Positions 1 to 64,000 of a stretch of DNA of 64,000 nucleotides are shown in pieces (the first letter of the stretch is position 1; every line of letters starts with the position of its first letter). Location of the stretch: NCBI GenBank assembly GCA_030649895.1, contig JAUSEX010000026.1, positions 16,823 through 80,822 of the forward strand. The letters run 5' to 3'. This DNA comes from Candidatus Omnitrophota bacterium. Its GTDB lineage: Bacteria; Omnitrophota; Gorgyraeia; Gorgyraeales; Gorgyraeaceae. A model generated the notes under the pieces. It ran no database searches. It was not told the DNA's origin and was given only the letters and a program-made list of their open reading frames with translations. The translations under genes were made by a program, and so were the position numbers.

Positions 1-292
1 GAATGCGCTCCAGAATTTTCTGCATCACAGGCCTTGAATCCATAAAGGATATTCCGAAATCAAACCTCGCGAATCTCTTCAGCCATGCAATATACTGGAT
101 ATGAAGCGGCTTATCCAGGCCGTATAAATGCGAAATCCTCTCTCTCGCTTCCATTGAAACCTTGGGATTAAACTGCGCCTCCAGATCAGTGGGTTTCCCT
201 GGCGCGATATGAATAACGCTGAACGTAATAATAGTTATACCGAGTAAAAGCACGACCAGCCCGATAATTCTTTTTAAAATATACTTTCCCAT
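1..292 (-). CDS. ABC transporter permease (OppB/DppB-like), N-terminal part; the gene continues past the window start
   Basis: The reverse-complement translation from the ATG at 292 reads MGKYILKRIIGLVVLLLGITIITFSVIHIAPGKP..., a typical peptide-ABC permease N-terminus. It lies directly downstream of the substrate-binding protein gene. Confidence 0.6.
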   Translation of the reverse strand, partial: MGKYILKRIIGLVVLLLGITIITFSVIHIAPGKPTDLEAQFNPKVSMEARERISHLYGLDKPLHIQYIAWLKRFARFDFGISFMDSRPVMQKILERI

Positions 293-338
293 TTTTTACT
301 TTCTCACCCAAACAACTGGAAAAAACGACATTGTTGGA

Positions 339-1946
339 CTAGTAGGTGTAACGCTGTTGGGCGCTAGGCACAAACCACTTTATAAAATTATGTCCTATGC
401 CGCTGGGCGCGACTTCAATGCCTTTAAAGCGGCTGTTTAATATAGGCAGGGCATCAGGAACAAATAAAAATAGATACGGCTGATCCCGATACAGGATCTC
501 GTGTATCCTGTGGTAGATAATCTTGCGCTCCTCCTGATTAAAAGTCCTTCTTCCCTTCAAAAGCAAATCATCCACTTCGGGATTGCTGTAACCTACAAAA
601 TTAAATTCGCCTTGTTTTGTTTTGGAAGAATTCCATATATCATACATGTCAGGGTCCATAGATAATCCCCATCCCAAAAGAACAGCTTCAAACCTCCTCT
701 TGTCTATAAACTCGCTGACAAACGCGCTCCATTCTATTATTTTTATTTTAACCTCGATACCTACTTCCTTAAGCCTTCTCTGAATTATTTCCAATACCAT
801 CTTGCGTTCGTCATTGCCCTGATTAGTAATAACAGTAAATGAAAATTTCATCCCGTCTTTTTCCAGGATCCCGTCTCCGTCTTTATCCATCCAGCCGGCT
901 TCTCTTAAAATCTCCCTGGCCTTTTCCGGATTATATTCCAAAGGCTTGACATCTTTATTGTACGCCCAGGATTCAGGTATAAAAGGCCCTGTTGAAACCC
1001 TGCCAAGGCCCAAAAGCACCCCTTTTATAATCTCCTCTTTGTTTATGGCGTAATTTATCGCCCGCCTCACATTGACATCTTTAAACTTCTGGTCCTTTAA
1101 GTTATATCCCATATAAGTATATCCAAAACTTGGAAAATTAAACCTCTGAAAATTCTTTTTGAAAAACTCTGTTTCTGTCTGGCGCCTGAATTGTATGGGC
1201 GTCAAAGACGAGTAATCCACTGCCTGGGCCCTTAATTCAAGAAATAGAGTCGCTGCATCAGGTATGATCCTGTAGATATACCTGTCTATATGAGGCCGGC
1301 CTTCAAAATAACCGCGATTAGAAACCAGCTCCACCCTTTCGCCTGTCTTCCATAATTTAAATTTATATGGCCCTGTGCCGATAGGATTTCTGGCGAATTT
1401 TGTAGTATTAAGGTCTTCTCTTTCCAATAAATGCCTGGGCATAATATTCATTCCCCAGCTGGCAAGCCCTGGACTAAAAGGCTCTTTGTAATAAACCTTT
1501 AATGTGTAATCGTCTACAACCTCAAGATTTTTTACCATCAGAAAATCCCCGCCGTAAGGGGTTCTCACTGCTGGATTAATCAGACTTTTATAGGTAAACT
1601 CCACGTCTTTGGAGGTAAACAGTTCTCCATCGTGCCACTTAACGCCTTTTCTTAAATAAAACGTGATCTCGAGTCCATCCTGCGAGACTTCCCATTTTTC
1701 TGCGAGGTCTCCTGTAAGATTCAGATCTTTATCGTATTTTATAAGGCCGTTAAAAATAAGGCTACAGATAGTGCCTGAAGAACTGTCAGACGCAAGGATC
1801 GGCACAAAGGTTCTTGGCTCGCCTATGGACCCCGTAACTATAGCGTCACCGTAATCAGGCGTAAACCCAAGCAAAAATAAAACCATAAATAAAAAGGCCG
1901 TCCGCCTAAGGCGGACGGCTAATATATTGTTAGTATATTTGTTCAT
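339..1946 (-). CDS. ABC transporter substrate-binding protein, family 5 (peptide/nickel, OppA/DppA-like)
   Basis: Family-5 SBP fold motifs are present, with a signal peptide (MNKYTNNILAVRLRRTAFLFMVLFLLG). The track ORF extends to 1973, but those extra codons are encoded by a repeat arm. The ATG at 1946 is preferred. Confidence 0.8.
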   Translation of the reverse strand: MNKYTNNILAVRLRRTAFLFMVLFLLGFTPDYGDAIVTGSIGEPRTFVPILASDSSSGTICSLIFNGLIKYDKDLNLTGDLAEKWEVSQDGLEITFYLRKGVKWHDGELFTSKDVEFTYKSLINPAVRTPYGGDFLMVKNLEVVDDYTLKVYYKEPFSPGLASWGMNIMPRHLLEREDLNTTKFARNPIGTGPYKFKLWKTGERVELVSNRGYFEGRPHIDRYIYRIIPDAATLFLELRAQAVDYSSLTPIQFRRQTETEFFKKNFQRFNFPSFGYTYMGYNLKDQKFKDVNVRRAINYAINKEEIIKGVLLGLGRVSTGPFIPESWAYNKDVKPLEYNPEKAREILREAGWMDKDGDGILEKDGMKFSFTVITNQGNDERKMVLEIIQRRLKEVGIEVKIKIIEWSAFVSEFIDKRRFEAVLLGWGLSMDPDMYDIWNSSKTKQGEFNFVGYSNPEVDDLLLKGRRTFNQEERKIIYHRIHEILYRDQPYLFLFVPDALPILNSRFKGIEVAPSGIGHNFIKWFVPSAQQRYTY

Positions 1947-1953
1947 ACAATGG

Positions 1954-2025
1954 AAAATAGGGACAGCGACCATTTTTAAAACAGTAGGAACTAAAAAAAT
2001 AAAAAATGGTCGCTGTCCCTATTTT
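1954..2025. repeat. Palindromic element, TAGGGAC-arm family copy 1: two 24-bp perfect inverted arms (AAAATAGGGACAGCGACCATTTTT) around a 24-nt spacer, overlapping the secG stop
   Basis: The inverted repeat was read directly from the sequence. The same arm motif recurs at 12406-12486 and 41241-41303. Confidence 0.7.
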
Positions 2026-2339
2026 ACAGGTTCTGCCGGAGTCGGAACTTGAGCCTCTGGCGCAGCAGTAGTAGCCTGCGGTATACTTACATTATCTACT
2101 ATAGATTTGGTTTTATGGCTTGATATAACTGCCAGGCTGATACAAGTGACTATAAATCCTATGGCACACACAGCAGTAAGCTTAGTAAGGACCGTCGTGC
2201 TTTTTGTTCCAAACATGTTCTGCATCTGAGAGCCGCCAAATGTATCTGCAACGCCTCCTCCCTTACCTGCCTGCAGCAATATCACAGCAATCAAAAAAAG
2301 GCTGATAATCACATGGATTACGATTAAAATAGAATACAT
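2019..2339 (-). CDS. secG: Preprotein translocase subunit SecG
   Basis: A small membrane protein with the LLQ.GKGGG motif. It has the classic position downstream of tpiA. Confidence 0.8.
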   Translation of the reverse strand: MYSILIVIHVIISLFLIAVILLQAGKGGGVADTFGGSQMQNMFGTKSTTVLTKLTAVCAIGFIVTCISLAVISSHKTKSIVDNVSIPQATTAAPEAQVPTPAEPVK

Positions 2340-2386
2340 CTAAGAACCCCTTCCTATTATCCACCTGTCAGGTGGATATGGTGACG

Positions 2387-3145
2387 TTATAATATAGAAT
2401 TCTCTACGATCTGGACAAAGGTATTCACATCCAGGCTTGCGCCGCCCACAAGAGCGCCGTCGATATCTTCCTCTGACATTAATTTGGCTATGTTGTCCGG
2501 CTTTACGCTTCCGCCATACTGAATCCTGACCTTCATCGAAGTCTCTTTTTCGAAATTCTTCTCTATAAAATCTCTTATAAATTTATGCGCCTCCTGCGCC
2601 TGCTGAGGAGTAGCTGTCCTGCCTGTGCCTATCGCCCACACAGGCTCATACGCGATAATAAGCCTTGCCGCTTCTTCTTTCATTAAATCCTTAAGACCTC
2701 TCGTAAGCTGTTTTTCAAGGATCTCGTAAGTTGTGCCATTGTCTCTTTCTTCCAGCCTTTCTCCAATACACATTATAGGAATCATGCCATATCTTAGCAC
2801 TACTTTTACTTTTTTATTTACAGCCTCATCTGTTTCTCCAAATAAACTCCTTCGCTCAGAATGTCCGACAATTACATATCTGACTCTTGCATCCTTTAAC
2901 ATTTTAGGAGAAACCTCTCCTGTAAAAGCGCCTTCCTCTTCCCAGTAAACATCCTGGGCGCCCAGCATAATACTTGAATCAGAAATCTCATCGCCTACCT
3001 TGCTCAAGGCTGTAAAAGGAGGGCAGATTACGATATCAGCTTCTCCAAACGTGTAAAATTTTCTCTTCAGCCCAACAGCTATATCGAGAGCGTCCTGAAT
3101 TGTCTTATGCATCTTCCAATTCCCTGCAATAATAGGCCTTCTCAT
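2387..3145 (-). CDS. tpiA: Triosephosphate isomerase
   Basis: IAGNWKMHKT, the active-site region and full length all match TIM. Confidence 0.95.
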   Translation of the reverse strand: MRRPIIAGNWKMHKTIQDALDIAVGLKRKFYTFGEADIVICPPFTALSKVGDEISDSSIMLGAQDVYWEEEGAFTGEVSPKMLKDARVRYVIVGHSERRSLFGETDEAVNKKVKVVLRYGMIPIMCIGERLEERDNGTTYEILEKQLTRGLKDLMKEEAARLIIAYEPVWAIGTGRTATPQQAQEAHKFIRDFIEKNFEKETSMKVRIQYGGSVKPDNIAKLMSEEDIDGALVGGASLDVNTFVQIVENSIL

Positions 3146-3158
3146 ATTTTTTTACCTT

Positions 3159-4340
3159 TTATTTATCGTTTAAGGCAGCTACCCCGGGAAGGACTTTGCC
3201 TTCCATGTATTCCAATGACGCCCCGCCGCCTGTAGAGATATGCGTCATAGCGTGTTCCAGTCCAAATTTTGCTATTGCGCTAGCTGTATCGCCTCCGCCT
3301 ATAATACTGATCGTTTTAAGGCCTGCTATAAATCTTGCCACATCTTCTGTGCCTCTTGAAAATTTGGTTATCTCAAATACCCCTAAAGGCCCGTTCCATA
3401 TAACCATCTTTGCGTTTCTCAATTCTTTTTTAAACTCGTCCACTGTCTTTGGCCCAACGTCCAAGGCCATCCATCCCTGAGGTATAGTGTCAGTCACGAC
3501 CTTTGTATTGCTAACAGCGTCGAATTTATCAGCAATAAGATGGTCCACGGGTAATACAATTTTAACGCCAAGCTCCTTCGCCTTTTTCATGATAGACTTC
3601 GCAATATCAATTTTATCCGCCTCAAGCTTTGAGCTGCCTATCTCCATTCCCTGGGCCTTTAAAAACGTATACGCCATTCCACCGCCGATAAGAATAGTGT
3701 CCACCTTTTTCATTAGGTTTTCAATGACCATTATCTTATCAGAAACCTTTGCGCCTCCTAAAATAGCCACAAAAGGTTTTGGCGGATTTGAAAACGCTTT
3801 TTCAAAGTACTCTATCTCTTTCGCCAGTAAAAACCCTGCCACGCAGATCTTTATATATTTTGTAACGCCTTCCGTGGAAGCGTGTGCCCTGTGAGCTGTT
3901 CCAAATGCGTCATTTACGTAAATCTCTCCCAAGTTAGCCAGCTTTTTAGCAAACTCAGGATCGTTCTTTTCTTCCTCCGGGTGAAATCTTAGATTTTCAA
4001 GCAACGCTACATCCCCGTCTTTCATGGCTGAAGCAGCCTTTTGAACCTCAGGCCCTATGCAATCATCCAGTTTCTGAACAGGTTTTCCCAGAAGTTCTGA
4101 AAGCCTTTTAGCGACAGGCGTAAGTCTTTCTGATTCATTGACGCCTTTCGGCCTTCCCAAATGGCTCATCAGTATAAGCCTTGCGCCATTATCAATAGCA
4201 TATTTTATGGTAGGCACTGCCGCGGTTATTCTCGTATCGTCTTCAATCTTCAGGTCTTTATCGAGCGGCACATTAAAATCCACCCTCATTAAGACCCGCT
4301 TACTTTTGATATTTATGTCTTTAATGGTCTTTTTGTCCAC
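3159..4340 (-). CDS. pgk: Phosphoglycerate kinase (GTG start)
   Basis: PGK N- and C-domain motifs (RVDFNVP, GGGA..). The start codon at 4338-4340 is GTG, preceded by GGAGGG. Confidence 0.95.
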
Positions 4341-4408
4341 ACCCCTAACCCTCCGTATATATGAGATATTATATATAACATATATCCTTATTTAAATCAA
4401 CTAAAAAA

Positions 4409-6424
4409 TCAAATTGACCAGACAATACTAAGATTAATTTCTTTGCCGCTTGGGATCTCGAGGCTCCATCTGGGCAATATGCAGGACGCCTGAAAGTTGA
4501 GCTCGTAAGCCCTTTCAGACTGGGATACTGTCTTGACCGGGAAATACCATATGTTTTCCGGCTTTTTTGAAAATGTAAAATAAATGTCTATCTCTTTTCC
4601 TGAATCCTTTATTGAAAACGAATCAGTCCCTGGAACCGCGCCCTTTTCATTGAGGCTAGCCAGAATTTTATCGCCTGCGGAATAACTATATCTATCTGAA
4701 TTTAAATAAGGCATTGTCAGATTGAATTCTATCCCAAAAACAGTCTCTATGGCGTCCTTGCTTAAATTTCTTAAACTATACAATATTTCTACCTGCTTCC
4801 TGCCTTTTAATTTTATTTCTTTTGTAACAGCTATGGCCTTACCATCCGCTTTACCTTCCCTCGCAAGCGCAACTTTATCTTTTCCCTTATTAGCCTTATA
4901 ACTTGCATTTATAAAATCTCCTGATTCTTTAGACTTACAATCTATAAAATCGTCTAACCCTGTTGACCTATCGATAAAATGGTCTATAAGGCATCCTCTT
5001 ACATGGCTATCATAACAAAATTCGGATTTAAGCCCCGGGTCGATAACCTTGGTATCTTCGTGAATAGTGCGCACAGCTTTTGCGTCACCGGATTCCCCCA
5101 TCTTTGCCAGTATTTTTTTGTGATACGTTTCTTCATGCCTCGCTATCGAATTGATAAGGTTCGTAGATACTTTTTTTGCGTCCAATTCCCTTATTATCCC
5201 GCCTTTGTCAGGGTCTATACACAAAGAAATCTCTTCATTCTCAATAATAAATGCCTTTTTGCCGTCCTCATAAAAATCTAACTCTTTTATCTCGACCCAG
5301 CCTTTTTTAGCTTTATGTAAAATCTTGTCTGCTATTTTTTCAGCATTTATAAGATGCTCGTAGATAGCCTTCCTTAAATGATAAAGATATAGCCCTCCGA
5401 ATACGCCATGCCAGTAAGCGCAGTTACATTGGCCTTTATATAATTCCCGTAGAGCCAGTTTTGGCTGAAGGCCGAAGGCTGAAGGCTTAATAGAATTTAC
5501 TTTTTTGCTCACATAATGCATTTTTCTGGCCATCTGATTGGCTTCAGGATAAATTCTCAGGAAATTCAGCCATGAACCATGCGACCACTCCATCATCTCC
5601 TGATATGACGCGTCAGGTATCCTTATTTTTTTCACAGGCGAATTTGAATTCAGATAATCCGACAATTTAATAGTAACAACCCAATCCTTATTCCTGGTTA
5701 ATTCCTCAAAGAATTTATTAAGCCAGTTCTGCTTATAGACCCAGTCATAGGTGAAAGGCCATTCCCCGAATTTTTCAGCGTCATCTCCGTATGTAAACAA
5801 AGGCTCATGCCTTCTTGAAGAAATTCCTTTAAAATAATCCATGATCTCGCCTGGCATTTTAAAAGGTATCATGTAGCGCAGCCTTTTGCTTGAAGGGAAG
5901 ATAGCTATCTCTTTATTTTTTTCGCCTGTTGTAAAATAACCGAACAGTTCATCTATATGCAAACCTGCTTCTATAAAATGCTCATCGTCAAGAATAGAAT
6001 ATTTCATGCCGGCCTTATTGAAATCCTTGGCAAGTTCAGGAGCCCAAACCCTTTCAGGCGTCCACATGCCTTGGGCTTTTTGGCCGAATCGTTTTTTTAC
6101 ATAATCAGCCATCATCTTTATCTGGCCGATCCTGTCAATTTCCGGTATGCTTGTAAAAATAGGTTCGTAGTAACCGCCTCCTATGATTTCCACCTGGCGC
6201 CTGTCAACCATGGCTTTAACTCTGTCCATATAATCAGGATGCTTGTCCTCAAAATAATCCAGAAGACATCCTGAAAAATGAAACGCCATTTTTATATCAG
6301 GGTATTTCTCGAATACGTCAAGGAAAGGCTTATAGCAATTTTGATAGGCCCTCTCTACAATATTATCAAAATTACCTACAGGCTGGTGAAAATGCAAACA
6401 CATCCCAAAGTAAACTTTATTCAT
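4409..6424 (-). CDS. GH57 4-α-glucanotransferase (Thermococcus litoralis-type)
   Basis: HFHQP, the GGGYYEP nucleophile region and the DDAEKFG and CNCAYWHG motifs are collinear with the characterised GH57 4-α-glucanotransferase. Confidence 0.8.
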   Translation of the reverse strand: MNKVYFGMCLHFHQPVGNFDNIVERAYQNCYKPFLDVFEKYPDIKMAFHFSGCLLDYFEDKHPDYMDRVKAMVDRRQVEIIGGGYYEPIFTSIPEIDRIGQIKMMADYVKKRFGQKAQGMWTPERVWAPELAKDFNKAGMKYSILDDEHFIEAGLHIDELFGYFTTGEKNKEIAIFPSSKRLRYMIPFKMPGEIMDYFKGISSRRHEPLFTYGDDAEKFGEWPFTYDWVYKQNWLNKFFEELTRNKDWVVTIKLSDYLNSNSPVKKIRIPDASYQEMMEWSHGSWLNFLRIYPEANQMARKMHYVSKKVNSIKPSAFGLQPKLALRELYKGQCNCAYWHGVFGGLYLYHLRKAIYEHLINAEKIADKILHKAKKGWVEIKELDFYEDGKKAFIIENEEISLCIDPDKGGIIRELDAKKVSTNLINSIARHEETYHKKILAKMGESGDAKAVRTIHEDTKVIDPGLKSEFCYDSHVRGCLIDHFIDRSTGLDDFIDCKSKESGDFINASYKANKGKDKVALAREGKADGKAIAVTKEIKLKGRKQVEILYSLRNLSKDAIETVFGIEFNLTMPYLNSDRYSYSAGDKILASLNEKGAVPGTDSFSIKDSGKEIDIYFTFSKKPENIWYFPVKTVSQSERAYELNFQASCILPRWSLEIPSGKEINLSIVWSI

Positions 6425-6435
6425 ATATATAACCC

Positions 6436-6479
6436 ATCCGACTCACGAAGTCGCCATACGGCGACTTCGTGAGTCGGAT
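6436..6479. repeat. Perfect 20-bp-stem hairpin (ATCCGACTCACGAAGTCGCC-atac-GGCGACTTCGTGAGTCGGAT) directly after the glgA stop. Family-2 CCGACTC..GAGTCGG element with an inner palindrome
   Basis: Read from the sequence. Related shorter hairpins are at 24885-24907 and 58572-58596. Confidence 0.7.
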
Positions 6480-6487
6480 AAGGTTCT

Positions 6488-7924
6488 TTATAGGTTTTTA
6501 TATAGTTTCAGATATTTTTCTGCTGATGATTCCCAGGAAAAATCGCAGGATACGCAGTTTTTGAGAAGCGCGCCCCAAAGTTTTTTATCCTTAAACGTGG
6601 CTACTGCTTCTTTAATGGCCTCTAAAAACGCCTCATTGGTAGCGTCTTTAAATTTGAACCCGTTTCCTTTTTTAGCGGAAGGGTCGAAATTCTGTATAGT
6701 ATCGTCCAGTCCGCCCACCGCCCTTACCACGGGCACGGTCGCATATTTCAGGCTATACATCTGATTTAGTCCGCAAGGCTCATATCTGGAAGGCATTAAA
6801 AACATATCTGCCCCAGCCTCTATTTTATGAGACAGGGCATTGTCAAATTTTATACTGACGCCTACATTGCCCTTATGCTTCTTAGCCATATCCTGAAATA
6901 TCTTATTATATTTTTCGTCGCCGAACCCAAGGATTACAAAATCAGAATCTTTCAGTATATCCTTCATGATATTTACAACCAAGTCTATGCCTTTCTGTTC
7001 CGCGAGACGGGTTATCATCGCTAGAATCGGCCTCTTTGCGTTATATTTTATTTCAAATGTCTTGGCAAGGTCTTTTTTGCATTCTTCCTTAGCTTTCAAA
7101 TCCTCTTCGTTGAATTTCTTAGCTATAAACTGGTCCACTGCCGGATTCCAGACAGAATAATCAACTCCATTCACTATCCCATGAAGGTCTTTTTCTCTGG
7201 TCTTTAACAAGCCATCCAGCCCGCATCCGAATTCAGTAGTCAGGATTTCTTTGCTATAGCCCTTGCTCACAGTGCTTATCGCGTCTGAAAAAACTACGCC
7301 TGTTTTCATAAAGCTTATCTTATCCCAGAATTCAATCTTGTCCTGATTAAACAAATCCCAGGATATATCAAGATACGGAACTACATCTTTGATAAAAAGC
7401 CCTTGATAAGCCATGTTATGTATCGTGAACAGCACTTTTACATTATTAAACAACGGGTCATCTTTATAATGGGTCTTTATATATAAAGGCACCAGGCCTG
7501 ACTGCCAATCATTGCAATGAAATATGTCCTGTCTGCCTATGTAAGGTATAGACGCCAGTATTGCCTTTGCGTAAAAACCGAACCTAAAGGCATTGTCCTG
7601 GTAATCGCCCTTAGGCGTGCCGTATAAAAATTCCCTGTCGTAATATTCATTTTTCTCTATAAAATACACGTCCACGCCGTTATGTTTTAAAAGGAGCAGA
7701 TTGAAAAGCTCTTCCCTGTTATTTATCTTCAAAGAGATATTTTTCTTAAACATAACGGGCTTAAAACCGTTTTTCTTAACCAACTGATAGAAAGGCATGA
7801 TCGTACTCGTCTTATGGCCTTTTTTAACAATAGCCTCTGGCAGCGCACCTACTACATCAGCTAAACCGCCGGTCTTAGCGAACGGAAAAACCTCCGGGGA
7901 AATAAATAAAATGTTCATTTTCAT
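6488..7924 (-). CDS. glgA: Glycogen (starch) synthase, GT5
   Basis: N-terminal KTGGLADV motif, about 478 aa. Confidence 0.9.
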   Translation of the reverse strand: MKMNILFISPEVFPFAKTGGLADVVGALPEAIVKKGHKTSTIMPFYQLVKKNGFKPVMFKKNISLKINNREELFNLLLLKHNGVDVYFIEKNEYYDREFLYGTPKGDYQDNAFRFGFYAKAILASIPYIGRQDIFHCNDWQSGLVPLYIKTHYKDDPLFNNVKVLFTIHNMAYQGLFIKDVVPYLDISWDLFNQDKIEFWDKISFMKTGVVFSDAISTVSKGYSKEILTTEFGCGLDGLLKTREKDLHGIVNGVDYSVWNPAVDQFIAKKFNEEDLKAKEECKKDLAKTFEIKYNAKRPILAMITRLAEQKGIDLVVNIMKDILKDSDFVILGFGDEKYNKIFQDMAKKHKGNVGVSIKFDNALSHKIEAGADMFLMPSRYEPCGLNQMYSLKYATVPVVRAVGGLDDTIQNFDPSAKKGNGFKFKDATNEAFLEAIKEAVATFKDKKLWGALLKNCVSCDFSWESSAEKYLKLYKNL

Positions 7925-7989
7925 CCTTTCTTTGCCTATCCCGCTCTCCGGACGGGAATCATTCTGTCCGGGGGAACGGGATCAAGCTG

Positions 7990-9201
7990 TCATTGCAGAA
8001 TTTCGTCCCTGATTTTGCTGGCTATATGCCTTGCAGCAATCACTTTCCCGTAGCATTTTTTCTTTTCGAAATTCCTGCACCCTGAGCTGGCAACTGCCAG
8101 GTACGCATTAAACACTACTTCCTCTTGAAGGATAAGGCCTTTATTTACAAGATTTTCGCTCCACATCCTGCCTTTATTAGCCCACCAGAACTGGCAGCTG
8201 TGCAAAGCCATGTCCAGGTTTTCCCTGGCTGTATTAAAAAATTGCGCTGACTTTTCATTATCATTCTTATCTTCCGCTTCCCGGAATATCTCCAGGCATG
8301 TATCCATATATTCCCACTGCAGCCTGTGGATTGTATTGTGAGGCGTGTTCCATAGTGGATAATAGTTTCCCGCCATTATTTCTTCATTGGAGGTGCTCCA
8401 GGAAGAAGGCCTGGGAGGCTTTACCTTAACTGCTGGAAATATTTCCGATAAATCGCTGATCTTAACCACCTTTACTTCCTTTGAATCTCTTATTATTTCA
8501 TACGCTTTCCCCAAAAACATATTTTCCCAGCCATGGATATGATGGCCGAACGTTTCCGCGTCCATAGCCGTTATTATATAAGCATTTTCCTTGCCTTCCG
8601 CCAATTCTTTAATCCTTGACACAAACCCCGCGGCATCTATATTTTTAAAACTTATCATATTGCTGATTATATCGTCTCTGAAAAATACCTTCATGGAACC
8701 TGAGCCAAGCTTAAAATTTGACGTATAATCCATAGGCCATTTCCCCTGGCATGCGATCCCGCTCACTATAACCCACTCATAACCCATGCCTCTTACAATA
8801 GAGCCTGCTGCGTCAGAGTAGCACATCTCTGGCGGGAAAAATCCTTTTGGCTTATAGCTGTCTTTAAAAAAAGACAGGTTTGTTTTTTTATTCAGCTCTA
8901 TCTGCCTCCTGGCTTCATTCTCGGGTATCAAAGGTAGTATCGCGTGAAATTTCGCTGATTCTGTAAATTCTATCTGTCCAAGCCTGCCTAGTTCCATAAG
9001 GCCGGTTGGGACATCTCCAAAGCCATGATCAGCCAGCATCTCAGTCAGCACCCCGCACATATTTATCGTAACCCTGGATTCGGGATGATCTTTAAAGACC
9101 TTAACCAGAGGCCTGTAAGATTCTTCACAAATCTTTGCCAATACGCCATGCGACTGCGTCGGAGGTTGATAAAAATGTAAAAGCGGCGCCCAATATATCA
9201 T
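7990..9201 (-). CDS. Glycoside hydrolase family 57 protein of unknown specificity (about 400 aa class)
   Basis: N-terminal HFYQP motif and a DAETFGHH catalytic-Asp region. It overlaps the DUF2934 gene by 4 nt (ATGA). Confidence 0.7.
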   Translation of the reverse strand: MIYWAPLLHFYQPPTQSHGVLAKICEESYRPLVKVFKDHPESRVTINMCGVLTEMLADHGFGDVPTGLMELGRLGQIEFTESAKFHAILPLIPENEARRQIELNKKTNLSFFKDSYKPKGFFPPEMCYSDAAGSIVRGMGYEWVIVSGIACQGKWPMDYTSNFKLGSGSMKVFFRDDIISNMISFKNIDAAGFVSRIKELAEGKENAYIITAMDAETFGHHIHGWENMFLGKAYEIIRDSKEVKVVKISDLSEIFPAVKVKPPRPSSWSTSNEEIMAGNYYPLWNTPHNTIHRLQWEYMDTCLEIFREAEDKNDNEKSAQFFNTARENLDMALHSCQFWWANKGRMWSENLVNKGLILQEEVVFNAYLAVASSGCRNFEKKKCYGKVIAARHIASKIRDEILQ

Positions 9202-9386
9202 TTCATACCTAGTTCTTCTTTAGCTAATCTTTCAGCTTTAAGCCAGTCTTCCAGATCGTTTCCTGACTTACAGCCCCTTTTTTCATAAATCTCATACGCC
9301 TTTTTCTGGACTAGCTGCATAAATTCTTCGCGGCTTACCCTGTTTTCATTATCCAGCGACAGTATCTTTTTTAGTTTCTTTAACAT
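9198..9386 (-). CDS. DUF2934 family small protein (62 aa)
   Basis: KKAYEIYEKRG....GNDLEDWLKAE matches the DUF2934 signature. It is translationally coupled (ATGA overlap) to the downstream GH57 gene. Confidence 0.6.
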   Translation of the reverse strand: MLKKLKKILSLDNENRVSREEFMQLVQKKAYEIYEKRGCKSGNDLEDWLKAERLAKEELGMK

Positions 9387-9446
9387 TTATCCTCCTCTGT
9401 TACGTTTCATTGACTATATCAGATAACAAAATCTCTGTCAACGAGT

Positions 9447-10775
9447 CTATCCCAGCGCTTCCATGCCCCTGCGGCAAATCTCCTTTGCGTAATCTGTCCA
9501 TGCGCCTGTGCCCCAGTATCGGAAGCAGCTGGTCTGGGATAATAATAGATAAAGAAGCGCCTTTCTGTAGGGAACAGTTTGAAGCCGCCCTCTAACTATT
9601 TCATTGTCAAATTTTTTATGAAATGCCGCGCTAAGCCGGGTTATAGGATCCATTATATCTTTATATCCGCTCACCCAATCTTTATCATTTGTCCAGGACG
9701 CCTTTTCCAGGCTAAAGCCAGGATATTTTTGTTTTGCTTTCTCAATAGCCATGTCAGCTGCGCCAGGAGAATATCCTTTTATGAATTCCCAGATCCTAGC
9801 CTGAGAAATCGGTTGCACCGGCATAAAAGAATTTTCTTTAAGGCCTGAGTTTTTTACAAATTCAAGATATTCTGTAGCGTTCATGCTGACTACGCCTTCC
9901 CTGCCTATTTCCTGAAAAACTATTTTATACATATTCGGAAACTCGTTCATCATGACTCCGCCGTTTTCCCCATCCCCTATCTGTGCCACAAAAGGCGGCA
10001 GATCTACCCCGCAATATTTTTCATTGCCAAGGCCTTTAGCTTCATAATACGGCTGCATCTGCCCGATCAGCTTATTGTCAGAACCCTGGGTTTTTATAAC
10101 GGCTATAATTTCAATCTTTTCCCCTAGAGAATTTTTAGCGACTAATTTGTGCGGAAAATGCGGCCTTCTTACAGGCGTGCCGTCGAGATTCTCTATTGTA
10201 TGCTCCTGGACCATGAGCCATTTATATCCACACTCTTTCAGGGCCTTTATATATTCAAAACACACATCGGGATGTATGGGAAGGTGCATCTCAGGCGCAG
10301 AAAAACCCTTCACCCTCTCAAGCGCTTTCTGACCGAATATTGAGGCAAAATGCTCTCGCCATTCTTGTATATGAAGCCTGATATCCGGGACAGGCGTAGA
10401 GCTGACAACGGCGTGCGACCACATTGTCCCGAGCCATTCAACATAGTTATAATATTTTTTGTCACAGGTCACAAGTTTCAAATTTTCCAGGACCTTTTCT
10501 TCGCCCATGTCTTTAAGGCCCCAGAGAAGGTTTCCCGAATAATCCAGCATAATCCTTGGATCTTTACCTTGACTGGAAAGTTCTCTTATAAAATCAGATA
10601 TCCTGGTATAGCAATTCAAAAATACAGGCGCATTGTGATTATCCCCTGTATTCTGATGCTCCATCATATACTGCAGATTGGAAATTAGCTTTGCCGTCCT
10701 GAGATCCTCGCCGCCTGCAGGAATAATAGGCTGATGCATATGAAGCGCTACGCCAAAACATGATTGTATCTTCAT
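9447..10775 (-). CDS. Glycoside hydrolase family 57 protein (third paralog, unknown specificity)
   Basis: HMHQP, a GFSAPEMHLP nucleophile-like region and GDGENGG. It overlaps the upstream branching enzyme by 4 nt. Confidence 0.7.
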   Translation of the reverse strand: MKIQSCFGVALHMHQPIIPAGGEDLRTAKLISNLQYMMEHQNTGDNHNAPVFLNCYTRISDFIRELSSQGKDPRIMLDYSGNLLWGLKDMGEEKVLENLKLVTCDKKYYNYVEWLGTMWSHAVVSSTPVPDIRLHIQEWREHFASIFGQKALERVKGFSAPEMHLPIHPDVCFEYIKALKECGYKWLMVQEHTIENLDGTPVRRPHFPHKLVAKNSLGEKIEIIAVIKTQGSDNKLIGQMQPYYEAKGLGNEKYCGVDLPPFVAQIGDGENGGVMMNEFPNMYKIVFQEIGREGVVSMNATEYLEFVKNSGLKENSFMPVQPISQARIWEFIKGYSPGAADMAIEKAKQKYPGFSLEKASWTNDKDWVSGYKDIMDPITRLSAAFHKKFDNEIVRGRLQTVPYRKALLYLLLSQTSCFRYWGTGAWTDYAKEICRRGMEALG

Positions 10776-12397
10776 GCCACGCCTTCCTTTATTTTTGCCT
10801 GGATATAGTATTCAGCGCAATCCATGTCAGAAAAAATGTTATCTCTCGATTCGACTTCCCGAAGCCATTCTCCTTCAATAGATCCGGCAAGCATGCCATT
10901 ATAAATATGCGTGAATCTGTTTATATGAAGCTTCACCCTTTTATCGGCATACTCTACCATGGTGCCTGTTTTCATTATAAACGGCCAATCGCTTGCCTGC
11001 GCCAAAAGAAGCTCTCTAGCTGCCTGATTCAGCGCCCGCCTCGCAAGCTCGTTTTTGCCATTATTCATGCAATTAGAAAATTTTCCGGCCAGCTCTTTCA
11101 TCCTCTCGCCTGCGACATGCAAATGCCTGTATATCCAATCATTGCTGCCTTCCAGCCAGACTTCGTTATAACCTTTATAACCCCACGTAGATGTTGACGG
11201 AACAGACATTTGATTTACCGAATATTCCCTCAGGTAATCTGAAGGCGTAGCAAGTTTTACTGTCTTCTGATCATATGCGATTTTACGAATCAGAAAATCT
11301 ATCCACATCGGGCCTTCGAACCACCAGTGGCCGAATAACTCCGCGTCATAAGGAGAAATAATCATGGGCTTTCTGTCCATATGATACGCGACATGCTCTA
11401 TCTGTTTTTCCCGGTTAAACATAAAATTCCCTGCGTGCATAGCTGCCTTTTCCTTTGCCCATTCAGGGACATATGGCTCTTTATGATCGGTATTTCCTGT
11501 AATCCTCCAGTATTTAAGGCCCGTATTTATTCTGAATCCTATCGGATGAATGTAGGGTTTTATATAGTCGTATTCCAATTCATATCCTATATCCCTGTAG
11601 TATTCCCTGTAATCGGAGTCTCCCGGATAACCTTCTTTTGAGCTCCACACCTGTTTGGAAGATTCCCAATCTCTTCCAAATGCTGCAACGCCTGAAGGAC
11701 AGTACAGAGGCGCGTATACGCTATATCTCGGTTCTGGATCCGCATTTACAATACCATGCGAATCTACAAAGAAATATTTAATGCCTGCTTCTGCCAAAAA
11801 ATTATCAACGCCAGGAGTATATCCGCATTCAGGCAGCCAGAACCCTACGGGGTCTCTGCCAAATGTTTTTCTGTAATGATCCACTCCAATCTTTACCTGA
11901 GCCTCTGCGTCTGTAGGATTTACGCTTAATATAGGCAAAAATCCATGAGTAGCGCACGAAGCCAGGATCTCTACGAAACCAAGATCCTGGAATTTCTTAA
12001 ACGCAGCCACCAGATCTTTTTTATATTTACCTACAAATACCTCTTTCGCCTCTACAAATTTCCTGTAATACATCAGAGCGAGGCCGTGATATTTAGGGTC
12101 GAAACCCGTGCGCTGGACTTCCTTGTCTGCGAGTTCGATTAATTTATCAATATGCCTTATATATCTATTCTGGAGAAGCTCATCCCGGAGCATTGACGCC
12201 AATGTGGGCGTCAGGGACATTGTTATGCGGAAATCCACATGGTCTTCTACTAATTTTTCAAAAACCTGAATCAGCGGTATATAAGTTTCTGTAATGGCTT
12301 CATAGAGCCAGTTCTCCTCGAGAAAATCTTCCTCTTCAGGATGCCTGACAAATGGCAGGTGCGCGTGCAATACTAAACAAAGATAACCTTTATGCAT
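10772..12397 (-). CDS. GH57-type 1,4-α-glucan branching enzyme
   Basis: LHAHLPFVRH, PYDAELFGHWWFEG and EASDWPF-like motifs are collinear with the Thermus and Thermococcus GH57 branching enzymes. Confidence 0.85.
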   Translation of the reverse strand: MHKGYLCLVLHAHLPFVRHPEEEDFLEENWLYEAITETYIPLIQVFEKLVEDHVDFRITMSLTPTLASMLRDELLQNRYIRHIDKLIELADKEVQRTGFDPKYHGLALMYYRKFVEAKEVFVGKYKKDLVAAFKKFQDLGFVEILASCATHGFLPILSVNPTDAEAQVKIGVDHYRKTFGRDPVGFWLPECGYTPGVDNFLAEAGIKYFFVDSHGIVNADPEPRYSVYAPLYCPSGVAAFGRDWESSKQVWSSKEGYPGDSDYREYYRDIGYELEYDYIKPYIHPIGFRINTGLKYWRITGNTDHKEPYVPEWAKEKAAMHAGNFMFNREKQIEHVAYHMDRKPMIISPYDAELFGHWWFEGPMWIDFLIRKIAYDQKTVKLATPSDYLREYSVNQMSVPSTSTWGYKGYNEVWLEGSNDWIYRHLHVAGERMKELAGKFSNCMNNGKNELARRALNQAARELLLAQASDWPFIMKTGTMVEYADKRVKLHINRFTHIYNGMLAGSIEGEWLREVESRDNIFSDMDCAEYYIQAKIKEGVA

Positions 12398-12405
12398 AGC
12401 TATAT

Positions 12406-12486
12406 AATAGGGACGGTTCTATAAGTAAAGCTAGATATGTCCCTTTAGGGGACATATCTCCGATTGGCTCTAGAACCGTCCCTATT
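12406..12486. repeat. TAGGGAC-arm palindromic element copy 2. Outer 16-bp inverted repeat AATAGGGACGGTTCTA..TAGAACCGTCCCTATT enclosing an inner 11-bp-stem hairpin (AGATATGTCCC-tttag-GGGACATATCT). It overlaps the DUF4912 stop
   Basis: Read from the sequence. It shares the terminal AATAGGGAC with copies 1 and 3. Confidence 0.7.
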
Positions 12487-13723
12487 CTGTTTTTCTTTCT
12501 ACAGTTGTAGAAATTTTTCTTGTCTCTACTTTATCGTGCGAAGTTGCGGTAAAAGGCAATGGGATTTTCGCGTCCGGAAGCGCAAACCTCATGCTGAAAG
12601 TCCCGTCCGGTTTAAGGTCTATTTTTTTATCTCCCAGTTTTACCTCCGCGTCAGGCTCTGTGCGGCCATACACTATAAGCTCTGCGCCTATCTCAAAAAA
12701 GAATTTGCGTTTCTTATCCGGCTGGACAAATTCACTCGCGCCTCCCTGCAAGTTCTCGCTCCCCCCAAGATATGCAAATTCAGATGCCCCGATCATAATC
12801 TTTCTGCCAAATTTCACGTTGTGCAGCCTTTTGAAATAAAGCAGGTCGTGCCATTCTTTTCCTGACATATTGGAATATAAATACCTATATAGCTTCTTTC
12901 TTGAAATCCTGGAAAACATCGCATCTCTTAATAAAGGAGAAAGCCTTGAATAATAAGCCCTCAGGTCCGCCTCGGTAAGATATATCTTTCTTCGTTTAGA
13001 TACAGCCGAGTAACTGAACCTGCCTGCTGCGTCATATTGAACCCCTCGGCTTCGCTCAAAGCAGGCAGCTCCTTCGGTCTTCATAGGCGTAGCCTGTTCG
13101 CTACCTGCCTCCTGAGTCAGGTCCATCCATATCTCTTCAAATCTGCTAGATGTGCCAGATCTAGGGGTATGTACGAAATTAGACCTGGCCATAGGAAAAA
13201 ATCTTCCGGAGTGATGAACTATACCTATCTCTCCCAGATACGAGGCATTATCATTCCACAGACTTATATACCAGTTATTAGAATAGCGGCCCACCTCTAT
13301 GTCAAACCAATGGTTAGCGTTAAACCCGTTAAAATCTTTATATGTGACGTCATACATGCGGACAACAAACCTTGCGCCGTCCAGATTCCCGCCTAATTTG
13401 CGTTTAACGTCCTCTATCGAACTCTCCGCTATTTCCCAGTAAGCGTATATCCAGAAAGGGTCTTTTGCTATTAAAGTAATTCTTGTTGTAGTGTTATACG
13501 AAGGAAGTTCATATTCATTTATTGCCGCAGGCCTAAACGCGCCTTTACGTTCTTGTATTACGCAGGAAGGTTCCTGAACAGTAGCTGCTGGCCTTAAAAC
13601 AACCGGTTGCTTATATTTTATCCTTCTCTTAACAGTCCTGACAGTAGCCTCTCTGCCGTCTCTGTAAACACGCTCTATGGGTTTTCTTTTCTTAAGTTTT
13701 ATTTTTTTACCTGGCATATACAT
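12482..13723 (-). CDS. DUF4912 domain protein with a Lys/Arg-rich N-terminal tail and an uncharacterised C-terminal domain
   Basis: DPFWIYAYWEI and the downstream block match the DUF4912 signature. Its 5' end overlaps the GT4 gene by 17 nt. Confidence 0.65.
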   Translation of the reverse strand: MYMPGKKIKLKKRKPIERVYRDGREATVRTVKRRIKYKQPVVLRPAATVQEPSCVIQERKGAFRPAAINEYELPSYNTTTRITLIAKDPFWIYAYWEIAESSIEDVKRKLGGNLDGARFVVRMYDVTYKDFNGFNANHWFDIEVGRYSNNWYISLWNDNASYLGEIGIVHHSGRFFPMARSNFVHTPRSGTSSRFEEIWMDLTQEAGSEQATPMKTEGAACFERSRGVQYDAAGRFSYSAVSKRRKIYLTEADLRAYYSRLSPLLRDAMFSRISRKKLYRYLYSNMSGKEWHDLLYFKRLHNVKFGRKIMIGASEFAYLGGSENLQGGASEFVQPDKKRKFFFEIGAELIVYGRTEPDAEVKLGDKKIDLKPDGTFSMRFALPDAKIPLPFTATSHDKVETRKISTTVERKTE

Positions 13724-14867
13724 CCATAACCTGGTCAGCTACAATATCCCAGGAAAAAGCGGTCTCAACTGCAATTCTTCCGTTAGCCCCCATCCATCTT
13801 GCGTGGTCAAAATCTGAAAATACCGTGCCTATGCCCCATGCTATTGACTCGGGATTTGCGTATACCTTTAGACCTGTGATATCATGCCATATTATTTCCC
13901 CTGGCCCGCCGTTTGAGGTGGCGACTACAGGTTTTCCTGCGCTCCACGCCTCCAGCAAAACTATGCCGAACGGCTCGTTTCTTGAAGGCATGCACACAAC
14001 ATCCGCAGCTTTATAAATATCAGAGAGCTTCCAGCCATTGCTAAAGCCTATAAACCTTGTAGCGTGATGAACGCCTATCTCTTTTGCCCTGTCTTCCACG
14101 CACCAGCGCATTTCTCCGTCGCCTACAAAAACAAATTTTGCATTATTGTGGTATCTAAGTATGTGAGGCATGGCTTCTATCAAAAGATCCGGGCCTTTTT
14201 GATAAACCATCCTGCCGACAAAAAGCACCATCGGATCTAACGGCCCAATACCATAATAATTCCTGACAGCCGCAGAGTCTATCCACCCGTCAAAATTCTT
14301 GCAATTGACGCCATTATACACTACGTCCACTTTCCAATCAGAGGTATTATACATCCATTGTATTTCTCCCTTGAGAGCCCTAGACACAGCTATCACATGA
14401 TCAGCGCAGTATGTGCCATGCCTTTCATGATCGCGAATCCTAGCAGAATTTCCGTCATTAAAATTATTACCGCACCTGCCGTATTCAGTCGAATGGATTG
14501 TCAGTACAGCTTTGGAGGGACGCACATGCTTTATCCAGACCATTGCGTTTGACGTAAGCCAATCGTGGCTGTGTATCACGTCAAACGGACCCGTAACGCC
14601 CTCTGTACGAAAAAACGTATCCACAAAAGAGCGGCACATGTTATTTATCTCTTCTACGAAATCAGGATTCTTATCAAAGGGGCATCTGTGGTAATGCACT
14701 CCTTGAATGCACTCATACCATGGCTGGTTAGCGCTTCCCATCCGCGTAAAAACATGGACTTCATTACCTTTGCGCTCAAGGGCTGCTGCGAGCTCTGTAA
14801 CGTGCACGCCCACCCCGCCCACGCAAATAGAATGCATAGATTCCCAGGAAAATATCGCTATTCTCAT
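13707..14867 (-). CDS. Glycosyltransferase family 4 (archaeal glycogen-synthase-like or GlgM-like retaining GT)
   Basis: N-terminal GT4 Rossmann domain (RIAIFSWESMHSICVGGVGVHV) and a C-terminal GT1-type domain with the E..G-P motifs. Confidence 0.75.
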   Translation of the reverse strand: MRIAIFSWESMHSICVGGVGVHVTELAAALERKGNEVHVFTRMGSANQPWYECIQGVHYHRCPFDKNPDFVEEINNMCRSFVDTFFRTEGVTGPFDVIHSHDWLTSNAMVWIKHVRPSKAVLTIHSTEYGRCGNNFNDGNSARIRDHERHGTYCADHVIAVSRALKGEIQWMYNTSDWKVDVVYNGVNCKNFDGWIDSAAVRNYYGIGPLDPMVLFVGRMVYQKGPDLLIEAMPHILRYHNNAKFVFVGDGEMRWCVEDRAKEIGVHHATRFIGFSNGWKLSDIYKAADVVCMPSRNEPFGIVLLEAWSAGKPVVATSNGGPGEIIWHDITGLKVYANPESIAWGIGTVFSDFDHARWMGANGRIAVETAFSWDIVADQVMDVYAR

Positions 14868-14880
14868 AAATTATTTCCGC

Positions 14881-15000
14881 GTCAGTTTCGCAATTGCTCC
14901 TCGACTCGCTTCGCTCATTGCCTCCTCCTGTCGCTCACTCGAAGAATACTGTTCGAGCGAAACCACGAAATGGCTGAATCGAGAATTTTCGCGTTATTCC
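14881..15000. repeat. Degenerate tandem or inverted copies of the GTTCGAGCG family-3 repeat, filling the CBM48–GT4 intergenic spacer
   Basis: TGTTCGAGCGAAACCACGAAATGGCTGAATCGAGAATTTT aligns with the copies at 18957 and 35817. The upstream half is an inverted relative. Confidence 0.5.
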
Positions 15001-15005
15001 GCGAT

Positions 15006-15320
15006 TTAAAGTTCTATCACTGAGTTTTCCGAGCCGAAAGTATTTACCACGAAAAGATTGTTTAAGGGGTCTCTCTGCCACTGGCCATCAACTAAATATT
15101 TATACTCGTAACGGCCGGATTTTAGGGTTAAGTCTCTTTTCCAGACTCCATCTTTAGACTTTTTGAGGCTGGCGTTTGATGCGTCCCATGAATTAAAATC
15201 GCCCGCAAGGCGAACATCCTTTGCGTTTGGAGCGCTTATCTTAAAAGCCACCTTTTTTGTTAAATTTTTCTTAACAGCCATTTCCCCCTCCTTTTTTTGG
15301 CACCACGCACCATTCTGCAT
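15006..15320 (-). CDS. Stand-alone CBM48 / AMPK-β-like glycogen-binding domain protein (about 100 aa)
   Basis: VRLAGDFNSWD...W...L.L..G.YEYKYLVDGQWQRDP is the CBM48 signature. The start could instead be the internal Met (MAVKKN). Confidence 0.7.
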   Translation of the reverse strand: MQNGAWCQKKEGEMAVKKNLTKKVAFKISAPNAKDVRLAGDFNSWDASNASLKKSKDGVWKRDLTLKSGRYEYKYLVDGQWQRDPLNNLFVVNTFGSENSVIEL

Positions 15321-15408
15321 TAATTATGTGAGATCAAATGATACCAGATAGGCCTGCTTTTGTAAATAGGCACAAATACCTACTTTAAGTAGCTTTTCTG
15401 CTTATACA

Positions 15409-16059
15409 CTATATAGTGGTTATGCCTTCTTTGAGTGCGTACCTGATGAGGTCTGCGTGGCGATGAATGCCCAATTTCTGCATTATATTGTTTCTATGCG
15501 CTAAAGCGGTTTTTAAAGAAATCTTAAGGTGGGCAGCAACTTCTTTATTTGTATAGCCCTCAGCAACGAGCTGGAGGACCTCTCTTTCCCTGTCAGTAAG
15601 GCTGACTATCTTTTTTCCCTTTATCTTTTGGCCTCTTGAATCAATATAATCCTGTATCACAAAAGTGGATATCCTCTGGCTGAGAAAATATTCATCTTCA
15701 TAAACTACGCGTATAGCCTGGATGATTTCATCAGCCGCGGAATCTTTTAAAACATACCCTCTGATACCTAAACTCAACGCCCTTTCTATAAACGCCCTGT
15801 TGTCATGCATGCTCAATATAATAATTTTATTTTTTGGATTAATCTGCATTATCTGGCTTGAGGCCTCTAAGCCATTCAATATCGGCATTGTTATGTCAAT
15901 TATAAATATATCTGCGGAACTTTTTTTTGCTATATCCACGGCCTCTTTGCCGTTCGATGCCTCTGCGACAACCTTCATATCCTGTTCCTGGAATATCACG
16001 GCGCTCAAACCCTGCCTTACTATCGCATGATCATCTGCCAGAACTATCTCTATAGCCAT
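15409..16059 (-). CDS. Response regulator, NarL/FixJ (LuxR-HTH) family
   Basis: REC domain plus a C-terminal LuxR HTH (LTDREREVLQLVAEGYTNKEVA). Confidence 0.9.
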   Translation of the reverse strand: MAIEIVLADDHAIVRQGLSAVIFQEQDMKVVAEASNGKEAVDIAKKSSADIFIIDITMPILNGLEASSQIMQINPKNKIIILSMHDNRAFIERALSLGIRGYVLKDSAADEIIQAIRVVYEDEYFLSQRISTFVIQDYIDSRGQKIKGKKIVSLTDREREVLQLVAEGYTNKEVAAHLKISLKTALAHRNNIMQKLGIHRHADLIRYALKEGITTI

Positions 16060-16103
16060 AATTTTTTCTCTATCGCCTCCGTTCGCAGAACGAAGGCAGT
16101 AAC

Positions 16104-16781
16104 TTACATTTCTTCGATTATCGGGAAAGTCACATTTATCTTCGTTCCGTTTTTAGGCTTAGACTCCAGTAAAAATTTACCGTTCAATAAATCCACCCGC
16201 TCCCTCATGCCGCGCAAACCAAGCTTATCTATATTCGCGTCTTTGAAAAATGCCCCTGTGTCGAACCCTATGCCATTGTCCTCTATTGTAAGAATTATTT
16301 CCCCTCCCTTAAGCAATAAATCTATCTTTACATTTTTCGCCTTCGCGTGCTTTACAATATTATTAAACGCCTCCTGAATAACCCTGTAAAGAGTTATTGC
16401 CATATCGTCTTTTATGCTAACGCCGGCCAGGTTTTCTCTAAATTTTATATTTAAAGGGTGCGATTTTGTATAATGGGAAAAAAGTTCTCGCAAAACCGAT
16501 GGCAGGCCCAGCATACCTAACTCTGCAGGCCTCAGGTCTATAAAAAGCGTTCTGAATCTTTCCGCTGTATTAGCCAGGATTGTTTTTGCGTCTTTTATTA
16601 TGCTAAGGGCGCTATCAAAATTGCGCTTCGATATTTCTTTTTCAATTATATTCAATGCTGAGCCAAGAGATACCGAAAACTGGCCTATCTCATCATGAAG
16701 ATCCCGCGATATCCTGTGCCTTTCCTCTTCCTGGATAGCGAGTATCTTCTTCGAAAATTCCCTTGCTGCTATATCTTTCAT
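16104..16781 (-). CDS. Cytoplasmic histidine kinase (HisKA_3 + HATPase_c) with no membrane or sensor domain
   Basis: LHDEIGQ H-box and N, G1, G2 boxes. It is 225 aa with no hydrophobic segments. Confidence 0.85.
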   Translation of the reverse strand: MKDIAAREFSKKILAIQEEERHRISRDLHDEIGQFSVSLGSALNIIEKEISKRNFDSALSIIKDAKTILANTAERFRTLFIDLRPAELGMLGLPSVLRELFSHYTKSHPLNIKFRENLAGVSIKDDMAITLYRVIQEAFNNIVKHAKAKNVKIDLLLKGGEIILTIEDNGIGFDTGAFFKDANIDKLGLRGMRERVDLLNGKFLLESKPKNGTKINVTFPIIEEM

Positions 16782-16792
16782 ACAATAAAAAA

Positions 16793-16823
16793 CCGCGCAG
16801 GCTGCCGAAAGCCTCCTGCGCGG
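16793..16823 (-). terminator. Intrinsic terminator after gap: 9-bp GC stem (CCGCGCAGG/CCTGCGCGG) followed on the minus strand by UUUUUUAUUGUA
   Basis: Hairpin plus U-tract read from the sequence. The U-tract overlaps the histidine kinase start codon. Confidence 0.65.
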
Positions 16824-16836
16824 CTGAAGATGGTTA

Positions 16837-17931
<1,095 letters not shown>

Positions 17932-18936
17932 TTACTTTGCCGTGCAAGCTTCTCTCAAGCATTTAGCGGTCAGTTCAGGCGAGGTAGGGTTTATATAAAG
18001 GCCTGAACCCCATTCAAAACCAGCCACATTTGTCAATTTCGGCATTATCTCCAAGTGCCAGTGGAATTCTTCATAAATACCGTCTCTTATGGGCGCTGTG
18101 TGAATTATAAAATTATACGCAGGATCATTGAGCCTCAGCTTAAGCCTCAAAAGAATTTCTCTTAATATGCCCGCCATATCATAAATCGTAGAATCGTCTA
18201 TAAGCTTAAATTCTGGGCTATGCGCCTTAGGCAATATCCATGTCTCAAAAGGAAAGCGGGACACAAAAGGACAAAATGCGATAAAATGTTTATTTTCTAA
18301 AATTATTCTTTCTTTTTCCTGCTGTTCCTGGGATATCATATCGCAAAAAACACATCTCTCCTTGTACTTAAAATAATTCTGAGCGCCCTTAAGTTCTTCC
18401 TTGACCCTTTTCGGGACAATAGGCAGCGCAACAAGCTGGGTATGGGAATGCTCCAGAGACGCGCCCGCAGCTTCTCCGTGATTTTTAAAAAGCAGGATAT
18501 ACCTGAATCTCGTATCGTTTTCCAGGTCCACGCTCCTTGATTTATACTTAGATATCACATTGACTATCTCGTCCTGCGTCAGATCAGCAAGATCCTTATT
18601 GTGGTCTGTGTTTTCAACTATAACTTCATGAGCGCCAATGCCGTTTGACATATCAAACATACCGATAGCGCGATTATCCAGATCTCCCTCTATTTTCAAG
18701 GCGGGAAATTTATTCGATACCACTCTGACTGTCCAGCCAGGCGTGTCAGGCCTTGTTTTAATGTCCCTTACAGCCTCTATTTCCGGCGGAGTCATCTTTT
18801 CGTTCCCCTGGCAAAACGGGCAAGTCCCGCCTTTTTTAGTCTGCGGCTTAATATCAAACTCATCGCATCTCTTTGGATTAGAGACAGCTATCTCTACCCA
18901 TCTTCCCGTTATCGGATCGCGCCTTAATTGAGACAT
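17932..18936 (-). CDS. galT: Galactose-1-phosphate uridylyltransferase-like HIT-family nucleotidyltransferase (intact HxHxQ)
   Basis: CPFCQGNE zinc motif and an intact EHSHTQ active site. The track start at 18948 is a TTG. The ATG at 18936 gives MSQLRRDPITGRW, which parallels the paralog. Confidence 0.85.
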   Translation of the reverse strand: MSQLRRDPITGRWVEIAVSNPKRCDEFDIKPQTKKGGTCPFCQGNEKMTPPEIEAVRDIKTRPDTPGWTVRVVSNKFPALKIEGDLDNRAIGMFDMSNGIGAHEVIVENTDHNKDLADLTQDEIVNVISKYKSRSVDLENDTRFRYILLFKNHGEAAGASLEHSHTQLVALPIVPKRVKEELKGAQNYFKYKERCVFCDMISQEQQEKERIILENKHFIAFCPFVSRFPFETWILPKAHSPEFKLIDDSTIYDMAGILREILLRLKLRLNDPAYNFIIHTAPIRDGIYEEFHWHLEIMPKLTNVAGFEWGSGLYINPTSPELTAKCLREACTAK

Positions 18937-18956
18937 GTGTCCCTTCAATACTAGTT

Positions 18957-18999
18957 AATATTATTCGAGCGAGGCACCAAAAGTGCCGAGTCGAGAACT
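18957..18999. repeat. Family-3 repeat copy A (AATATTATTCGAGCGAGGCACCAAAAGTGCCGAGTCGAGAACT), abutting the galT paralog stop
   Basis: About 90% identical to the copy at 35817-35859. As RNA it contains a GGCAC/GUGCC hairpin. Confidence 0.65.
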
Positions 19000-20028
19000 T
19001 TATAGCACAACTTCCCGTAAATATTTCGCTGCTTCTTCCGGCGGAGTAGGATTTATATAAAAACCTGAACCCCATTCAAAACCAGCCACCTGAGTAATCC
19101 TGGGCATAACTTCTATATGCCAGTGATAATCTTCCTCGATAGTATGCCAATACCCAAGCCTCTTTGACCGCCTAAAGGGGGCCGTGTGCAGCATATAATT
19201 GTACGGCGGATCATTCAATGCCTTTGAAAGCTTTGCAAATACTGTCTTCAAAACACTTGCCAGGTCTTTTATCTCGTCGCCTTGTATGTTCATAAAATCC
19301 GCCCTGTGGACTTTTGGCATTATCCATATTTCAAAAGGGAATCTTGAGGCAAAAGGCGCTATCGCCACCACTGTTTTTGTATCCATGACAACCCTGGAGC
19401 CTGTATCTATTTCCTGGCTTATGATATCGCAGAAAATACATCTTTCTTTGTATTCAAAATAAAAGCGCGAACCCCTAAGCTCTTCCTTCACCCTGGTAGG
19501 GGTAACAGGTGTTGCGATAAGCTGAGACCTTAAATGTTTTGTCCTGCTGCTCCCGCCCGCTTTTAATCCATGATTCTTAAACAAAAGGCAGTATTTAAAC
19601 CGAATATCTTTCTCAAGCTCGCTAATACGATAAATAGAAGTATTAATGACATCCTGTATCTCAGGTTCTGATAACTGATATACATCCGTAAGATGTTTTG
19701 GAGATTCTATTATGATCTCATGCGCGCCTATAGGGTTCATAACATCGTACATCCCGACCCCGCGCCTGTTCAGGTCCCCTTCTATTATAAATTTAGGGGC
19801 TATGCTAGGGACAACCCTGACATTCCAGCCGGGCGTATCTTTCTTTGTGTCCGGCTTTCTGATCGCAAATATCTCCGCAGGGGTTTTATTTTCACGCCCC
19901 TCGCAAAAAGGGCATTCCATTTCAGGCTCATCCGCATGTTTTATATTAAAATCGCTCGGCCTTTTAGCCCTTTCAGTGGATATTATAACCCATCTTCCTA
20001 TTACCGGATCTCTTCTTAGTTCTGGCAT
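19000..20028 (-). CDS. GalT-like HIT-family paralog with the nucleophilic His replaced (HLRSQ instead of HxHxQ)
   Basis: Collinear with the adjacent galT and keeps CPFCEGRE. The active-site segment reads KHLRSQ, so the second His is Arg. Confidence 0.8.
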   Translation of the reverse strand: MPELRRDPVIGRWVIISTERAKRPSDFNIKHADEPEMECPFCEGRENKTPAEIFAIRKPDTKKDTPGWNVRVVPSIAPKFIIEGDLNRRGVGMYDVMNPIGAHEIIIESPKHLTDVYQLSEPEIQDVINTSIYRISELEKDIRFKYCLLFKNHGLKAGGSSRTKHLRSQLIATPVTPTRVKEELRGSRFYFEYKERCIFCDIISQEIDTGSRVVMDTKTVVAIAPFASRFPFEIWIMPKVHRADFMNIQGDEIKDLASVLKTVFAKLSKALNDPPYNYMLHTAPFRRSKRLGYWHTIEEDYHWHIEVMPRITQVAGFEWGSGFYINPTPPEEAAKYLREVVL

Positions 20029-20121
20029 ATATTTAATCTCAAGTTAACGCAAAACTCCGCGCAAAAAAGAAATGCCCGCGCTGTAAATTTACGGCCCTGC
20101 TAATACAATGGATGGATTATA

Positions 20122-21081
20122 TCATAAAAAACTGTCTCCGCAAGAAAAATTTTTATGGCCGGCTATAAATTCTTCAGCGGTCATTCTGCGCGAGCCTTCC
20201 GGCTGCAACTCTTCTATTTTTAATAAACCTTTTCCTGTTTTAACAAGTATGCCATTTTTATTGATTTCCAATATTGCGCCGGGCTTATCTTTGATCCACC
20301 TGTCAGGTGAGACGCCTAGCTCGCCTGACAGGTGGGCAGGCCCGGCTTTCCATATCTTAAACATCTTCCCGTTCAAATAAGTAAAACATCCCGGCCACGG
20401 CACAAAGGCCCTGACTCTATTATAAATTTCATCGGCGCTTTTCTCCCAATTAATCAAGCCGTCTTCTTTTTTTAACTTAGGCGCATAGGTTGCCTCGCTG
20501 TTATCCTGGCTTGTAAATTCAATTTCATCGCCCCTTATCAATCTTATGACATCCAGCAGCAGGCCTATCCCTTTTTCGGAAATTTTTTCCAACAATATAA
20601 TAGCGTCATCCTGCAGGTCCAGGGGCAAGGTTGCCTTAGAGATAATATCGCCTTCGTCCATTTTTTCATTCATCCGTATAATAGTTACGCCCGTTTCTTT
20701 TTCCCCATTTGCAATGGCCCAGCTTACAGGCGCCGCGCCTCTATATTTCGGCAAAAGAGAAGCATGAATATTCAGGCAATATAATTTTGGCAGATCCAAT
20801 ACCGCCTTTGAAAGTATCTGGCCAAAGCTCGCCACTATAAACAAGTCCGCGTTAAATTTCTTCAGAAATTCTATGGATTCTTTGGTGTTAACCTGTTGAG
20901 GCTGAAACGCCTTAATCCCCAGCTCTTCCGCCTTTAATTTCACGGCCGTAGGCGTTATCTTGAGAGACCTGCCCTTTTCCCTGTCAGGCTGCGTAACCGC
21001 CAGAATCACCTCTTCGCTCTTAGCAAGCTCTTCCAATATAGGCACGGCAAAGCCAGAGCTTCCAAAAAATATTATTTTCAT
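20122..21081 (-). CDS. fmt: Methionyl-tRNA formyltransferase
   Basis: Formyltransferase N-domain and C-terminal domain. It has the conserved position next to def. Confidence 0.9.
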   Translation of the reverse strand: MKIIFFGSSGFAVPILEELAKSEEVILAVTQPDREKGRSLKITPTAVKLKAEELGIKAFQPQQVNTKESIEFLKKFNADLFIVASFGQILSKAVLDLPKLYCLNIHASLLPKYRGAAPVSWAIANGEKETGVTIIRMNEKMDEGDIISKATLPLDLQDDAIILLEKISEKGIGLLLDVIRLIRGDEIEFTSQDNSEATYAPKLKKEDGLINWEKSADEIYNRVRAFVPWPGCFTYLNGKMFKIWKAGPAHLSGELGVSPDRWIKDKPGAILEINKNGILVKTGKGLLKIEELQPEGSRRMTAEEFIAGHKNFSCGDSFL

Positions 21082-21082
21082 A

Positions 21083-21589
21083 TTAGAACTCCATACAGAA
21101 CTTTACGCCAAGCTGCTTAATGATCTTCTTGCGTTTTAAGAACCCTACCTTATCTATAAACACTATTCCGTCAAGATGGTCTATTTCATGCTGTATTATT
21201 CTCGCCAGGATCCCGCCTGTATTTATTTTCAGCTCATCTCCGTCAAGATTTAACGCTTCTACCGTAACAAACTCGGGCCTCACAACATCATTGGAAACGC
21301 CGGGTAAACTTAAACATCCTTCGCAGAGTTTTACCTTGCCTTTCTTCTGGGTTATTCTTGGATTGATTAACGTTAAAACAGCTCTGTTGTCGCCTTCCAC
21401 ATCTTCTGCGACTACAATACGCCTGCTGATGCCCACCTGCGGGGCTGCCAGGCCGACTCCATTGGCAAAGCGCATCGTCTCTATCATATCGTAAGCGAGT
21501 TTCCGCTCATTATCGCCTACCTTTTCCACCCGCCTCGCTTTTTTCCGAAGGACTGGATCCGGATATATCTTTATCTCTAATTTTGCCAT
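21083..21589 (-). CDS. def: Peptide deformylase
   Basis: GVGLAAPQVG, EGCLSLPG and QHEIDHLDG. The track start at 21625 is a TTG and the ATG at 21589 (MAKLEIKIYPDPVL) is preferred. Confidence 0.9.
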   Translation of the reverse strand: MAKLEIKIYPDPVLRKKARRVEKVGDNERKLAYDMIETMRFANGVGLAAPQVGISRRIVVAEDVEGDNRAVLTLINPRITQKKGKVKLCEGCLSLPGVSNDVVRPEFVTVEALNLDGDELKINTGGILARIIQHEIDHLDGIVFIDKVGFLKRKKIIKQLGVKFCMEF

Positions 21590-21655
21590 ATTTTTAATTT
21601 TACCACACCTCTTCTGTCTTGACAATCACATAAGATTATTGTAAACTTAATACAT

Positions 21656-22231
21656 ATGATGACTGAACAGGAATTAAAAGAATTTTACAGTAAAGGCCTT
21701 TTGGCGTTCGAAAAACAAAACTACGATTACGCTATTGAGATCTTCTCTCGGATAATTTCGTTCCAATACGACCACCTGGAAGCCAGGCATTATCTGCATC
21801 TATCTCTCCAGAAAACAGCAGAAGGCTCCAAGCCATCCATAATAAGTTCTATTAATAGACTATTTCTTACAATGCAGGCAGATGGGCTATTAAAAAAAGA
21901 CAATATCCTCGGCTGCCTGGAAATACTAGAAAAAATAATAGCGTCTAACCCGAACGATTCGGAAACATTGAAAAAAATTGGCGGTATATTTCATAAAAAA
22001 GGGTTGCTGTCCCACGCTATAAACAATCTGGAGGAGGCAAGGCTTGCTAATCCTAAAGATATAGATGCGCTAAAAAAACTCGGCGAGTTATATGTAAGAA
22101 AGGAAGATTACCGTAATGCCAAAACAGTCTACGAAGCAACCCTTAAAATAAACCCCGGCGATACCGAAGTCCTGAAATCCCTTAAAAATCTTGACGCCCT
22201 CGGAACCATGAAGCGCGAATTCACAAGCTAA
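21656..22231 (+). CDS. TPR-repeat protein
   Basis: Multiple TPR-like helical repeats. It is one of only two plus-strand genes. Confidence 0.7.
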   Translation: MMTEQELKEFYSKGLLAFEKQNYDYAIEIFSRIISFQYDHLEARHYLHLSLQKTAEGSKPSIISSINRLFLTMQADGLLKKDNILGCLEILEKIIASNPNDSETLKKIGGIFHKKGLLSHAINNLEEARLANPKDIDALKKLGELYVRKEDYRNAKTVYEATLKINPGDTEVLKSLKNLDALGTMKREFTS

Positions 22232-24243
22232 GACGGATCAACATCAACTGTTATTATAATTCCTGAACTTTTACTTCTATTCAGCGCCTTTTTCAAGATA
22301 GAGGTTATGTCTTCCGCGGCTTTAGCCCTTAAAAATATATTCCACCTGTACATGCCTTTCATTTTAGAGATCGGCGCAGGCGCAGGTCCCAGAATATCTA
22401 TATCCTTAGATTTAATTTCTTCTTCAAGGCTGGCTTTTAAATCATCGCTTACCTTAAAAACCCTTTCTTCTTTTCTTCCCCTGATAGTCAGGCTGACCAT
22501 GTGGCAGAACGGCGGAAGAAATAATTCTTTGCGCAGCGATATTTCTTTGTCGTAGAACGTATTGTAATCATGGGTTTTTGCGGCCTGTATTGAATAATGC
22601 TGCGGGGTGTAACTTTGTATTATCACCCTGCCGCCCAGGTCGCTCCTTCCTGCGCGGCCTGCAACCTGGGTCAATAAATTGAATGTGCGCTCCGCTGCCC
22701 TGAAATCTGGAAGATTTAAAGCTGTGTCAGCTGATATGACCCCCACGAGAGTAACCTTTGGAAAATCCAGGCCTTTGGCTATCATCTGCGTCCCTATAAT
22801 AATATCTATATGCCCGTTCTTAAATTTTAAAAGCACCTTGTCGTGGCTACCCCGTTTATGAGTGGAGTCCGTATCCATGCGCGCTATAGAGGCTTGAGGA
22901 AAAAACCTGTTGAGCTCGCTTTCAACCTTTTCTGTCCCAAGGCCCCAGTATTTTAAATAAGCCTCATTGCACTCAGGGCATATCTCAGGCGGTTCCATGT
23001 TGAAATTACAATGATGGCACGTTAATTTTTTCTTATCAAAATGATATGTAAGGCTGACGCTGCAGCGCTTACACTTAATGACATACCCGCATTTCCTGCA
23101 ATTTATAAAAGTTGAAAAGCCGCGCCTGTTTAAAAAAAGTATTACCTGTTTTTTTTCGGAAATATCCTTCTCTATCCATTCCCTGAGCTTCTGCGAAAAT
23201 ATCGGGATCTTTTTAGCTCTCGTCATTTCTTCGCGCATATCCACTATATCAACCGCTGGCAAAAGCCTTGAATCTATCCTCTCGGAAAGCTCGATAAGAA
23301 TAAATTTCCCGTTTTTGGCAGCATAAAAAGATTCCAGCGACGGGGTAGCGCTCCCGAGTATCACAATAGCCTTTGAAATCTCAGCCCTTTTTATCGCCAC
23401 GTCCCTGGCGTTATACCTTGGCGCGTCTTCCTGTTTATAGGATGTCTCGTGCTCTTCGTCCACAACTATCAGCCCAAGATTTCTGACAGGCGCGAATATG
23501 GCCGAGCGCGCGCCTATGACTATCTGAGCTTCTCCGGAGCTTATTCTATGCCATTCCGAAGCCCTCTTGGATCCGAGAAGCCTAGAATGGAGAATGGCTA
23601 TTTTATCCTTAAACCTGGATTTAAAACGCGCTACAGTCTGCGGGGTAAGCGAGATCTCCGGGACAAGTATTATGCTGGAAAGCCCGAGCTTTAGCGCGTG
23701 GGCGATCGATTGGAGATAAACCTCTGTCTTGCCGCTCCCCGTAACTCCATGTAAAAGAAAAACCTTGTGGCTCTTAGCGTCCATTGAGCTCATTATGAAA
23801 TCAAGGGCGTCTTGCTGCTCTTCGTTGGGCGTAAGGTGTGTATCAGAACCGTCTATGAATTCAAATTCCGCTGCATCTTCTTCATGTTTTTCTTTTCTAC
23901 TTCTTTTTCCTGAAACGCTTTTTTTAAGCACGCCTGGAACAGCAGCCGAGATCGCCTCGCCCCAGGAAGAGTAGTAATAATCCGAAATCCATTTCGTAAG
24001 CTCCAGTATATCCGGAACCAGGCGCAGATTTTTATCAATTATGCTATTGATCGGTTTGATATTTTCTATGTCGCATTTATCGGAAAGCCCTATTACATAA
24101 CCTATGACTATCTTATTTCCGAAAGATACCTCTACCACGCTGCCTACATCAAGATCATCCTTGATAGATTCAGGGATAGAATACGTAAAAGGCCCTTTTA
24201 TAGGCCGGTTAATAACTATATTGGCGAACTTATAATTACCCAT
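22228..24243 (-). CDS. priA: Primosomal protein N' (replication restart helicase PriA)
   Basis: Walker A GVTGSGKTEVY, DEEH and CxxC zinc-binding pairs, about 670 aa. Confidence 0.9.
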   Translation of the reverse strand: MGNYKFANIVINRPIKGPFTYSIPESIKDDLDVGSVVEVSFGNKIVIGYVIGLSDKCDIENIKPINSIIDKNLRLVPDILELTKWISDYYYSSWGEAISAAVPGVLKKSVSGKRSRKEKHEEDAAEFEFIDGSDTHLTPNEEQQDALDFIMSSMDAKSHKVFLLHGVTGSGKTEVYLQSIAHALKLGLSSIILVPEISLTPQTVARFKSRFKDKIAILHSRLLGSKRASEWHRISSGEAQIVIGARSAIFAPVRNLGLIVVDEEHETSYKQEDAPRYNARDVAIKRAEISKAIVILGSATPSLESFYAAKNGKFILIELSERIDSRLLPAVDIVDMREEMTRAKKIPIFSQKLREWIEKDISEKKQVILFLNRRGFSTFINCRKCGYVIKCKRCSVSLTYHFDKKKLTCHHCNFNMEPPEICPECNEAYLKYWGLGTEKVESELNRFFPQASIARMDTDSTHKRGSHDKVLLKFKNGHIDIIIGTQMIAKGLDFPKVTLVGVISADTALNLPDFRAAERTFNLLTQVAGRAGRSDLGGRVIIQSYTPQHYSIQAAKTHDYNTFYDKEISLRKELFLPPFCHMVSLTIRGRKEERVFKVSDDLKASLEEEIKSKDIDILGPAPAPISKMKGMYRWNIFLRAKAAEDITSILKKALNRSKSSGIIITVDVDPS

Positions 24244-24874
24244 TCAGCGCTTCCATTATTTTTTTCACGTCTTCCCATACAAGCTTCTTATCTCTGGGAT
24301 TCCGCAGAAGATAGGCAGGATGATATGTGGGCATAAATTTTATCCCTCTATATTCATGCCAGCTGCCTCTCAATTTACTTATAGGGGTTTCTATCTTTAG
24401 GAGGGTCTGACTTGCAAATTTTCCAAGCCCGCATATTACCTTGGGCCTTACCATCTCTATCTGACTGTAAAGATAATCTATGCACGCTGATATTTCTCCA
24501 GGCAAAGGGTTTCTATTCTGCGGAGGCCTGCATTTTAAAATATTGCAGATATAGACGTCTTCTCTTTCGATCCCCATAGCCTCTATTATTTTTGTTAGAA
24601 GCACGCCTGCCTCTCCGACAAAAGGCATTCCCTGGATATCTTCGTCGTGGCCCGGCGCCTCTCCTACAAACATAAGCTTCGCATCAATCCTTCCCGACCC
24701 AAATACGCTATTTGTCCGCATTTCCCCCAGAGGGCACTTTCGACAACCAGATACCTGGTTTTTGACCAAAGATAGCCTGACATCTTTCGGCTTGGATGAA
24801 AAAAGATATTCAGACACTCCGCTCTCTTTTTCCATCTCAAAATAGCTTCGTATAGATTTTAAAATATTCTCCAT
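24236..24874 (-). CDS. Uracil-DNA glycosylase, family 4 (Fe-S)
   Basis: GEAPGHDEDIQGMPFVGEAGVLL and Cys clusters. The track start at 24886 is a TTG and the ATG at 24874 is preferred. Confidence 0.8.
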   Translation of the reverse strand: MENILKSIRSYFEMEKESGVSEYLFSSKPKDVRLSLVKNQVSGCRKCPLGEMRTNSVFGSGRIDAKLMFVGEAPGHDEDIQGMPFVGEAGVLLTKIIEAMGIEREDVYICNILKCRPPQNRNPLPGEISACIDYLYSQIEMVRPKVICGLGKFASQTLLKIETPISKLRGSWHEYRGIKFMPTYHPAYLLRNPRDKKLVWEDVKKIMEALNG

Positions 24875-24884
24875 ATATTTAACC

Positions 24885-24907
24885 AATCCGACTCCGTGAG
24901 TCGGATT
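24885..24907. repeat. Family-2 hairpin AATCCGACTC-cgt-GAGTCGGATT, directly after the xerC/D stop
   Basis: Perfect 10-bp stem. It shares its core with the copies at 6436-6479 and 58572-58596. Confidence 0.65.
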
Positions 24908-25795
24908 TTACGGTCTGGGGTGAAACTTCTGATGGATTGATTTTAACCTGTCTTTGCTCACATGCGTATAAATCTGCGTAGTAGAAATATCCGAATGCCC
25001 TAGCATTTCCTGCACTATCCTTAAGTCAGCGCCCCTTTCAAGTATATGCGTAGCGAAAGAATGCCTTAAGCTATGAGGGCTGACTTTTTTCTTTATCCTG
25101 GCTATCTTCACATATCTTTTTATGATCTTCCAGAACGTCTGGCGAGACATGGGCTTACCAAGCCTTGTTAAAAATAAAGAGTTTGAGATTTTCTTCTTTA
25201 GAAACTGCGGCCTGGATTTTTCCAGGTACCGTTCAATGCTTTCTTTCGCCTTTTTGCCAAAAGGCACTATCCTTTCCTTGGAACCTTTACCGAAACATTT
25301 TACAAAACCAACCGCCATATTTATATCGTCCATCTTGAGGTTTACAAGTTCTGAAACCCTCATGCCGGTAGCGTACATAAGCTCCATACAGGCCTTGTCC
25401 CTTATTTCCATGGGGTCCCTAGTGTTCGGGGCATTCAATAAAACCTCGACCTCGCTAATACTCAGAGTGAACGGAAGCTTCTTCCATAATTTAGGGGATT
25501 CGATAATAGTCGCGGCGTCTTCCTTGATTATATTTTCTTTTAGAAGGAACTTAAAAAAACTTTTTATACACGCGAGCTCTCTTGAGACAGAGTTGGAACC
25601 AAGGCCTCTTTCTTTTTCCGACATCATGAACGAATTTATCAGTTGCCTGGAAACCTTATCTATAGAATCAATTTTCTTGGATTTTAAAAAATCGGCAACC
25701 CTGGAAAGATCTCTTTTGTAAGAGCTGAGGGTATTATTCGCCATGCCCTTTTCAACAGATATATAACTTAAAAATTGTTCGATTAATTCATTCAT
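24908..25795 (-). CDS. Tyrosine recombinase XerC/XerD (chromosome dimer resolution type)
   Basis: HSLRHSFATHILE...LGHSDISTTQIYTHV catalytic region and an N-terminal SAM-like domain. Confidence 0.85.
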   Translation of the reverse strand: MNELIEQFLSYISVEKGMANNTLSSYKRDLSRVADFLKSKKIDSIDKVSRQLINSFMMSEKERGLGSNSVSRELACIKSFFKFLLKENIIKEDAATIIESPKLWKKLPFTLSISEVEVLLNAPNTRDPMEIRDKACMELMYATGMRVSELVNLKMDDINMAVGFVKCFGKGSKERIVPFGKKAKESIERYLEKSRPQFLKKKISNSLFLTRLGKPMSRQTFWKIIKRYVKIARIKKKVSPHSLRHSFATHILERGADLRIVQEMLGHSDISTTQIYTHVSKDRLKSIHQKFHPRP

Positions 25796-25815
25796 AATTA
25801 TCGCCTAGCCAGGTT

Positions 25816-26418
25816 TTAGAAACAAATGCCCTGCTTCTCATGTCCGATCGTAGATTCAGGCCCGTGCCCCGGATAAATAACATACCCATCATCCAGCGTA
25901 AATAACTTTTCTTTTATGGAATCCTTTATATCTTTTTCCGAACCGTACGCAAAATCTGTCCTACCGATGCCTTCGCAAAAAAGCGTATCCCCTGTAAATA
26001 CGGCTCTTTCGGTTTTAAGACAGATAGATCCCGGCGTATGGCCCGGCGTATGGATAACCTCAAGCTTGTATTTACCGATATTCAAAATATCCCCGTCTTC
26101 CAGCAACCTGGATGCGGTTTTCGTTCTGAGAAGGAACCCGAATGCGCTTGAAAGGTTCTTGGAAGGATCCATTAAAAAATCAGCGTCCAGCCGGTGTATC
26201 CATACGGGAATACCAAACTCCTTATTGGCGCCTATATGATCTCCATGGCCATGGGTATTGATAACAGCCTTCGGATTCAGGCCGTCTTTATCTATAACGC
26301 TTTTGATTTTCCTGTAATCTCCGCCTGGGTCTACTACAAAGATCTCTTTCGTAGTTTCATCCCCGAAAAGATAGCAGTTTGACTCCAGAGGGCCTACAAC
26401 TATTCTTTTTATAAACAT
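25816..26418 (-). CDS. MBL-fold metallo-hydrolase (hydroxyacylglutathione hydrolase-like)
   Basis: HGHGDHIG metal-binding motif, about 200 aa. Confidence 0.75.
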   Translation of the reverse strand: MFIKRIVVGPLESNCYLFGDETTKEIFVVDPGGDYRKIKSVIDKDGLNPKAVINTHGHGDHIGANKEFGIPVWIHRLDADFLMDPSKNLSSAFGFLLRTKTASRLLEDGDILNIGKYKLEVIHTPGHTPGSICLKTERAVFTGDTLFCEGIGRTDFAYGSEKDIKDSIKEKLFTLDDGYVIYPGHGPESTIGHEKQGICF

Positions 26419-26421
26419 TGT

Positions 26422-29207
<2,786 letters not shown>

Positions 29208-29211
<4 letters not shown>

Positions 29212-30245
29212 TGTTTTTGCAGATATTCTTCGAACTTACCCCAGAAAGGATCTATCTTAGGATGCTCTAACTTATATTTTTTATCTTTTTCTATAACATA
29301 GATACCTTGATTTTTTCGGGTCACTTCTCCTGCTATGCTGGCTGGGATAGATTCATCGTTCAAAGCATTAACGACGTCTTTTGCCTTTTTACTGCTGACG
29401 GTCGCGAGCAAAGTGCCTTCGCTTATCGCTTTATACGGGTCTATATCAAAACATTCGCAGGTCTTCTTAACCTCATCCTGTAAAACTATTTTTTCAATGT
29501 AAATATCCATGCCGACATCGCTATGCATCGCCATCTCATAAAGCCCTCCGAATATCCCGCATTCAGTAGCGTCATGCATTGCTGTGACGCCGCCTGCCTT
29601 CGCTGCAATAAGCGCGTCTTTAACAGTAGACATCTGGTAATAAACATTCTGGGCTTTTTTTACAAAATTTTTTCCATATTTTTCTTCTAGGAATTTCGGG
29701 AAATACGCTGACATGAGGCCTGTCGTCTCTATAGCAGGGCCTTTTGAAATTACAATAGCATCTCCAGGCATGCATCTGGGCGCTATTAATTTTGCTTTTT
29801 TACCGATCCCGAATACAGTAGCCCCTCCGACCATAGGATAATTACAGCCTGCGTACCTCGCTGTGTGGCCTGTAATTACCGTTATTCCTAATTTTTCGCA
29901 TTCTTTATGCACGCTATCCCACATCCTGGTAAGCTCGTCTTCCGTCATGTCCGGGGGAAGATTCAGATCCACTGCCAGGTATTTAGGCGCTATTCCGCTT
30001 ACAGCTACATCGGAAGCAAGGATATGCACAGCAAACCAGGCCGCCTTTTCCATTCCCAATTCTTTTGCTATGTAAAAAGGGTCTGATGACAAGACCATGA
30101 CCTTATCTCCGAGATCAATGACCCCGAAATCAACCCCGTGCTGAGGCCCCACCAAGACAGATTTATCTTTTTTGCCTAATCTGGGATATATAACCCTGTT
30201 GAAAAAATCAGGATGTATTTTTCCTAATTCCGGCAACTTTTCCAT
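29208..30245 (-). CDS. PurM-like (AIR synthase-related) protein, HypE/ThiL superfamily
   Basis: PurM N and C domain architecture with no HypE PRIC C-terminal motif. It is 4-nt coupled to acyP. Confidence 0.5.
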
Positions 30246-30314
30246 TTGGTAATAATCTCCGTTTTATTATTCGTTGTTTTACGCTTCGTAAGTGTGAGCG
30301 GAAGGGTATTTTTA

Positions 30315-30392
30315 TGGTCGGGGAGGGCGGATTCGAACCGCCGGCCTCTTGCTCCCGAAGCAAGCGCGCTAAGCCAACTGCGCTACTCCCCG
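30315..30392 (-). tRNA. tRNA-Pro (anticodon CGG), CCA encoded
   Basis: A cloverleaf was folded by hand: C1-G72, A73, D-stem GCGC/GCGC, anticodon loop UUCGGGA, T-loop GGTTCGAATCC. Confidence 0.85.
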
Positions 30393-30405
30393 CCCTAAAT
30401 CTAAA

Positions 30406-30435
30406 AAGCTGGGCAGGTTTAAACCTGCCCAGCTT
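30406..30435 (-). terminator. Intrinsic terminator after rmuC (12-bp stem AAGCTGGGCAGG/CCTGCCCAGCTT, loop TTTAAA, then a U-rich tract on the minus strand)
   Basis: Read from the sequence. It starts directly at the rmuC stop. Confidence 0.65.
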
Positions 30436-31464
30436 CTATCCTTTACTTTCTAGTTTCTTTTTATCTTCCAGTGAATCCGCAGATAGCAGCTTGTCTTCGA
30501 ATTTATCCAGACTCTTTGCTGCCCTTTCGTAGCTTGATTTTATATTGTCAATATGGCTGCCCATTACCTCGAAATCCTGCGTAAATTTCCCAAGAGATCC
30601 TTTCAAAGTAATCAGCATCTTTATCACTTCCTGCGCCTTCTCCTCCACTTTCAAACCTCTCATACCCAGAATAATCACCTGCAAATACGCGTAGAAACTA
30701 TTCGGAGACACAGGTATGACTTTTTTGGATATAGCGTGCGTAAATATGGACTTTTCTTCTCCGAAACCTTCGTCTTTTATAATCGTTTCGTAATAGACAT
30801 TTTCCGCTGGGATATACATAAGGGCAAAATCATAAGTGCCCTCGTCAGGAAGTATATATTTAGCGGCAATATCATCTATATGCGTTTTTACCGCTTTTAT
30901 AAATTCCTTTTTAGCGCGTTTTTTATCTTCGTCTCCTGTTACCTCCACAAAACGTTTAAAACTCTCCAGCGGAAATTTTGAATCCACAGGCACAAGCCTT
31001 GTCCCTATCTTAATAGCGGCATCAACCCTTTCGCCTGTCTTAAAACAATGCTGAAGCTCATAAAAATCCTTACTGGGCATTATCTGGGCTAAAAGCGATT
31101 CAAGAAACAATTCTCCCAGTCCACCTCTCATTTTAGGCGCCTTGAGTATCTCTTGCAGACTCGCTATATCTTTTCCTACTTCATAAATTTGCTGGGTCTT
31201 TTCATCCAGGGAGCCAAGGCTTTTCTGGACATCGCCAAAAACCCTTGCGGCATTATCCAGTCTCTGGCCAACGCCGCTATTTACTGACGCCAGCTGGGTT
31301 AAAATCAAATCTGTATTTTTTGAAAGCGTATCGCTCCATTCCCTGCGAAGCGCGTTTATTTTTTCTTCACCCTCTTTTGACGCAGAATTGCTCATCTTTC
31401 TGCTAAAAAAGTATATTAGGACCGCTATAACGCAAAAACCTATAATGTTTACCGCTATTATCAT
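30436..31464 (-). CDS. rmuC: DNA recombination protein RmuC
   Basis: N-terminal transmembrane segment, coiled-coil and RmuC C-terminal domain, about 340 aa. Confidence 0.8.
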   Translation of the reverse strand: MIIAVNIIGFCVIAVLIYFFSRKMSNSASKEGEEKINALRREWSDTLSKNTDLILTQLASVNSGVGQRLDNAARVFGDVQKSLGSLDEKTQQIYEVGKDIASLQEILKAPKMRGGLGELFLESLLAQIMPSKDFYELQHCFKTGERVDAAIKIGTRLVPVDSKFPLESFKRFVEVTGDEDKKRAKKEFIKAVKTHIDDIAAKYILPDEGTYDFALMYIPAENVYYETIIKDEGFGEEKSIFTHAISKKVIPVSPNSFYAYLQVIILGMRGLKVEEKAQEVIKMLITLKGSLGKFTQDFEVMGSHIDNIKSSYERAAKSLDKFEDKLLSADSLEDKKKLESKG

Positions 31465-31465
31465 T

Positions 31466-31984
31466 TTATTCCCCGGCCTTCTTCTCCTGAATTTTTTTGA
31501 CGTACATCTGCTGGACCTCTTCTACAGAAATCCCGTTCTTGGCTGCGATAGCTTTATATATAACCATGCGATCTGCGTTCTCCGCTTCAACCAAAGCCCT
31601 TACCGAAGAATCCGCGTTTCCTTTTATTTCAACCAGTCCAAGATTATTTTCTCCGACTGCCCCATTCTCTTCCAGCGAAACAAGCTGAGGCTTCCTATCT
31701 CTGCGGCCATATGCTGCCTGTTCAACCTCAGGCCCGAATGAATCCTGGGCATAAGCCTCTGTTATAAATATATCCATCATACTTCCTTTTTTACCAGGCG
31801 CTGGCTTTTGTGTGTTTCCGGAAACTATATCTTCTATGGCGTCAAGATCCTTTTCAACATGCTGATAGATATCCAGCCTCATTGAGATATCAAGTTTTAT
31901 GGCTTCTTTAGGCGCTTCCACCCTTACCCTGGCGCAGCCAAAAAATGCAACCAACGCTACGAATATTACCCAAAATTTTTTCAT
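31466..31984 (-). CDS. YdbL-like (DUF1318) periplasmic lipoprotein
   Basis: Signal peptide with Cys, and a C-terminal GLVE..G...VRALVEAENADR..IYKAIAAKNG signature. Confidence 0.5.
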   Translation of the reverse strand: MKKFWVIFVALVAFFGCARVRVEAPKEAIKLDISMRLDIYQHVEKDLDAIEDIVSGNTQKPAPGKKGSMMDIFITEAYAQDSFGPEVEQAAYGRRDRKPQLVSLEENGAVGENNLGLVEIKGNADSSVRALVEAENADRMVIYKAIAAKNGISVEEVQQMYVKKIQEKKAGE

Positions 31985-33135
31985 GGCTTCTCCCTCCTGT
32001 TAAAATCGTGCAATACTACCGTCAAGCTCCTCTTCCCGGATTTTCCGTCTAAGCTCATACCCATCGTAAAATTTCTATTTTCCATGCCGAGTCTTATTAT
32101 CCCATTATTATAGTTGTAATTCCTGAAACTTTCCACAATTATATCTAGCGATTGATTTGACTGCTTAGCGACATTTTCCAGAAATGTCTTGTCTTTTATT
32201 ACCAGCATGCCCCCGTTCGCATCCGTACTAAAATAACCTTTTATATCTTTTATATCCTGGCCTTTCCCCGATAAAGAAAATTCCCCGTCCAACCTGCCTG
32301 TCATATCAAATTTCTCATTAAACTCCATCTCATTCACAAGCCTTTTAATATCCAGGCCCTGGCTGTTTAATCTGAGATTATAATTCATATCCTGATCCAA
32401 TGAAATATTAAATTCCCCCTTGACGTTACCGCCAAAAAGACTAACCAGCATGGGGCTTATAGCAAGGATATTGCCTTTCAGGCAGGTTTTTCCTACAACA
32501 TCGCCTATTTTAAGTTTATTGTAATTAATGGTCTTTATATAAAATTCCCCCTCGTCCTGATCCTGGATCGCATTCAACGTTATGCCTTCCGCCTGGAATA
32601 AACTAGTAGCTAAAGAGGTTATATTCAATTTTACATAATCAATCGCATTCGCAGGGATATCCCATCCCAGAGACACCTTCCCTTTTATTTTTATACCCTC
32701 TTTTGTCAGATCAAGATTGATGTTCGTAGCTTCAAACTTGGCTATGGAAAATTTTCCGCTACCCCCGGATGCAACGCCCGGAAAAGGATAAAGACCGAGC
32801 AATCCGTCCTTACCTATATTTATTTTTACAGAAATTTCATTTAAAAGCACCTTTTCTATTTTCTTGTCTACTATTGAATTGAGAGAATAATAAATCCTCG
32901 CCTCTTTTATTTTGAAATCATACGAAGCGCTTCCCTTGATTTCTATGCCCTGAAATTCCATGAAATCTCTTGTCAGCCTGAAGCCTGAAACAGAGCTTTC
33001 CTTGAATACCTTATGAAGTTCTTTATTTATTATAGGAAGTAAAATCGGCTTGGCAAGAAGATAAGCCGCTAAGGAAAAGATTATTATTAATATTACTGAT
33101 ATGAAAAATATTTTAGCGAATATTCGGCGTCGCAT
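31981..33135 (-). CDS. Membrane-anchored AsmA-like/YdbH-like protein
   Basis: N-terminal transmembrane segment and an AsmA-like C-terminal repeat (TGRLDGEFSLSGKG). It is paired with the YdbL-like gene as in ydbH-ynbE-ydbL loci. Confidence 0.35.
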   Translation of the reverse strand: MRRRIFAKIFFISVILIIIFSLAAYLLAKPILLPIINKELHKVFKESSVSGFRLTRDFMEFQGIEIKGSASYDFKIKEARIYYSLNSIVDKKIEKVLLNEISVKINIGKDGLLGLYPFPGVASGGSGKFSIAKFEATNINLDLTKEGIKIKGKVSLGWDIPANAIDYVKLNITSLATSLFQAEGITLNAIQDQDEGEFYIKTINYNKLKIGDVVGKTCLKGNILAISPMLVSLFGGNVKGEFNISLDQDMNYNLRLNSQGLDIKRLVNEMEFNEKFDMTGRLDGEFSLSGKGQDIKDIKGYFSTDANGGMLVIKDKTFLENVAKQSNQSLDIIVESFRNYNYNNGIIRLGMENRNFTMGMSLDGKSGKRSLTVVLHDFNRREKP

Positions 33136-33139
33136 TATA

Positions 33140-33772
33140 TTACTGCATGTATCCGTATTCCCTCAGGATATCTTTAAAATCGCTGGCCTTTGCCTTATCC
33201 TTTGCTACGTATTTTCCTATTATATCCGTTTCCACGTTGATAAAATCGCCTTTTTTCTTTGCGGAAAATGTAGTGCTTTTAAGCGTCTGCGGTATAAGAT
33301 ATACCGTAAAATCCTCTTTTGTTACGCTTGCCACTGTAAGGCTTACGCCGTCCAGCCCCACAGAGCCTTTTTCAACCAGAAAGGCGGCGTATTCTTTCGG
33401 AAGATAGATCTTGAAACCTGTCCCGCCTGATCTTTCAGACACATCCGTAATGGTTCCTTTATAGTCCACATGGCCCGTCAGAAAATGCCCGCCCATCCTG
33501 GCGTCAGCCTTCACGCTTCTTTCCAAGTTTACCGCATCGTTGATCTTTAAACCAGCCAATGTAGTCCTTTTAAGCGTTTCAGGAATTACGTCAAAACTTA
33601 AAATATTCCCGCTGATTTCCGTAACGCTCAGGCACGACCCGTTCACGCAAATACTATGCCCTATCATAGCGTCGAGACGCACCTTATCAGCCTTTATCTT
33701 CAATAAAGCGCCTGTCCCTGTCCGGCTAATTCCCTTTACAACGCCTATCTCTTCAACAATTCCAGTAAACAT
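33140..33772 (-). CDS. ribE: Riboflavin synthase α subunit
   Basis: MFTGIVEEIG N-terminus and the duplicated lumazine-binding domains. The 12-codon upstream extension in the track is encoded by a family-3 repeat. Confidence 0.9.
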   Translation of the reverse strand: MFTGIVEEIGVVKGISRTGTGALLKIKADKVRLDAMIGHSICVNGSCLSVTEISGNILSFDVIPETLKRTTLAGLKINDAVNLERSVKADARMGGHFLTGHVDYKGTITDVSERSGGTGFKIYLPKEYAAFLVEKGSVGLDGVSLTVASVTKEDFTVYLIPQTLKSTTFSAKKKGDFINVETDIIGKYVAKDKAKASDFKDILREYGYMQ

Positions 33773-33787
33773 TTTCAGGCTTTCTAA

Positions 33788-33863
33788 ATACTGTTCGGGC
33801 AAGGCCATTAAGCAGCCGGTCGAAAGCTTCTCGGCTTCGTTCGCTCCGCTCGAAAAATATTTA
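33788..33863. repeat. Family-3 repeat, long inverted-repeat form (ATACTGTTCGGGCAAGG...GCTTCTCGGCTTCGTTCG...GCTCGAAAAATATTTA), between ribD and ribE
   Basis: Same architecture and internal GCTTCTCGGCTTCG(C/T)TCG block as the copy at 54813-54886. Confidence 0.55.
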
Positions 33864-34964
33864 ATTTCTCACATTAGCGCTCACCAAAATATCTTCGCCT
33901 ATCATCTCAACCCTTACATCTCTTAGCTTTATCGCCTGGCTCACCTTATCTACGCCCTTGCCTTCAACGGATGTGACAGCTCCTCTTCCTCCTATAATTT
34001 TAGGCGCTATAAAAAATAAAACCTTATCCGCAAGGCCTTGTTCCAAAAAACCCGATATAGTATCGCCTCCGCCTTCTACCAGGAGGCGGCTGATCTCAAG
34101 CTCTGCCAGCTCTTTTAAAAGCCAGGCCAGGTCTATTCTATTATTCCTGCCCGGGCACGCTATAACCAGTATCCCCTTTTTATTAAATTTCTCTACTTTT
34201 TTAAATATGCGCGGGTCATTTAGAGATTTTCTTAAAATTGCCACTATATTCAAAGCCGGAGATTTTTTTGAAAAGATATTTGCGTCTTCAGGCGCCCTCA
34301 GGTTTGAATCCAGTACAATCTTTATAGGGGATCTGTTTCTTCTTGAGGTAAGTACAGGATTATCTCTTATTATTGTATTCACGCCCACTAATACCGCGTC
34401 CATCCCGCTGCGCAATCCGTGCGAATAATCCCTGGAGGCGTCCGTTGTGATCCATTTTGAATCCCTTGTCTTCGTGGCAATTTTACCGTCCAGAGACTCG
34501 GCGGCTTTTATTGTCACAAATGGCATGCTTTTCGTAGCGTACTTTATAAAAACCTCGTTCAGGCCTGACGCTTCTTTATTTAAAACCCCGACCTTGACAG
34601 AAATACCGTTTTTCTCCAGCTCTCTTTTACCCTTGCCGTTATTCAGAGGATTAGGGTCTATTATAGAAAAATAAACTTCTCTTATGCCGCTTTTTATTAT
34701 CGCCTTTACGCAAGGAGGAGTCCTGCCTACATGAACGCATGGCTCCAGATTCACATAAAGAGTGGCTCCTTTTGCGTCCCTGCCGGCTTTTCTTAGGGCT
34801 ATAGCCTCCGCGTGAAGCCCTCCAGGCCTGGCATGATAAGCGCTGGCTATGATCTTTCCTTTCTTCACAACAAGCGCTCCTACCATAGGATTAGGGCTGG
34901 TAGTGAGCCTGCCTTTTTCAGCCAGCTCTAAAACCTTTCTCATAAAGAATTCGTGTTTATTCAT
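33861..34964 (-). CDS. ribD: Bifunctional riboflavin deaminase/reductase
   Basis: HAE..A and PC..C deaminase zinc motifs plus a C-terminal RibD reductase domain. Confidence 0.9.
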   Translation of the reverse strand: MNKHEFFMRKVLELAEKGRLTTSPNPMVGALVVKKGKIIASAYHARPGGLHAEAIALRKAGRDAKGATLYVNLEPCVHVGRTPPCVKAIIKSGIREVYFSIIDPNPLNNGKGKRELEKNGISVKVGVLNKEASGLNEVFIKYATKSMPFVTIKAAESLDGKIATKTRDSKWITTDASRDYSHGLRSGMDAVLVGVNTIIRDNPVLTSRRNRSPIKIVLDSNLRAPEDANIFSKKSPALNIVAILRKSLNDPRIFKKVEKFNKKGILVIACPGRNNRIDLAWLLKELAELEISRLLVEGGGDTISGFLEQGLADKVLFFIAPKIIGGRGAVTSVEGKGVDKVSQAIKLRDVRVEMIGEDILVSANVRN

Positions 34965-35811
34965 ATTGTTTTAATCGTGACGCGTCTCTTAATTTTTCCA
35001 CAAGCTCATAAGAGACTTTCACTTTGCCCAGCAGTACTTCTTTTTTCCCAAGCCCGTGACAATCGGATCCGCCTGTCACAAGCAAGCCGTATTCTTTAGC
35101 TAATGCCTTAAACTCATTTGACTCTCTGGCATTATGATCGGAATGATAAGCCTCTATGCCCTGTACACCCTCGCCTACAAGCATCCCGACCGTATCCCTC
35201 AAAGGTCTATTTTCCGTATTAATAGTCTTAGGATGAGCGAGGACGCTAACGCCGCCTACAGACTTTATCATATCGCTAGCTTCTCTGGGGGATAGTTTGA
35301 ATTTTTTTACATAAGCGGGCGAGTTATTGCCTATATATTTAGTAAAAGCATCCCTTACGCAGGATATCTTTCCTTTTGCATACAAAAGATTCGCTATATG
35401 CAGCCTGCCTACGGAATTCATGCCTGGGCCCGCAAGCTTCAGCAGATCTTCATACTGTAAATCAATTCCCTGTTCACTCAGCCTTCTCAAGATCTCTTTC
35501 GCCCTTTCTTCCCTGACCCTGCATAGCTCTTCCAGTTTTTTTGTAAATTCCTTATTTTGCCAGTCAATAAAATATCCCAGCATATGAACTTCGTCGTCTT
35601 CGAGTTCCGTGGTTAATTCCACGCCAGGGATAATCTCGATATCCATGTCTTTTGCAAACATGATCGCAGGCGCAATTCCTGCGCAAGTATCGTGATCTGT
35701 TATTGCAATAGCGTCCAGTCCAGCCAGTCCGGCCAAACTCACAACCTTTTCAGGAGAAAATGTGCTGTCGGAAATATTCGTGTGAACATGAAGATCAGCT
35801 ACTTTTCCCAT
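34957..35811 (-). CDS. PHP-domain metal-dependent phosphoesterase (TrpH/YciV-like)
   Basis: DLHVHTNISD, HD, HP and DCH metal-binding motifs. It overlaps the ribD start by 8 nt. Confidence 0.75.
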   Translation of the reverse strand: MGKVADLHVHTNISDSTFSPEKVVSLAGLAGLDAIAITDHDTCAGIAPAIMFAKDMDIEIIPGVELTTELEDDEVHMLGYFIDWQNKEFTKKLEELCRVREERAKEILRRLSEQGIDLQYEDLLKLAGPGMNSVGRLHIANLLYAKGKISCVRDAFTKYIGNNSPAYVKKFKLSPREASDMIKSVGGVSVLAHPKTINTENRPLRDTVGMLVGEGVQGIEAYHSDHNARESNEFKALAKEYGLLVTGGSDCHGLGKKEVLLGKVKVSYELVEKLRDASRLKQYE

Positions 35812-35816
35812 TTAGC

Positions 35817-35859
35817 AATATTGTTCGAGCAAGGCACCGAAGATGCCGAGTCGAGAACT
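35817..35859. repeat. Family-3 repeat copy B (AATATTGTTCGAGCAAGGCACCGAAGATGCCGAGTCGAGAACT), overlapping the nusB stop
   Basis: About 90% identical to copy A at 18957-18999. Confidence 0.65.
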
Positions 35860-36274
35860 ACTGTTTACATTCAGTTTTCTTAATTTTATCGAGTATCCCG
35901 TTGACAAACTTCCCGGAATCAACATCACCGTATTTTTTAGCAAGCTCGATGGCTTCATTAATAGAGACATTAAGCGGGATATCATCCTTGTAGAGCATCT
36001 CATACACGCACAGGCGCATTACATTCTTGTCTATGACAGCCATCCTGGATATATTCCAGTTATTCGTATATTTTGAAATAAGATCGTCTATGGCTTTTAA
36101 ATTTTCGCATGTGCCTCTTACCAGAGTTTCGGTGAAGTTATGCGCCTCTTCATCCGCTGAATCCGCTGATTTCGACCAGAAATCCTTAAAACTATCCTCA
36201 ATCGACTCCCTGGAGATCTCTATCCTGTAAAGAATCTTTAAGGCGCATTCCCTCGCAAAAGTGCGTTTACGCAT
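35858..36274 (-). CDS. nusB: Transcription antitermination factor NusB
   Basis: NusB fold motifs, in the conserved position after ribH. Confidence 0.85.
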   Translation of the reverse strand: MRKRTFARECALKILYRIEISRESIEDSFKDFWSKSADSADEEAHNFTETLVRGTCENLKAIDDLISKYTNNWNISRMAVIDKNVMRLCVYEMLYKDDIPLNVSINEAIELAKKYGDVDSGKFVNGILDKIKKTECKQ

Positions 36275-36275
36275 A

Positions 36276-36740
36276 TCAAAGCTCCGCTATCAGATTCGCC
36301 ATTTCAATAGCTGAGCGGGCTGCGTCACGGCCTTTATTGCCCTGTTTCGTGCCTGCCCTTTCTATTGCCTGTTCTATTGAATCAGCTGTAATAATTCCGA
36401 ACATCACAGGCACTCCTGTATTTAAGGAAACATTTGCTATGCCCTTGGATGCCTCGCTCGCCACGTAATCAAAATGAGGCGTCGCTCCTTTAATTATAGT
36501 GCCAAGACATATGACTGAATCATATTTCTTGCTCTTTGCCATATGACTCGCAAGAACAGGTATCTCGAATGCGCCTGGAGCCCACACGACATTAATGTCC
36601 GTTTCTTTTGCCCCATGCCTTAAAAGCTCATCAACGCACCCCTCCAGAAGCCTCTGCGTGATAAAATCATTGAATCTTGAAGCTATAATGCCAAATTTTT
36701 TGCCTTTCGCAACTAGTTCGCCCTGAATTACTTTGTACAT
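36276..36740 (-). CDS. ribH: 6,7-dimethyl-8-ribityllumazine synthase
   Basis: Lumazine synthase motifs, about 154 aa. Confidence 0.9.
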
Positions 36741-36774
36741 ACTGCACCTCCCAAAATTTGATCCCTGGTTATCC

Positions 36775-37998
36775 TTATACTACAGTATATGCGGCTAGGG
36801 ACCTTTTTAATTTATGCCCTAATTTTTTCTTTTTTGTTTCCAGATACCTGACGTTAGCGCAATTAGGCTGCACTTCCATTGGAACCCTCTTTACCACCTC
36901 CAGGCCATAACCGGACAAGCCGACTATCTTACGGGGATTATTCGTGATAAGCTGGATTGTTTTCAACCCAAGATCCGCTAGTATCTGAGCTCCTATGCCA
37001 TAATCCCTTAAATCTGGCTTAAAACCAAGCTGCTCATTCGCCTCTACCGTATCAAAGCCTTTATCCTGTAAAGCGTACGCCTTTATCTTATTAGCCAAGC
37101 CTATGCCCCGGCCCTCCTGCCTCATATACAAAAGAACGCCTCTATTTTTTTCTCCAATAAGCCTCAAAGTTCTTTTAAGCTGGTCCCCGCAATCGCATCT
37201 TCTGGATCCAAATATATCTCCTGTAAGGCATTCTGAATGAACGCGCACCAGAACGTCTTTTTTCCCCTTCACGTCCCCTTTTACTAAAGCCATATGCTGG
37301 TATCTATCAATGCTTGATTCATAAAGATACAATTTAAAAACTCCGTAATCCGTGGGAATCTGGCTATTCGCAATACATGTCACAAGTTTTTCTGACCTGC
37401 GCCTGTAATTTATAAGCTCCGCTATGGTGCCTATTTTAAGCTTATGTTTTTTTGCAAACTTAACAAGGTCTTTCTGTCTCGCCATTGTGCCGTCATTATT
37501 TATTATTTCGCATATAACCCCTGCGGGATAAAGTCCCGCTAATTTCATAAGGTCAACGCATGCTTCCGTATGGCCTGCGCGCGTCAATGTCCCCCCATCC
37601 TTTGCCCTCAAAGGAAATACATGCCCGGGACGAGCCAGATCAGCAGACATTGTCCCGGGATTTATCAGGGCTTTCACTGTAACAGAGCGGTCATGCGCTG
37701 AAATACCCGTAGTAGTATTCTTTTTAGCGTCTACGGAAATAGCCCATGCGGTTTTGAACGTATCCTGGTTTTCCTCATGCATTGGATGCAGGCCCAGTTC
37801 ATCGAGCCTTGAACCTTCCATTGGCATGCATACAAGGCCTTTTGCATGCGTTATAATAAAGTTTATTGCCTGCGGGGTCGCGTATTCAGCCGCAATAACA
37901 AGATCGCCTTCATTCTCGCGGCCTTCATCGTCCACAATAATGACCATCCTGCCTTTTTTCAAGTCCTTGCTGATTTCAGGTATTGTATTAAATTTCAT
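36775..37998 (-). CDS. ribBA: Bifunctional DHBP synthase / GTP cyclohydrolase II
   Basis: N-terminal RibB (DDE.RENEGDL) plus C-terminal RibA (C..C.C zinc motif), about 407 aa. Confidence 0.95.
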
Positions 37999-38012
37999 AA
38001 GTTCCTATCATT

Positions 38013-38066
38013 ACCCTGTCCACCCCGCAGGCGGCCCAATTGGGCCGCCTGCGGGGTGGACAGGGT
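38013..38066. repeat. 54-nt perfect GC-rich palindrome (ACCCTGTCCACCCCGCAGGCGGCCCAA|TTGGGCCGCCTGCGGGGTGGACAGGGT) between the riboswitch terminator and the ribBA RBS
   Basis: Read from the sequence. There are 27 of 27 complementary positions and no loop. Confidence 0.8.
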
Positions 38067-38101
38067 TTAAAATTAAAAATGCCCGAAGAGAGTCTTCGGG
38101 C
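38067..38101 (-). terminator. FMN-riboswitch expression-platform terminator (9-bp stem GCCCGAAGA/UCUUCGGGC + AUUUUUAAUUUU)
   Basis: Hairpin plus U-tract. The CUCUCUUC strand of the loop and stem is complementary to the aptamer 3' segment GAGAGAAGAG, which would act as an anti-terminator. Confidence 0.75.
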
Positions 38102-38104
38102 AAT

Positions 38105-38240
38105 AAAATACAACGCGCTTACCTCTTCTCTCATCTAGCCTTTCACAATCGGTTCCGGAATCACGCCGGATCTGCCCTCTTTTACGAGAGCTCGCGGACT
38201 TTACCGCCGGTGGGGAATTTCACCCTCTCCCGAAGATACT
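38105..38240 (-). promoter_or_regulatory. FMN riboswitch (RFN element) aptamer in the ribBA leader
   Basis: The minus-strand RNA reads ...CUUCGGGAGAGGGUGAAAUUCCCCACCGGCGGUAAAGUCCGCGAGC...GAUUCCGGAACCGAUUGUGAAAGGCUAGAUGAGAGAAGAGG, matching the conserved RFN core (GGGUGAAAUUCCC, ACCGGCGGUA, CAGUGAAAG, GAUGGGAGAAG). Confidence 0.85.
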
Positions 38241-38244
38241 GTGT

Positions 38245-38272
38245 ATTATACCAACTTACGCCTTTTTGTCAA
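38245..38272 (-). promoter_or_regulatory. Consensus σ70-type promoter of the rib operon (TTGACA-16 nt-TATAAT), a few nt upstream of the riboswitch
   Basis: The -35 box is the reverse complement of 38267-38272 and the -10 box is the reverse complement of 38245-38250, both read directly. Confidence 0.6.
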
Positions 38273-38289
38273 TATCTATTTCCCGATAA

Positions 38290-39339
38290 TCACAGGATTT
38301 CCCTGAGAACGGATTGGAGGTTTGCCTGGACAATTTTGGGTTCCTTGACGGATTTTATAGCGCGATCCGGGTCTTTAAGCCCATGGCCGGTAAGCACGCA
38401 TACAAGTTTTGGTTTTTTGAATTTTTTGAAGTACCCTTGTTTATTTAATTTTATCACGCCGGCTACTGAAGCAGCTGAAGCAGGCTCTACGAATACGCCT
38501 TCTTTTGAAGCCAGAAATTTATACGCCTCCAGGATTTCATCGTCAGAAACCATATCTATGAGTCCCCTGGATTCATCCCGCGCCTCTTCTGCCATTTTCC
38601 AGCTGGCAGGATTTCCTATTCGTATAGCAGTAGCGATAGTCTCTGGTTTTTCTACAATTTTGCCTCTGACTATAGGAGCTGCGCCTTCTGCCTGAAATCC
38701 AAGCATGCAAGGAAGTTTTTCTATCTTACCCTTCTCTTTATATTCTTTATACCCTTTCCAGTAGGCGGTGATATTGCCTGCGTTGCCAACCGGAATGACA
38801 TGAAAATCTGGGGCAAAACCTAACTGATCGCATATCTCAAAAGAACCGGTTTTCTGGCCTTCTATCCTGTAAGGATTTATTGAATTCACAAGCTGGATAC
38901 GATGTTTGACGGTAATTTCTTTTACAAGATTAAACGCGTCGTCAAAATTTCCATCTATTGCGATAACCTGAGCGCCATGTATAAGCGCCTGGGCGAGCTT
39001 ACCAAGAGCTATGACGCCTTTTGGTATTAAGACGATACATTTAATTCCAGCCTTGGCGGCATACGCAGCTGCTGACGCAGAGGTATTGCCGGTAGAAGCG
39101 CATATTACAGCTATATGTTTTTCTTCCAAAGACTTTGAGATCGCCATAGTCATGCCTCTATCCTTGAAAGAACCGGTAGGGTTAAGGCCTTCGTATTTCA
39201 GATACGCCTCCCCGCCAATTAATTCTGAAAGATGGCGTGAATACACCAGGGGGGTATCTCCCTCATTGAGAGTAACCACAGGGGTGTCTCCGGTAACCGG
39301 CAAAAATTCCCTGTATTTATCTATAACGCCTTTCCACAT
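38290..39339 (-). CDS. thrC: Threonine synthase
   Basis: PLP-dependent fold with the lysine motif SFKDRG, about 349 aa. Confidence 0.9.
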
Positions 39340-39343
39340 AAGA

Positions 39344-40651
39344 TTATTTCTCCATCCTTATAACAACGCTTTTCTTTTTTATGGCAGGCAGCTTGTTGAT
39401 TCGAGATAATGCGGCTTGCATATTCGACTCTTTCGCCTCATGCGTAAGCATAACTATAGGAACAATGTGCGCCTCGCGTCTTTCTTTTTGCACAACGCTT
39501 GCAATGCTTATATCATGCCTGCCCAAAAGGTCTGCTATGTTTGCAAGCACGCCTGGCTTATCTACTGCGGAAAAGTGCGCGTAGTACCTGGTCACTACAT
39601 CGTCCATCTTTTTGATATTTTTTATTTCAGAATCTTTTGGCGTAACCGGCTTGGCTATCTTGTTTCCGCAGATGACTTTATAACCGATATCTACTATATC
39701 GTTTAATACAGCGCTCGCGGTAGGTAATTTACCCGCTCCCTGGCCATAGAAAAGCTGCTTGCCCACTAGATCAGCTTCTATAAATATCGCGTTATACACG
39801 CCTGAAACGGATGAAAGCAGATATTCGGATGGCAATAGAGTGGGATGAACCCTTACCTCTAATTCATTTCCATAACGCTTCGCTATTGCAAGAAGCTTTA
39901 TCACGTAACCCAGTTCTTTTGCATACTGTATATCAAAGCTAGAAATATCCTCAATACCCTCAACAAAGATATCTTTTATATCCACTCTCTTTTCAAAGGC
40001 CAGAAGAGAAAGTATGGCAAGCTTGTGGCTGGAGTCCAAGCCCTTTATATCAAGAGAAGGATCTTTTTCAGCGTAGCCTTTCAACTGCGCCTCTTTAAGA
40101 ACAGCTTTAAAGCTTGAGCCCTGGTTTGACATATTTGATAGTATATAATTCGAAGTGCCGTTCAAGATTCCAAAAATACTAGAAAATCTATTACCCACCA
40201 TACCTTCCCGTATTGCCTTTATAATAGGAATCCCTCCGCCTACGCTAGCCTCAAAATATATTTCCCTATTCAGGACCTTGGCCTTTTTGAATATTTCATC
40301 TCCCGCATACGCCAGAAGCAGCTTATTGGCGGTAACCACATGTTTTCCTTTAGATAACGCCTTCATCACAATCTCTTTCGCAGGGTGAATCCCGCCTATC
40401 AACTCAACAACAATGTCAACAGCCGGATCATTAACCACTTTATCAAAATCTCTGGTAAGGATTTCTTTAGGCAAATTTACGTCTCTTTTAGAAGACAAAT
40501 CTTTGTCGCAAACCAATGAAAGATTAAAATCTATTCCTGTGCGCTTAAATAGCAGCCCTCTCTTTTCCAGGAGAAACCTTGCGACCCCGGAACCTATTGT
40601 GCCGAAACCTATCAATCCAATGTTTATTCTATTCTTAATTTTTTTATTCAT
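39344..40651 (-). CDS. hom: Homoserine dehydrogenase (with C-terminal ACT domain)
   Basis: NAD-binding GFGTIGSGV, the catalytic domain and an ACT domain. Confidence 0.9.
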
Positions 40652-41093
40652 GATCCACCAGTTTTCTTATAGACTCTCTTACCTTCTGTTCCACCTCTAT
40701 AAATTTCACCCTGGTATCATACATAATATCTTTTACCAGCTGCGTTGATTCTATAACCTGGGTCCTGACTGTAACATAATCTGAAAATTCAGGCAATCTA
40801 AGTTTTATTTTTAAAATAGCGCCTTTTTCGAATTCCCTGTCAGACATAAATAATAATCCCCCTTCGCTCAGATTCCTGGTTTGAGATACGTCAAATTTTA
40901 GATCTTCGCCTTTTACAATAGCGTATGAAACAATATAGCTTCTGTTTATCCTTTTAAATTTCCTTCTCTCAGGCTTAATATCGTCCGGCTGCAATTCTTC
41001 TTTATTTTCCATGATAATACCTTTTTTTAGCCCTGTACCAGCCGGTATAGGGCACAGCGAGCGTCGAATCAAATTAACGTAATGGCCTGCCAT
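40644..41093 (-). CDS. PilZ-domain protein (candidate c-di-GMP receptor)
   Basis: RRKFKR and D.S.GG (RNLSEGGLLF) PilZ motifs. The internal ATG at 41012 (MENKEEL) is a plausible alternative start. Confidence 0.65.
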   Translation of the reverse strand: MAGHYVNLIRRSLCPIPAGTGLKKGIIMENKEELQPDDIKPERRKFKRINRSYIVSYAIVKGEDLKFDVSQTRNLSEGGLLFMSDREFEKGAILKIKLRLPEFSDYVTVRTQVIESTQLVKDIMYDTRVKFIEVEQKVRESIRKLVDHE

Positions 41094-41142
41094 GAACCCT
41101 AGCGAAGCTGCTTCTTAAGTGTAATTCTTAGCGAGTAGTTCA

Positions 41143-41219
41143 TGGTCGGGACGGCTGGATTCGAACCAGCGACCCCTTGAACCCCATTCAAGTGCGCTAG
41201 CCAACTGCGCCACGCCCCG
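41143..41219 (-). tRNA. tRNA-Pro (anticodon GGG), CCA encoded
   Basis: Hand-folded cloverleaf: C1-G72, A73, anticodon loop AUGGGGU, T-loop GGTTCGAATCC. Confidence 0.8.
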
Positions 41220-41240
41220 CCACTTTAATAGACTTTAATA

Positions 41241-41303
41241 GGGACAGCGCCCTATTTTAACTTGTCCTCTGAAATTTTCGCGTATAAAATAGGGCGCTGT
41301 CCC
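41241..41303. repeat. TAGGGAC-arm palindromic element copy 3 (18-bp arms GGGACAGCGCCCTATTTT / AAAATAGGGCGCTGTCCC, 27-nt spacer), between the gpsA stop and the tRNA-Pro 5' end
   Basis: Read from the sequence. Each arm is also internally palindromic (TAGGG-ACAGCG-CCCTA). Confidence 0.7.
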
Positions 41304-41336
41304 TTAATTATACCACATATAAAGCGCGGTTTCAAA

Positions 41337-42326
41337 TCATTCGGCTTTAGGCTCTCTGGTCATCAGTTCATTAACCGCTAAAAGAGGCGATTTGTTTTCA
41401 AATAAAACCGCGCGCACCTGCTGGGTGATAGGCAGCTCTATATTGTATCTTTTACCTAACTCCACTGCTGAGCAGGAAGTCCACGCGCCTTCTATCTCCA
41501 TCACGCTTTTATTCAGGAGTAACTCCGGCTTATTGCCTTTGCCTATCTCTTCGCCGAACCTGTGATTCCTGCCTTCAGGGCTGATGCACGTGGTAATCAT
41601 ATCCCCCAGCCCGCTCAAGCCCTGTAGAGTATCCCTGTTAGCGCCCATTGCCAGGCCCAAACGCGTCATCTCTGCCAGACCTCTTGTAAGTATCGCTGCC
41701 TTTGTATTTGCTCCGAACCCAAGGCCGTCTGAAATACCTGAGGCAATAGCTATCACATTCTTAAGGGCTCCGCCAAGCTCTACGCCTATTATATCTTTAT
41801 TGGTATAAACCCTGAAATGCTCTGCCCTGAATATATCGCTAACCTTTCTTGCGAAAATCTCATCCTCTGACGCCACTACTACAGCTGTCGGAATCCCCCT
41901 CGCCACTTCAGGCGCTATGCTTGGTCCTGACAATACAGCTATTTCCCTGCCTCCTAAGGCTTCCCTGACTACCTCGCTCATTCTTTTAAGAGTTTTTCCT
42001 TCTATACCCTTTGCTACGCTAACAAAACCAGCCTGTAGTTCTCCTAGGATCTTATTATTTTTTGTAATGACATCCCGCAGAAATCGCGACGGTATTGCCA
42101 GAACTATCAGATTGGAATCTCCGCACGCAACACGCATATCGTCTGTAAGCTGAATAGTCTTTGGGATTTTAAAACCGGGCAAAAATTTCTTATTCTCCCT
42201 GTTCTTTTTTATGGCCTCTACATCTTCTTTAAAAGCGCCCCAGAGCGATACGTCAAACCCTTTATTTTTCAATAAAATTGCTAACGCCGTGCCCCATCCG
42301 CCATCCCCTAAAACCGATATTTTCAC
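41337..42326 (-). CDS. gpsA: NAD(P)H-dependent glycerol-3-phosphate dehydrogenase
   Basis: N-terminal GxGxxG (VLGDGGWGTALA) and GpsA C-terminal domain. Confidence 0.9.
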   Translation of the reverse strand: MKISVLGDGGWGTALAILLKNKGFDVSLWGAFKEDVEAIKKNRENKKFLPGFKIPKTIQLTDDMRVACGDSNLIVLAIPSRFLRDVITKNNKILGELQAGFVSVAKGIEGKTLKRMSEVVREALGGREIAVLSGPSIAPEVARGIPTAVVVASEDEIFARKVSDIFRAEHFRVYTNKDIIGVELGGALKNVIAIASGISDGLGFGANTKAAILTRGLAEMTRLGLAMGANRDTLQGLSGLGDMITTCISPEGRNHRFGEEIGKGNKPELLLNKSVMEIEGAWTSCSAVELGKRYNIELPITQQVRAVLFENKSPLLAVNELMTREPKAE

Positions 42327-42460
42327 ATAACCTCCTGAATTTATTCAAGTTTAGCATATGACGACAATGTAGTCAATACATGATTCCAGGGAATTCGGTA
42401 TTATTTAAATAGCTGGATTATAAATATCGCAATATCCAGCCCTGGCAGGCCTAATAATAA

Positions 42461-42543
42461 ACCATAGACACTTCGTAAGCGGGTCAACTAGTTGACCCAC
42501 TTACGAAATATAATAATTAAAAAACAGGCCGTAAACCGTGGCG
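42461..42543. repeat. Family-4 conserved intergenic element (CCATAGACACTTCGTAAGCG ... TAATAATTAAAAAACAGGCCGTAAACCGTGGCGG). It carries a 29-nt palindromic insertion relative to the copy at 61630-61683
   Basis: The two loci align over about 55 nt at roughly 90% identity by manual alignment. Confidence 0.6.
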
Positions 42544-42630
42544 GACAAACGTCTTTTCGTAGGCCAGCTATGGCTGGCAAACACCTGCTAGCGCTATTTG
42601 ACATTGAAAGTATTGCATGGCTCCATAAGA

Positions 42631-43143
42631 TCAGATGATAATCTTGGAAAGGACTATCGTACCTTTGAAAACTGGCGGATTTTGCGAAACAAGGCTGAAA
42701 TCGAATTCCTTCAATATCGCCTGGGTAGGCGGTTTTGCGATTTGCGATATAAATTTAATGATATCAGCCATATCCCCTTCTATTTGAATCTCCATAGAAT
42801 GCTCCCTGTAGAAATCCTTTTCAATTTCCAGCCCAGGTTTTATATTGCTGGTTTTTACGCCAAAGACGTCCGCCTGTCGCTCTATATCATTTAAGATTCT
42901 GGATATATTTTTAGTAACCTTTGCGTGCTCATTGTATTCCTGAACAATAAAATCTCTCCTCTTCATCAATCTTATGCCTTTATTCATTATGGCTCTTCTG
43001 GCAGCTATCTCGCTGTTTAAAACCTGCCACTTCTTAAACCCTGCCTCTATTATAAAATTATATAATAACGCCGTAACGATAAGGGCCATGGCTGCGATAA
43101 AAATATAATTTTCTCTCCTTGAAATCATCATATCAAAACGCAA
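42631..43143 (-). CDS. Putative T2SS/T4P inner-membrane assembly protein (GspM/PilO-like, single TM)
   Basis: N-terminal transmembrane helix plus a periplasmic domain. Position is last in the gsp-like operon. There is no strong motif. Confidence 0.3.
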   Translation of the reverse strand: MRFDMMISRRENYIFIAAMALIVTALLYNFIIEAGFKKWQVLNSEIAARRAIMNKGIRLMKRRDFIVQEYNEHAKVTKNISRILNDIERQADVFGVKTSNIKPGLEIEKDFYREHSMEIQIEGDMADIIKFISQIAKPPTQAILKEFDFSLVSQNPPVFKGTIVLSKIII

Positions 43144-44290
43144 AACACGCTATGTTAAAATCAGTAAATTTCTGATTTTCTATTTCTTTTTTAGTAGTAT
43201 ACCTGACCTCTACTTTTTTAAAATATTTTGATTTCTCGAGAACCTTTATAAAATTAAATACGCTGGGCGTCTCCCTGACCATGCCCTTACAATAAATGAT
43301 GTTTTTGCCGTCATAATCAAACCCTTTCAGGAATATATCATCCGGCACAAGCCGGTAAAATTCCTTTAAAATATCCACGATACGTCCGCCTTCTTTTTTC
43401 TGATATTTTAAAAGGCCCGTCTTTTTAAGAAAGCTGTTCAGCTGATTCATGTCTTTCCGCATCTTATCTGTTTTTTCGGAAAGCATCAAGATTTCCCTGC
43501 TTTTTTCCCGGGTCTTAAAAACAAAAAGACTTGCTATAACGCCTACGGCAACCAACAGGAGAAAACACGTCGCGAAAGCCTGCTTGATATTCTCCGTATT
43601 TAACCTCTTATCAATGTATTCCCCGGGCAAAAGGTTTATTTCCAGAGGGGCGCCAGGGCTTTTCAGAACCCTCCTGTATTCATAAAAATTTACAGGGATT
43701 GAGAAAACCGCTTTTATTTCAGATTCTATATTTCCTCTATCCAGCTTTGATCCATGCATAACAATCAACTCTTCAGCATCTTTGCTGCCCTTGTCTCTTT
43801 TATAAGAAAGAAGAGATCGGTTTGTCTCGCCTAGCCAGCCCTCGGGACTGCTCAAGCCCCTGGAAAAAACAGGCTTGATACCGTCTAATATCATGATCTC
43901 CGGATATTCTGCCTCTATATTTATAACCAGGCTTACCTTATCATGTTTAATTATGCCTCTTGTTAAAAGATATAAATACAATAATTCCGTCTCCAGCCTC
44001 ACGCTGTCAGGCCTGATCTTTTTCTCGGCTAGAATCTCTTCTATCTGCTGTTTTTTTGCAACAACAAGCAATATATAAGAAAATCCTTTTTTGTATGACC
44101 CTAGATTCCTGAAACTTATTATTAACCTTTGTTTTGAGTAAGGAAACTCTTTAATGGCCTGTAATTCTACCATGCCTTTAATATCAAAAAAGTCCACAGA
44201 GGGCAGCTCTACAAACCTCAAAGCCACCTTGTTTCTTGGGATGACCAGGGCGTCTCCTGACCGGTTCAATCTATCCCCTCTTTCCAGCAA
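43133..44290 (-). CDS. Putative GspL-like (PilM-PilN fusion-like) assembly protein
   Basis: Cytoplasmic actin-like N-terminal region, a central transmembrane segment (FATCFLLLVAVGVIASLFV) and a periplasmic C-terminal domain. Operon position supports the call. Confidence 0.3.
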   Translation of the reverse strand: MLERGDRLNRSGDALVIPRNKVALRFVELPSVDFFDIKGMVELQAIKEFPYSKQRLIISFRNLGSYKKGFSYILLVVAKKQQIEEILAEKKIRPDSVRLETELLYLYLLTRGIIKHDKVSLVINIEAEYPEIMILDGIKPVFSRGLSSPEGWLGETNRSLLSYKRDKGSKDAEELIVMHGSKLDRGNIESEIKAVFSIPVNFYEYRRVLKSPGAPLEINLLPGEYIDKRLNTENIKQAFATCFLLLVAVGVIASLFVFKTREKSREILMLSEKTDKMRKDMNQLNSFLKKTGLLKYQKKEGGRIVDILKEFYRLVPDDIFLKGFDYDGKNIIYCKGMVRETPSVFNFIKVLEKSKYFKKVEVRYTTKKEIENQKFTDFNIACFAF

Positions 44291-45111
44291 TAAATTTTCC
44301 CTAGCCTGTCTACTACTGCCATGATGCGTTTTGTTTCATTCTTATCTTCCGGAAAAGACGCTTCTGCCAGTATTCTGAAAAATTCTGATTTTACGTCAAA
44401 TAAAAACTTATGCCTTAAAATAACATCTGGCGCGGTTCCAAAATTTTCGAACACGAGACTGAAATTATCCTCGGTAAATACGCCGTCATCGATTGTGCCG
44501 ATCTTATTGTCGTCTCCCACCCTGAATCCGATAATCTTATTTATTATTGAATCATTTTCGATAACTGCCCTTAACGTATTTTCATCGGATGTATTTATGT
44601 TAATCCTGGGATTAGCGCCCCTGTAAATTGTTACATAATCTTTTATCTTCGAATACATATCTCTTGTCATGCCTTCTATCAAAAATAATTCCTCCATGAA
44701 CTCAAAACCCTTTTCCTCTTTTTTAGCCTTATAATCCAAAAGCCCCTGGCTAGTCCCGTTATCCAGCCCAAGCGTTATTAAATGTTTTTTGCTTAGGCCC
44801 GGGCCATTCAGATTAAACCTTGCGCTTTCGTCATGAGAGCTGTATATAACGCTGCCCCCTCCCAGTTTAAACTCTTTTTCTTTATTCCAACCTTCATTAA
44901 GACTGTCGTAATTATTTTTATCTTCATTAAGATCAATTATAGCTTTTACGACCCCGGCCTTTGCAAGATACGATAACTTTATATCTATAGATTCATGTCT
45001 CGCAAGTTTTATATCAGATGCGGAATTGCGGGATATGGCTATGCTGAATAAAGATAAAATGATCAGCACCCACATCACAAATATCAATATGCTGGCTTTT
45101 TCGTCTTTCAT
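44266..45111 (-). CDS. GspK-like minor pseudopilin
   Basis: Hydrophobic N-terminus (ASILIFVMWVLIILSLFSIAIS) and size similar to GspK. It follows GspI/J-like genes. Confidence 0.45.
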   Translation of the reverse strand: MKDEKASILIFVMWVLIILSLFSIAISRNSASDIKLARHESIDIKLSYLAKAGVVKAIIDLNEDKNNYDSLNEGWNKEKEFKLGGGSVIYSSHDESARFNLNGPGLSKKHLITLGLDNGTSQGLLDYKAKKEEKGFEFMEELFLIEGMTRDMYSKIKDYVTIYRGANPRININTSDENTLRAVIENDSIINKIIGFRVGDDNKIGTIDDGVFTEDNFSLVFENFGTAPDVILRHKFLFDVKSEFFRILAEASFPEDKNETKRIMAVVDRLGKIYCWKEGID

Positions 45112-45689
45112 TCTGCCCCTAATATGCCTTGAGGGATAAGTATTGTTTTATGATACGCGTCTTCGTTCAGTCCAAGCTTAAAATTAATCTTAACCAGCAA
45201 TGGGATTTTCTGCTGAGGCCCTTCCCATATACCTTTCCATTCAAGGCCCTTAAGGCCATATCTTACTCCATACGCGTATTCAAAATCTATTGAATCTGCC
45301 GAAAATATAAATTCGTCAACCGCCTCTTCTTCAAAAAACCTGTCATCCGCAAAAACGGAATTCTTTTTCATTAGAACCTTACGACCTCTATTCTTATCTT
45401 CCGCTATATAATAATTAACCGCGTAGATTTTACCTTCTTCCCCTGCGACCGGAAATGTGATTTCTGACGGCATTCCTTTAAAAGGTACGCCGGAAAAAAA
45501 GAACGAGCCCCGCAATTCTTTCTGCATCCTTAAAAGCGATATCCTGATTTTTTGAAAATCCCTGCTTTCGGCGCTTCTACGCCATGCCTTTATGCCTGCG
45601 TTAAAAGCGCCATAGATAGAAACAACCGCTATAGCAAATATCAACATTGAGATTGCAAGTTCTATGAGAGTAAAGGCTTTGCGCGTCAT
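45108..45689 (-). CDS. Minor pseudopilin (GspJ/GspH-like) with a prepilin N-terminal motif
   Basis: FTLIELAISMLIFAIAVV class-III signal and N-methylation motif. Confidence 0.5.
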   Translation of the reverse strand: MTRKAFTLIELAISMLIFAIAVVSIYGAFNAGIKAWRRSAESRDFQKIRISLLRMQKELRGSFFFSGVPFKGMPSEITFPVAGEEGKIYAVNYYIAEDKNRGRKVLMKKNSVFADDRFFEEEAVDEFIFSADSIDFEYAYGVRYGLKGLEWKGIWEGPQQKIPLLVKINFKLGLNEDAYHKTILIPQGILGAE

Positions 45690-46063
45690 ATATAGGTTAA
45701 AATAGATAAATCTTCTTCTTTGTCTTTATTATGCCAAATGACCTTAAGGTTTATTTCTTTGCAAAAACCTCCTTCTGTGCCGCCAATATCCAATGCCCAA
45801 GAAAATCTATTATCAAAATCGCTGAATTCTCCTCTCGTTGCTCCGTCTTCCACGCTGCTATTATAAAGCTCCAGCATCTTCTCTTCAAGCAAAAGCCCTG
45901 CCTTAAAATAATCCATCGAGAGCTCCGTCGCCCTCATAGGCCTGATAAAAGAATTCAATACAAATAAAACCCCGCAAGCCAATATCGAAACGCTCACCAT
46001 TATTTCAAGCAATAAGAAGCCTTCGCTTTCCCGCCCCTTAAGTTTCCCAGTTAAAGACATCAT
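45686..46063 (-). CDS. Minor pseudopilin (GspI-like)
   Basis: GFLLLEIMVSVSIL prepilin-type N-terminus, about 125 aa. Confidence 0.45.
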   Translation of the reverse strand: MMSLTGKLKGRESEGFLLLEIMVSVSILACGVLFVLNSFIRPMRATELSMDYFKAGLLLEEKMLELYNSSVEDGATRGEFSDFDNRFSWALDIGGTEGGFCKEINLKVIWHNKDKEEDLSILTYI

Positions 46064-46445
46064 CCCCTCCGCCTTCTACCTTGTCAGGGCCATGAGAATA
46101 AAGATCATAATCTATATTATGATCCCCTGGCGATCTATAAATATAGCTGCTTCCCCATGGATCAAGCGGCAATTTTTTAAGATAAGGCCCTTTCCATTTT
46201 AAGCTAGAGCCTGGTTTTGCCAATAACGCGGCCAGCCCTTCTCCGGTTTCCGGGTATTTTCCATTATCCAGTTCATATAAATCAAGCGCGACTGAAATAT
46301 TTGCATTTATATCCGCCCTGGCTGCAACTATTTTGGCTTCTTCGGAACGGCCGACAAGTCTGGGCGCAACCATAGAAACAAGAACACCCACAATAACTAC
46401 TACAAGCATTAATTCAATAAGAGTAAAACCTTCTTTATTATTCAT
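46038..46445 (-). CDS. gspG: Type II secretion major pseudopilin GspG
   Basis: GFTLIELMLVVVIVGVL and the C-terminal DPWG..Y.Y..PG.H...DL.S.G.D...GG..D..N motif. Confidence 0.85.
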   Translation of the reverse strand: MNNKEGFTLIELMLVVVIVGVLVSMVAPRLVGRSEEAKIVAARADINANISVALDLYELDNGKYPETGEGLAALLAKPGSSLKWKGPYLKKLPLDPWGSSYIYRSPGDHNIDYDLYSHGPDKVEGGGDDVFNWET

Positions 46446-46458
46446 TTAATCCTCCGTT

Positions 46459-47658
46459 TTAATGAGAAACCAGGGATATTTGAAAAACAGGCAAAAGCAT
46501 TGCAATTACTATGAAACCTATTACAAGGCCCATTATTAAAATAAAAACGGGCTCCAAAAGAGTAGTTATTGTTTTCACTTTATTTTCCAATTCTTTTTCG
46601 TAACTCCTGGCGACGTTTAATAACGCCTTATCCAAAAAACCGCCTTCTTCGCCAACCGCTATCATATTTCCTACCATCAAAGGAAAAGACCCGGTTTTTT
46701 TTATTGCAATAGCAAGGCTTGCGCCCGATTTAATGTCTTCATAGATTAATCCGGCGTCTTCTTTTATCGCGCTATTAGTTATCACGCCGGAAACTATCTT
46801 TAAAGAACTTAGCATAGAAACCCCGTTTTTTAGAAGCATAGAAAAAGTCCTCGAGAACCTTGCAAACTCCGCATCCTTTATAAGGTTTCCAAAAATAGGG
46901 ATTTTTAATTTTATCTTATCCAGTTTAATTTTTGCAACATGGTCCGAGCCGATGTTCTTAAGCAAAAAAACCGCCCCTGCCGTAAAAAAAATCATCCAAA
47001 TCCAATAAACCCTTACAAAACCGCTTATCGCTATAAGCATCCTTGTAGGTAACGGCAATTTCTCGCCCATCTCTATAAACATATCCACCAATCTGGGAAC
47101 AATAAATGCGACCAAGATAAATATTGTGCCAAGGCCCACCAGCGCCATTAAAACAGGATATGCGGATGCCGTTATAATCTTGGCGCGTATGTCCTCGTCT
47201 TTATCCGATAGATCGGCTATATTTAACAGGGCCTCGTTCAGCGAGCCTGATTCTTCTCCCGCGCGCACAATATTTACATACAACTCTGAAAAAGTGCCTG
47301 GATAATTTTCTAACGCCTCTGAAAATTTTTTTCCATCTTTTATATAACCTTTTACTGCCTTCGTTATTATTTTTAAATTTTTATTTTCAGACTGATTTTC
47401 CATCAGGCTCAACGCATTATAAAGCGTAATTCCCGCGCTTAAGAGTTCAGACAAGTGTCTTGTAAAATCAGCCAGGCGTTTTGAATTAATTCTATAAACC
47501 GCAACCCTTTCAGCATTTTTCAATTCCTCTTTAACCGATATAGGATAATAGCCAAGCCTGACCAATCTATTAATAGCTATTTTTTCTGAGTCAGCCTCAA
47601 TAGCGCCTTCCATAGTTTCAGCCGGGCCTTTTTTCGCTTTATATATAAATCTAGCCAT
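46459..47658 (-). CDS. gspF: Type II secretion / type IV pilus platform protein GspF/PilC
   Basis: Duplicated T2SS_F domains and three transmembrane segments, about 399 aa. Confidence 0.85.
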   Translation of the reverse strand: MARFIYKAKKGPAETMEGAIEADSEKIAINRLVRLGYYPISVKEELKNAERVAVYRINSKRLADFTRHLSELLSAGITLYNALSLMENQSENKNLKIITKAVKGYIKDGKKFSEALENYPGTFSELYVNIVRAGEESGSLNEALLNIADLSDKDEDIRAKIITASAYPVLMALVGLGTIFILVAFIVPRLVDMFIEMGEKLPLPTRMLIAISGFVRVYWIWMIFFTAGAVFLLKNIGSDHVAKIKLDKIKLKIPIFGNLIKDAEFARFSRTFSMLLKNGVSMLSSLKIVSGVITNSAIKEDAGLIYEDIKSGASLAIAIKKTGSFPLMVGNMIAVGEEGGFLDKALLNVARSYEKELENKVKTITTLLEPVFILIMGLVIGFIVIAMLLPVFQISLVSH

Positions 47659-47687
47659 ATCCTTAAAATAGCGCCGCGCGCCATCCG

Positions 47688-49130
47688 CTAGTCCTCTTTT
47701 GTCACCCTGACAACCTCACTGATAGTCGTTATGCCTTTTTTTACCTTTTCCAATCCATCCATCCTGAGAGTGCGCATACCCAATTCCAGCGCCTTATTCT
47801 TTATCTGGCCTGATGGCAAACGTTTTAAGATCATTTCCCGTATCTCGTCTTTCATTATTAAAAACTCATATATAGCTGTCCTGCCTTTATATCCTGTAAA
47901 TTTGCAGTATTCGCAGCCTTTCCCTTTGCAATCAAGGCAGATAACCCTGACAAGCCTTTGCGCAATAAAACATTCTACGGAACTCGCCACAAGATACGGT
48001 TCAATCCCTATATCTAAAAGCCTGGCTATGCCTCCTGCCGCATCATTTGTATGCAGCGTGCTAAAAACTAAATGCCCTGTCAAGGCGACTCTTATGGTTA
48101 TTTCTGCCGTCTCGTAATCCCTTACCTCTCCTAACATCATAACATCTGGGTCATGCCTTAGCATGGACCTCAGCCCTGTGGCAAAATTAAACCCTATCTT
48201 TGGATGAACTTGCATCTGGGTAATGCCTTTCAGCTGATATTCTATAGGGTCTTCTATGGTTATAATTTTTTTATCTGTATTATTTATCTTGGATAAACAG
48301 GCGTAGAGCGTGGTAGTCTTCCCGCTGCCGGTAGGCCCTGTAACAAAAAAAATCCCATGAGGCTTATTGATAAGCCTTTCGAGCGCTTGAAGGTCAGCAA
48401 TAGATAATCCCAGCCCCTCCAAACTATAAAGCATAGAACTGATAAGGATCCTGATATCTACGCTTTCTCCAAACTGCGTGGGCAATATAGACACCCTCAA
48501 GTCCATTTCCTGACCTGCTACTTTAATTTTTATCCTGCCGTCTTGAGGAAGGCGACGCTCTGAAATATCCAGGTTAGCCATAATCTTTATCCTGGAGACA
48601 ATGGCTGATTTAAAATATGCTATATTCCCGGGTATGGGCACATCATATAAAATACCATCCATCCTATATCTGATCCTGACATCTTCTTCGTATGGCTCTA
48701 TGTGTATATCCGTAGCGTTATCATTTACAGCCTGTACCAGCATCTGATTAACAAACTTCACTATAGACGCATCCTGGGCCAAATCATCTATATTTTCCAT
48801 CCCAGCTTCTTGAACCTCGAGCCTGGAGCCTTGAGCCATAATCTCTTCTATCGTTTCAGCGCCCAGGCCATAGCATTCTTTAATAGATTTTAATATATCG
48901 GCAAGACTGGCGTATACAGGCTCTATCTTAAATCCTGAAAATAAACCAATCTCGTCCAAAACATTTAAATTCAAAGGATCTTCTATGGCCAGGGTAAGAA
49001 CATTTTTTTCAAATTTTACCGGCAAAACTTTATAGTGGTATGCAAACTTTGCGGATATCTTCTTTAGGGTATCCGGATTTATTTTTATATCTTTCAGTCC
49101 AATAGAAGCTATGGATTCCAAGGCAGGCAT
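47688..49130 (-). CDS. gspE: Type II secretion / type IV pilus assembly ATPase GspE/PilB
   Basis: GspE N-terminal domain, Walker A GPTGSGKT, Asp box, His box and a tetracysteine motif. Confidence 0.9.
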   Translation of the reverse strand: MPALESIASIGLKDIKINPDTLKKISAKFAYHYKVLPVKFEKNVLTLAIEDPLNLNVLDEIGLFSGFKIEPVYASLADILKSIKECYGLGAETIEEIMAQGSRLEVQEAGMENIDDLAQDASIVKFVNQMLVQAVNDNATDIHIEPYEEDVRIRYRMDGILYDVPIPGNIAYFKSAIVSRIKIMANLDISERRLPQDGRIKIKVAGQEMDLRVSILPTQFGESVDIRILISSMLYSLEGLGLSIADLQALERLINKPHGIFFVTGPTGSGKTTTLYACLSKINNTDKKIITIEDPIEYQLKGITQMQVHPKIGFNFATGLRSMLRHDPDVMMLGEVRDYETAEITIRVALTGHLVFSTLHTNDAAGGIARLLDIGIEPYLVASSVECFIAQRLVRVICLDCKGKGCEYCKFTGYKGRTAIYEFLIMKDEIREMILKRLPSGQIKNKALELGMRTLRMDGLEKVKKGITTISEVVRVTKED

Positions 49131-49204
49131 TAATGCACAGTATAATTCCCGCTAAACAGTCAAATCAATTAAAAATAAGGCAGATTATAATGCCTCAAAG
49201 GATA

Positions 49205-50440
49205 TTATAATTTTTTTACGCAGAGCGTGGCGTTATGGCCGCCGAAGCCGAGTGAATTGGATAAGCAGGAATTGACCTTTACCTGGCGAGCCTTATTGGG
49301 CACGTAGTCAAGATCGCAATCAGGGTCTGGTGTTTCGTAGTTTATTGTAGGGGGAATAATGCCATTTTCTATGGCGAGGCAGCATATGACGAACTCCACC
49401 GCGCCTGCAGCGCCTAGCTGATGGCCGAGCATTGATTTAGTGGATGAAACAGCTACTTTTTTAGCAAAGCTGCCGAATACTTTTTTTATCGCAAGGGTTT
49501 CTATCTTATCGTTAAGCGAAGTGGATGTGCCATGCGCATTTACATAGCTGATATCCTCAGGCTTCAGGTTAGCGTCTTTAAGCGCGTTAACCATGCACCT
49601 GGTAGCACCTTCGCCTTCAGGGTCAGGCGCTGTCATGTGATAAGCATCGCCTGTCATGCCATAGCCCACTATCTCGCCGTATATCTTGGCGTTTCTTTTC
49701 TTCGCGTGTTCCATTTCTTCCAGGATCGCAATCCCGCAGCCTTCTGACATTACAAAACCGTCTCTATCCTTATCAAAAGGCCTTGATGCCCTCTGGGGTT
49801 CATTATTCCTGGTGGAAAGGGCTTTTAATGCGCAGAAACCTCCGATACCAAGAGCGCTAATGCAGCTTTCAGTACCGCCCGCTATCATGACATCTGCGTC
49901 GCCATATTGGATAATCCTCATTGCTTCGCCTATGGCGTGCGAACCTGATGCGCAAGCAGTTGTAGTGCAAAGATTCGGGCCCTTAACACCTGTCATAATA
50001 GAGATATGGCCTGACGCCATATTTACTATAAGCATGGGTATCAGAAAAGGCGTTATGCGGGAAGGGCCTTTTTCCAATATCACCTTATGCTCTTCCTCTA
50101 TTATCCTCAAACTTCCTATGCCTGAACCCACTAACACCCCTATTCTATACGGATCTTCTTTGGATACATCAATGCCTGAATCTTCTATGGCATTTTTTGC
50201 AGCTGTCACGCCGAACTGCACAAATTTCTCCATCCTTCTGAGCTCTTTGCTGGAAATAGAAGGATGAGGCACAAATTCCTTGATCTCTCCTGCGATGCGG
50301 GAATCGTACTGGCTGGCGTCAAAATGAGTCAAGGGACCGATGCCGCTTTTGCCTTTTACAAGATTATCCCAGAAGATCCTATTAACGCATCCTATTGGAG
50401 AAACTATTCCAAGTCCAGTAACAACAACTCTTCGTTTCAT
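49205..50440 (-). CDS. fabF: 3-oxoacyl-ACP synthase II
   Basis: KAS-II active-site Cys (ACASG) and HGTST/HQLGAAG motifs. Confidence 0.95.
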   Translation of the reverse strand: MKRRVVVTGLGIVSPIGCVNRIFWDNLVKGKSGIGPLTHFDASQYDSRIAGEIKEFVPHPSISSKELRRMEKFVQFGVTAAKNAIEDSGIDVSKEDPYRIGVLVGSGIGSLRIIEEEHKVILEKGPSRITPFLIPMLIVNMASGHISIMTGVKGPNLCTTTACASGSHAIGEAMRIIQYGDADVMIAGGTESCISALGIGGFCALKALSTRNNEPQRASRPFDKDRDGFVMSEGCGIAILEEMEHAKKRNAKIYGEIVGYGMTGDAYHMTAPDPEGEGATRCMVNALKDANLKPEDISYVNAHGTSTSLNDKIETLAIKKVFGSFAKKVAVSSTKSMLGHQLGAAGAVEFVICCLAIENGIIPPTINYETPDPDCDLDYVPNKARQVKVNSCLSNSLGFGGHNATLCVKKL

Positions 50441-50520
50441 ATATATCCTTTAAAAATAAGGGGTCAGAAGAGATTTAAAAATTAATTTAAGAACTCTCCT
50501 AACCCCGTATATTCAAACTA

Positions 50521-50760
50521 TTACTTTTTAATGCCTTTTTCTTCTATGTATTTAACAGCATCTCCGACCGTAGTGATTTTCTCGGCGTCTTCATCAGGAA
50601 TCTCTATGCCGAACTCTTCTTCAAGAGCCATTACAAGCTCTACTGTATCAAGAGAATCCGCGCCAAGATCATCTATGAAAGATGCCTCAGGAGTCACTTC
50701 TTCCGCCTTTACTCCTAGCTGTTCTGCTATTATTGATTTTACTTTTTCAGCAACTGCCAT
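50521..50760 (-). CDS. acpP: Acyl carrier protein
   Basis: [20 protein letters not shown] phosphopantetheine-attachment site. Confidence 0.95.
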
Positions 50761-50791
50761 ATAATAATCCTCCTTGTTGTTTGCTTCTAAA

Positions 50792-51547
50792 CTACATCAC
50801 CATTCCGCCATCTACCTGTATCACCTGGCCTGTTATATATGAAGAGCTTTCGCTCGAAAGAAATAAGGCTAAATCCGCCACATCCTTCGCTCCGCCAAAC
50901 CTCCCAAGAGGTATCGCAGAAAGCATTTTTTTCTGGACATCTTCGGGTAATTTAGCTGTCATATCCGTCATGATAAAACCAGGGGCTATTGCGTTCACGC
51001 ATATATTACGCGAAGACAATTCTTTTGCCACGCTTTTTGTGAGTCCTATTATTCCGGCCTTTGAAGCCGCATAATTCGCTTGGCCCGCATTCCCCATTAT
51101 TCCAATGATCGAGGCAAGATTTACTATCTTACCGAAACGCTGTTTAAGCATAACCTTTGAGACAAGCTTGGTGCATATAAAAGTGCCTTTAAGGTTTACA
51201 GCTATTACCTTATCCCACTCGTCTTCCGACATCCTCAGGAGAAGATTATCTTTTGTTATGCCCGCATTGTTAATAAGTATATCTACTTTATTAAATTTGT
51301 CAAGAATTTTATCCACCATATCCTGAACCTGGATTGAATCAGTAACATCTACCTTGAAAGCAAGGCCTTCGCGGCCCAAACCTTCTATTTCTTTTACAGT
51401 TTTCTCAGCCTCTTCGAGATTTACGTCGCATATAGCTATGTTAGAGCCGTTTCTGGCAAAAAGCATTGCTATTTCTTTGCCAATACCCCTGGCCCCTCCC
51501 GTTATAAGGCTAATCCTGCCTTCTAGAGCTGATTCACACATATTCAT
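50792..51547 (-). CDS. fabG: 3-oxoacyl-ACP reductase
   Basis: SDR motifs TGGARGIG and YAASKAG. The track start at 51589 is extended. The ATG at 51547 ([18 protein letters not shown]) has an AAGAAAGGA RBS. Confidence 0.9.
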
Positions 51548-51558
51548 TCCTTTCTTAA

Positions 51559-51596
51559 TTCCGCTATGCGATCGGAAGCCCGATCGCATAGCGGAA
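51559..51596 (-). promoter_or_regulatory. Perfect 17-bp-stem hairpin (TTCCGCTATGCGATCGG-aagc-CCGATCGCATAGCGGAA) between fabD and fabG, with no U-tract
   Basis: Read from the sequence. It lies within the fabD-fabG spacer directly upstream of the fabG RBS. Confidence 0.5.
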
Positions 51597-51604
51597 TCGG
51601 TCTA

Positions 51605-52558
51605 TTAATTCGCAAACTTTTTTATATCTTCCGAAGTTTCTATATTATAAACTGTTAACCCTGGATTTATCCTGCGCAATAAACCCTTAAGCACCTTTCC
51701 GGGCCCTATCTCTAAAAATGTATTACAGCCGGCCTGGCTGATTTTTATTACAGACTCCTCCCACTTTACAGGGCTATATAATTGCTTAACAAGGTTCTCT
51801 TTTATTTCTTCCGCTGTTTTTTCGTAATCAGCCGTTACATTGCTTACGATAGGAATCCCGGGATCTAAAAATTTTGTTTTATCCAGCTCTTTCTTGAGTT
51901 CCCCTGCTGAGTCTTTCATAAAAGAAGAATGAAAAGGCCCGCTTACATTTAAAAGAATAGCTTTTTTTGCGCCTTTTTGCTCAGCCAGGGCCATAGCCTT
52001 TTTTACAGATTCAGTTTTACCTGATATGACTATCTGTCCAGGGCAATTCAAATTAGCTATCTCAGCTCCGGTTTCCATGCAAACTTCACTAAGATCCTCT
52101 GCGGAAATTCCAAGTATTGATGCCATAGTGCCGGGATTATTATTAGCTGCCTGCTCCATCAATTTACCTCTCTGACTCACCAGCCTGACAGCTTCCGGAA
52201 ATTCCAATGCGCCGCTAGCAACTAAAGCGCTATATTCGCCAAGACTCAATCCCGCGCAACACGCTGGCTCAAGGCTGAAGGCTGGAGGCTCAACAAAAGC
52301 CCCTTCAGCCTTCAGCCTAGAGCCTAGAGCCCGCAATGCCGCAATGCTTGTCACAAAAATCGCGACCTGGCTATTTGCTGTCTGCGTCAACTCTTCAGCC
52401 GGGCCTTCAAAGCATAATTTTTTCAAATTCAAGCCAGGCAAAATCTCCTCTGCCTGGTCAAATATGTTTCTTGCCTCAGGGCTATTATCGTACAGATCCT
52501 TTCCCATGCCTACATATTGCGACCCCTGGCCTGGAAAAATATAACAAACCTTATCCAC
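51605..52558 (-). CDS. fabD: Malonyl-CoA:ACP transacylase, carrying an in-frame repeat-derived insertion before the active-site GLSLGEY
   Basis: FabD fold motifs (GQGSQ, G.S.GEYSAL). There is about 13 aa of extra sequence (LGSRLKAEGAFVEPPAFSLEPA) encoded by short tandem DNA repeats. Confidence 0.9.
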   Translation of the reverse strand: MDKVCYIFPGQGSQYVGMGKDLYDNSPEARNIFDQAEEILPGLNLKKLCFEGPAEELTQTANSQVAIFVTSIAALRALGSRLKAEGAFVEPPAFSLEPACCAGLSLGEYSALVASGALEFPEAVRLVSQRGKLMEQAANNNPGTMASILGISAEDLSEVCMETGAEIANLNCPGQIVISGKTESVKKAMALAEQKGAKKAILLNVSGPFHSSFMKDSAGELKKELDKTKFLDPGIPIVSNVTADYEKTAEEIKENLVKQLYSPVKWEESVIKISQAGCNTFLEIGPGKVLKGLLRRINPGLTVYNIETSEDIKKFAN

Positions 52559-52575
52559 CCTTCACCCCTGACCCT

Positions 52576-53556
52576 TCACCATTTAATCACCACGGCTCCA
52601 TACGTCAATCCTGATCCAAAGGCAACAAGCGCCACGTTATCGCCTTTTTTGATCCTTCCTTCTTTATTTGCCTCTGCCAGCGCAACTGCAGTTGAAGCCG
52701 ACGACATATTGCCATATTTCTCTATATTGAAAAAAATCTTTTTTTCGGGAAGCCCCATCTTCTTTGCGACTGCCATTAATATCCTTATATTCGCCTGATG
52801 CGGTATCAATAAATCTATTTCAGTGCATAATAAACCGGCCTTTGTGATAGCCTTATTAGCCGCGTCAGCCATTACTTTTACTGCTAGCTTAAACACCTCG
52901 TTGCCTTCCATTTTCAGAAAATGCAGCTTGTTTCTAACAGTCTCCTCTGTAGCGGGCATCCTTGAGCCTCCTGCAGGAAGTTTTAAAAGATTACTGCCTG
53001 AACCATCGCACCCTATAAAATAAGAAACAATCCGCCTATCCTTGCTTTTACCTATAATACACGCGCCTGCGCCGTCTCCAAACAATACGCACGTAGAGCG
53101 ATCTGTCCAATCCACAAGGTTTGTCATTTTTTCCGCGCCTATTACCAATACATTTTTATAAAGCCCGGAATCCACGAATTGCTTTGCTGTAACTATGCCG
53201 AATACAAAGCCAGAGCATGCGGCATTTATATCAAACGCAGCTGCATTAATAGCTCCTATCTTATCCTGTATAATACATGATGTCGACGGAAATGCCATAT
53301 CCCCCGTTACCGTAGCTACGATAATCAAATCTATGTCTTCAGGTTTCAAGCTTGCGTCTTTAATTGCGGCTTTAGCGGCCTCTGCCCCGAGATCGCTTGC
53401 AGCGAACTCTTTAGGCGCAATCCTTCTTTCTTTAATGCCGGTCCTTGTCATAATCCATTCATCGGAAGTATCCACCATTTTCTCAAGGTCTTTGTTTGTC
53501 ATTTTCCTGGCTGGTAGAAAACAACCTAATCCAAGTATGCCGGCCTGTTCCATCAT
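52576..53556 (-). CDS. fabH: 3-oxoacyl-ACP synthase III
   Basis: KAS-III catalytic Cys (AACSGF) and His/Asn motifs. The track N-terminal extension was rejected. The ATG at 53556 overlaps the plsX stop (ATGA). Confidence 0.9.
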   Translation of the reverse strand: MMEQAGILGLGCFLPARKMTNKDLEKMVDTSDEWIMTRTGIKERRIAPKEFAASDLGAEAAKAAIKDASLKPEDIDLIIVATVTGDMAFPSTSCIIQDKIGAINAAAFDINAACSGFVFGIVTAKQFVDSGLYKNVLVIGAEKMTNLVDWTDRSTCVLFGDGAGACIIGKSKDRRIVSYFIGCDGSGSNLLKLPAGGSRMPATEETVRNKLHFLKMEGNEVFKLAVKVMADAANKAITKAGLLCTEIDLLIPHQANIRILMAVAKKMGLPEKKIFFNIEKYGNMSSASTAVALAEANKEGRIKKGDNVALVAFGSGLTYGAVVIKW

Positions 53557-54554
53557 TGCTCCTTCCTGACAGCAATAGTTTCTACGATATGCTGGTTTAC
53601 GTTCTTGACTACTTCTTCTCCCGCCACCCTTATGGCGTTTTTTATGGCCTTGGGGCTTGAAGAACCATGCCCTATTATGCATACACCATTGACCCCAAGA
53701 AGCGGAGCCCCGCCATATTCAGCGTAATCTAACCTTTTTTTCATTGACATGAAAGCGTTTCTAGACAGCACAGCCCCTATCGCGGATAGAAAACTGCTCT
53801 TTAATTCTTTTTTAAGCATTTCTCCGAACGCATGAGCGACTGCTTCGGTGACCTTGAGAGCTACGTTGCCCACAAGACCGTCGCAAACAATTACATCGCA
53901 ATCTCCTATAAAAAAATCCCTTCCTTCCACATTACCTATAAAATTAAGCCCGGAAGATTCGAGGAGGCCGTAGGCCTCTTTCAAGAAACCAGTGCCTTTT
54001 GATTCTTCTTCGCCTACGTTTAAAAGCCCTACCCTTGGAGACTTTTTATTCAGGATATACTCTGAATAGGCGCTCGCCATAATGCCGTATTGTAAAAGAT
54101 GAGACGCCTTGGCGTCTATATTCGCGCCTCCGTCTATCATTACCATAGGGCCTTTAAGCGTAGGCATGACAATCCCTATGCCCGCTCTTTCTATTCCCTG
54201 AAGAAGCCTGCATTTAAGCGTAGCAGCGCAAACCATAGCTCCTGTATTTCCGGCGCTTACTATCGCGTCTACCTTTTTCTCTTTTGCAAGATTGCAAAGA
54301 ACAACTATAGACGAATCTTTTTTTCTTCTTACGCTCAAGACAGGCTGCTCATGCATGCCTATCAATTCAGAGGCGTGCTGTATTAATATATTAGAAGGAA
54401 CGGGCTTGTGTTTTTCCAGTTCTTTTTTTATTAGGCCCTCATCCCCTACCAATGTAATCTCATAACTAAATTCACGGGCTGCCAGCACGGCTCCTTCTAC
54501 GTCCGAAAACGGAGCGTTGTCAGAGCCCATGGCATCAAGAGCTATTTTAATCAT
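53553..54554 (-). CDS. plsX: Phosphate acyltransferase PlsX
   Basis: PlsX family motifs, about 333 aa, in the conserved rpmF-plsX-fabH context. Confidence 0.9.
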   Translation of the reverse strand: MIKIALDAMGSDNAPFSDVEGAVLAAREFSYEITLVGDEGLIKKELEKHKPVPSNILIQHASELIGMHEQPVLSVRRKKDSSIVVLCNLAKEKKVDAIVSAGNTGAMVCAATLKCRLLQGIERAGIGIVMPTLKGPMVMIDGGANIDAKASHLLQYGIMASAYSEYILNKKSPRVGLLNVGEEESKGTGFLKEAYGLLESSGLNFIGNVEGRDFFIGDCDVIVCDGLVGNVALKVTEAVAHAFGEMLKKELKSSFLSAIGAVLSRNAFMSMKKRLDYAEYGGAPLLGVNGVCIIGHGSSSPKAIKNAIRVAGEEVVKNVNQHIVETIAVRKEQ

Positions 54555-54595
54555 ATAAAACCCTCATTGTGCAACAATAAATGATAACTTAAAAA

Positions 54596-54796
54596 TTATT
54601 TTTTCTCTCTTTTCTTCTTCTCTTTAATCTGCATCACCTGCCTGCCTTTGTAATAACCGCATACGCTGCATACGCGGTGCGGCAGCTTTGGAGCTTTGCA
54701 ATTAGGGCACACAGCGATGCTCTGCACGTGAATCTTTTGAGAACCTCTCCTCTTTCCCTGCCTTGAGCTTGAGTGTCTTCGTTTTGGTAACGCCAT
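54596..54796 (-). CDS. rpmF: 50S ribosomal protein L32 (zinc-ribbon form)
   Basis: MA.PKRR..S.R..RR N-terminus, CPNC...C..CGYY Zn motif and YKGRQV. Confidence 0.85.
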   Translation of the reverse strand: MALPKRRHSSSRQGKRRGSQKIHVQSIAVCPNCKAPKLPHRVCSVCGYYKGRQVMQIKEKKKREKK

Positions 54797-54812
54797 TTTA
54801 AACTCCTTGTCG

Positions 54813-54886
54813 TATTGTTCGAGCGGCCCACCATTGTTTCTGCGGCGGGAAGACGAGAGCTTCTCGGCTTCGCTCGAAACATATTA
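54813..54886. repeat. Family-3 repeat, long inverted-repeat form (TATTGTTCGAGCG...GAGCTTCTCGGCTTCGCTCGAAACATATTA), between yceD and rpmF
   Basis: The terminal arms are the reverse complement of each other. It shares the 5' block with copies A and B and the internal block with 33788-33863. Confidence 0.55.
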
Positions 54887-55291
54887 TTTACTACAATCGC
54901 ATTCCCCTGTGTTAAGATTCTGGCCGCAATTAGGGCAAAGCCCTTTGCATTCAACCTTGCATACAATCTTCATCGGATAATCCAGTATTATCTCCTGCCT
55001 TATCTCGTCGTCCAGCTCTACTATTTCCGCAGGTTTTACCTCCCGGATCAGGTTGAACTTTTTTTTAAAAACTCCTTCGAATTTACTGAGGCATTTATTG
55101 CACGTATATTCCACGGGCGCTTCCAGCGCGATATCTGCGAACATTTCAGCTCCGGCCTTTAAGATATTCGCCTTTATATCCACAGGCTTGACAAAGATTA
55201 TGCCTTCCGTATCTATTAAAAGCGCTTCCGGGTAGATCTTTTCAGTTAATTCTATCCCGCCTTCCGGTATTTTATCAACATATATCTTCAT
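54884..55291 (-). CDS. yceD: YceD/DUF177 family protein (large-subunit rRNA accumulation protein)
   Basis: C-terminal C..CG.NLN.G.C.C motif and the conserved position upstream of rpmF. Confidence 0.75.
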   Translation of the reverse strand: MKIYVDKIPEGGIELTEKIYPEALLIDTEGIIFVKPVDIKANILKAGAEMFADIALEAPVEYTCNKCLSKFEGVFKKKFNLIREVKPAEIVELDDEIRQEIILDYPMKIVCKVECKGLCPNCGQNLNTGECDCSK

Positions 55292-55347
55292 AGTAAACGT
55301 ACGGAAAAAACGCAGAAACCAGCGTTGAGTTTCAGCGCAATTCCGTA

Positions 55348-56400
55348 TTATGTTTTGCGTATTTCCGCGATTTTATAGGTATCGCGGGCTATCATCAACT
55401 CTTCGTCAGTGGAAATCACAAGCGCCTTTGTATCTTTCGAAACAACGCCTTTACAGATTTTCTCGACAAGGCCCGGATTATTCTCGCCTATGCCGCCCGT
55501 GAAAATCACCGCATCGCATCCTGACATTACGCCCGCATAAGAACCTATATATTTTTTTATCCTGTAAATAAAAATATCCAGCGCCAATCCTGCTCTTTTA
55601 TTCTCAGCCTTTGCTTTCATAAGTTCGCGCATATCATTGCTTAGCCCGGAAACGCCTAAAAGCCCGCTTTTTTTATTGAGTATTTCCATAACGGCGTTTA
55701 CGCCTATGTTTTCTTTTTCCATTACGTACGGTATAATTGCCGGGTCCAGATCGCCGGAGCGCGTGCCCATCACAAGGCCTTCCAAAGGAGTAAATCCCAT
55801 GCTTGTGTCAATCGCTTTGCCGTTTTTGACAGCAGTTATGCTGCACCCGTTTCCAAGATGGCACGTGATAAGCCTCAGTCTGTTCAAAGGCCTTTTCAGC
55901 AAACAGGCTGCCCGCTCGGATACATATCTATGGCTGGTGCCGTGAAAACCGTATTTTCGAATCTTATATTTTTCATAAAACTTATAAGGAATTGCGTAAA
56001 TATACGCATGCTCGGGCATATCGTAATAAAATGCCGTATCGAATACAGCCACATGAGGTATACCTGAAAGTATTTTTCTGGATTCGCTTATAGTCAATAA
56101 GCCCGGTGGATTATGCAGCGGAGCCAGTTCAGTAAAATCCTCTATAGCCTTTATGACATTTTTATCTATTAAAACAGATTCGCTGAATTTATCCCCCCCA
56201 TGGACCACCCTGTGCCCCACAGCTTCTATTTTAGCGCCTATCTTACTTAATATAAAATCAATAGCCTCTTTATGGCCTGGGGTCTTTTCCCCTATCCGGT
56301 CTACGATGCCTTTATCCAAAAGCCTTTCTGACCGCTTCTGCGCATCAAAAAGTTTATATTTTATTGAAGAACTTCCGCTATTTAAAACAAGGATTTTCAT
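55348..56400 (-). CDS. ackA: Acetate kinase (short form, about 350 aa)
   Basis: LVLNSGSSSIKYKLF, HRVVHGG, LAPLHNP, VAVFDTAF, YGFHGTSH and FTGGIGEN. Confidence 0.75.
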   Translation of the reverse strand: MKILVLNSGSSSIKYKLFDAQKRSERLLDKGIVDRIGEKTPGHKEAIDFILSKIGAKIEAVGHRVVHGGDKFSESVLIDKNVIKAIEDFTELAPLHNPPGLLTISESRKILSGIPHVAVFDTAFYYDMPEHAYIYAIPYKFYEKYKIRKYGFHGTSHRYVSERAACLLKRPLNRLRLITCHLGNGCSITAVKNGKAIDTSMGFTPLEGLVMGTRSGDLDPAIIPYVMEKENIGVNAVMEILNKKSGLLGVSGLSNDMRELMKAKAENKRAGLALDIFIYRIKKYIGSYAGVMSGCDAVIFTGGIGENNPGLVEKICKGVVSKDTKALVISTDEELMIARDTYKIAEIRKT

Positions 56401-57414
56401 TTAAACTAATAACCCGCCTTGCGCCCTGACAGCTGTTATCGCTACCGCGTCTATAATATCCTGCGAGTCGCAACCGCGCGATAAATCGCTGGCTGGTTTT
56501 TGAAGGCCCTGCAGAAGCGGCCCTATAGCGCGCGCTTTTGCAAGACGCTGTGTCAATTTATAGGAGATATTGCCCGCGTCCAAATTCGGGAATATAAAAA
56601 TATTCGCCCTGCCTTTAATCCTGGAATCAAGATCCTTTCTCCTGGCAATTTCCGGCACCACTGCGCAATCAACCTGTATCTCCCCGTCTATCAATAAATC
56701 CGGCTCTCTCTGCATAACTATCCTGGTAGCTTCCCGGACCTTTTCTATGCTTTTATTAATGCCGCCGCTTCCCTTTGTTGAATAGCTCAACATCGCAATC
56801 TTTGGCTTGTCTTCAAGCAGTATCTTTGCCATGCGGCCGCTTGATATTGCTATATCCGCCAGTTGTTCGGCAGTCGGATCAGGAACTATGCCCGCGTCAG
56901 CGTATATAAACACCCCGTTAGACCCGAACATCTTATCGTTAAGTATCAGAAGAGTTGAGCTTGAAACTGTCTTTATGTCCTCTGCCGGCCCGATACAGTA
57001 TATGGCAGCTTTTGCGACATCGCGGGTAATGGTAGCTGCCCCTGACACAGTACCGTCCGCGTCTCCTGCGCTAACCATGAGGCTAGCGTAAAAAACAGGG
57101 TTTTTAGTTATTATCTTTAAGGCGTCGTCTATGCTTACCTTTTTATTTTTACGCTTTTCGCAATATATAGCTGCATACCTGCCAAGATCTTTCGATATCC
57201 TATTGTCTATTATTTCGAGCCCCTTTAGATCTATGCCCTCTTTTTTAGCGATTTTATACGCCTCTTCAGGGTCGCCTATTAAAACAGGCGCTGCAATCCC
57301 TGATCTTAAAATGCCCTCGATAGCCTTTAAAACTCTTTCATCATGCGCCTCTGATAATAAAATTTTTTTCTTTAACTTTTTGGCGCGTTCATGTATCTTT
57401 TTCAAAAATTCCAT
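56401..57414 (-). CDS. pta: Phosphate acetyltransferase (PTA_PTB family)
   Basis: PTA_PTB fold motifs (SEAHDERVL, GPLLQGL), directly upstream of ackA. Confidence 0.85.
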   Translation of the reverse strand: MEFLKKIHERAKKLKKKILLSEAHDERVLKAIEGILRSGIAAPVLIGDPEEAYKIAKKEGIDLKGLEIIDNRISKDLGRYAAIYCEKRKNKKVSIDDALKIITKNPVFYASLMVSAGDADGTVSGAATITRDVAKAAIYCIGPAEDIKTVSSSTLLILNDKMFGSNGVFIYADAGIVPDPTAEQLADIAISSGRMAKILLEDKPKIAMLSYSTKGSGGINKSIEKVREATRIVMQREPDLLIDGEIQVDCAVVPEIARRKDLDSRIKGRANIFIFPNLDAGNISYKLTQRLAKARAIGPLLQGLQKPASDLSRGCDSQDIIDAVAITAVRAQGGLLV

Positions 57415-57432
57415 AATCCCGCCCTTGTGACC

Positions 57433-57912
57433 CTACTTTAATTTTGATTTAATTGCTTTCTCGATAAATAAAGGCACAAAACCCTTCAAATTCGCCCCAA
57501 GGCTGGCAGCCTCTTTAATCAACTTCGACGAAAGGTAAGAATACGCCTCCGAAGGCATCATAAAAATCGTCTCAACGTCTTTGGAAAGCTTTCTGTTCGT
57601 AAGCGCCATCTGAAACTCATATTCAAAATCTGAAATCATCCTGAGGCCCCTGATAACAACTCTTAATTTTTTCCTTTTTACGTAATCCACCACAAGGCCC
57701 TGAAAATCATCCACTTCCACTCCTTTAATGCCTTTTGTGGCTTTTTTTAATAATTCCACCCTTTCAGCTACGCTAAAAAGAGGGTCTTTTTCGCTATTAT
57801 GGGCAACGGCCACAATAACCTTATCAAACACCTTAAGCGCCCTCTTTATTATATCAAGATGGCCGTATGTAACAGGGTCAAAGCTGCCGGGATATATAGC
57901 TGTATTTTTCAT
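57433..57912 (-). CDS. coaD: Phosphopantetheine adenylyltransferase
   Basis: YPGSFDP.T.GH.DII motif, about 159 aa. Confidence 0.9.
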   Translation of the reverse strand: MKNTAIYPGSFDPVTYGHLDIIKRALKVFDKVIVAVAHNSEKDPLFSVAERVELLKKATKGIKGVEVDDFQGLVVDYVKRKKLRVVIRGLRMISDFEYEFQMALTNRKLSKDVETIFMMPSEAYSYLSSKLIKEAASLGANLKGFVPLFIEKAIKSKLK

Positions 57913-57982
57913 CCTTCGATTCCTTTCAGTCGCTCAGAATAACCCTGAACAAGTAAAGTCAAACTACTACAAGCCAAATGGG

Positions 57983-58555
57983 TCATTTTCTGAAAAACTC
58001 CAATAAAGTGTCGCCGTATTTAGAAGACCTGATTTTTTTGAAAATACCGGATTCCTCAGGAAGGCCCTCTTTTTTAAATACCTCTGCTATAACCAAAGCA
58101 TTGGGCGTTAGTATATCACAATTGGATAATCCTATCAAGGTATTTCTAGCCAGATCTGTGTGATAAGGCGGGTCAAAAAATACAATACCAAACAGATCTC
58201 CTGCAGGGAACGATTGCAGCCGCCCCCTGCCTGTTTGAAGCGTCTTTATGCCATCTATGCAGTCTTTACTATATATATCATATGAACTTTCAGGCGTTCC
58301 AAGCATGCCCAGATTCTTTTTTAAAACAGAAATGCAGTTTCGGCTACTGTCAATAAAAACAACTTTTTTTGCCCCTCTTGACAATGCCTCTATGCCCATA
58401 GCCCCGCTTCCGGAATAAAGGTCTAAAAAAACCGCCCCTTCGACGCGATTCTTCAGTATCTCAAACAAAGACTCCCTGACCTTGTCGGACGTCGGCCTGA
58501 TTCCTTTCGGCATTTCTATTATCCTGCCCTTGTATTCACCTGCTATTATTCTCAT
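57983..58555 (-). CDS. rsmD: 16S rRNA (guanine966-N2)-methyltransferase
   Basis: DLYSGSGAMGIEALSRGA SAM motif and DPPY. Confidence 0.85.
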   Translation of the reverse strand: MRIIAGEYKGRIIEMPKGIRPTSDKVRESLFEILKNRVEGAVFLDLYSGSGAMGIEALSRGAKKVVFIDSSRNCISVLKKNLGMLGTPESSYDIYSKDCIDGIKTLQTGRGRLQSFPAGDLFGIVFFDPPYHTDLARNTLIGLSNCDILTPNALVIAEVFKKEGLPEESGIFKKIRSSKYGDTLLEFFRK

Positions 58556-58571
58556 AATTATATATTTTACC

Positions 58572-58596
58572 TCTTTCCGACTCCGTGAGTCGGAAA
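58572..58596. repeat. Family-2 hairpin CTTTCCGACTC-cgt-GAGTCGGAAAG, after the recG stop
   Basis: Perfect 11-bp stem. On the plus strand it is followed by GTTAAGTTTTTACCC (U-rich). Confidence 0.65.
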
Positions 58597-58606
58597 GGTT
58601 AAGTTT

Positions 58607-60676
58607 TTACCCAACTGAAGCCAATGCCAGGTCCTCTCTGCTAAACTTATTCAAAAGGCTTTCGCGAATCAGTCTGTTGTCAGGAGAGCGTAAAAATCTG
58701 TCCTTCTGAACCAGTTCAAACGCCTCTTTTCTAGCTGCTTCCAGCGCCTCTCTGTCCCTGACTATATTCGCAATCTTTAATTCAGGAAGGCCATGTTGTC
58801 TTGTGCCGAAAAATTCTCCGGGGCCCCTTATTTCAAGGTCAAATTCCGCTATTTTAAAACCGTCCTGGGTTTTAAGCATCGCGCTTATCCTCTGCTTAGC
58901 ATCGTCGGTCCTGGGTTGGCTTACTAAAACACAATAAGACAAGTGCTTTCCCCTGCCGATCCTGCCTCTCAGCTGATGCAGCTGGCTAAGCCCAAACCTT
59001 TCGGCGTGTTCTATGATCATAACCGACGCATTGCTGATATCCACTCCCACCTCTATAACTATAGTTGAAACCAGCATATTTATTTTTTGGTCTTTAAAAT
59101 CACGCATAACAGCTTCTTTTTCCCTGGATTTCATCCTCCCGTGCAAAAGCCCTATCTTTAAATCGGGAAAATTACCGCTGAGTTCTTTATGCATTTTTAT
59201 GGCTGCCCTCAAATCTGATTTTTCTGATTCATCTATTATTGGATAGACTATGTAAGCCTGCCTTCCTATATTTATCTCTTCTTCCGCTATTTTATATGCC
59301 TTTTCCCTGTTTTTTTCTTCGAAGAAAAATGTCTTTACCCCGCCTCTTCCTGGAGGCAATTCGTCTATCACTGAAACATCCATATCCCCGTAAACAGTCA
59401 GCGCCAGGGTCCTTGGTATCGGAGTAGCTGTCATTACAAGTATGTCAGGATTTTGCGACTTGGATTTCAGCATCGCCCTCTGCATCACTCCGAACTTATG
59501 CTGTTCGTCTATTATTGCAAGGCCTAATTTTTTAAAACTAACCCCTTCCTGAATAAGCGCGTGCGTTCCTATAATAATATCAGCCTCGCCTATTTCTATC
59601 ATATGGCGCCTGCGCCTGCGCTCCTCTTCTTTTAAATCTCCAGACAGGATCACTACTTTTACGCCAAGGTTTTCCACAAGCTCCTTTATGTTCCTATAAT
59701 GCTGCTCCGCAAGTATTTCCGTAGGCACCATAATCGCGCCCTGATAGCCGTTCTGGACAGTCAAAATAAGCGCATATAAAGCTACTACTGTTTTACCGCT
59801 TCCGACATCTCCCTGAAGAAGCCTGTTCATTGGTTCCAGGCTTTTCATGTCATCTTCTATTTCTTTTATCACCCTTGACTGACTTTTTGTAAGTTCAAAA
59901 GGTAAGATGGCTTTAAACCTACCTATTAGATCCCCATCCAATTTATGGCTACAGCCTGTCAGGTCAATTTTTACGCTCGCTCTTTTTAACGCAATCCCTG
60001 TCTGTAATATAAAAAATTCGTCAAATATAATCCTCTCTCTGGCTTTTTTTAAGACCAGCTCGCTTGCTGGAAAATGTATATTTCTCACAGCCTCTTTAAG
60101 GACAATCAGATCGTTTCTTCTGCGCATCTCAAAAGGCAGCATGTCTGTAATCCCGTCCGCATAATTATCCACTGTAAACTTTATAATATTCCTGAACCAC
60201 CGCTGATTAAGGTTTTCAGTAAGCGGATACACGGGGACAATCCTTCCTATATGGACAAAATCTTCTTCTGTGCCTGTCAAGATTTCGTATTCGGGACTAT
60301 TCATCTGAAGATAATTATATCTTTCCACCTTTCCGTACAAAATTAACTCCTGGCCTATTTTAAATTTGTCTTTCATGTACGGCTGATTAAACCATGTGGC
60401 GTGAATCACTCCAGTGGAATCCCCTACGGCCACTTGAAATATATTCATGCCTTTTTTTGACATACGGTCGCCAAAAGTAAGGACCTTTGCTTTTATTGTC
60501 TCGAAATTACCAGACCTCGTTTCTTTTATTTTTTTTATTCTACTCCTATCTTCATGCCTTCTTGGAAAACAGTAAAGAAGATCCTGGACAGTCTCTATGC
60601 CCAGCTTGTTCAACGTGCTAAGCCTGGAAGGCCCAACGCCTTTAATAAACCTTGCGGAAATATTAAGATCCTTCAT
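58607..60676 (-). CDS. recG: ATP-dependent DNA helicase RecG
   Basis: Wedge domain, helicase motifs (GDVGSGKT, DEQH) and TRG motif, about 689 aa. Confidence 0.9.
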   Translation of the reverse strand: MKDLNISARFIKGVGPSRLSTLNKLGIETVQDLLYCFPRRHEDRSRIKKIKETRSGNFETIKAKVLTFGDRMSKKGMNIFQVAVGDSTGVIHATWFNQPYMKDKFKIGQELILYGKVERYNYLQMNSPEYEILTGTEEDFVHIGRIVPVYPLTENLNQRWFRNIIKFTVDNYADGITDMLPFEMRRRNDLIVLKEAVRNIHFPASELVLKKARERIIFDEFFILQTGIALKRASVKIDLTGCSHKLDGDLIGRFKAILPFELTKSQSRVIKEIEDDMKSLEPMNRLLQGDVGSGKTVVALYALILTVQNGYQGAIMVPTEILAEQHYRNIKELVENLGVKVVILSGDLKEEERRRRRHMIEIGEADIIIGTHALIQEGVSFKKLGLAIIDEQHKFGVMQRAMLKSKSQNPDILVMTATPIPRTLALTVYGDMDVSVIDELPPGRGGVKTFFFEEKNREKAYKIAEEEINIGRQAYIVYPIIDESEKSDLRAAIKMHKELSGNFPDLKIGLLHGRMKSREKEAVMRDFKDQKINMLVSTIVIEVGVDISNASVMIIEHAERFGLSQLHQLRGRIGRGKHLSYCVLVSQPRTDDAKQRISAMLKTQDGFKIAEFDLEIRGPGEFFGTRQHGLPELKIANIVRDREALEAARKEAFELVQKDRFLRSPDNRLIRESLLNKFSREDLALASVG

Positions 60677-61626
60677 AGTCCTTTCAGATTATCTGTCCAT
60701 TCCGGTATGCGCTTACGCATTATAGTGCTCATAACCTGCCTGAATCCATTTTTTAGCCCTGCTTTTTCAGCCAGCCTTATTGCCTCCATGTATTCCCTGG
60801 CGGTAATCCTGCGGTCTATTTCTGGATATTTATCCGCCAGATAACCGGAATAATATTGCGCCATCACATTAACATATGTATCGGGCGATAACTCATTAGC
60901 GATAAACTCAAATACTTCCTGACTGCCAGCTAAATCCTCAGGCAACACAAGATGTCTTATTAAAAGACCTTTCTTCGCAATGCCTCTATCCATCTTTAAA
61001 TCGCCAACCTGCCTGTACATTTCCTTTACCGCTATTTTATTTATCTCAAAATAATCCGGCGCATTTGAATATTTTTTAGCAGAACTACTATCGGAATATT
61101 TCATATCAGGCATATAAATATCTATTATTCCGTCCAAAATCTCCAAAGCTTCTATCGATTCATACCCACCCGAGTTATAAACTAGAGGAATATTTAAACC
61201 CAATTCTTTTGCAATAAATACAGCTTTTAAAATCTGCGGCATATAATGAGCAGGCGTTACAAAATTTATGTTGTGGCAGCCTTCAGCCTGCAGTTTCAGC
61301 ATCATGCCAGCCAATTCCTCTACGCTTACTTCTTTGCCGCTACCAAGCTGGCTTATAGGATGATTCTGGCAGAATACGCACCTGAGGCTGCAATGTGTAA
61401 AAAATATAGTGCCTGAGCCGGATCTGCCAGAAATAGGCGGCTCTTCTCCGAAATGGGCGTGAAAACTCGAAACCATCGGCAATAATCCTGCCTTGCAAAA
61501 CCCTATCTGGCCCTTAAGCCTGTTCACCCCGCATTTCCTGGGGCAAATACAGCATTTTTCCATCAATTTATAAGCCTTCTTGATTCTTCCTTGCATAACC
61601 GCCTTAAAATTTTGCAATACTTTCAT
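60673..61626 (-). CDS. Radical SAM protein, PflX-like (COG1313-type, N-terminal Cys-rich C.CPR.C)
   Basis: CSLRCVFCQN radical-SAM cluster motif and an N-terminal CCICPRKCGVNR. It is 4-nt coupled to recG. Confidence 0.7.
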   Translation of the reverse strand: MKVLQNFKAVMQGRIKKAYKLMEKCCICPRKCGVNRLKGQIGFCKAGLLPMVSSFHAHFGEEPPISGRSGSGTIFFTHCSLRCVFCQNHPISQLGSGKEVSVEELAGMMLKLQAEGCHNINFVTPAHYMPQILKAVFIAKELGLNIPLVYNSGGYESIEALEILDGIIDIYMPDMKYSDSSSAKKYSNAPDYFEINKIAVKEMYRQVGDLKMDRGIAKKGLLIRHLVLPEDLAGSQEVFEFIANELSPDTYVNVMAQYYSGYLADKYPEIDRRITAREYMEAIRLAEKAGLKNGFRQVMSTIMRKRIPEWTDNLKGL

Positions 61627-61629
61627 AGG

Positions 61630-61683
61630 CCATAGACGCTTCGTAAGCGTAATAATTAAAAAACAGGCTGTAAACCGTAGCGG
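61630..61683. repeat. Family-4 conserved intergenic element, short form, abutting the radical-SAM start codon
   Basis: Aligns to 42461-42543 (minus the 29-nt insertion) at about 90% identity. Confidence 0.6.
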
Positions 61684-61776
61684 CCGGCGAAGCTTTTCTT
61701 AAAACCTGCCAGAGCCAGATACTGTAATATCTATTACCTGACTATTCAAATAATCCAATTATTCCTATCATTTTCC

Positions 61777-61805
61777 TTGCATATTATATCATACTATGCT
61801 ATTAT
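61777..61805 (+). promoter_or_regulatory. Candidate σ70 promoter for rpmB (TTGCAT-17 nt-TATTAT)
   Basis: Spacing and sequence were read from the plus strand, about 38 nt upstream of the AAGGAG RBS. Confidence 0.4.
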
Positions 61806-61842
61806 TTTAATCTCAATAACTTAAAAATAAAAGGAGCTTTAC

Positions 61843-62070
61843 ATGTCAAAGGTTTGCGAAATATGCGGAAAAAGACCTGCTGCAGGAAGAACTATTGCGC
61901 GAAGAGGCCTTGCTAAATCAAAAGGCGGAGTAGGCTTAAAGATCACCGGAGTAAATATAAGAAGGTTTATGCCTAATTTGCAGGTTGCTAAGATCATTAC
62001 AAAAGGAACCGTTAAAAGAATAAAGATATGCACCGGCTGCCTTAGGGCCGGAAAAGTTCAGAAGGCTTAA
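61843..62070 (+). CDS. rpmB: 50S ribosomal protein L28 (C+ zinc-ribbon form)
   Basis: MSKVCEICGKRP...RRFMPNLQ L28 signature and a C-terminal CTGC. There is a strong RBS. Confidence 0.85.
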   Translation: MSKVCEICGKRPAAGRTIARRGLAKSKGGVGLKITGVNIRRFMPNLQVAKIITKGTVKRIKICTGCLRAGKVQKA

Positions 62071-63757
62071 TATCCTCTATCTTCAGCTGAATAGTATTTG
62101 TTCCTTGCCAATTATTAATTGAAACCGTATAAGCCATATCAAAGCTGGAATGATTTTTCAGTATGAGCTCTATATCTCCGTCTTTGGCCATCCCAAAGCC
62201 TATTGTTTCAATTTTTTTTACGCCGTCCGTAACCTGAAATTTTATATGCTCCCCCTTCAATACCCTGACCGGCTGGGCTAACTTGAGATTTCTGGAACAG
62301 AATACCGGTTCAGGATTCCCTTCTCCAAAAGGCTCTAATATTGCTATATCATTTACTGTTTTATAATCCAACAGGCTCAGTTCTATATCCATATCAATAG
62401 ACAAAGACTGGATCAGGTCTTCTGTTGCCATGGCTCCGACAGCCAATTCATTTATAAATTTTATAAATCCGGGAAGATTTTCTTCAAGTATGGTCAGGCC
62501 GCAGGCATATTGATGGCCTCCGTATTCTTTCAAAAATTCTCCGCAGCTAGTAAGCGCTTCAAATAAATGGAAATTTTCAATAGACCTCCCGGAACCTCTT
62601 CCTATGCCATTTTTAGTAGAAATAAGAATTGCGGGCCTGTTAAATTTATCAGATATCCTGGAAGCCACGATACCCATCACCCCTGTATGCCAATCTTCAT
62701 TATGGAGCACTATTACCCTATGATCTTTGAAATTTATATCTCTCTCTATTTTAGATATCGCCTCTTTTAAAGTATTCTTTTCTATTTTTTGCCTTTCCTG
62801 GTTTGCCTCATTTAATTTCTTCGCAAGCCCCCTTGCCTTTTCATCATCATCCGTCAGCAAAAGCTCGACTGCCGTGCCTGCAGAACCAAGCCTTCCGGCT
62901 GCATTTATTCTGGGGCCTAAAATAAAGCCTATTTCAAAAGCTCCTATTTTATCTTTTTTAATGCCGCTTACTTCAATAAGAGCCTTTATCCCTTTATTGG
63001 AACCCGGGCCTTTTAACAACTTTAAACCCTCTTTAACAAGGATCCTGTTTTCTCCCAGTATAGGGGCTACATCAGAAATAGTGCCAAGCGAAACAAGATC
63101 CAGATGCTTCCAGAAATTCCTGTTATTAAGCTCCGCGCTCAATGCCTGGCATAATTTAAATGCGACGCTTACGCCTGAAAGATTTTTATCAGGATAAGCG
63201 CACGCCTTTTGACGCGGGTTTACTATCGCGTAGGCGCTAGGCAATATTTTTGGAGGTTCATGGTGGTCTGTAACTATGACATCTATACCATGTTTATTCA
63301 AAGCGCCTACCTCTTCATGGCTTGAAATGCCGCAGTCAACCGTTATAACCAGATTTGCCTTTATTCTCACAGCCTCTTCAACGCCGCTTGGACTTAAGCC
63401 GTAACCCTCGGTTAACCTGTCAGGAATATAATAAACAGGTTCTGCGCCGAATTCTTTCAAAGTAAAAAATAAAAGCGCTGTGGCAGTCACGCCATCTACA
63501 TCATAATCCCCGTGTATCAGTATCTTTTCCTTCTCGCTCAGGGCCTTTTTTATGCGAGAAACAGCCTCGTGCATCCCTTCCATCAAAAATGGGTTATAAA
63601 GCTCGGAAAGATTGCTGTTTAGGAACGCTCTTATTTTATCAATATCATATATGCCGCGATTTACCAGCAACTGGGAAATTACAGGAGAAATCGAAAGATT
63701 ATCGCGCAAATGTTTCTGCAGGGCGATATCGGGTTGGCAAATATTCCATCGCTTCAT
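62042..63757 (-). CDS. recJ: Single-stranded-DNA-specific exonuclease RecJ
   Basis: DHH motifs (HGDYDVDG, DHH), a DHHA1 domain (GGGH) and a C-terminal OB fold. Confidence 0.9.
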   Translation of the reverse strand: MKRWNICQPDIALQKHLRDNLSISPVISQLLVNRGIYDIDKIRAFLNSNLSELYNPFLMEGMHEAVSRIKKALSEKEKILIHGDYDVDGVTATALLFFTLKEFGAEPVYYIPDRLTEGYGLSPSGVEEAVRIKANLVITVDCGISSHEEVGALNKHGIDVIVTDHHEPPKILPSAYAIVNPRQKACAYPDKNLSGVSVAFKLCQALSAELNNRNFWKHLDLVSLGTISDVAPILGENRILVKEGLKLLKGPGSNKGIKALIEVSGIKKDKIGAFEIGFILGPRINAAGRLGSAGTAVELLLTDDDEKARGLAKKLNEANQERQKIEKNTLKEAISKIERDINFKDHRVIVLHNEDWHTGVMGIVASRISDKFNRPAILISTKNGIGRGSGRSIENFHLFEALTSCGEFLKEYGGHQYACGLTILEENLPGFIKFINELAVGAMATEDLIQSLSIDMDIELSLLDYKTVNDIAILEPFGEGNPEPVFCSRNLKLAQPVRVLKGEHIKFQVTDGVKKIETIGFGMAKDGDIELILKNHSSFDMAYTVSINNWQGTNTIQLKIEDIKPSELFRP

Positions 63758-64000
63758 GGTAGCTGTTTATGGCTGAGAGGCTCTACATGCACAATCACAT
63801 CTGTAATTCCTGGTATCTTTTCTTTCAGGGCATTGCTTATCCTGTGACTAAGCTCGTGCGCAGCGTCAACGTGCATGCTCGTATTAACTGTTACGTGAAG
63901 ATCCACATGCACATCATCTTCTCTTCCTCTAGCCCTTATTTTATGCGTGGATTTAACCCCGGATACCCCGTTTACTACTTTCTCTATCTTTGCTTTTTCA
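63754..64000 (-). CDS. Cation diffusion facilitator family transporter, C-terminal part; the gene continues past the window end
   Basis: Reverse-complement translation gives ...GVSGVKSTHKIRARGREDDVHVDLHVTVNTSMHVDAAHELSHRISNALKEKIPGITDVIVHVEPLSHKQLP*, the CDF cytoplasmic domain. Its stop overlaps the recJ ATG (ATGA). Confidence 0.7.
   Translation of the reverse strand, partial: EKAKIEKVVNGVSGVKSTHKIRARGREDDVHVDLHVTVNTSMHVDAAHELSHRISNALKEKIPGITDVIVHVEPLSHKQLP

Follow-up and report, generated by a model that had tools for sequence, protein, structure and literature searches.

Three short hairpins in Omnitrophota DNA, very probably inverted dimers of the terminal repeats that flank TIRYT-type Y1/HUH transposase genes

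Three short hairpins in the 64-kb window (the whole stretch of Omnitrophota DNA analyzed here, 64,000 nt) are, in all likelihood, non-autonomous elements, namely inverted-repeat dimers mobilized in trans by a TIRYT-type Y1/HUH transposase. With the same high confidence, we take each hairpin to consist of two inverted copies of the terminal inverted repeat found on either side of TIRYT genes. TIRYTs, the TIR-associated tyrosine transposases, are Y1/HUH enzymes of the IS200/RAYT superfamily. Their architecture is REPIN- or MITE-like, with two arms, a short loop, and no gene; an ORF is absent from all three. The hairpins are as follows:

1951-2028, no strand: element 1 hairpin, 27-nt arms at 1951-1977 and 2002-2028 with one mismatch, 24-nt loop
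12406-12486, no strand: element 2 hairpin, two inverted 38-nt units at 12406-12443 and 12449-12486
12433-12459, no strand: element 2 inner hairpin, GATATGTCCC-TTTAG-GGGACATATC, formed from the inner ends of both units
41237-41305, no strand: element 3 hairpin, perfect 20-nt arms at 41240-41259 and 41285-41304

All three palindromes lie where an earlier note, made from the sequence alone, had placed them, and the extra inner hairpin that it had described in element 2 is real. Folded as single-stranded DNA, the elements reach -22 to -27 kcal/mol, with z-scores of -7.5 to -9.8 against dinucleotide shuffles. Arm complementarity amounts to 26 of 27 positions in element 1, 20 of 20 in element 3, and 16 outer pairs in element 2, the outer arms of which are AATAGGGACGGTTCTA, with GGGAC-type ends on each unit. 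The motif shared by the three elements is AATAGGGAC(A/G)G, and exact AATAGGGACNG occurs five times in the window, confined to the three loci (0.08 expected from shuffles). These five copies sustain the earlier proposal of a shared terminal motif, whereas element 3 departs from it: its left end is AATAGGGACAGCGCCCTATTTTA and its right end ...CTGTCCCTTAAT, and the right arm is CTGTCCCTTAATT (TAAGGGAC on the opposite strand), not GTCCCTATT, and does not carry TAGGGAC. Comparison of the three loci bore out that the arms are held in common and the loops unrelated; the three copies represent three different arm subtypes. Rfam at gathering thresholds returned nothing at the three hairpin loci, its matches being an FMN riboswitch and two tRNAs, and a consensus terminator scan flagged only the element 2 inner hairpin and a separate hairpin at 1897-1919.

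All three hairpins are absent from the corresponding sites of close relatives (88 to 93% protein identity), with a clean junction in one of the three comparisons, that at secG. In the relative used for this locus (L206, GH57 88% identical), secG ends ...GTTAAATAG and continues with TTTTATTATAGATATG, while the window reads ...GTAAAATAG, then 61 nt, then TTTTCCATTGTATG. The block missing in L206 is window 1958-2018 (61 nt; on the minus strand GGACAGCGACC...GGTCGCTGTCCCTA, from 2018 down to 1958), and the window sequence AAATAG/61 nt/TTTT stands against AAATAGTTTT in the relative, a single clean junction with no target-site duplication. The insertion is thus an exact block immediately 3' of a pre-existing TAG, and the outer stem of element 1 (AAATAG/CTATTT) is in part made of target sequence. 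The junction was read directly from the sequences; MAFFT placed the gap poorly in this short alignment.

At locus 2, three relatives, L224 (93%), L202 (92%), and L204 (90%), show an 8-nt overlap (ATGCATAA) between their DUF4912 and GH57 genes, and the DUF4912 gene of the relatives has a TAA stop inside this overlap; the window has approximately 90 extra nt and a new TAG stop at the same junction. At locus 3, the relative L217 (gpsA 89%) reads TGGTATAATT, 20 nt, and then tRNA-Pro, and the hairpin is absent, while a sample with a 98% identical gpsA (L225) carries element 3 in identical form. Two further gpsA relatives, L218 and L219, have another gene order and are uninformative for this locus. 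The exact boundaries at loci 2 and 3 are blurred by flank divergence, and extra bases there (TTATATAG; a CTATTAAAGT duplication) misfit a simple model. Approximately 140 kb of syntenic or related DNA from relatives held almost none of these hairpins. As judged from these sequence comparisons, the insertions appear to have arisen after the lineage separated from relatives whose proteins are 93% identical.

Several side observations were made at these sites. At the 3' edge of element 3 (window 41303-41282, minus strand), CTATTAAAGT is directly repeated (CTATTAAAGTCTATTAAAGT), a 10-nt duplication. Palindromic elements unrelated to those of the window occur at the DUF4912/GH57 junction in L206 (9915-10000) and L208 (9842-10000), a junction that is a putative insertion hot spot. 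In L208 (Omnitrophica CG1_02_40_15), a perfect 27-nt palindrome at 16959-16985, TAGGGACAGAACATTGTTCTGTCCCTA, lies in frame within a GH57 AmyA-like gene, where it replaces 15 nt and adds 4 residues.

The features of the genes touched by the hairpins are as follows:

1971-1973, minus strand: spurious ATG within the element 1 left arm, which extends the SBP ORF (339-1973)
2019-2021, minus strand: secG stop TAG, equal to the TAG of the element 1 motif and already there at the relative's empty site
12482-12484, minus strand: DUF4912 gene stop TAG, supplied by the element 2 right arm
41307-41315, minus strand: extended -10-like box TGGTATAAT upstream of tRNA-Pro(GGG), conserved in L217

The statement that each element sits on a minus-strand stop codon holds for secG and DUF4912 but fails for element 3, as the gpsA stop is a TGA at 41337-41339, 33 nt before that element. 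Element 3 lies between the box TGGTATAAT, a promoter-like sequence judged by its consensus, and the tRNA-Pro(GGG) gene (41143-41219). One arm had been credited with spurious N-terminal codons of the SBP ORF, and rightly so: as the SBP gene of L206 begins at the ATG that corresponds to window 1946, the true start is likely the ATG at 1944-1946. Downstream of the stem on the transcribed strand, the sequence is TATTTTCC for element 1, TATTATATAGCTATG for element 2, and TATTAAAGTC for element 3, with a T-run after element 1 only. The separate hairpin at window 1897-1919 (L206, approximately 20560-20585) is a side observation: it is a 10-bp, GC-rich stem with a T-run, inside the 5' end of the SBP gene, where it encodes AVRLRRTA of the signal peptide, and it is kept in L206 with one compensatory change of a C-G to a T-A pair. 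A leader or attenuator structure would be one explanation, and a secG terminator that overlaps the next gene another.

A scan of GTDB, one genome per species, with the pattern AATAGGGACNG-N30-60-CNGTCCCTATT found the motif pair in at least 120 loci from many phyla, the shuffled-palindrome comparison coming from viral contigs only. The earlier note had named coincidental local similarity as the alternative, and with copies this abundant that alternative falls away. Among the matches listed are Omnitrophota, Planctomycetota, Acidobacteriota (Bryobacterales), Sphingomonadales, and Burkholderiales, together with Collinsella, Bacteroidales, Lachnospiraceae, Spirochaetota, Nitrospinae, and others, and the TAGGGAC sub-family spans at least 10 phyla. 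Positions that the pattern left free are nevertheless conserved. Across the 125 elements of the matches listed, an A precedes the motif (position -1) in 108, the free base N is A in 92, G in 30, T in 3, and C in none, a C stands at +14 in 97, and a T stands at +18 in 110 and at +19 in 102. The extended arm consensus is A-AATAGGGAC-R-G-nn-C-C-(T)-ATTTT, which gives every arm a weak self-complementarity (AAATAGG/CCTATTT); the sphingomonad arms go further, each being a perfect 19-nt palindrome, AATAGGGAC-A-GTCCCTATT.

Every copy of the TAGGGAC sub-family has ATAG as its hairpin foot. Beyond the copies forced by the pattern, the 9-mer occurred 90 times in the 878 kb of the matches listed, against 6.7 expected. 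Inner stems are lineage-specific across the matches listed, and the spacing from arm to arm varies from 30 to 60 bp in the GTDB loci listed. Whole elements, loops included, recur within a genome in both orientations (L105 and Bryobacterales loci); the three loops of the window are unrelated, so whole-hairpin copying is seen in those other genomes and not here. In viral contigs, the motif pair gave 2 matches and two shuffled palindromes of matched composition gave 2 and 0; this is no enrichment, and it gives no sign of phage carriage. The motif strings, searched for in the full-text literature, turned up in unrelated primer or guide sequences only.

An all-versus-all comparison of ORFs over the 120 GTDB loci listed revealed one gene family that directly abuts the hairpins, in seven loci from different phyla, with hairpin arms on both sides wherever both flanks are present. 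The protein has 205 to 226 amino acids and matches the Pfam Y1_Tnp domain (E = 4e-16). Among NCBIfam models, that of the REP-associated tyrosine transposase (NF047646) fits the protein best, at 67 to 70 bits and below the cutoff of 80, and the IS200 model gives E = 1e-4, far under its cutoff. A phmmer search of one TIRYT against PDB sequences gave no match; in a profile search, the best solved relative was E. coli TnpA-REP (4ER8, E = 1e-6). The motifs of the protein are NH(V/I)H (HUH), WQ or FQ, Y(V/I)E(R/N/L)NP, and WSS, followed by a conserved tail GRPLG...GRPRK, and they fit the TnpA-Y1 subclass 2.1 of Quentin et al. 2018. Published TIRYT sequences were rebuilt from the supplementary alignment of Di Nocera et al. 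2013 (PMC3733652), and the proteins of the seven loci are 40 to 49% identical over their full length to the TIRYTs GSU2396, Pca3049, and aba2776 (E = 1e-60 to 1e-68), versus 21 to 35% over partial length to classical RAYTs. This Y1/HUH transposase was the only gene found bracketed by the arms, and the comparison of the 120 loci listed found no DDE transposase.

The association also held reciprocally, from the protein side, in a metagenome scan of which the best 80 of 581 relatives were examined. Among these 80, 66 had at least 150 nt on both sides of the gene, and 55 of the 66 had a flanking inverted repeat of at least 14 nt. GGGAC lay within that repeat, as TAGGGAC, AGGGAC, or GGGGAC, in 46 of the 66 homologs (46 of the 55 that bear a repeat), 21 of the 46 having the GGGGAC form. 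The left repeat usually begins approximately 55 to 60 nt ahead of the transposase ATG. As a side observation, most transposase loci (L122-L201, L213) show, a few bases inside this left repeat, a TTGACA-like -35 box, and the putative promoter of the transposase gene may overlap this repeat.

The source names of the closest homologs of the window's proteins place the host in Candidatus Omnitrophota. Four Omnitrophota homologs of an AT-rich TIRYT were found (P0135, P0159, P0166, and P0239, with lineage by source names), and Omnitrophota TIRYT genes are bracketed by TAAATAGGGACAGCGACCATTTAT (L213, Omnitrophica CG12) or TAGGGACAGCGACTATTTT (L210). Compared with the inverted repeats of transposase loci, the element 1 arm agrees at 23 of 24 positions (L147) and 22 of 24 (L213), and the element 3 arm agrees with the repeat of L167 at 22 of 24; the arm type of element 2 (ACGGTTCTA) had no counterpart among the transposase loci compared, the best match being 15 of 20. 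When the loops of elements 1 and 3 were searched by eye for internal sequence of the transposase loci, the resemblances (ACAG-AGG, CGCG) were too weak. Beside one Omnitrophica TIRYT gene, the left arm is present in one copy in one sample and in five copies in two others. In the latter two, five tandem left arms and two right arms occupy L215 4970-5170 and L216 4960-5220, against a single left arm at L213 8640-8700, and this difference suggests ongoing activity at the gene's own ends.

The earlier note had proposed REP- or MITE-like mobile palindromes, and this view gains support from the further copies across phyla, from arms that flank a RAYT-like Y1 gene, and from empty sites at all three loci. 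A RAYT- or IS200-like gene, which the note had suggested looking for, is present in related genomes, bracketed by the same arms; there is no Y1 transposase gene in the 64-kb window. Two further side observations concern the transposase contigs. An Omnitrophota MAG carries a second Y1_Tnp gene (L210 15172-15807), 5 kb from the first and without TAGGGAC flanks, adjoining a gene of the phage integrase family. Contigs with an Omnitrophota-type TIRYT gene are mostly 1 to 2 kb long, possibly because assemblies break at the flanking repeats.

The absence of a Y1 gene from the window bears on a sub-case of the same reading, that the hairpins are inert relics: arms derived from a TIRYT whose gene has been lost from the genome, with copies that are immobile and functionless. 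The near absence of such hairpins from the approximately 140 kb of relatives' DNA and the presence of three copies of three different arm subtypes would also fit such relics. Decay would break the arm pairing, however, which is near-perfect; the insertions postdate the split from relatives with 93% identical proteins, and Omnitrophota relatives carry the TIRYT gene. We consider inert relics unlikely; more probably, the hairpins are elements that a TIRYT mobilizes in trans.

The kind of element is already known, as TIRtrons and their repeats, since 2013, and has barely been studied; it is sister to the REP/REPIN-RAYT system. A TIRtron is a TIRYT gene with its TIR repeats, some of which contain the motif GGGGWSAS (Di Nocera et al. 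2013, PMC3733652). As in TIRtrons, a Y1/HUH gene lies here within inverted repeats of the identical type, shown in related genomes, and the protein shares the 40 to 49% identity given above. The repeat core AGGGACAG is one base off the published GGGGWSAS, the window arms, which have AGGGACAG or AGGGACGG, matching it at 7 of 8 positions. Solo repeats in scattered dimers were noted for some species (PMC3733652), and the window holds three such dimers in 64 kb. TIRYTs have been equated with the TnpA-Y1 subclass 2.1, which is the RAYT Group 1 of Bertels, and no REP-like sequences were reported near subclass 2.1 genes (Quentin et al. 2018, PMC6006769), while Bertels et al. gave only about 12 copies of the flanking 16-mers for RAYT Group 1. 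In the published accounts of the TIRYT class that we consulted, we found no TAGGGAC sub-family, no multi-phylum or Omnitrophota spread, no empty sites, no insertion at TAG, and no stop-codon bias.

With REP/REPIN-RAYT systems, the elements share the inverted pair that forms one long hairpin, the transposase gene flanked by repeats, and arms that are, here, weakly self-complementary. The REPs of subclass 2.4 read GTAG-GGACAG..., with an equal start of the stem, and the "double foot" REP type, with a foot at both ends, has the same layout. By definition, a REP hairpin carries the tetranucleotide GT[AG]G at its 5' foot (PMC6006769), whereas the foot here is ATAG; the protein, at 67 to 70 bits, falls below the RAYT cutoff of 80, is only 21 to 35% identical to classical RAYTs, and has the C-terminal tail GRPLG...GRPRK that classical RAYTs lack. 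Because of the ATAG foot and the score below the RAYT cutoff, we file the elements with TIRYT repeats and not with REPs. The elements resemble IS200/IS605 insertion sequences (IS608, ISDra2) in enzyme superfamily and in insertion 3' of a short sequence without duplication, as at secG. They differ in that the long inverted repeats pair with each other, that the gene is kept at single or low copy number, the abundant form being the short hairpins, that there is no tnpB, that the window elements lack a tnpA, and that the associated protein has the class 2 Y...NP and not Y...Q.

The hairpin ends of IS608 are recognized as single-stranded DNA, and IS200/IS605 enzymes act on the lagging-strand template. 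We infer by analogy that the elements described here would likewise be recognized as single-stranded hairpins. If IS608/ISDra2 TnpA and E. coli TnpA-REP are a guide, the folded single-stranded arms would be bound, probably on the lagging-strand template, by a TIRYT whose gene lies elsewhere in the genome, and this enzyme would cleave at the foot of the hairpin, after (A)TAG at the 5' end and after CCCTA at the 3' end; the excised strand would then be re-inserted 3' of a TAG-like target. To our knowledge, there is no biochemistry for any TIRYT. The + strand of the window has a GC skew of -0.18, and the minus strand carries nearly all of the genes; provided that the skew reflects the direction of replication, the secG TAG would lie on the lagging-strand template. 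A preference for TAG-like targets would lead to frequent copies exactly on TAG stop codons. Effects on transcripts, namely a 3' hairpin, partial termination, and lost translational coupling at DUF4912/GH57, would be a by-product.

A bias toward stop codons is observed. In the window and the GTDB loci listed, 164 long ORFs read into an element, and 43 of these stop at the TAG of the motif, while approximately 35 more end at most 6 nt before it. Among the ORFs that reach the motif (n = 67), 64% are in frame with the TAG, versus 33% expected. A target preference for TAG would explain this bias, and selection against C-terminal extensions would explain it too; the secG junction alone separates the two, and as read from the two sequences it favors the target preference. 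A bolder proposal, which we advance tentatively and regard as possible but doubtful, is that the TIRYT family prefers to insert 3' of (A)TAG on the lagging-strand template, with co-oriented TAG stops as safe landing sites, and that the 11-nt foot AATAGGGAC(A/G)G, found in at least 10 phyla, is the recognition code of one horizontally spreading pair of enzyme and DNA. If such a landing preference and a single spreading pair both existed, the hairpins would thus remodel gene 3' ends systematically, supplying stops, uncoupling overlapping genes, and adding RNA hairpins.

The position of the elements invites a different account, in which they are intrinsic transcription terminators, possibly bidirectional, or stabilizers of mRNA 3' ends that evolved in place, the shared arm reflecting a common requirement or a terminator-binding protein. 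A stop codon stands directly before two of the three elements, the hairpins have highly stable stems, the GC-rich base of the element 1 stem leads into TATTTTCC on the coding strand, and there is a precedent in that classical REPs affect mRNA 3' ends. Like intrinsic terminators, the elements include a stable stem-loop after a stop codon and, at element 1, a T-run. The differences are the sequence shared across phyla, the link to a transposase, the insertion polymorphism, and sites inside an operon and a tRNA leader. All three hairpins are missing in relatives. Element 2 splits two genes that in three relatives share an 8-nt overlap, and element 3 separates a -10-like box from tRNA-Pro, a site at which termination would do harm; neither of these two elements is followed by a T-run. 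In many phyla, moreover, the arms occur as the inverted repeats around a transposase gene. We judge such an origin very improbable. The protein-recognized terminator that the earlier note had offered as an alternative accordingly finds no support as the primary nature of the elements, given the split overlapping genes, the site before a tRNA, and the T-run at element 1 only; an RNA side effect of the hairpins is possible.

Mobilization by a TIRYT also accounts for the data better than MITEs derived from a DDE-type insertion sequence, such as a TA-duplicating IS630/Tc1-like element, which we regard as extremely unlikely: the terminal inverted repeats, small size, non-coding content, and AT-rich flanks would suit such MITEs, but the clean secG junction has no target-site duplication, the sole gene found within the arms is a Y1/HUH transposase, and the 120 loci listed contain no DDE gene. 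Scarcely credible, too, is a role as double-stranded sites at which a nucleoid or regulatory protein of the chromosome recognizes paired AATAGGGAC half-sites, for while the half-sites come as inverted pairs and the sphingomonad arm is a perfect 19-bp palindrome, the arm spacing varies from 30 to 60 bp, there is no tie to promoters save an accidental one at locus 3, close relatives differ in presence and absence, and the transposase link accounts for the half-sites without a separate protein. Integron attC sites, DNA uptake sequences, and a T7-like promoter were rejected on inspection. A Nextera adapter artifact was also rejected, as the motif occurs in isolates and long-read assemblies as well; the motif differs, too, from the Nextera adapter sequence.

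The hairpins, read as dimers of TIRYT repeats, provide a multi-copy DNA partner for the largest and least understood RAYT-like branch (TnpA-Y1 subclass 2.1, RAYT Group 1, TIRYT), for which two surveys had found no REP-like repeats or low-copy flanking ones only. The elements also appear, from sequence comparison, to be active in Omnitrophota, an uncultivated phylum. The clean secG junction, 3' of TAG and without duplication, opens the mechanism to tests with oligonucleotides. Because the hairpins introduce false start codons, change stops, and may contribute to short transposase contigs, annotators should mask them.

Other palindromes were observed in the window. A perfect 54-nt GC-rich palindrome at 38013-38066 lies upstream of the gene at 36775-37998 and just downstream of the FMN riboswitch (38119-38241, minus strand); it may be the terminator of the riboswitch or another inserted hairpin. 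More long perfect hairpins of unrelated sequence occur at 6436-6479, 51558-51597, 42472-42507, and 30406-30435, one of which adjoins tRNA-Pro(CGG), and the genome seems to be rich in several hairpin families.

What the first reader, a model, noticed from the sequence alone, without database searches (positions are those of the whole stretch)
4409..16781. A 12 kb GH57-centred α-glucan module with unknown-function partners, inserted into the gap / pgk-tpiA-secG glycolytic cluster
A contiguous block sits between gap (16837-17847) and pgk-tpiA-secG (2019-4340). It encodes four GH57 proteins: a branching enzyme, a T. litoralis-type 4-α-glucanotransferase and two paralogs of unknown specificity. It also encodes GlgA, a GT4 glycosyltransferase, a DUF4912 protein, a 62-aa DUF2934 protein, a stand-alone CBM48 glycogen-binding domain and a sensor-less histidine kinase with a LuxR-type response regulator. 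Several genes are ATGA-coupled (10772-10775, 9198-9201), which implies co-translation. The window contains no glgC, glgP or GH13 enzyme, so nucleotide-sugar supply and degradation must come from elsewhere or from the unassigned genes. gap-pgk-tpi is normally contiguous, so this looks like an accessory module dropped into a glycolytic operon. Its boundaries and internal spacers carry the repeat families reported separately. The combination GH57×4 + DUF4912 + DUF2934 + free CBM48 + dedicated two-component system is not a described glycogen operon architecture.
Basis: partly seen in the sequence, partly recalled or inferred. Interest (0 to 1): 0.7.

Follow-up and report, generated by a model that had tools for sequence, protein, structure and literature searches.

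The report
Omnitrophota glycogen cluster with unknown partners
This is a real, vertically inherited storage-glucan gene cluster of an uncultured Omnitrophota bacterium, and it matters because its conserved unknown-function partner (DUF4912) sits next to the widespread "loop-less" GH57 branching-type enzyme in several phyla, an enzyme class whose role in cells is still unknown.

Summary
In detail: every gene, domain call and ATGA overlap is as described, and no glgC, glgP or GH13 gene lies in the window. The source is a Candidatus Omnitrophota MAG.

The block is not foreign. GC and tetranucleotide usage match the flanks, and there is no integrase, tRNA or flanking repeat. The order recurs in relatives.

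It has two layers:
- A core, CBM48–GT4–DUF4912–GH57(AmyC-type)–GH57(442 aa), kept in order in 18 complete and 6 truncated Omnitrophota loci.
- Clade-specific additions: DUF2934–GH57(403 aa)–GlgA–4-α-glucanotransferase, and a histidine kinase with its response regulator.

Gap–pgk is contiguous in most relatives, so in this clade an old rearrangement placed the cluster between them.

New points:
- DUF4912 immediately followed by the GH57 enzyme recurs in 13 of 17 loci outside the core type and Cyanobacteria.
- That enzyme lacks the flexible loop and β5–β6 strands, the class with little branching activity in vitro.
- DUF4912 models as two non-catalytic β-sandwiches.
- In relatives without the kinase pair, CBM48 is fused to an XRE DNA-binding domain, suggesting a glucan sensor.
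- Two GalT-like genes upstream of gap include an ADP-glucose-phosphorylase homologue.

Verdict: a new variant of a known kind, of moderate to high interest.

The parts
19000..20028 (-). GalT2: a GalT/HIT-family paralog with H-L-R-S-Q in place of the H-x-H-x-Q motif (nucleophile His replaced by Arg). Probably a non-catalytic or altered partner of GalT1.
   Evidence: Pfam and NCBIfam GalT domains. It is 50% identical to GalT1. The motif alignment shows the same variant in L001 and L005.
17932..18948 (-). GalT1: ADP-glucose phosphorylase-like HIT enzyme with an intact HSHTQ motif.
   Evidence: The best solved relative is Arabidopsis At5g18200 (1Z84/2H39), E 6e-74 over 330 residues. The identity of that entry as ADP-glucose phosphorylase, EC 2.7.7.36, comes. 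The gene is syntenic in L001 and L005.
16837..17898 (-). gap (glyceraldehyde-3-phosphate dehydrogenase). It travels with the block in this clade. The likely true start gives 336 aa (16837-17847).
   Evidence: Pfam Gp_dh_N and Gp_dh_C. Synteny in L001 and L005.
16104..16781 (-). Cytoplasmic histidine kinase of 225 aa without a sensor domain (HisKA_3 + HATPase_c).
   Evidence: The gene is kept next to RR-CBM48 in L001, L005, L006 and L166, and at 47% identity in L014.
15409..16059 (-). NarL/LuxR-type response regulator (REC + GerE).
   Evidence: Synteny as for the kinase.
15006..15320 (-). Stand-alone CBM48 protein of the AMPK-β type. The probable real start is 15281 (91 aa). Proposed role: glucan sensor or adaptor.
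   Evidence: Pfam. The nearest solved relatives are AMPK β1/β2 glycogen-binding modules, E 9e-9. The orthologous gene is fused to an XRE HTH_3 domain in L002, L008, L010, L011, L012, L016 and L033.
13707..14867 (-). GT4 retaining glycosyltransferase, a core gene. Proposed role: α-1,4-glucosyltransferase.
   Evidence: Pfam and NCBIfam: best model glgA_Coryne, 163 bits, below the 302-bit cutoff. PDB relatives MshA, SPS, GlgM and archaeal GlgA at E 1e-25 to 1e-18. It is 61-89% identical across Omnitrophota loci and always directly upstream of DUF4912.
12482..13723 (-). DUF4912 protein, a core gene. It has a basic disordered N-terminus, an FN3-like β-sandwich (residues 78-190), a low-confidence linker and a second β-sandwich (residues 345-410). 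It is non-catalytic and is the proposed partner of the GH57 enzyme downstream.
12398..12490 (-). Intercistronic palindromic hairpin (AATAGGGACGGTTCT...). REP/MITE-like; a possible transcript-end or stabiliser element.
   Evidence: ΔG -45.4 kcal/mol, z -7.0. Present at the same site in L005 and absent in L001 and L004.
10772..12397 (-). GH57 + BE_C enzyme of the T. maritima AmyC type. It lacks the flexible loop and the β5-β6 insert. A core gene.
   Evidence: Pfam and NCBIfam. 2B5D at E 3.6e-157 aligns without gaps there. Alignments to 3N8T, 5WU7 and 1UFA show the two missing segments. The meaning of those segments comes from PMC9291813.
9447..10775 (-). Highly divergent GH57 enzyme (442 aa), a core gene. 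Candidate nucleophile E162 and proton donor D268 are invariant.
   Evidence: Pfam 30 bits. No solved relative by sequence or by profile. The AF2 model matches GH57 structures: 1K1W at E 2e-9, TM 0.54-0.57. hhalign places HMHQP and E162 on CSR-1 and CSR-3. At least 7996 relatives exist, 63-87% identical across the phylum.
9198..9386 (-). DUF2934 small protein (62 aa), ATGA-coupled to the GH57 gene downstream. A clade-specific addition.
   Evidence: Pfam. Overlap read. Found only in the window, L001, L005 and L084, always at this position.
7990..9201 (-). Small GH57 enzyme (403 aa) with both catalytic residues (E125, D214). Specificity unassigned.
   Evidence: Pfam 109 bits. The alignment to 1K1W places E125 (FFPPEMCY) and D214 (MDAETFGH) on the T. 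litoralis motifs that hold its catalytic Glu and Asp. CSR-4 position 23 is Thr, judged against the fingerprints in PMC6037648.
6488..7924 (-). GlgA, the ADP-glucose-type GT5 glycogen synthase.
   Evidence: TIGR02095 at 565 bits, above the 328-bit cutoff.
6425..6490 (-). Perfect 20-bp hairpin after glgA; a terminator-like or stabiliser element.
   Evidence: ΔG -46.3 kcal/mol, z -12.2. The sequence is not conserved in L001, L005 or L084.
4409..6424 (-). GH57 4-α-glucanotransferase of the T. litoralis type.
   Evidence: Three-domain Pfam architecture. 1K1W at E 4e-116. CSR-4 reads GDDAEKFG, with Lys at position 23, the 4-α-glucanotransferase fingerprint.
2019..4340 (-). pgk-tpiA-secG, the glycolytic unit downstream of the block. 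A promoter-like site lies at 4396-4368.
   Evidence: Pfam. Promoter scan. The order pgk-tpiA-secG-SBP5 is shared with L084, L099, L112 and L127.

Best explanation
The region is a native storage α-glucan (glycogen-type) supercluster of an Omnitrophota bacterium, built in two layers.

Layer 1 is a phylum-wide five-gene core:
- a CBM48 protein;
- a GT4 glycosyltransferase;
- DUF4912;
- an AmyC-type GH57 enzyme ('branching enzyme' without the flexible loop);
- a very divergent 442-aa GH57 enzyme.

Layer 2 is a set of clade-specific additions:
- DUF2934, the 403-aa GH57, GlgA and the GH57 4-α-glucanotransferase downstream;
- a sensor-less histidine kinase with a LuxR-type regulator upstream;
- further upstream, gap and two GalT-like genes.

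In this clade an old rearrangement placed the cluster between gap and pgk-tpiA-secG, next to the triose-phosphate genes of glycolysis.

Proposed working (inferred, not shown):
- GlgA and the GT4 enzyme extend α-1,4 chains from a nucleotide-glucose donor.
- The AmyC-type GH57 acts on the growing chain, branching or transglycosylating, together with DUF4912. DUF4912 is a non-catalytic protein of two β-sandwiches that would tether or orient the enzyme on its substrate.
- The 4-α-glucanotransferase and the two small GH57 enzymes remodel and degrade the polymer.
- GalT1 interconverts ADP-glucose + phosphate and glucose-1-phosphate + ADP.
- The AMPK-β-like CBM48 protein reports glucan status to transcription. 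Here it would act through the sensor-less kinase and regulator. In other lineages it is fused directly to an XRE DNA-binding domain.
For: Shown:
- Domain identities.
- Source phylum: a 100% identical protein is labelled as from a Candidatus Omnitrophota MAG.
- Core order and strand are conserved in 18 complete and 6 truncated Omnitrophota loci. Identities are GT4 61-89%, GH57-BE 64-92%, GH57(442) 63-87% and DUF4912 34-82%.
- The full window order recurs in L005 and L084.
- DUF4912 immediately followed by GH57-BE on the same strand occurs in 13 of 17 loci outside the core type and outside Cyanobacteria. These are labelled Goldiibacteriota, Thermodesulfobacteriota, Ozemobacteraceae, Planctomycetia, Verrucomicrobiales, Bacillota, a delta-proteobacterium, one atypical Omnitrophota MAG and unclassified MAGs. 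Flanks are often unrelated.
- L038 embeds the pair in another glycogen cluster with GlgA, 4-α-glucanotransferase, a GalT-like gene and an NTP-transferase::PGM fusion.
- DUF4912 models as two confident β-sandwiches with no enzyme fold.
- GH57-BE aligns without gaps to AmyC and lacks both the loop and the β5-β6 segment.
- The 442-aa protein has a GH57 fold and invariant E162 and D268.
- HTH_3::CBM48 fusions occupy the same position where the kinase-regulator pair is absent.
- The CBM48 protein is closest to AMPK-β glycogen-binding modules.
- GalT1 matches At5g18200 at E 6e-74.
- Composition is native.

From the literature:
- Loop-less GH57 GBEs have weak or no branching on amylose and an unknown in vivo role (PMC9291813).
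- They retain α-1,4-transglycosylation (PMC10346327).
- A GT4 α-1,4-glucosyltransferase sits in the same cluster as a GH57 GBE-like gene in the M. tuberculosis MGLP cluster (PMC2674218).
Against: - No activity, interaction or transcript data exist for any of these proteins.
- DUF4912 is not linked to GH57 in any of the roughly 43 cyanobacterial loci sampled, so the partnership is not universal.
- Fold searches give DUF4912 only a generic FN3-like fold, with no carbohydrate-binding homologue.
- The GT4 donor and acceptor cannot be read from sequence. It is about equally distant from MshA, sucrose-phosphate synthase, GlgM and archaeal GlgA.
- L015 and L021 have a free CBM48 gene with neither a kinase-regulator pair nor an HTH domain, which weakens the sensor idea.
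- ADP-glucose phosphorylase is described as a breakdown enzyme in plants, and whether it can supply ADP-glucose here is unknown.
- The rest of the genome could not be retrieved, so glgC and glgP may exist elsewhere.
- Taxon labels come from MAG record titles.
- Only the best 80 of at least 600 DUF4912 loci were examined.
Confidence: 0.7

Rival explanations
1. One reading: a horizontally acquired accessory α-glucan island that inserted into a gap-pgk-tpiA-secG operon.
For: Gap lies directly upstream of pgk in 32 of 57 informative relatives and within 3.5 kb in 8 more. L112 and L127 carry gap-pgk-tpiA-secG-SBP5 with no block. The window, L005 and L084 have about 12 kb between the two genes. Palindromic elements sit in several spacers.
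Against: GC is 0.423 against 0.425, and the tetranucleotide correlation of 0.971 is within the native range. There is no integrase, tRNA or direct repeat at either border. The only recombinase is a XerC/D-like gene 8 kb away, beside UDG and PriA; the UDG-PriA-def-fmt order there is shared with L001. The core genes are present throughout the phylum with a smooth identity gradient. L001 keeps the block joined to gap but not to pgk. The hairpins vary between close relatives and are not at the borders; the pgk-side spacer is unstructured, z +0.9.
Confidence: 0.08
2. An ordinary GlgA/GlgB glycogen operon. The extra genes (DUF4912, DUF2934, GT4, CBM48, small GH57s) would be incidental neighbours or redundant paralogs with no special role.
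For: GlgA is a bona fide ADP-glucose-type synthase. GH57 GBEs and GH57 4-α-glucanotransferases are established glycogen enzymes. Glycogen synthesis has already been inferred for Omnitrophota MAGs.
Against: GlgA is the dispensable part. Most Omnitrophota loci carry the core with no glgA within 10 kb (L002, L008, L010, L011, L015, L017, L018, L021, L033). The 'extra' genes are the ones under strict synteny, with 61-92% identity for GT4 and the two core GH57 enzymes. The GH57-BE is of the class that branches poorly on its own. Translational overlaps link GT4 to DUF4912 and BE to the 442-aa GH57.
Confidence: 0.12
3. The core (GT4, DUF4912, AmyC-type GH57, 442-aa GH57, CBM48) makes a product distinct from classical glycogen. 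This could be a short or specially linked α-gluco-oligosaccharide, analogous to the mycobacterial MGLP backbone made by Rv3032 (GT4) and Rv3031 (GH57). GlgA glycogen would then be a separate pathway that merely became adjacent.
For: The MGLP cluster precedent pairs a GT4 α-1,4-glucosyltransferase with a loop-less GH57 GBE-like protein thought to make one α-1,6 bond. Xiang et al. propose that loop-less GH57 GBEs act in pathways other than glycogen synthesis. The core occurs without glgA in most loci. Some Omnitrophota loci have what appears to be a GH13 GlgB beside the core, suggesting the functions are not redundant (not Pfam-verified).
Against: No methyltransferase, acyltransferase or glucosyl-glycerate gene accompanies the core. 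The associated CBM48 is of the glycogen-binding AMPK-β type. In L013, L014, L038 and this clade the core is contiguous with glgA and 4-α-glucanotransferase. The similarity of the GT4 protein to Rv3032 was not tested.
Confidence: 0.2

Closest known systems
Classical bacterial glycogen operon (glgBXCAP, the GlgC-GlgA pathway)
   Same: It contains an ADP-glucose-type GT5 GlgA, a branching-type enzyme and a disproportionating enzyme. The genes are clustered and co-oriented.
   Different: The window has no GlgC, GlgP, GlgX or GH13 enzyme. All four glucan-active hydrolases or transferases are GH57. There are extra conserved genes (GT4, DUF4912, CBM48, DUF2934), a dedicated two-component system and GalT-like genes.
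Thermotoga maritima AmyC (2B5D) and the 'loop-deficient' GH57 GBE class (Xiang et al. 2021; Zhang et al. 2019)
   Same: The 541-aa protein aligns over its full length at E 3.6e-157. It has the same absence of the flexible loop and β5-β6 strands, and the same GH57 + BE_C architecture.
   Different: Here, and in several other phyla, the enzyme gene is immediately preceded by a DUF4912 gene. The searched literature does not mention this association. No activity data exist for the Omnitrophota enzyme.
Mycobacterium tuberculosis MGLP cluster Rv3030-Rv3037c (GT4 Rv3032 with GH57 Rv3031)
   Same: A GT4 α-glucosyltransferase gene lies close to a loop-less GH57 GBE-like gene.
   Different: There are no methyl- or acyltransferases here. 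DUF4912, CBM48 and a second GH57 are present instead. Sequence relatedness of the two GT4 enzymes was not tested.
AMPK β-subunit carbohydrate-binding module (CBM48) and plant PTST/FLO6 CBM48 adaptors
   Same: The 91-104-aa protein is most similar to AMPK β1/β2 glycogen-binding modules (E 9e-9). The alignment keeps the FN(S/N)W and YK(Y/F)xVDGQW stretches. The module is used outside an enzyme, as in AMPK and PTST.
   Different: It stands alone or is fused to an XRE HTH or a ParA-like ATPase, in bacteria, next to a two-component system. No kinase-complex scaffold or coiled coil is present.
Arabidopsis ADP-glucose phosphorylase At5g18200 (1Z84, EC 2.7.7.36)
   Same: GalT1 aligns over 330 residues at E 6e-74, with the HxHxQ motif and the CxxC zinc site conserved.
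   Different: It is bacterial and tandemly duplicated, with a paralog that has lost the nucleophilic histidine. It is linked to glycogen genes. The direction of flux, supply or salvage, is unknown.

Membership tests
Classical GlgC-GlgA glycogen operon | ADP-glucose pyrophosphorylase GlgC (NTP_transferase) encoded in or near the cluster | tested here: not met
   None of the 48 scanned ORFs of the window (18 in 1-20 kb, 30 in 20-64 kb) has an NTP_transferase domain. The rest of the genome is not available.
Classical GlgC-GlgA glycogen operon | GT5 glycogen synthase GlgA | tested here: met
   TIGR02095 at 565 bits, cutoff 328.
Classical GlgC-GlgA glycogen operon | GH13 branching enzyme GlgB, GT35 phosphorylase GlgP and GH13 debranching enzyme GlgX | tested here: not met
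   None found in the window. GH57 enzymes are present instead.
GH57 glycoside hydrolases (442-aa protein) | Pfam GH57 score above the gathering threshold | tested here: met
   30.3 bits against a cutoff of 21.2, covering the N-terminal half only.
GH57 glycoside hydrolases (442-aa protein) | (β/α)7-barrel fold followed by a helical bundle | tested here: met
   The AF2 model has pLDDT 71 and pTM 0.73. The top 17 Foldseek PDB hits are all GH57 structures; the best is E 2e-9 with TM 0.54-0.57.
GH57 glycoside hydrolases (442-aa protein) | Catalytic nucleophile Glu in CSR-3 and proton donor Asp in CSR-4 | tested here: inconclusive
   hhalign aligns E162 to the nucleophile Glu of the two other GH57 proteins, and E162 is invariant in 35 homologues. 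D268, in the invariant DGENGG motif, fits the CSR-4 pattern, but no tool aligned it.
'True' GH57 glycogen branching enzyme (Xiang et al. 2021 criteria) | Flexible loop of 17-22 residues covering the active-site cleft | tested here: not met
   The alignments to 3N8T and 5WU7 show 10 residues missing at the loop position. The alignment to the loop-less AmyC has no gap there.
'True' GH57 glycogen branching enzyme (Xiang et al. 2021 criteria) | β5-β6 strand insert after the nucleophile | tested here: not met
   A 13-16-residue segment is absent relative to 3N8T and 5WU7, directly after WLPECGYTP.
'True' GH57 glycogen branching enzyme (Xiang et al. 2021 criteria) | GH57 catalytic domain plus BE_C (DUF1957) domain with the catalytic Glu and Asp | tested here: met
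   Pfam GH57 at 142 bits and BE_C at 123 bits. The WLPECGY and YDAELFGHWW motifs are conserved against AmyC.
GlgM (maltose-1-phosphate synthase, GT4) | Score above the TIGR02149 cutoff, and co-occurrence with GlgE | tested here: not met
   163 bits against a cutoff of 302. 6TVP GlgM matches only at E 2e-21, similar to MshA and SPS. No GH13 or GlgE gene lies in the window.
ADP-glucose phosphorylase (At5g18200-like class I GalT/HIT) | HxHxQ nucleotidyl-transfer motif and full-length homology to At5g18200 | tested here: met
   GalT1 has HSHTQ and matches at E 6e-74 over residues 5-334. GalT2 fails this test, with HLRSQ.
ADP-glucose phosphorylase (At5g18200-like class I GalT/HIT) | Phosphorolysis of ADP-glucose, with preference over UDP-hexoses | not testable with these tools
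   This requires an enzyme assay.
Genomic island or mobile element | Deviant composition, an integrase or transposase, a tRNA or direct-repeat border | tested here: not met
NarL/LuxR-type two-component system | HisKA_3 + HATPase_c kinase adjacent to a REC + GerE regulator | tested here: met
NarL/LuxR-type two-component system | Sensor input domain on the kinase (transmembrane, PAS, GAF and the like) | tested here: not met
   The kinase is 225 aa and HisKA_3 starts at residue 20. No other domain is detected.
Mycobacterial MGLP-type cluster | A GT4 α-1,4-glucosyltransferase gene in one cluster with a GH57 GBE-like gene | tested here: met
   GT4 and GH57-BE are separated only by DUF4912.
Mycobacterial MGLP-type cluster | SAM-dependent methyltransferases and acyltransferases in the cluster | tested here: not met
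   None found among the block genes or in the related loci.

The most novel reading that the evidence does not exclude
DUF4912 is the missing obligate partner of the loop-less GH57 'branching enzymes', which make up about 92% of that family and are nearly inactive alone. It would act as a non-catalytic two-β-sandwich subunit that supplies the substrate-holding function of the absent flexible loop and β5-β6 strands, or that couples the enzyme to the chain emerging from the GT4 synthase.

In addition, Omnitrophota would use an AMPK-β-like CBM48 module as a cytoplasmic glycogen sensor. It would feed either an XRE DNA-binding domain (fused form) or a sensor-less histidine kinase (free form). That would be the first bacterial signalling system whose input is the cell's own storage polysaccharide.
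Probability: 0.3. Interest if true: 0.8.

Novelty: new variant of a known kind. Interest (0 to 1): 0.6.

Why it matters
**An open problem made testable.** GH57 'glycogen branching enzymes' are widespread, but most lack the structural elements needed for branching. They show little activity in vitro, and their role in cells is an acknowledged open problem; the M. tuberculosis Rv3031 protein is one example. A conserved, translationally coupled neighbour found across several phyla gives a concrete hypothesis: test the enzyme together with DUF4912, and in Omnitrophota together with the GT4 synthase too.

**Possible new regulators.** The swap between HTH::CBM48 fusions and the kinase-regulator pair, and the ParA::CBM48 fusions, point to bacterial proteins that may sense or position glycogen granules. 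I found no description of these in the searched literature.

**Physiology of an uncultured phylum.** The cluster indicates that carbon storage is wired directly to lower glycolysis. It may also run without GlgC, through an ADP-glucose-phosphorylase-like enzyme.

Tried and rejected
- **Mobile-island reading: rejected.** Composition is native. There are no tRNAs near the block and no border repeats. The only recombinase is XerC/D-like and lies 8 kb away.
- **Spacer 'repeat families' as borders or riboswitches: rejected.** Rfam finds nothing in 1-22 kb. The AATAGGGAC motif is not over-represented: 15 matches against 16 expected. The hairpins are stable but are present or absent among close relatives.
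- **Sequence-level assignment of the 442-aa GH57: failed.** Even a 35-sequence profile found nothing. Only fold-level and motif-level evidence was obtained.
- **CSR-fingerprint assignment of the 403-aa GH57: ambiguous.** It combines Thr at position 23, which is α-amylase-like, with an aromatic residue at position 12 and a WW-like end, so I left the specificity open.
- **GT4 as GlgM: rejected.** It scores below the family cutoff and no GlgE is present.
- **Reaching the rest of the source contig to look for glgC and glgP: failed.** Only short Logan contigs inside the window were indexed.
- **Literature searches for DUF4912, PF16258 and CBM48 with helix-turn-helix: nothing relevant**.
- **Not done:** comparison of the GT4 protein with Rv3032, because no sequence was available; and the third homologue search, which was left unused.

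Full report
**1. What is there**

All ORFs from 339 to 20028 lie on the minus strand with short spacers.
- a T. litoralis-type GH57 4-α-glucanotransferase (4409-6424; 1K1W at E 4e-116);
- GlgA (6488-7924; TIGR02095 at 565 bits);
- a 403-aa GH57 (7990-9201);
- DUF2934 (9198-9386);
- a 442-aa protein that only just scores as GH57 (9447-10775; 30 bits);
- a GH57 + BE_C protein (10772-12397);
- DUF4912 (12482-13723);
- a GT4 transferase (13707-14867);
- a free CBM48 (15006-15320);
- a REC + GerE regulator (15409-16059);
- a 225-aa HisKA_3/HATPase kinase with no room for a sensor (16104-16781).

The block is flanked by gap on one side and pgk-tpiA-secG on the other. The two ATGA overlaps and a GT4/DUF4912 overlap were read from the sequence. 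None of the 30 further ORFs scanned in the window, down to 200 aa, is a GlgC-type nucleotidyltransferase, a GT35 phosphorylase or a GH13 enzyme.

**2. Source and nativeness**

Proteins 100% identical to the DUF4912 and 442-aa GH57 products are on record from a Candidatus Omnitrophota MAG, on a 95-kb contig. The block's GC is 0.423 against 0.425 for the rest of the window. Its tetranucleotide profile correlates with the rest at 0.971, inside the 0.962-0.979 range of equally sized native chunks. There is no tRNA within 13 kb and no flanking direct repeat. The only recombinase is a XerC/D-type gene 8 kb upstream, beside UDG and PriA; the UDG-PriA-def-fmt order there is shared with relative L001. 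Nothing suggests foreign origin.

**3. Comparative anatomy**

I seeded a scan of one genome per species with a diverse DUF4912 alignment. It returned at least 600 loci, of which the best 80 were kept. tblastn of all window proteins and clustering of the ORFs show two layers.

*The core.* [CBM48]-GT4-DUF4912-GH57(BE type)-GH57(442 type) keeps the same order and strand in 18 complete Omnitrophota loci, and consistently in 6 more that are cut by contig ends. DUF4912 identity falls to 34%, while GT4 stays at 61-89%, the BE-type enzyme at 64-92% and the 442-aa enzyme at 63-87%. Most of these loci have no glgA, gap or pgk within 10 kb. The core is thus a self-contained unit, and glgA is the optional part.

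*The additions.* The window's full order, GalT2-GalT1-gap-HK-RR-CBM48-GT4-DUF4912-BE-GH57(442)-DUF2934-GH57(403)-GlgA-4αGT, recurs in L001 and L005. Its downstream half, BE through 4αGT followed by pgk-tpiA-secG-SBP5, recurs in L084. L005 also has pgk downstream, whereas L001 has mutS there. DUF2934 occurs only in this clade and always at the same position.

**4. The 'insertion' claim**

A metagenome scan seeded on pgk gave 57 loci with enough upstream sequence. Gap is within 400 bp upstream in 32 and within 3.5 kb in 8 more. L112 and L127 carry gap-pgk-tpiA-secG-SBP5, which is the window's flanks without the block. But given native composition, a phylum-wide core, conservation of the arrangement at 73-82% DUF4912 identity, and L001 keeping the gap side only, the event is an old intragenomic rearrangement. 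It brought the glucan cluster next to glycolytic genes. It is not the arrival of an accessory island.

**5. The DUF4912-GH57 pair beyond the phylum**

Of the 17 loci that were neither of the Omnitrophota core type nor cyanobacterial, 13 have the BE-type GH57 gene immediately downstream of DUF4912 on the same strand, often overlapping. One more has it two genes away. The record titles name Goldiibacteriota, Thermodesulfobacteriota, Ozemobacteraceae (two loci), Planctomycetia/Planctomycetales, Verrucomicrobiales, Bacillota, a delta-proteobacterium, an atypical Omnitrophota MAG and unclassified MAGs.

The flanks are otherwise unrelated: a sulfatase, adenylate cyclases, hrcA. So the two-gene unit itself is what is conserved. 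In L038 the pair sits in another glycogen cluster: GH57, 4αGT, a GalT-like gene, DUF4912, BE, an NTP-transferase::phosphoglucomutase fusion and GlgA. In about 43 cyanobacterial loci DUF4912 is not near any GH57 gene, so the link is not universal.

**6. What the BE-type enzyme is**

Its best solved relative is T. maritima AmyC (2B5D, E 3.6e-157), and the alignment has no gap at the loop and β5-β6 positions. Against the T. kodakarensis, P. horikoshii and T. thermophilus enzymes it lacks a 13-16-residue segment right after the nucleophile motif and 10 residues at the flexible-loop position.

Xiang et al. showed that 92% of about 2500 GH57 GBE sequences lack exactly these two elements. Such enzymes have low or no branching activity on amylose, and their in vivo substrate 'remains to be established' (PMC9291813). 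They do retain α-1,4-transglycosylation (PMC10346327).

**7. What DUF4912 is**

The family is large, with about 5000 clusters at 50% identity. The AF2 model (63 sequences) has the following parts:
- a basic, disordered N-terminus;
- a confident β-sandwich at residues 78-190, which is the Pfam domain;
- a low-confidence linker;
- a second confident β-sandwich at residues 345-410.

I infer a non-catalytic binding or scaffold protein. Its conserved, often overlapping position upstream of the loop-less GH57 makes a physical or functional partnership the most economical reading. This is inference, not demonstration.

**8. The two small GH57 proteins**

*The 403-aa protein.* It aligns to T. litoralis 4-α-glucanotransferase with E125 (FFPPEMCY) and D214 (MDAETFGH) on the motifs that hold that enzyme's catalytic Glu and Asp (that these are Glu123 and Asp214 is from my own knowledge). 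Its CSR fingerprint is mixed when judged against Martinovičová & Janeček, so I leave its specificity open.

*The 442-aa protein.* It has no solved relative by sequence or by profile. Its AF2 model (pLDDT 71, pTM 0.73) nevertheless hits only GH57 structures at the top of the list; 1K1W scores E 2e-9 with TM 0.54-0.57. hhalign puts its HMHQP motif and E162 on CSR-1 and the nucleophile. E162 and D268, the latter in DGENGG, are invariant. It has at least 7996 relatives and stays 63-71% identical where DUF4912 has dropped to 34-48%. That pattern fits a strongly constrained and probably active enzyme from an uncharacterised GH57 clade.

The two proteins are barely similar to each other.

**9. GT4**

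The best family model is glgA_Coryne, the GlgM family, at 163 bits and well below its 302-bit cutoff. Solved relatives are all similarly distant, at E 1e-25 to 1e-18: MshA, a sucrose-phosphate synthase, GlgM, BshA and archaeal GlgA. Its specificity cannot be read from sequence.

There are two precedents for a GT4 working beside GH57 enzymes. In M. tuberculosis, Rv3032 is a GT4 α-1,4-glucosyltransferase encoded in the same cluster as the loop-less GH57 Rv3031. In archaea, unassigned GT4 genes sit among glgB and GH57 amylase genes and are speculated to be glycogen synthases (PMC11046441).

**10. Regulation**

The CBM48 protein is closest to the AMPK β1/β2 glycogen-binding modules (E 9e-9), and the alignment keeps the FNSW and YKYLVDGQW stretches.

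Where the kinase-regulator pair is present, CBM48 is free. This is so in the window, L001, L005, L006, L166 and the more distant L014. In L002/L003, L008, L010, L011, L012, L016 and L033 the pair is absent, and the CBM48 gene in the same position carries an N-terminal XRE HTH_3 domain. That fusion argues the module feeds transcriptional control.

The sensor-less kinase could use the free module as its input. That idea is untested, and it is weakened by L015 and L021, which have a free CBM48 with neither partner. A PTST-like targeting role is the alternative.

**11. Nucleotide sugar**

GalT1 matches Arabidopsis ADP-glucose phosphorylase At5g18200 at E 6e-74 and has an intact HSHTQ motif. GalT2 is 50% identical to it but reads H-L-R-S-Q, and the same change is present in L001 and L005.

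Single-copy intact homologues sit next to glgA or 4αGT in L016 and L038, and two genes downstream of the BE-type GH57 in L078. This enzyme could link ADP-glucose and glucose-1-phosphate without GlgC. Whether it supplies or salvages ADP-glucose is unknown, and the rest of the genome could not be examined.

**12. Spacers**

Very stable hairpins follow DUF4912, GH57(403), glgA and secG, with z scores from -5 to -12. Promoter-like sites precede DUF2934, CBM48 and pgk. The block is therefore probably several transcription units.

The hairpins differ among close relatives. L005 shares the element after DUF4912, whereas L001 and L004 have a 16-23-nt spacer there. No Rfam family matches. They look like REP/MITE-type palindromes, not borders.

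**13. Verdict**

The region is a native, conserved storage-glucan cluster: a new variant of a known kind. Its value lies in three leads:
- the cross-phylum pairing of DUF4912 with loop-less GH57 enzymes, which makes an open enzymological question testable;
- CBM48-based regulators;
- a possible GlgC-independent link to ADP-glucose.

Limits:
- there are no functional data;
- taxon labels come from record titles;
- only the best 80 loci per scan were examined;
- gene calling in the loci was by simple ORF rules;
- the confidence of the 442-aa model is moderate.

Noticed in passing
window 17932-20028 (minus strand): Tandem GalT/HIT paralogs, 50% identical. GalT1 keeps HSHTQ and matches Arabidopsis ADP-glucose phosphorylase. 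GalT2 reads H-L-R-S-Q, so the nucleophilic His is replaced by Arg. The same change is seen in relatives L001 and L005. This may be a heterodimer with a single active site.
   Followed up: partly
L002:8313-8822, L008:8087-8587, L010:8250-8747, L011:8240-8710, L012:189-692, L016:7982-8539, L033:8018-8515: XRE-type HTH_3 domain fused to an AMPK-β-like CBM48, always directly upstream of the GT4 gene, in Omnitrophota loci that lack the HK-RR pair. This is a candidate one-component regulator that senses glucan.
   Followed up: partly
L030:5509-6621 and L039:5867-6964: ParA/MinD-like ATPase (AAA_31/CbiA) fused to a C-terminal CBM48, four genes upstream of DUF4912. It may be a system for positioning glycogen granules.
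   Followed up: no
window 12398-12490, 7925-7989, 6425-6490, 1945-2035: Exceptionally stable intergenic palindromes (z -5 to -12). Two of them share AATAGGGAC termini. They are present or absent at the same sites in close relatives: L005 has the one after DUF4912, while L001 and L004 do not. This behaviour is REP/MITE-like.
   Followed up: partly
L038:12511-14919: An 802-aa fusion of a sugar-1-phosphate nucleotidyltransferase with a phosphoglucomutase. It lies between the DUF4912-GH57 pair and glgA in an unclassified bacterium.
   Followed up: no
L010:5806-7809 (same ORF cluster in L016 and L020): A 667-aa ORF that looks like a GH13 GlgB with a CBM48 lies beside the core in some Omnitrophota. 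Those genomes would then carry both a GH13 and a loop-less GH57 'branching enzyme' side by side. This was not verified with Pfam.
   Followed up: no
DUF4912 homologues in L054, L057, L059, L075 and others: Cyanobacterial and Bacillota DUF4912 proteins carry an N-terminal Rho_N (HeH) motif where the Omnitrophota proteins have a lysine-rich tail. In Cyanobacteria the gene is not linked to GH57 at all.
   Followed up: partly
window 24908-25795 (minus strand): XerC/D-type tyrosine recombinase next to UDG and PriA. The UDG-PriA-def-fmt order is also seen in L001. It is probably a housekeeping gene and not related to the block.
   Followed up: partly
window 15281-15320: Public gene calls start the CBM48 gene at the internal Met, giving 91 aa (L001, L005, L166), not at the 104-aa ORF start.
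   Followed up: yes
L005:19245-20110: In L005 the spacer between the 4-α-glucanotransferase gene and pgk is about 870 nt and strongly structured, against 68 nt in the window. Its content was not examined.
   Followed up: no

Follow-up and report, generated by a model that had tools for sequence, protein, structure and literature searches.

What might a protein of the DUF4912 family that begins with an extremely basic tail be doing within an operon for α-glucan synthesis? This question is raised by a minus-strand gene in the window, i.e., the whole stretch of 64,000 nucleotides of a Candidatus Omnitrophota contig that was analyzed here. The operon context, proposed in an initial annotation of this DNA, is matched by the Pfam and NCBIfam assignments of the neighboring genes, which code, in order, for a CBM48 protein, a GT4 glycosyltransferase, the DUF4912 protein, a GH57 branching enzyme, a GH57-like protein, a further GH57 protein, GlgA (GT5), and a GH57 4-α-glucanotransferase-like protein. 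The first gene of this conserved module (15006..15320, minus strand) codes for a stand-alone glycogen-binding protein of 104 aa recognized by Pfam as CBM48/AMPK1_CBM, and it precedes the GT4 gene in most Omnitrophota loci. The GT4 gene (13707..14867, minus strand) shows strong Pfam matches to Glycos_transf_1 and Glyco_transf_4, and its nearest NCBIfam model is glgA_Coryne, which it matches below the cut-off.

The open reading frames first reported for the DUF4912 gene (12482-13723, 413 aa) and the GT4 gene (13707-14867, 386 aa), both on the minus strand, were recovered at the same positions. The 413-aa reading uses an upstream in-frame ATG at 13723. However, the homologues, along with a 100% identical database protein of 411 aa (MPGKK...) from a Candidatus Omnitrophota metagenome-assembled genome, begin at the ATG at 13717, which is the likely start; the gene accordingly spans 12482..13717 (minus strand, stop codon at 12482-12484). 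The overlap of 17 nt with the GT4 gene that had been described holds only from the ATG at 13723, and from the likely start the 3' end of the GT4 gene overlaps the DUF4912 gene by 11 nt. The proposed DUF4912 assignment is borne out by a match to the PF16258 profile (E value of 1.9e-31; 109.2 bits versus a cut-off of 29.4) over aa 79-196 in the 413-aa numbering, equivalent to aa 77-194 of the 411-aa protein used below. The same profile is present in all 292 homologues found, and the window protein is a typical member of this large, uncharacterized family, which has 9459 cluster representatives at an E value of 1e-3 or better (approximately 9,500 clusters at 50% identity) from Omnitrophota, cyanobacteria, Sericytochromatia, Nitrospirota/Nitrospinota, Bacillota, and Planctomycetes. 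Across 82 diverse members, Pfam detected only DUF4912, Glucodextran_B, and Rho_N, single hits aside, and in the window protein it found DUF4912 alone and no catalytic domain. Searches of the PDB sequences with family profiles returned chance-level matches only, among them 2lcg (E values of 0.17 to 0.22) and the N terminus of Rho (E value of 0.11), the latter stemming from the family members that possess a Rho_N domain.

Two modules of these proteins are constant across phyla, namely, the DUF4912 core, which is FN3-like, and an Ig-like domain at the C terminus. The core (aa 77-194; 13136..13489, minus strand) is a β-sandwich of the FN3/Ig type with conserved tryptophans and tyrosines in the motifs DPxWxYAYWE and NNWY, and the fold matches of DUF4912 domains are to generic FN3/Ig structures. 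The C-terminal domain (aa 336-411; 12485..12712, minus strand) had been described as β-rich and uncharacterized. The former is right, as the domain adopts a confident β-rich fold when modeled alone (pLDDT of 96), but the latter no longer applies, as its fold is that of a small Ig-like sandwich and it is related to domain B of glucodextranase, the solved structure closest to it by sequence identity (32%). The corresponding Pfam model (PF09136, Glucodextran_B; gathering score of 27 bits) gave no match in the window protein at E values up to 1. The domain is present in 235 of 240 homologues, and the other 5 are short and apparently truncated. Between the two sandwiches, the family alignment and the AlphaFold2 (AF2) model point to a conserved helical segment (aa 247-300, YLTEADLRAYYSRLSPLLRD...; 12818..12979, minus strand) with helices predicted at positions 249-257, 261-272, and 286-299 (pLDDT of about 60). 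This is followed by a disordered linker (aa 301-335; 12713..12817, minus strand; pLDDT of <50) with three G-[AG]-S-E repeats, which the alignment shows to be kept across the Omnitrophota clade.

Which of the neighboring genes is the partner of the DUF4912 gene is best judged from its relatives. Immediately downstream in the window lies the gene for the GH57 glycogen branching enzyme (10772..12397, minus strand), identified by Pfam and NCBIfam (Glyco_hydro_57 plus BE_C), whose closest solved structure is AmyC of Thermotoga maritima (2b5d; E value of 3.6e-157). The two genes are separated by a spacer of 84 nt (12398..12481) and share a reading frame, with four stop codons in the spacer between them. 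Linkage of DUF4912 to both GT4 and GH57 genes, as initially envisaged, does exist in relatives, but GT4 is not the constant partner: it lies upstream in 48 of 66 loci and only in the Omnitrophota-type cluster, whereas a GH57 branching enzyme gene lies immediately downstream on the same strand, as in the window, in 71 of 73 loci. The loci sampled come from 79 relatives, those with the highest similarity among the 580 found, and are thus biased toward Omnitrophota. Among further contexts of members with the ordinary architecture, the pair is seen in four of five. The spacer between the paired genes has a median length of 43 nt and is 30 nt or less in 27 of 60 cases, with 7 overlaps. In Gloeobacter kilaueensis and three unrelated neighborhoods (P0186, P0139, and P0156), the pair occurs with no other glycogen genes nearby. 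Exceptions, in which the DUF4912 gene stands apart from GH57, are Kovacikia, a derived cyanobacterium, and a Gemmatales genome; the gene for a long transmembrane-type paralogue (P0366) likewise does not adjoin GH57. The family-wide invariant partner is the downstream GH57 branching enzyme and not GT4.

This distribution bears on the primer-associated role suggested in the initial annotation. Such a protein would resemble glycogenin in that a conserved tyrosine, of which Y93 and Y150 are examples, is glucosylated by the upstream GT4 enzyme and then extended into glucan, which would agree with the translational coupling implied by the overlap of the two genes in the clade of the window protein. 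We regard this as highly improbable: GT4 is missing from the neighborhood outside the Omnitrophota-type cluster, whereas the DUF4912 protein is widespread, and to our knowledge, bacterial glycogen synthases need no protein primer. Further, the window protein has neither a glycosyltransferase domain by Pfam, including the GT8 domain looked for as a test of the glycogenin comparison, nor a glycosyltransferase fold by a fold search with its predicted structure.

Because its gene almost always lies directly ahead of that for the GH57 branching enzyme, we suggest that the DUF4912 protein is a noncatalytic accessory of this enzyme, with its N terminus serving as a tether or localizer, a reading that we consider plausible and put forward tentatively. 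In such a role, the DUF4912 core and the C-terminal domain might bind α-glucan, the branching enzyme, or both, and we infer that physical contact with the enzyme would be part of it. GH57 branching enzymes lack a CBM48-type module in cis, as judged by Pfam and NCBIfam, and the DUF4912 protein could supply in trans the β-sandwich that is absent from them but is carried as CBM48 by the GH13 branching enzymes. Homology between DUF4912 and CBM48 was considered and rejected, as hhalign comparison of the family with an alignment of the operon's CBM48 gave a probability of 0.1%, and Pfam matched no starch- or glycogen-binding CBM in the window protein or the 82 members. Activity in vitro without a second protein is known for the characterized GH57 branching enzymes of Thermus, Thermococcus, Pyrococcus, and Thermotoga; hence, the partner cannot be essential for catalysis.

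The N-terminal tail (aa 1-45; 13583..13717, minus strand) has 17 K/R versus 3 D/E residues, a net charge of +14, and a pI of 11.6, and it is indeed as extreme as originally noted, being richer in K/R than any other 45-aa stretch in the window's 46 open reading frames with a length of 200 aa or more. The label "ribosomal-protein-like" that it had received holds for composition only, as no ribosomal match was found in Pfam or the PDB sequences: the tail alone retrieved no Pfam family at an E value of 0.1 or better, and a profile of 28 tail sequences gave only chance-level, nonribosomal matches in Pfam and the PDB sequences. A reading as a signal peptide was rejected on inspection, since the sequence after the basic residues lacks a hydrophobic segment. 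Within the tail lies a conserved motif, P-I-E-R-V-Y-x-x-G-R-E-A-x-V (aa 13-27; 13637..13681, minus strand), that is predicted to form a β-hairpin (strands at positions 15-19 and 22-26 in the AF2 model; pLDDT of about 70), the rest of the tail being predicted as disordered with no amphipathic helix. Residues R16, Y18, G21, and E23 of the motif are invariant in 28 homologues, and because this R-x-Y-x-x-G-x-E signature persists among sequences with just 26 to 67% identity over the tail, the tail is a translated protein segment rather than an artifact of open reading frame extension. The motif occurs in just a subset of relatives. The notion that it tracks the upstream GT4 or CBM48 gene was rejected, as many GT4-bearing loci are without the RVYxxGRE motif.

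Across the family, several N-terminal modules take each other's place, the basic tail among them. The regions N terminal to the core in 240 homologues range from 18 to 411 aa in length; 153 of them count as basic, with a net charge of at least +8, another 41 resemble Rho_N, 19 have a mildly basic charge (+3 to +7), and 22 fall in the neutral-to-acidic range. A Rho_N helix-hairpin domain (PF07498) is found at the N terminus of cyanobacterial, Sericytochromatia, and Planctomycetes proteins and was detected in 29 of the 82 diverse members, with no Pfam match in the window protein. Some Omnitrophota proteins have long lysine-rich tracts that include KKSP/SPKK-type runs; KKSP-type runs also mark the lysine-rich tails of the relatives L051, L072, and L078, which bear long KK[ST]P/AKKK repeats. 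That orthologues possess Rho_N or lysine-rich KKSP/SPKK-type tracts in the same place lends indirect support to polyanion binding as a putative function of the tail. It is not a family-wide requirement, since the N termini of the Bacillota orthologues are acidic or very short. A general tethering role would also fit because other paralogues have a transmembrane anchor in that place. These long, cyanobacterial-type paralogues combine a signal peptide, a PBP_like_2 or WD40 domain, a transmembrane helix, and DUF4912 repeats; K/R residues follow the transmembrane helix, which itself lies behind the periplasmic domain, and by the positive-inside rule, their DUF4912 repeats would lie on the cytoplasmic face.

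The last architecture raises the alternative that the protein is indeed a branching enzyme partner but that its Lys/Arg tail holds it against the inner side of a membrane of acidic phospholipids instead of binding nucleic acid. The replacement of the N-terminal module by a true transmembrane helix followed by K/R residues is in line with this, as are the N termini of a short Omnitrophota clade, such as MKILKKSKEVLMKTISKAKSKLKL, which on reading resemble amphipathic basic helices. Nevertheless, we consider it unlikely: predictions for the tail of the window protein show disorder outside its β-hairpin, and the Rho_N domains and SPKK-type lysine-rich tracts that occupy the same position elsewhere typify nucleic acid binders.

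The variability of the N terminus could also mean that the tail has no specific ligand and is a fast-evolving disordered extension that contributes to solubility, charge balance, or entropic spacing, with the function residing in the two folded domains. The large differences in its length and sequence and the orthologues with no tail or an acidic one would be expected on this account, as would the pace of change, since DUF4912 proteins appear from sequence identities to evolve faster than their partner enzyme (48 to 82% identity to the window proteins versus 74 to 93% for branching enzymes from the same contigs). The prevalence of basic composition, the invariant motif residues, and the substitution of the tail by a folded Rho_N domain or a transmembrane anchor, the last of which argues for a function at the N terminus, make a tail without a ligand rather improbable.

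The Rho_N domains invite a third alternative, in which the protein is a regulator at the RNA or DNA level whose basic tail or Rho_N domain acts on the glucan operon, controlling its expression or termination, or on transcription in general. Cyanobacterial Rho_N-DUF4912 proteins were indeed termed "Rho-like" in a metagenomic study (PMC13613805), and a very stable nested hairpin, an inverted repeat with a minimum free energy of -43.5 kcal/mol (z score of -7.4), occupies the spacer just 3' of the DUF4912 gene in the window. However, neither the window protein nor any of the 82 members has the RNA-binding OB domain or the RecA-type ATPase domain of Rho, and according to that study (PMC13613805), the protein is unable to terminate transcription alone. 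None of 83 related loci contained the 12-nt sequence of the hairpin's outer arm, and the hairpin was rejected as a conserved regulatory element. Moreover, the strict pairing with one enzyme and the two conserved β-sandwiches would suit a structural partner better, and we regard a regulatory role as quite improbable.

A role as a helper of the branching enzyme would have consequences beyond this locus. GH57 branching enzymes have been studied as stand-alone proteins, yet a DUF4912 protein is almost always encoded directly ahead of them; if the pair works together, the data obtained in vitro without the partner may be incomplete as regards activity level, the hydrolysis side reaction, or chain-length preference. 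The GH57 branching enzyme papers that were searched and a large review of α-glucans contain no mention of the DUF4912 family or of a partner gene. A literature search for PF16258 gave no match, and one for DUF4912 gave a single relevant paper, PMC13613805, the available text of which raises only a possible link to termination for the cyanobacterial proteins and does not mention GH57. If the helper role is true, the "Rho-like" protein would be a factor of glycogen metabolism and not of termination. The family-level pairing of DUF4912 and GH57 is a testable lead, and the exchangeable N-terminal module gives a way to ask directly whether bacteria position their glycogen granules and, if so, how.

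Among known systems, the "Rho-like" proteins (PMC13613805) have the DUF4912 core and C-terminal domain in common with the window protein, but their N terminus is a folded Rho_N domain in place of a disordered Lys/Arg tail. The Rho_N-DUF4912 gene of Gloeobacter lies directly ahead of a GH57 branching enzyme gene, as in the window. The CBM48 of GH13 branching enzymes and that encoded in the operon are likewise noncatalytic β-sandwiches tied to an α-glucan enzyme. Domain B of glucodextranase (PF09136; PDB 1ULV) belongs to a secreted enzyme of family GH15 that acts on α-glucan, unlike the window protein. In plants, the PTST family and ESV1/LESV are nonenzymatic proteins with aromatic-rich β structures or CBMs that work with starch synthases and shape the glucan or the initiation of granules; they come from eukaryotes, have no sequence relationship to the window protein, and are not linked to GH57, and the comparison is an analogy only.

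PhaM and PhaF are noncatalytic proteins that bind a polyhydroxyalkanoate (PHA) storage enzyme or granule and tether the granules to the nucleoid by a lysine-rich, histone H1-like tail. The exchangeable N-terminal module of DUF4912 proteins might tether the branching machinery to a polyanionic structure such as the nucleoid, RNA, or an acidic membrane. In a more far-reaching version, which we deem possible though rather unlikely, DUF4912 proteins would organize the bacterial site of glycogen synthesis. They would dock the GH57 branching enzyme, accompanied in Omnitrophota by GT4 and the stand-alone CBM48 protein, on the glucan as it grows, and their N-terminal module would hold the granule at the nucleoid or at a membrane. 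They would then be a glycogen counterpart of PhaM/PhaF, not yet described, that controls the siting and inheritance of granules. DUF4912 proteins and PhaM/PhaF have no relationship in sequence or fold, and the tail of the window protein is N terminal and, despite its basic composition, free of AAKP/PAKKA/SPKK repeats. The likeness lies in the general design, a folded partner-binding part joined to a basic tail, which is the one that we propose for the window protein.

The gene for the DUF4912 protein forms a tight pair with a GH57 branching enzyme gene, and this pairing extends across phyla. A scan covering one genome per species yielded 580 relatives; the best 79 loci were retained, and their ORFs were scored with the window proteins. 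Among these, 71 of the 73 loci with sufficient downstream DNA have a GH57 branching enzyme as the next downstream gene on that strand, bearing out the linkage of relatives to GH57 genes on which the initial annotation depended; Nitrospirota, Sericytochromatia, and Bacillota loci are included. The spacer between the two genes has a median length of 43 nt, being at most 30 nt in 27 of 60 loci, with an 8-nt overlap in 7. The proposed linkage to GT4 stood in part: a GT4 gene immediately precedes DUF4912 in 48 of 66 loci, all of which have the Omnitrophota-type cluster, in which the gene order is CBM48, GT4, DUF4912, GH57 branching enzyme, and GH57-like protein. A bare DUF4912-GH57/BE_C pair amid otherwise unrelated neighborhoods is seen in Gloeobacter kilaueensis, whose DUF4912 protein carries Rho_N, as well as in a short Omnitrophota clade and two further lineages. 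The two genes lie apart in Kovacikia, a derived cyanobacterium, and no GH57 gene was found inside the 16.8-kb locus sampled around DUF4912 in a Gemmatales genome.

In the window, all genes of the cluster are on the minus strand, at the positions first reported. The conserved module opens with a stand-alone CBM48/AMPK1_CBM protein of 104 aa (15006-15320; Pfam), followed by the GT4 glycosyltransferase (386 aa; 13707-14867), the DUF4912 ORF (413 aa from the upstream ATG; 12482-13723), the GH57 enzyme with a BE_C domain (541 aa; 10772-12397), and a divergent GH57-like protein (442 aa; 9447-10775). Beyond these are a further GH57 (7990-9201), GlgA (GT5; 6488-7924), and a GH57 with a 4-α-glucanotransferase C-terminal domain (4409-6424), assigned, like GT4 and the branching enzyme, with Pfam/NCBIfam. 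The CBM48 gene is 5' of GT4 in most Omnitrophota loci and is duplicated in two of them (L046 and L057). The 442-aa protein has a weak Pfam GH57 match (E = 3.5e-7) over its N-terminal half only and no NCBIfam model; its gene overlaps the branching enzyme stop by 4 nt and directly follows that enzyme in nearly all Omnitrophota-type loci, making it an uncharacterized member of the module.

The DUF4912 ORF matches its Pfam profile with an E value of 1.9e-31 (109 bits against a cutoff of 29.4) and no NCBIfam model. An identical 411-aa database entry, derived from a metagenome-assembled genome of Candidatus Omnitrophota, begins with MPGKK... at the second ATG, which is also where the homologues start; counted from this likely start, the ORF overlaps GT4 by 11 nt, and the 17 nt reported earlier applies only to the upstream ATG. 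When 1.84 billion representative proteins were searched with a profile, 9,459 family members emerged at an E value of 1e-3 or better, and the window protein is an ordinary member of this large Pfam family of unknown function.

An AlphaFold2 model built from 48 homologues revealed two Ig-type sandwiches with flexible joining segments. The DUF4912 core (residues 77 to 190; pLDDT, 90 to 96) is a confident β-sandwich, followed by a variable disordered linker, three helices (249 to 299; pLDDT, ~60), a disordered region holding three G-[AG]-S-E repeats, and a confidently modeled β domain (341 to 411), in agreement with the predicted β-rich C terminus. PDB sequence searches found no solved structure among sequence relatives. 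DUF4912 has no homology to CBM48 (hhalign probability, 0.1%) or other CBMs, its fold matches being generic. No catalytic domain is recognizable. A role as a glycogenin-like primer is highly improbable.

The N-terminal tail is as basic as had been claimed, with 17 K/R and 3 D/E among its 45 residues (pI 11.6), and ranks first among the 45-aa stretches of the 46 window ORFs of at least 200 aa. Its likeness to ribosomal proteins holds for composition but not for family, as neither the tail nor its profile matched any family, ribosomal or otherwise, across Pfam and all PDB chains. The model leaves it mostly disordered, with a single β-hairpin (residues 15 to 26; pLDDT, ~70). Close homologues retain the basic composition, many also keep the motif P-I-E-R-V-Y-x-x-G-R-E-A-I-V, and R16, Y18, G21, and E23 are invariant across 28 sequences, indicating that the tail is a real translated sequence under selection; we regard a ligand-free extension as rather unlikely. 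Near relatives with the same tail number in the hundreds.

More widely, the N-terminal region is varied. Among 240 homologues, it is basic (net charge of +8 or more) in 153, a Rho_N-like helix-hairpin in 41, mildly basic in 19, and neutral or acidic in 22; Rho_N was confirmed by Pfam in 29 of 82 members. Some Omnitrophota tails (L051, L072, and L078) consist of 130 to 250 aa of KK[ST]P/AKKK repeats. Bacillota N termini are acidic or short, not basic, as in the Bacillota-type loci L068 to L073 and L079, which also have, both on the opposite strand, a second, divergent upstream GH57 (scoring ~290 bits against the branching enzyme) and a GT4 ~4 kb downstream. Long paralogues of 800 to 1,540 aa (P0361 to P0392 and L084 6001-9165) were among the members that the profile search recovered; they begin with a signal peptide, continue with a PBP_like_2 (PstS-like) or WD40 domain in the periplasm and a transmembrane helix trailed by K/R residues, and end in two to six repeats of DUF4912 plus the C-terminal domain of ordinary members. 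The PstS-like forms would couple a phosphate-binding-type periplasmic domain to cytoplasmic DUF4912 repeats. Given this variety against a retained core and C-terminal domain, the N terminus is an exchangeable module, swapped among basic tail, Rho_N, Lys-rich repeat tracts, and membrane anchor. That the window tail is itself a membrane tether is unlikely. No GH57 gene was found near a long paralogue in the single context read.

The closest solved structure to the window branching enzyme is Thermotoga maritima AmyC (E = 3.6e-157), and next come the enzymes of Pyrococcus, Thermococcus, and Thermus; judged by sequence, the window enzyme is a regular member of the characterized GH57 family. Relatives of the GT4 are weak and ambiguous (MshA, sucrose-phosphate synthase, GlgM, and BshA). 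Across four pairs verified on contigs, the branching enzyme is 74 to 93% identical to its window counterpart and DUF4912 is 49 to 82% identical, so that at this level the enzyme is much better conserved than its partner. Pfam/NCBIfam showed no CBM in cis in GH57 branching enzymes.

The DUF4912 protein is very probably linked in function to the branching enzyme, and we propose that it would act as its accessory. The folded domains might bind the enzyme, α-glucan, or both, with glucan binding itself being nearly an even call, and the N-terminal module might tether or localize the branching enzyme complex. The basic and Rho_N modules would point to the nucleoid or RNA as the likeliest target, nucleic acid binding by the tail being a tentative suggestion. 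Against the accessory reading stand the lack of CBM homology, the generic folds, the acidic Bacillota tails, and the activity of characterized GH57 branching enzymes on their own in vitro. The initial observation is confirmed; its interpretation is supported in part, with the GH57 branching enzyme taking the place of GT4 as the focus.

At 12398-12486 (minus strand), the 84-nt spacer that separates the DUF4912 and branching enzyme genes folds into a nested hairpin (-43.5 kcal/mol; z = -7.4), its outer stem being 15 bp and its inner stem 11 bp long. The 12-nt sequence of the outer arm occurs in none of 83 related loci, and spacer length differs in close relatives. Perfect or near-perfect long hairpins with 18- to 27-bp arms also occur at 1951-2028, 6436-6479 (between glgA and the next GH57 gene), 38013-38066, 41240-41304, and 51558-51597. 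Those at 1951-2028 and 41240-41304 have a ATAGGGAC/ATAGGGCG-type core in common with the spacer hairpin (ATAGGGACGG), and the hairpins sharing it may represent a family of REP-like repeats in this genome. The glucan cluster is immediately preceded (15409-16781, minus strand) by a LuxR-type response regulator and a 225-aa HisKA_3 histidine kinase fragment, an ORF without a sensor or transmembrane part. A few kilobases upstream of the cluster, two tandem GalT/HIT-type paralogues (17932-18948 and 19000-20028, minus strand) with GalP_UDP_transf N and C domains, DUF4921-like, could make or split NDP-glucose used by the cluster.

Cyanobacterial Rho_N-DUF4912 proteins have been named "Rho-like"; they are unable to terminate transcription alone, their function was left open, and the passage describing them makes no mention of GH57 (PMC13613805). 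A Rho-like regulator, which the Rho_N members might suggest, is quite improbable for the window protein. We found no other relevant literature on DUF4912, and neither the GH57 literature searched nor a large α-glucan review mentions DUF4912 or a partner gene. At the family level, these proteins represent a companion of GH57 branching enzymes that is widely conserved and has so far gone unstudied, and their N-terminal module is exchangeable. Functional analogies that might serve as leads are PhaM/PhaF of PHA granules and the plant PTST and ESV1/LESV proteins.

Follow-up and report, generated by a model that had tools for sequence, protein, structure and literature searches.

Reciprocal loss of active-site parts in a conserved tandem of GalT-like genes of Omnitrophota suggests a heterodimeric nucleotidyltransferase of the ADP-glucose phosphorylase type

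Results

Two GalT-like paralogs lie ahead of gap and an alpha-glucan module

The window (the whole stretch of 64,000 nucleotides that was analysed) contains two paralogous genes in tandem on the minus strand. The A-type paralog (19000..20028) is transcribed first and encodes 342 aa. The B-type paralog (17932..18948) encodes 338 aa when read from a TTG, but a start at ATG 18936, giving 334 aa, is more likely, because a ribosome-binding site (GAAGGGA) is found just upstream of it. The two proteins are collinear over their full length, with 50% identity (E 3e-129), and both match PF01087 in their N-terminal part and PF02744 in their C-terminal part above the Pfam cutoffs. The initial annotation had described tandem GalT-like paralogs, and this pair is confirmed; the Arg-bearing gene that it called copy 2 is, however, the first in transcription order. 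It had also reported a CxxC zinc motif in both copies, and CPFC is indeed located in A (19903-19914) and in B (18811-18822), with a second CxxC in both. The Zn-site ligands (C39, C42, H112 and H165 in A; C43, C46, H116 and H167 in B) are invariant in 120 A-type and 120 B-type homolog clusters.

The ORF directly downstream of the pair is gap (GAPDH, 16837..17898, minus strand). Further downstream, an alpha-glucan module was delimited by Pfam matches (4409..15320, minus strand). It comprises a GH57 4-alpha-glucanotransferase, GlgA (GT5), three GH57 proteins including a branching enzyme, a DUF4912 protein and a GT4 protein. At 15006-15320 the module also contains a small putative CBM-like protein, a label read from the sequence. 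A scan of 16700-20300 for promoters and terminators returned the same counts as shuffled sequence and is therefore uninformative on operon boundaries.

The A-type paralog carries Arg at the nucleophile position

In the HxHxQ signature, the second His serves as the nucleophile. B has this motif intact (H167-S-H169-T-Q171; HSHTQ at 18436..18450, minus strand), whereas in A it is broken (H165-L-R167-S-Q169; HLRSQ at 19522..19536, minus strand): the codon AGG (19528-19530) puts Arg in the place of the nucleophilic His. Residue correspondence was established with HMMER against three independent homologs of known structure: At5g18200, 6K5Z and E. coli GalT. A R167 aligns with the nucleophilic H186 of At5g18200 (1Z84), a column that holds Gly in the mutant chain of 2H39. 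It also aligns with the His of 6K5Z, where the mutant 6K9Z has Phe, and with H166 of E. coli GalT (1HXP). Thus, the absence of the nucleophile from one copy, proposed earlier from the motif, holds against 1Z84, 6K5Z and 1HXP alike, and the alignments to E. coli GalT and to the A. thaliana ADP-glucose phosphorylase place Arg, not His, at that position.

Further information about family membership was obtained from sequence scores and from an AlphaFold2 model of A (pLDDT 83.6, pTM 0.87). By Foldseek, the best structural matches of the model are 1Z84/2H39, with TM 0.76-0.87; it also matches 1HXQ and 5IN3, and TM values across 1Z84, 1HXQ and 5IN3 range from 0.68 to 0.87. In sequence, 1Z84 is matched with E 5.6e-70 by A and 6.2e-74 by B, while E. 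coli GalT reaches only about 1e-20 to 1e-23. The sugar loop of both proteins lacks the E. coli segment K311-V314, as in At5g18200. On TIGR00209 (cutoff 102.1), B scores 124.2 bits and A 99.9; on NF008724 (cutoff 448), B scores 143 bits and A 114. The kinship with ADP-glucose phosphorylase suggested in the initial annotation is borne out in that At5g18200 is the best match of A and B in sequence and the best match in fold. At5g18200 has been described as an ADP-glucose phosphorylase (PDB 1Z84 and 2H39), as cited in PMC6329318. The substrate specificity proposed here is derived from this one characterised plant enzyme, with which A and B share about 35-40% identity. By this homology, a complex of A and B would probably be of the ADP-glucose phosphorylase type.

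The Arg-bearing copy is maintained

Arg occupies the nucleophile position in 115 of the 120 A-type homolog clusters (down to 60% identity), so that the altered paralog is conserved in relatives, as the initial annotation had asked. Among orthologs, this Arg is encoded by each of the six possible codons. In the window, AGG is two substitutions away from any His codon, and sequencing error therefore does not explain the Arg. Mean pairwise identity is 0.611 for A and 0.575 for B, and A is the more conserved of the two in 84% of genome pairs. Because of this conservation across clusters, the use of six codons and the higher identity of A, the sequence pattern indicates that Arg in A is selected for and is not a sign of decay. 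Two A-type genes, L006 and L031, carry His at the nucleophile position.

The tandem arrangement is conserved across the phylum Omnitrophota. In 30/30 tandem loci, A immediately precedes B in the same orientation; the distance from the A stop to the B start is mostly -17 to +9 nt, and the stop and start often overlap. In phylogeny, A proteins group in one clade and B proteins in another, and the branching orders within the two clades are congruent. The gap gene follows the pair in 27/29 tandem loci, usually succeeded by pgk and tpi. The pair had been placed upstream of gap and a glucan module: the former is a conserved neighbour, whereas glucan genes as such are not. In addition, a natural A-B fusion, P0121, was found on a single contig at the position of the tandem pair, ahead of gap-pgk-tpi-secG. 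It contains one arm, a further degraded A half without CxxC and without HxRxQ, and an armless, intact B half; both sugar loops are kept.

A and B have lost complementary active-site parts

We counted losses over 133 ancestrally conserved columns and repeated the count on the 120 A-type and 120 B-type clusters. Losses confined to A affect six columns, all of them inside the NKFPA strand or the ASLxHxH motif; losses confined to B affect five, among them both arm arginines (E. coli R28/R31). Single-copy orthologs have lost nothing; they keep the arm Arg in 49/50 (R28 position) and 47/50 (R31 position).

In A, S75-I76-A77 (19798..19806, minus strand) replaces the ancestral Asn-Lys-Phe/Tyr of the nucleotide-binding strand (E. 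coli N77-D78-F79), and this position is Ser in 112/120 A-type clusters versus Asn in 120/120 B-type clusters. The arm of A, R20-A-K-R23 (19960..19971, minus strand), corresponds to E. coli GalT R28/R31 and is predicted to act in trans on the B site; R20 is present in 120/120 clusters and R23 in 118/120. The A loop AGFEWGSGFY (19057..19086, minus strand), equivalent to E. coli Y316/E317/Q323 and with F, E, W and Y invariant across clusters, is the predicted sugar-binding loop for the partner subunit.

The nucleophilic His of B is found in 120/120 B-type clusters. The arm of B is degenerate: in the window it reads N24-P-K-R27 (18868..18879, minus strand), with the ancestral first arm Arg lost. 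Across B-type clusters, the R28 position holds mostly N, H, K, E or D (30, 20, 18, 15 and 14 clusters) and the R31 position K, G, R, A or L (38, 23, 19, 13 and 10). The loss is only partial in the B protein of the window, since the second-position Arg is retained (NPKR). The sugar loop of B itself is invariant.

Genomic context points to glucan metabolism

A link of the pair to glucan metabolism, also part of the initial annotation, is strengthened by homologous loci. Among single-copy loci, glgA is found within 400 nt and on the same strand in 23/50, from many phyla; a cluster of GlgA-GalT-like fusions has 19 members, and GH57-GalT-like fusions were found too. In Ca. Gorgyraea atricola the gene order is A-B-gap-glgA. 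No galK, galE or galM appears among the annotated genes of the window or at related loci with Pfam annotation, where the neighbours are fmt, gap, pgk, tpi and glucan genes.

The statement that the glucan module lacks glgC is not supported. Close relatives that share the gene order (their SBP protein is 87-88% identical) carry a glgC about 3.7 kb past the gene on the left edge of the window, and it scores 471-473 bits against a TIGR02091 cutoff of 424.9. The apparent absence is thus probably an artefact of the window edge. Moreover, a published table gives GlgC for most Omnitrophota MAGs, Gorgyraea included. Given the glgC of these relatives, the A-B pair probably exists alongside GlgC instead of standing in for it.

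Discussion

Solved members of the GalT family are homodimers with active sites between subunits. In E. coli GalT, R28 and R31 contact the substrate. In the human enzyme, Arg48, the equivalent of R28, comes from the chain opposite to Gln188/His186, and the glucose-1-phosphate site takes its sugar-loop residues 'from one chain' and Gln188/Asn173 from the other (PMC5081055). A trans origin is thus documented for the R28 equivalent only, and for the R31 equivalent we assume it from its position on the same arm. Set against this architecture, the complementary losses in A and B imply that the two proteins act as an obligate heterodimer that has just one, composite active site. We consider it likely that A and B together form such an enzyme, belonging to the At5g18200 branch. 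The initial idea of one catalytic and one altered copy is thereby sharpened into a reciprocal loss, of the nucleophile and nucleotide strand in A and of the arm arginines in B.

According to this model, a gene was duplicated in an ancestor of the tandem-bearing Omnitrophota, and the two copies then would have lost complementary parts. B, the predicted catalytic subunit, retains the parts expected to work in cis, namely the Zn-anchored HxHxQ with its nucleophilic His and the Asn-Lys-Phe nucleotide strand, and has lost the arginines of the N-terminal arm, which would extend into the site of the other chain. A, the predicted non-catalytic partner with the GalT/At5g18200 fold, has kept these arginines and the sugar-binding loop, while its own nucleophile has become Arg and its nucleotide strand has been remodelled. 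From this division of parts it follows that an A:B dimer, as we infer it, has one complete site and one dead site. The complete site would consist of the B core, the A arm and the A loop. By homology, it probably forms a nucleotidyl-His intermediate and would catalyse the reaction ADP-glucose + phosphate <-> glucose-1-phosphate + ADP in glycogen-type glucan metabolism; the substrate and the direction taken in the cell are likewise inferred.

Some observations count against an A:B enzyme of this kind. The two A-type genes with His are exceptions to it, and so is the second arm Arg retained by the B protein of the window. The invariance of the B sugar loop is also unexpected, as in the A:B model this loop would serve only the dead site; either the dead site could still bind a ligand or the loop could be structural. 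The degraded fusion P0121, itself known from one contig, has kept this loop too. A further point against the proposed substrate is that B exceeds the galT cutoff of TIGR00209.

The pair resembles several known systems and differs from each of them. At5g18200 is said to have been established as an ADP-glucose phosphorylase by McCoy et al. in 2006. It shares with A and B two CxxC/His metal sites and the shortened sugar loop, and with B the HxHxQ motif. However, the plant protein forms a homodimer whose two sites are equivalent, while A and B are two diverged genes that would share the task, and only one of their sites can be complete; At5g18200 has His186 where A, known here from its sequence, has Arg. 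The GalT of E. coli and human (1HXP, 1HXQ, 5IN3) share the fold, the HxHxQ mechanism and composite active sites, but they are distant relatives (E 1e-20 to 1e-23) with a longer sugar loop, and they belong to the Leloir pathway, whereas the A and B genes stand outside any Leloir context, among genes of glycolysis and glucan metabolism. In ADP-glucose metabolism, the pairing of a catalytic subunit with a paralog lacking catalytic residues is general knowledge from GlgC/GlgD of Firmicutes and from the small and large subunits of plant ADP-glucose pyrophosphorylase. The fold of those proteins is unrelated (NTP_transferase and left-handed beta-helix), and each site lies within one subunit. In trypanosomatids, deoxyhypusine synthase and AdoMetDC/prozyme have a dead or impaired paralog that is needed for the activity of its partner, with active sites at the interface; these are unrelated eukaryotic families, and the analogy to A and B concerns the mode of evolution only.

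Other explanations have to be weighed against an obligate heterodimer, and one of them extends it. The dead site of A could have turned into an allosteric site for a ligand such as phosphate or a sugar phosphate, making A a regulatory subunit. Arg at the nucleophile position is kept far more strictly than mere inactivation needs, and a Lys or Arg stands just before HxR in 96/120 A clusters, where B and single-copy proteins mostly have Glu. The phosphate-contacting Asn152, Gly158 and Gln169 are invariant in A, as is the B sugar loop that faces the dead site, and the GlgC/GlgD and plant pyrophosphorylase pairs offer a precedent. However, the A half of P0121 has lost the whole pocket and yet both sugar loops are kept, which suggests that loop conservation is structural. 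We regard a regulatory A as possible, with the odds clearly against it. Less probable still is the proposal made in the initial annotation that the pair produces ADP-glucose, from glucose-1-phosphate and ADP or ATP, for GlgA or the GT4 protein in place of a missing GlgC. The ORFs of the window that were scanned include no NTP_transferase gene, and the adjacency and fusions with GlgA are compatible with delivery of a nucleotide sugar to it. This supply role is contradicted by the bona fide glgC just past the window edge in close relatives with the same gene order and by the listing of GlgC for most Omnitrophota MAGs, Gorgyraea among them. Moreover, net glucan synthesis from glucose-1-phosphate without ATP has the equilibrium of glycogen phosphorylase, and breakdown is favoured at cellular Pi. 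For these reasons we think that such a supply is unlikely.

It would be more surprising if A were an independent, non-covalent enzyme, with Arg stabilising a direct in-line transfer, next to a self-sufficient B homodimer. The strong purifying selection on A and its retention of both metal sites and of most phosphate-contacting residues would fit such an activity, but the nucleoside-binding Asn and the aromatic residue are gone as well, B is devoid of the arm arginines on which a homodimer would depend, and the two genes strictly co-occur, frequently overlap and are fused once. We give this very little credence. Least credible of all is an ordinary Leloir GalT accompanied by a decaying duplicate or a sequencing artefact. 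B does pass the TIGR00209 galT cutoff, and databases name both genes galactose-1-phosphate uridylyltransferase. Both proteins nevertheless fall far below the NF008724 cutoff, At5g18200 is matched far better than E. coli GalT (E 1e-74 against 1e-23), and the annotated window genes include no galK, galE or galM; decay or artefact is at odds with an A more conserved than B and with an Arg written in six codons. Pseudogene decay, sequencing error and a canonical Leloir enzyme were thus rejected on the grounds of conservation, codons, scores and gene context.

Returning to the heterodimer with one composite site, it is tempting to consider two wider readings. The Arg-lined dead pocket of A may be a phosphate or sugar-phosphate sensor that tunes ADP-glucose turnover to glycolytic flux, which would fit the conserved position of the pair ahead of gap-pgk-tpi. 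In addition, proteins of the At5g18200 type may have a core role in bacterial glycogen metabolism that has so far been overlooked. Their genes neighbour glgA in many phyla, and in some the protein is fused to GlgA or GH57. Acting with GlgA, they might open a phosphorolytic route by way of ADP-glucose, in addition to glycogen phosphorylase or in its place. We regard these wider readings as unlikely. The family is absent from a 2024 Chem Rev review on the alpha-glucan enzymes of prokaryotes.

If the pair is heteromeric, it would be the first such member that we are aware of among GalT/HIT nucleotidyltransferases, with one composite active site cleanly divided between two genes. In the literature searched, which lay outside subscription journals, we found neither a heteromeric pair of GalT/HIT proteins nor GalT-like genes within bacterial glycogen clusters described before. 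The split between A and B would give evolutionary confirmation of which residues act across the dimer interface. Cross-interface residues have been debated for dominant-negative alleles of human galactosemia. Our results also correct the annotation of both genes, labelled as galactose-1-phosphate uridylyltransferase yet found in a context of glycolysis and glycogen metabolism, and that of A in particular, which by its motif would be unable to form the covalent intermediate. To our knowledge, no physiological role has been assigned to ADP-glucose phosphorylase, even in plants. The adjacency to glgA across phyla and the fusions with GlgA could thus provide a concrete and testable bacterial setting for this activity.

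Loss of the nucleophile is also seen in another member of the family, P0129 (HPVSY). It is a singleton in an unrelated context and is unpaired, so that other losses of the nucleophile in the family have to be viewed separately.

Tandem GalT-like genes upstream of gap

Two GalT-like genes lie next to each other on the minus strand. The Arg-motif paralog A (19000-20028, a 342-aa ORF) is transcribed first, followed by the His-motif paralog B (17932-18948, 338 aa if counted from a TTG start) and by gap (16837-17898, minus strand). The start of B is more likely to be ATG 18936, judging by the GAAGGGA just before it, and the A-B spacer measures 51-63 nt. Over their full length the two proteins align collinearly with 50% identity (E 3e-129). 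Each has Pfam matches to both GalT domains, N- and C-terminal, and each contains CPFC plus a second CxxC. ORFs and alignment thus bear out the initial annotation, which had described adjacent collinear paralogs with CxxC next to gap. The active-site motif reads HLRSQ in A (19522-19536, minus strand) and HSHTQ in B (18436-18450, minus strand). Within the spacer (18949-18999), cggcac-tttt-ggtgcc is a short repeat resembling a hairpin. The relative L003, 91% identical, has no spacer; there the A stop abuts the B start.

One genome per species was scanned for such tandems, followed by ORF and HMM analysis. In 30 loci an A-type gene is followed directly by a B-type gene on the same strand, mostly with -17 to +9 nt from the A stop to the B start, and two A-type genes that have no visible partner lie at the end of their contig. 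Neighbour-joining places A-types and B-types in one clade each, and the branching within the two clades is largely congruent, which indicates that the pair arose by one old duplication and was passed on together. Outside the tandem group there is a single His-type copy per genome, in Nitrospirota, Acidobacteriota, Zixibacteria, Elusimicrobia, Planctomycetota, Calditrichota and a few Omnitrophota, among others.

Arginine at the nucleophile position of A

The initial annotation had also reported that the nucleophilic His is missing from A. In HMMER alignments to solved structures, A R167 falls opposite H186 of the Arabidopsis enzyme At5g18200 (1Z84; Gly in the mutant chain 2H39) and the His of 6K5Z (Phe in the mutant 6K9Z); its counterpart in E. 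coli GalT (1HXP) is H166. Since R167 aligns to the nucleophile in three solved homologs, and no His occupies that position in A, the observation stands. An AlphaFold2 model of A (62-sequence alignment, pLDDT 83.6, pTM 0.87) has 1Z84, 2H39 and 1ZWJ as best Foldseek matches (TM 0.76-0.87), with bacterial, archaeal and human GalT ranking next.

Conservation of the Arg in relatives was likewise confirmed: it is present in 115 of the 120 best homolog clusters of A, which are Omnitrophota metagenome sequences of 60-89% identity. At the DNA level, the A-type genes retrieved use all six Arg codons (CGT 14, CGC 10, CGA 2, CGG 1, AGG 2, AGA 1); A of the window has AGG, which would need two changes to become a His codon. 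A-types share a mean pairwise identity of 0.611 vs 0.575 for B-types, A being the higher in 84% of genome pairs. The 115/120 Arg, the six codons and the stronger conservation of A indicate that the Arg is under selection and that A is not a decaying copy.

Two A-type genes (L006 6001-7032 and L031 6001-7017) have His (CAT) at this position but retain Ser75. In the tree L006 branches within the Arg forms, suggesting that these His residues may go back to one reverting transition or to a mistake in assembly. Elsewhere in the family, the nucleophilic His is lost in about 16 of 150 representatives at 50% identity (P0129, P0131, P0151, P0152, P0169 and others), with motifs such as HPVSY, HSYSH, HCSSR, HSISE and HPLSQ; L084 5001-6026 is also listed among these cases. 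P0129, a singleton, neighbours a pantothenate kinase and a Usp gene and has no partner GalT-like gene there. The nucleophile has apparently been lost more than once.

Reciprocal loss and a probable composite active site

A-types, B-types and 50 single-copy orthologs were compared column by column, and the comparison was repeated on 120 + 120 clusters. Of the 133 columns with ancestral conservation, A alone has lost only six, and all of these fall in the two strands that form the catalytic centre of the subunit itself: the Asn-Lys-Phe-Pro-Ala nucleotide strand (E. coli N77, D78, A81), which becomes Ser-Ile-Ala/Ser, and the Ala-Ser-Leu-x-His-x-His motif (E. coli C160, N162, H166). B-specific losses amount to only five of the 133, and the two radical ones are the arginines of the N-terminal arm, equivalent to E. 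coli R28 and R31. In A, R20 and R23, aligned computationally to these residues, are kept in 120/120 and 118/120 clusters, and single-copy orthologs have Arg in 49/50 and 47/50. Across the 120 B clusters the first arm position is mainly N30, H20, K18, E15 and D14, and the second K38, G23, R19, A13 and L10; B of the window retains Arg at the second (NPKR). Each paralog has kept what the other lost.

In At5g18200 and class I GalTs, which are homodimers, the active sites lie between the subunits. Arg28, Arg31, Gly159 and Ser161 of E. coli GalT contact the substrate; in the human enzyme, Arg48 (the R28 equivalent) comes from the chain opposite Gln188, and the sugar-phosphate site combines the C-terminal loop of one chain with Gln188/Asn173 of the other (PMC5081055). 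We assume that the R31 equivalent also acts in trans because it is on the same arm. An A:B dimer would then contain exactly one complete site, made of the B core, the A arm and the A loop, while its other site would be disabled from both sides. B:B dimers would miss the arm arginines, and A:A dimers the nucleophile, in both sites. A natural A-B fusion protein of 599 aa, P0121, known from a single contig (GCA_003558915.1), encoded by one continuous ORF and placed like the tandem pair ahead of gap-pgk-tpi-secG, has the layout that a trans-acting arm would predict: a single arm at the N-terminus, an A half that is degraded further and has neither CxxC nor HxRxQ, a short linker and an intact, armless B half beginning at CxxC. 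In a euglenid transcript (P0158, 871 aa, Eutreptiella gymnastica), a single encoded chain comprises two complete GalT-like units with HxHxQ intact in both, a fused homodimer-like form in a eukaryote.

The sugar loop of B is invariant, although in the predicted A:B dimer it would face the dead site, and the residue just before the HxR motif is Lys/Arg in A vs mostly Glu in B and single-copy forms. Given both features, the dead pocket may still bind an anion or sugar phosphate, which would make A regulatory. However, P0121 keeps both sugar loops without a pocket, which argues that loop conservation is structural. Fold, chemistry and closest relative are already known. The proposed two-gene, single-site architecture, derived from reciprocal loss and conserved across the tandem-bearing Omnitrophota sampled, appears to be new; no earlier description of such a GalT-type architecture was found in the literature searched.

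Link to glucan metabolism

At5g18200 is a characterised ADP-glucose phosphorylase according to the part of PMC6329318 that cites McCoy 2006. A and B match it with E about 1e-70 to 1e-74 and share its shortened sugar loop, whereas Leloir GalT is much more distant (about 1e-20 to 1e-23); no Leloir genes were found near the pair. Of the 50 single-copy loci (L032-L081), 23 have a same-strand GT5 glycogen synthase gene (glgA) within 400 nt, in phyla including Elusimicrobia, Nitrospirota, Zixibacteria, Ignavibacteria, Calditrichota, Planctomycetota and Verrucomicrobiota; in L039, for example, the single-copy gene spans 6001-6990 and glgA starts at about 7088. GH57 genes are also frequent neighbours. 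Moreover, a GlgA (GT5) fused to a His-type GalT-like domain (P0149, 814 aa; a cluster of 19 members on many contigs, labelled Coprothermobacterota) and two GH57-GalT-like fusions (P0167, 875 aa; P0259, 858 aa) serve as Rosetta-stone links to glucan enzymes. In Omnitrophota the most constant neighbours are gap (27/29 loci), pgk and tpi, and Ca. Gorgyraea atricola has the order fmt-A-B-gap-glgA-...-GH57-pgk-tpi. The family is tied to glycogen-type glucan metabolism. Its cross-phylum association with glgA appears to be new: no earlier description was found in the literature searched, and the At5g18200-type family is absent from a 2024 Chem Rev review on prokaryotic alpha-glucan enzymes.

The pair probably interconverts ADP-glucose and glucose-1-phosphate. 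The thermodynamics of this reaction and the co-location with lower glycolysis make phosphorolysis the likelier direction.

The claim that the glucan module lacks glgC was not supported. No NTP_transferase gene was found among the scanned window ORFs, but two close relatives, with an SBP protein 87-88% identical to that of the window's first gene, show the order GH57-glgA-GH57-pgk-tpi-secG-SBP-oppBCDF-glgC. Their glgC (L086 15278-16495; L087 15287-16639) lies about 3.7 kb past the SBP gene, a position just outside the window's left edge, and is bona fide (TIGR02091 471-473 bits vs cutoff 424.9). A published metabolic table lists GlgC in most Ace Lake Omnitrophota, including Gorgyraea, where it is on the same contig as glgA of the Ca. 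Gorgyraea atricola locus. Thus, glgC is almost certainly missing only because the window stops short of it, and the pair is unlikely to stand in for GlgC.

Gene neighbourhood in the window

Downstream of gap, the minus strand encodes a putative two-component pair, a putative CBM-like protein, GT4, DUF4912 and a GH57 branching enzyme, then two more GH57 proteins, GlgA, a GH57 glucanotransferase, pgk and tpi. The two-component genes (15409-16781), which from the sequence we take to be a LuxR-type response regulator and a histidine kinase, separate gap from the glucan module. Of the related loci, only that of the closest relative, L003, has a similar kinase after gap; in most others gap is followed directly by pgk-tpi or glgA. 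A 442-aa protein (9447-10775) flanked by two clear GH57 genes matches GH57 weakly in its N-terminal part (E 3.5e-7) and may be a divergent GH57-like component of the module; the syntenic 440-aa protein in L087 had no Pfam match. Of the window's 60 non-overlapping ORFs of 100 aa or more (1-64000), 59 lie on the minus strand, and every 2-kb bin has a negative GC skew. The whole window appears to lie within one strongly co-oriented stretch.
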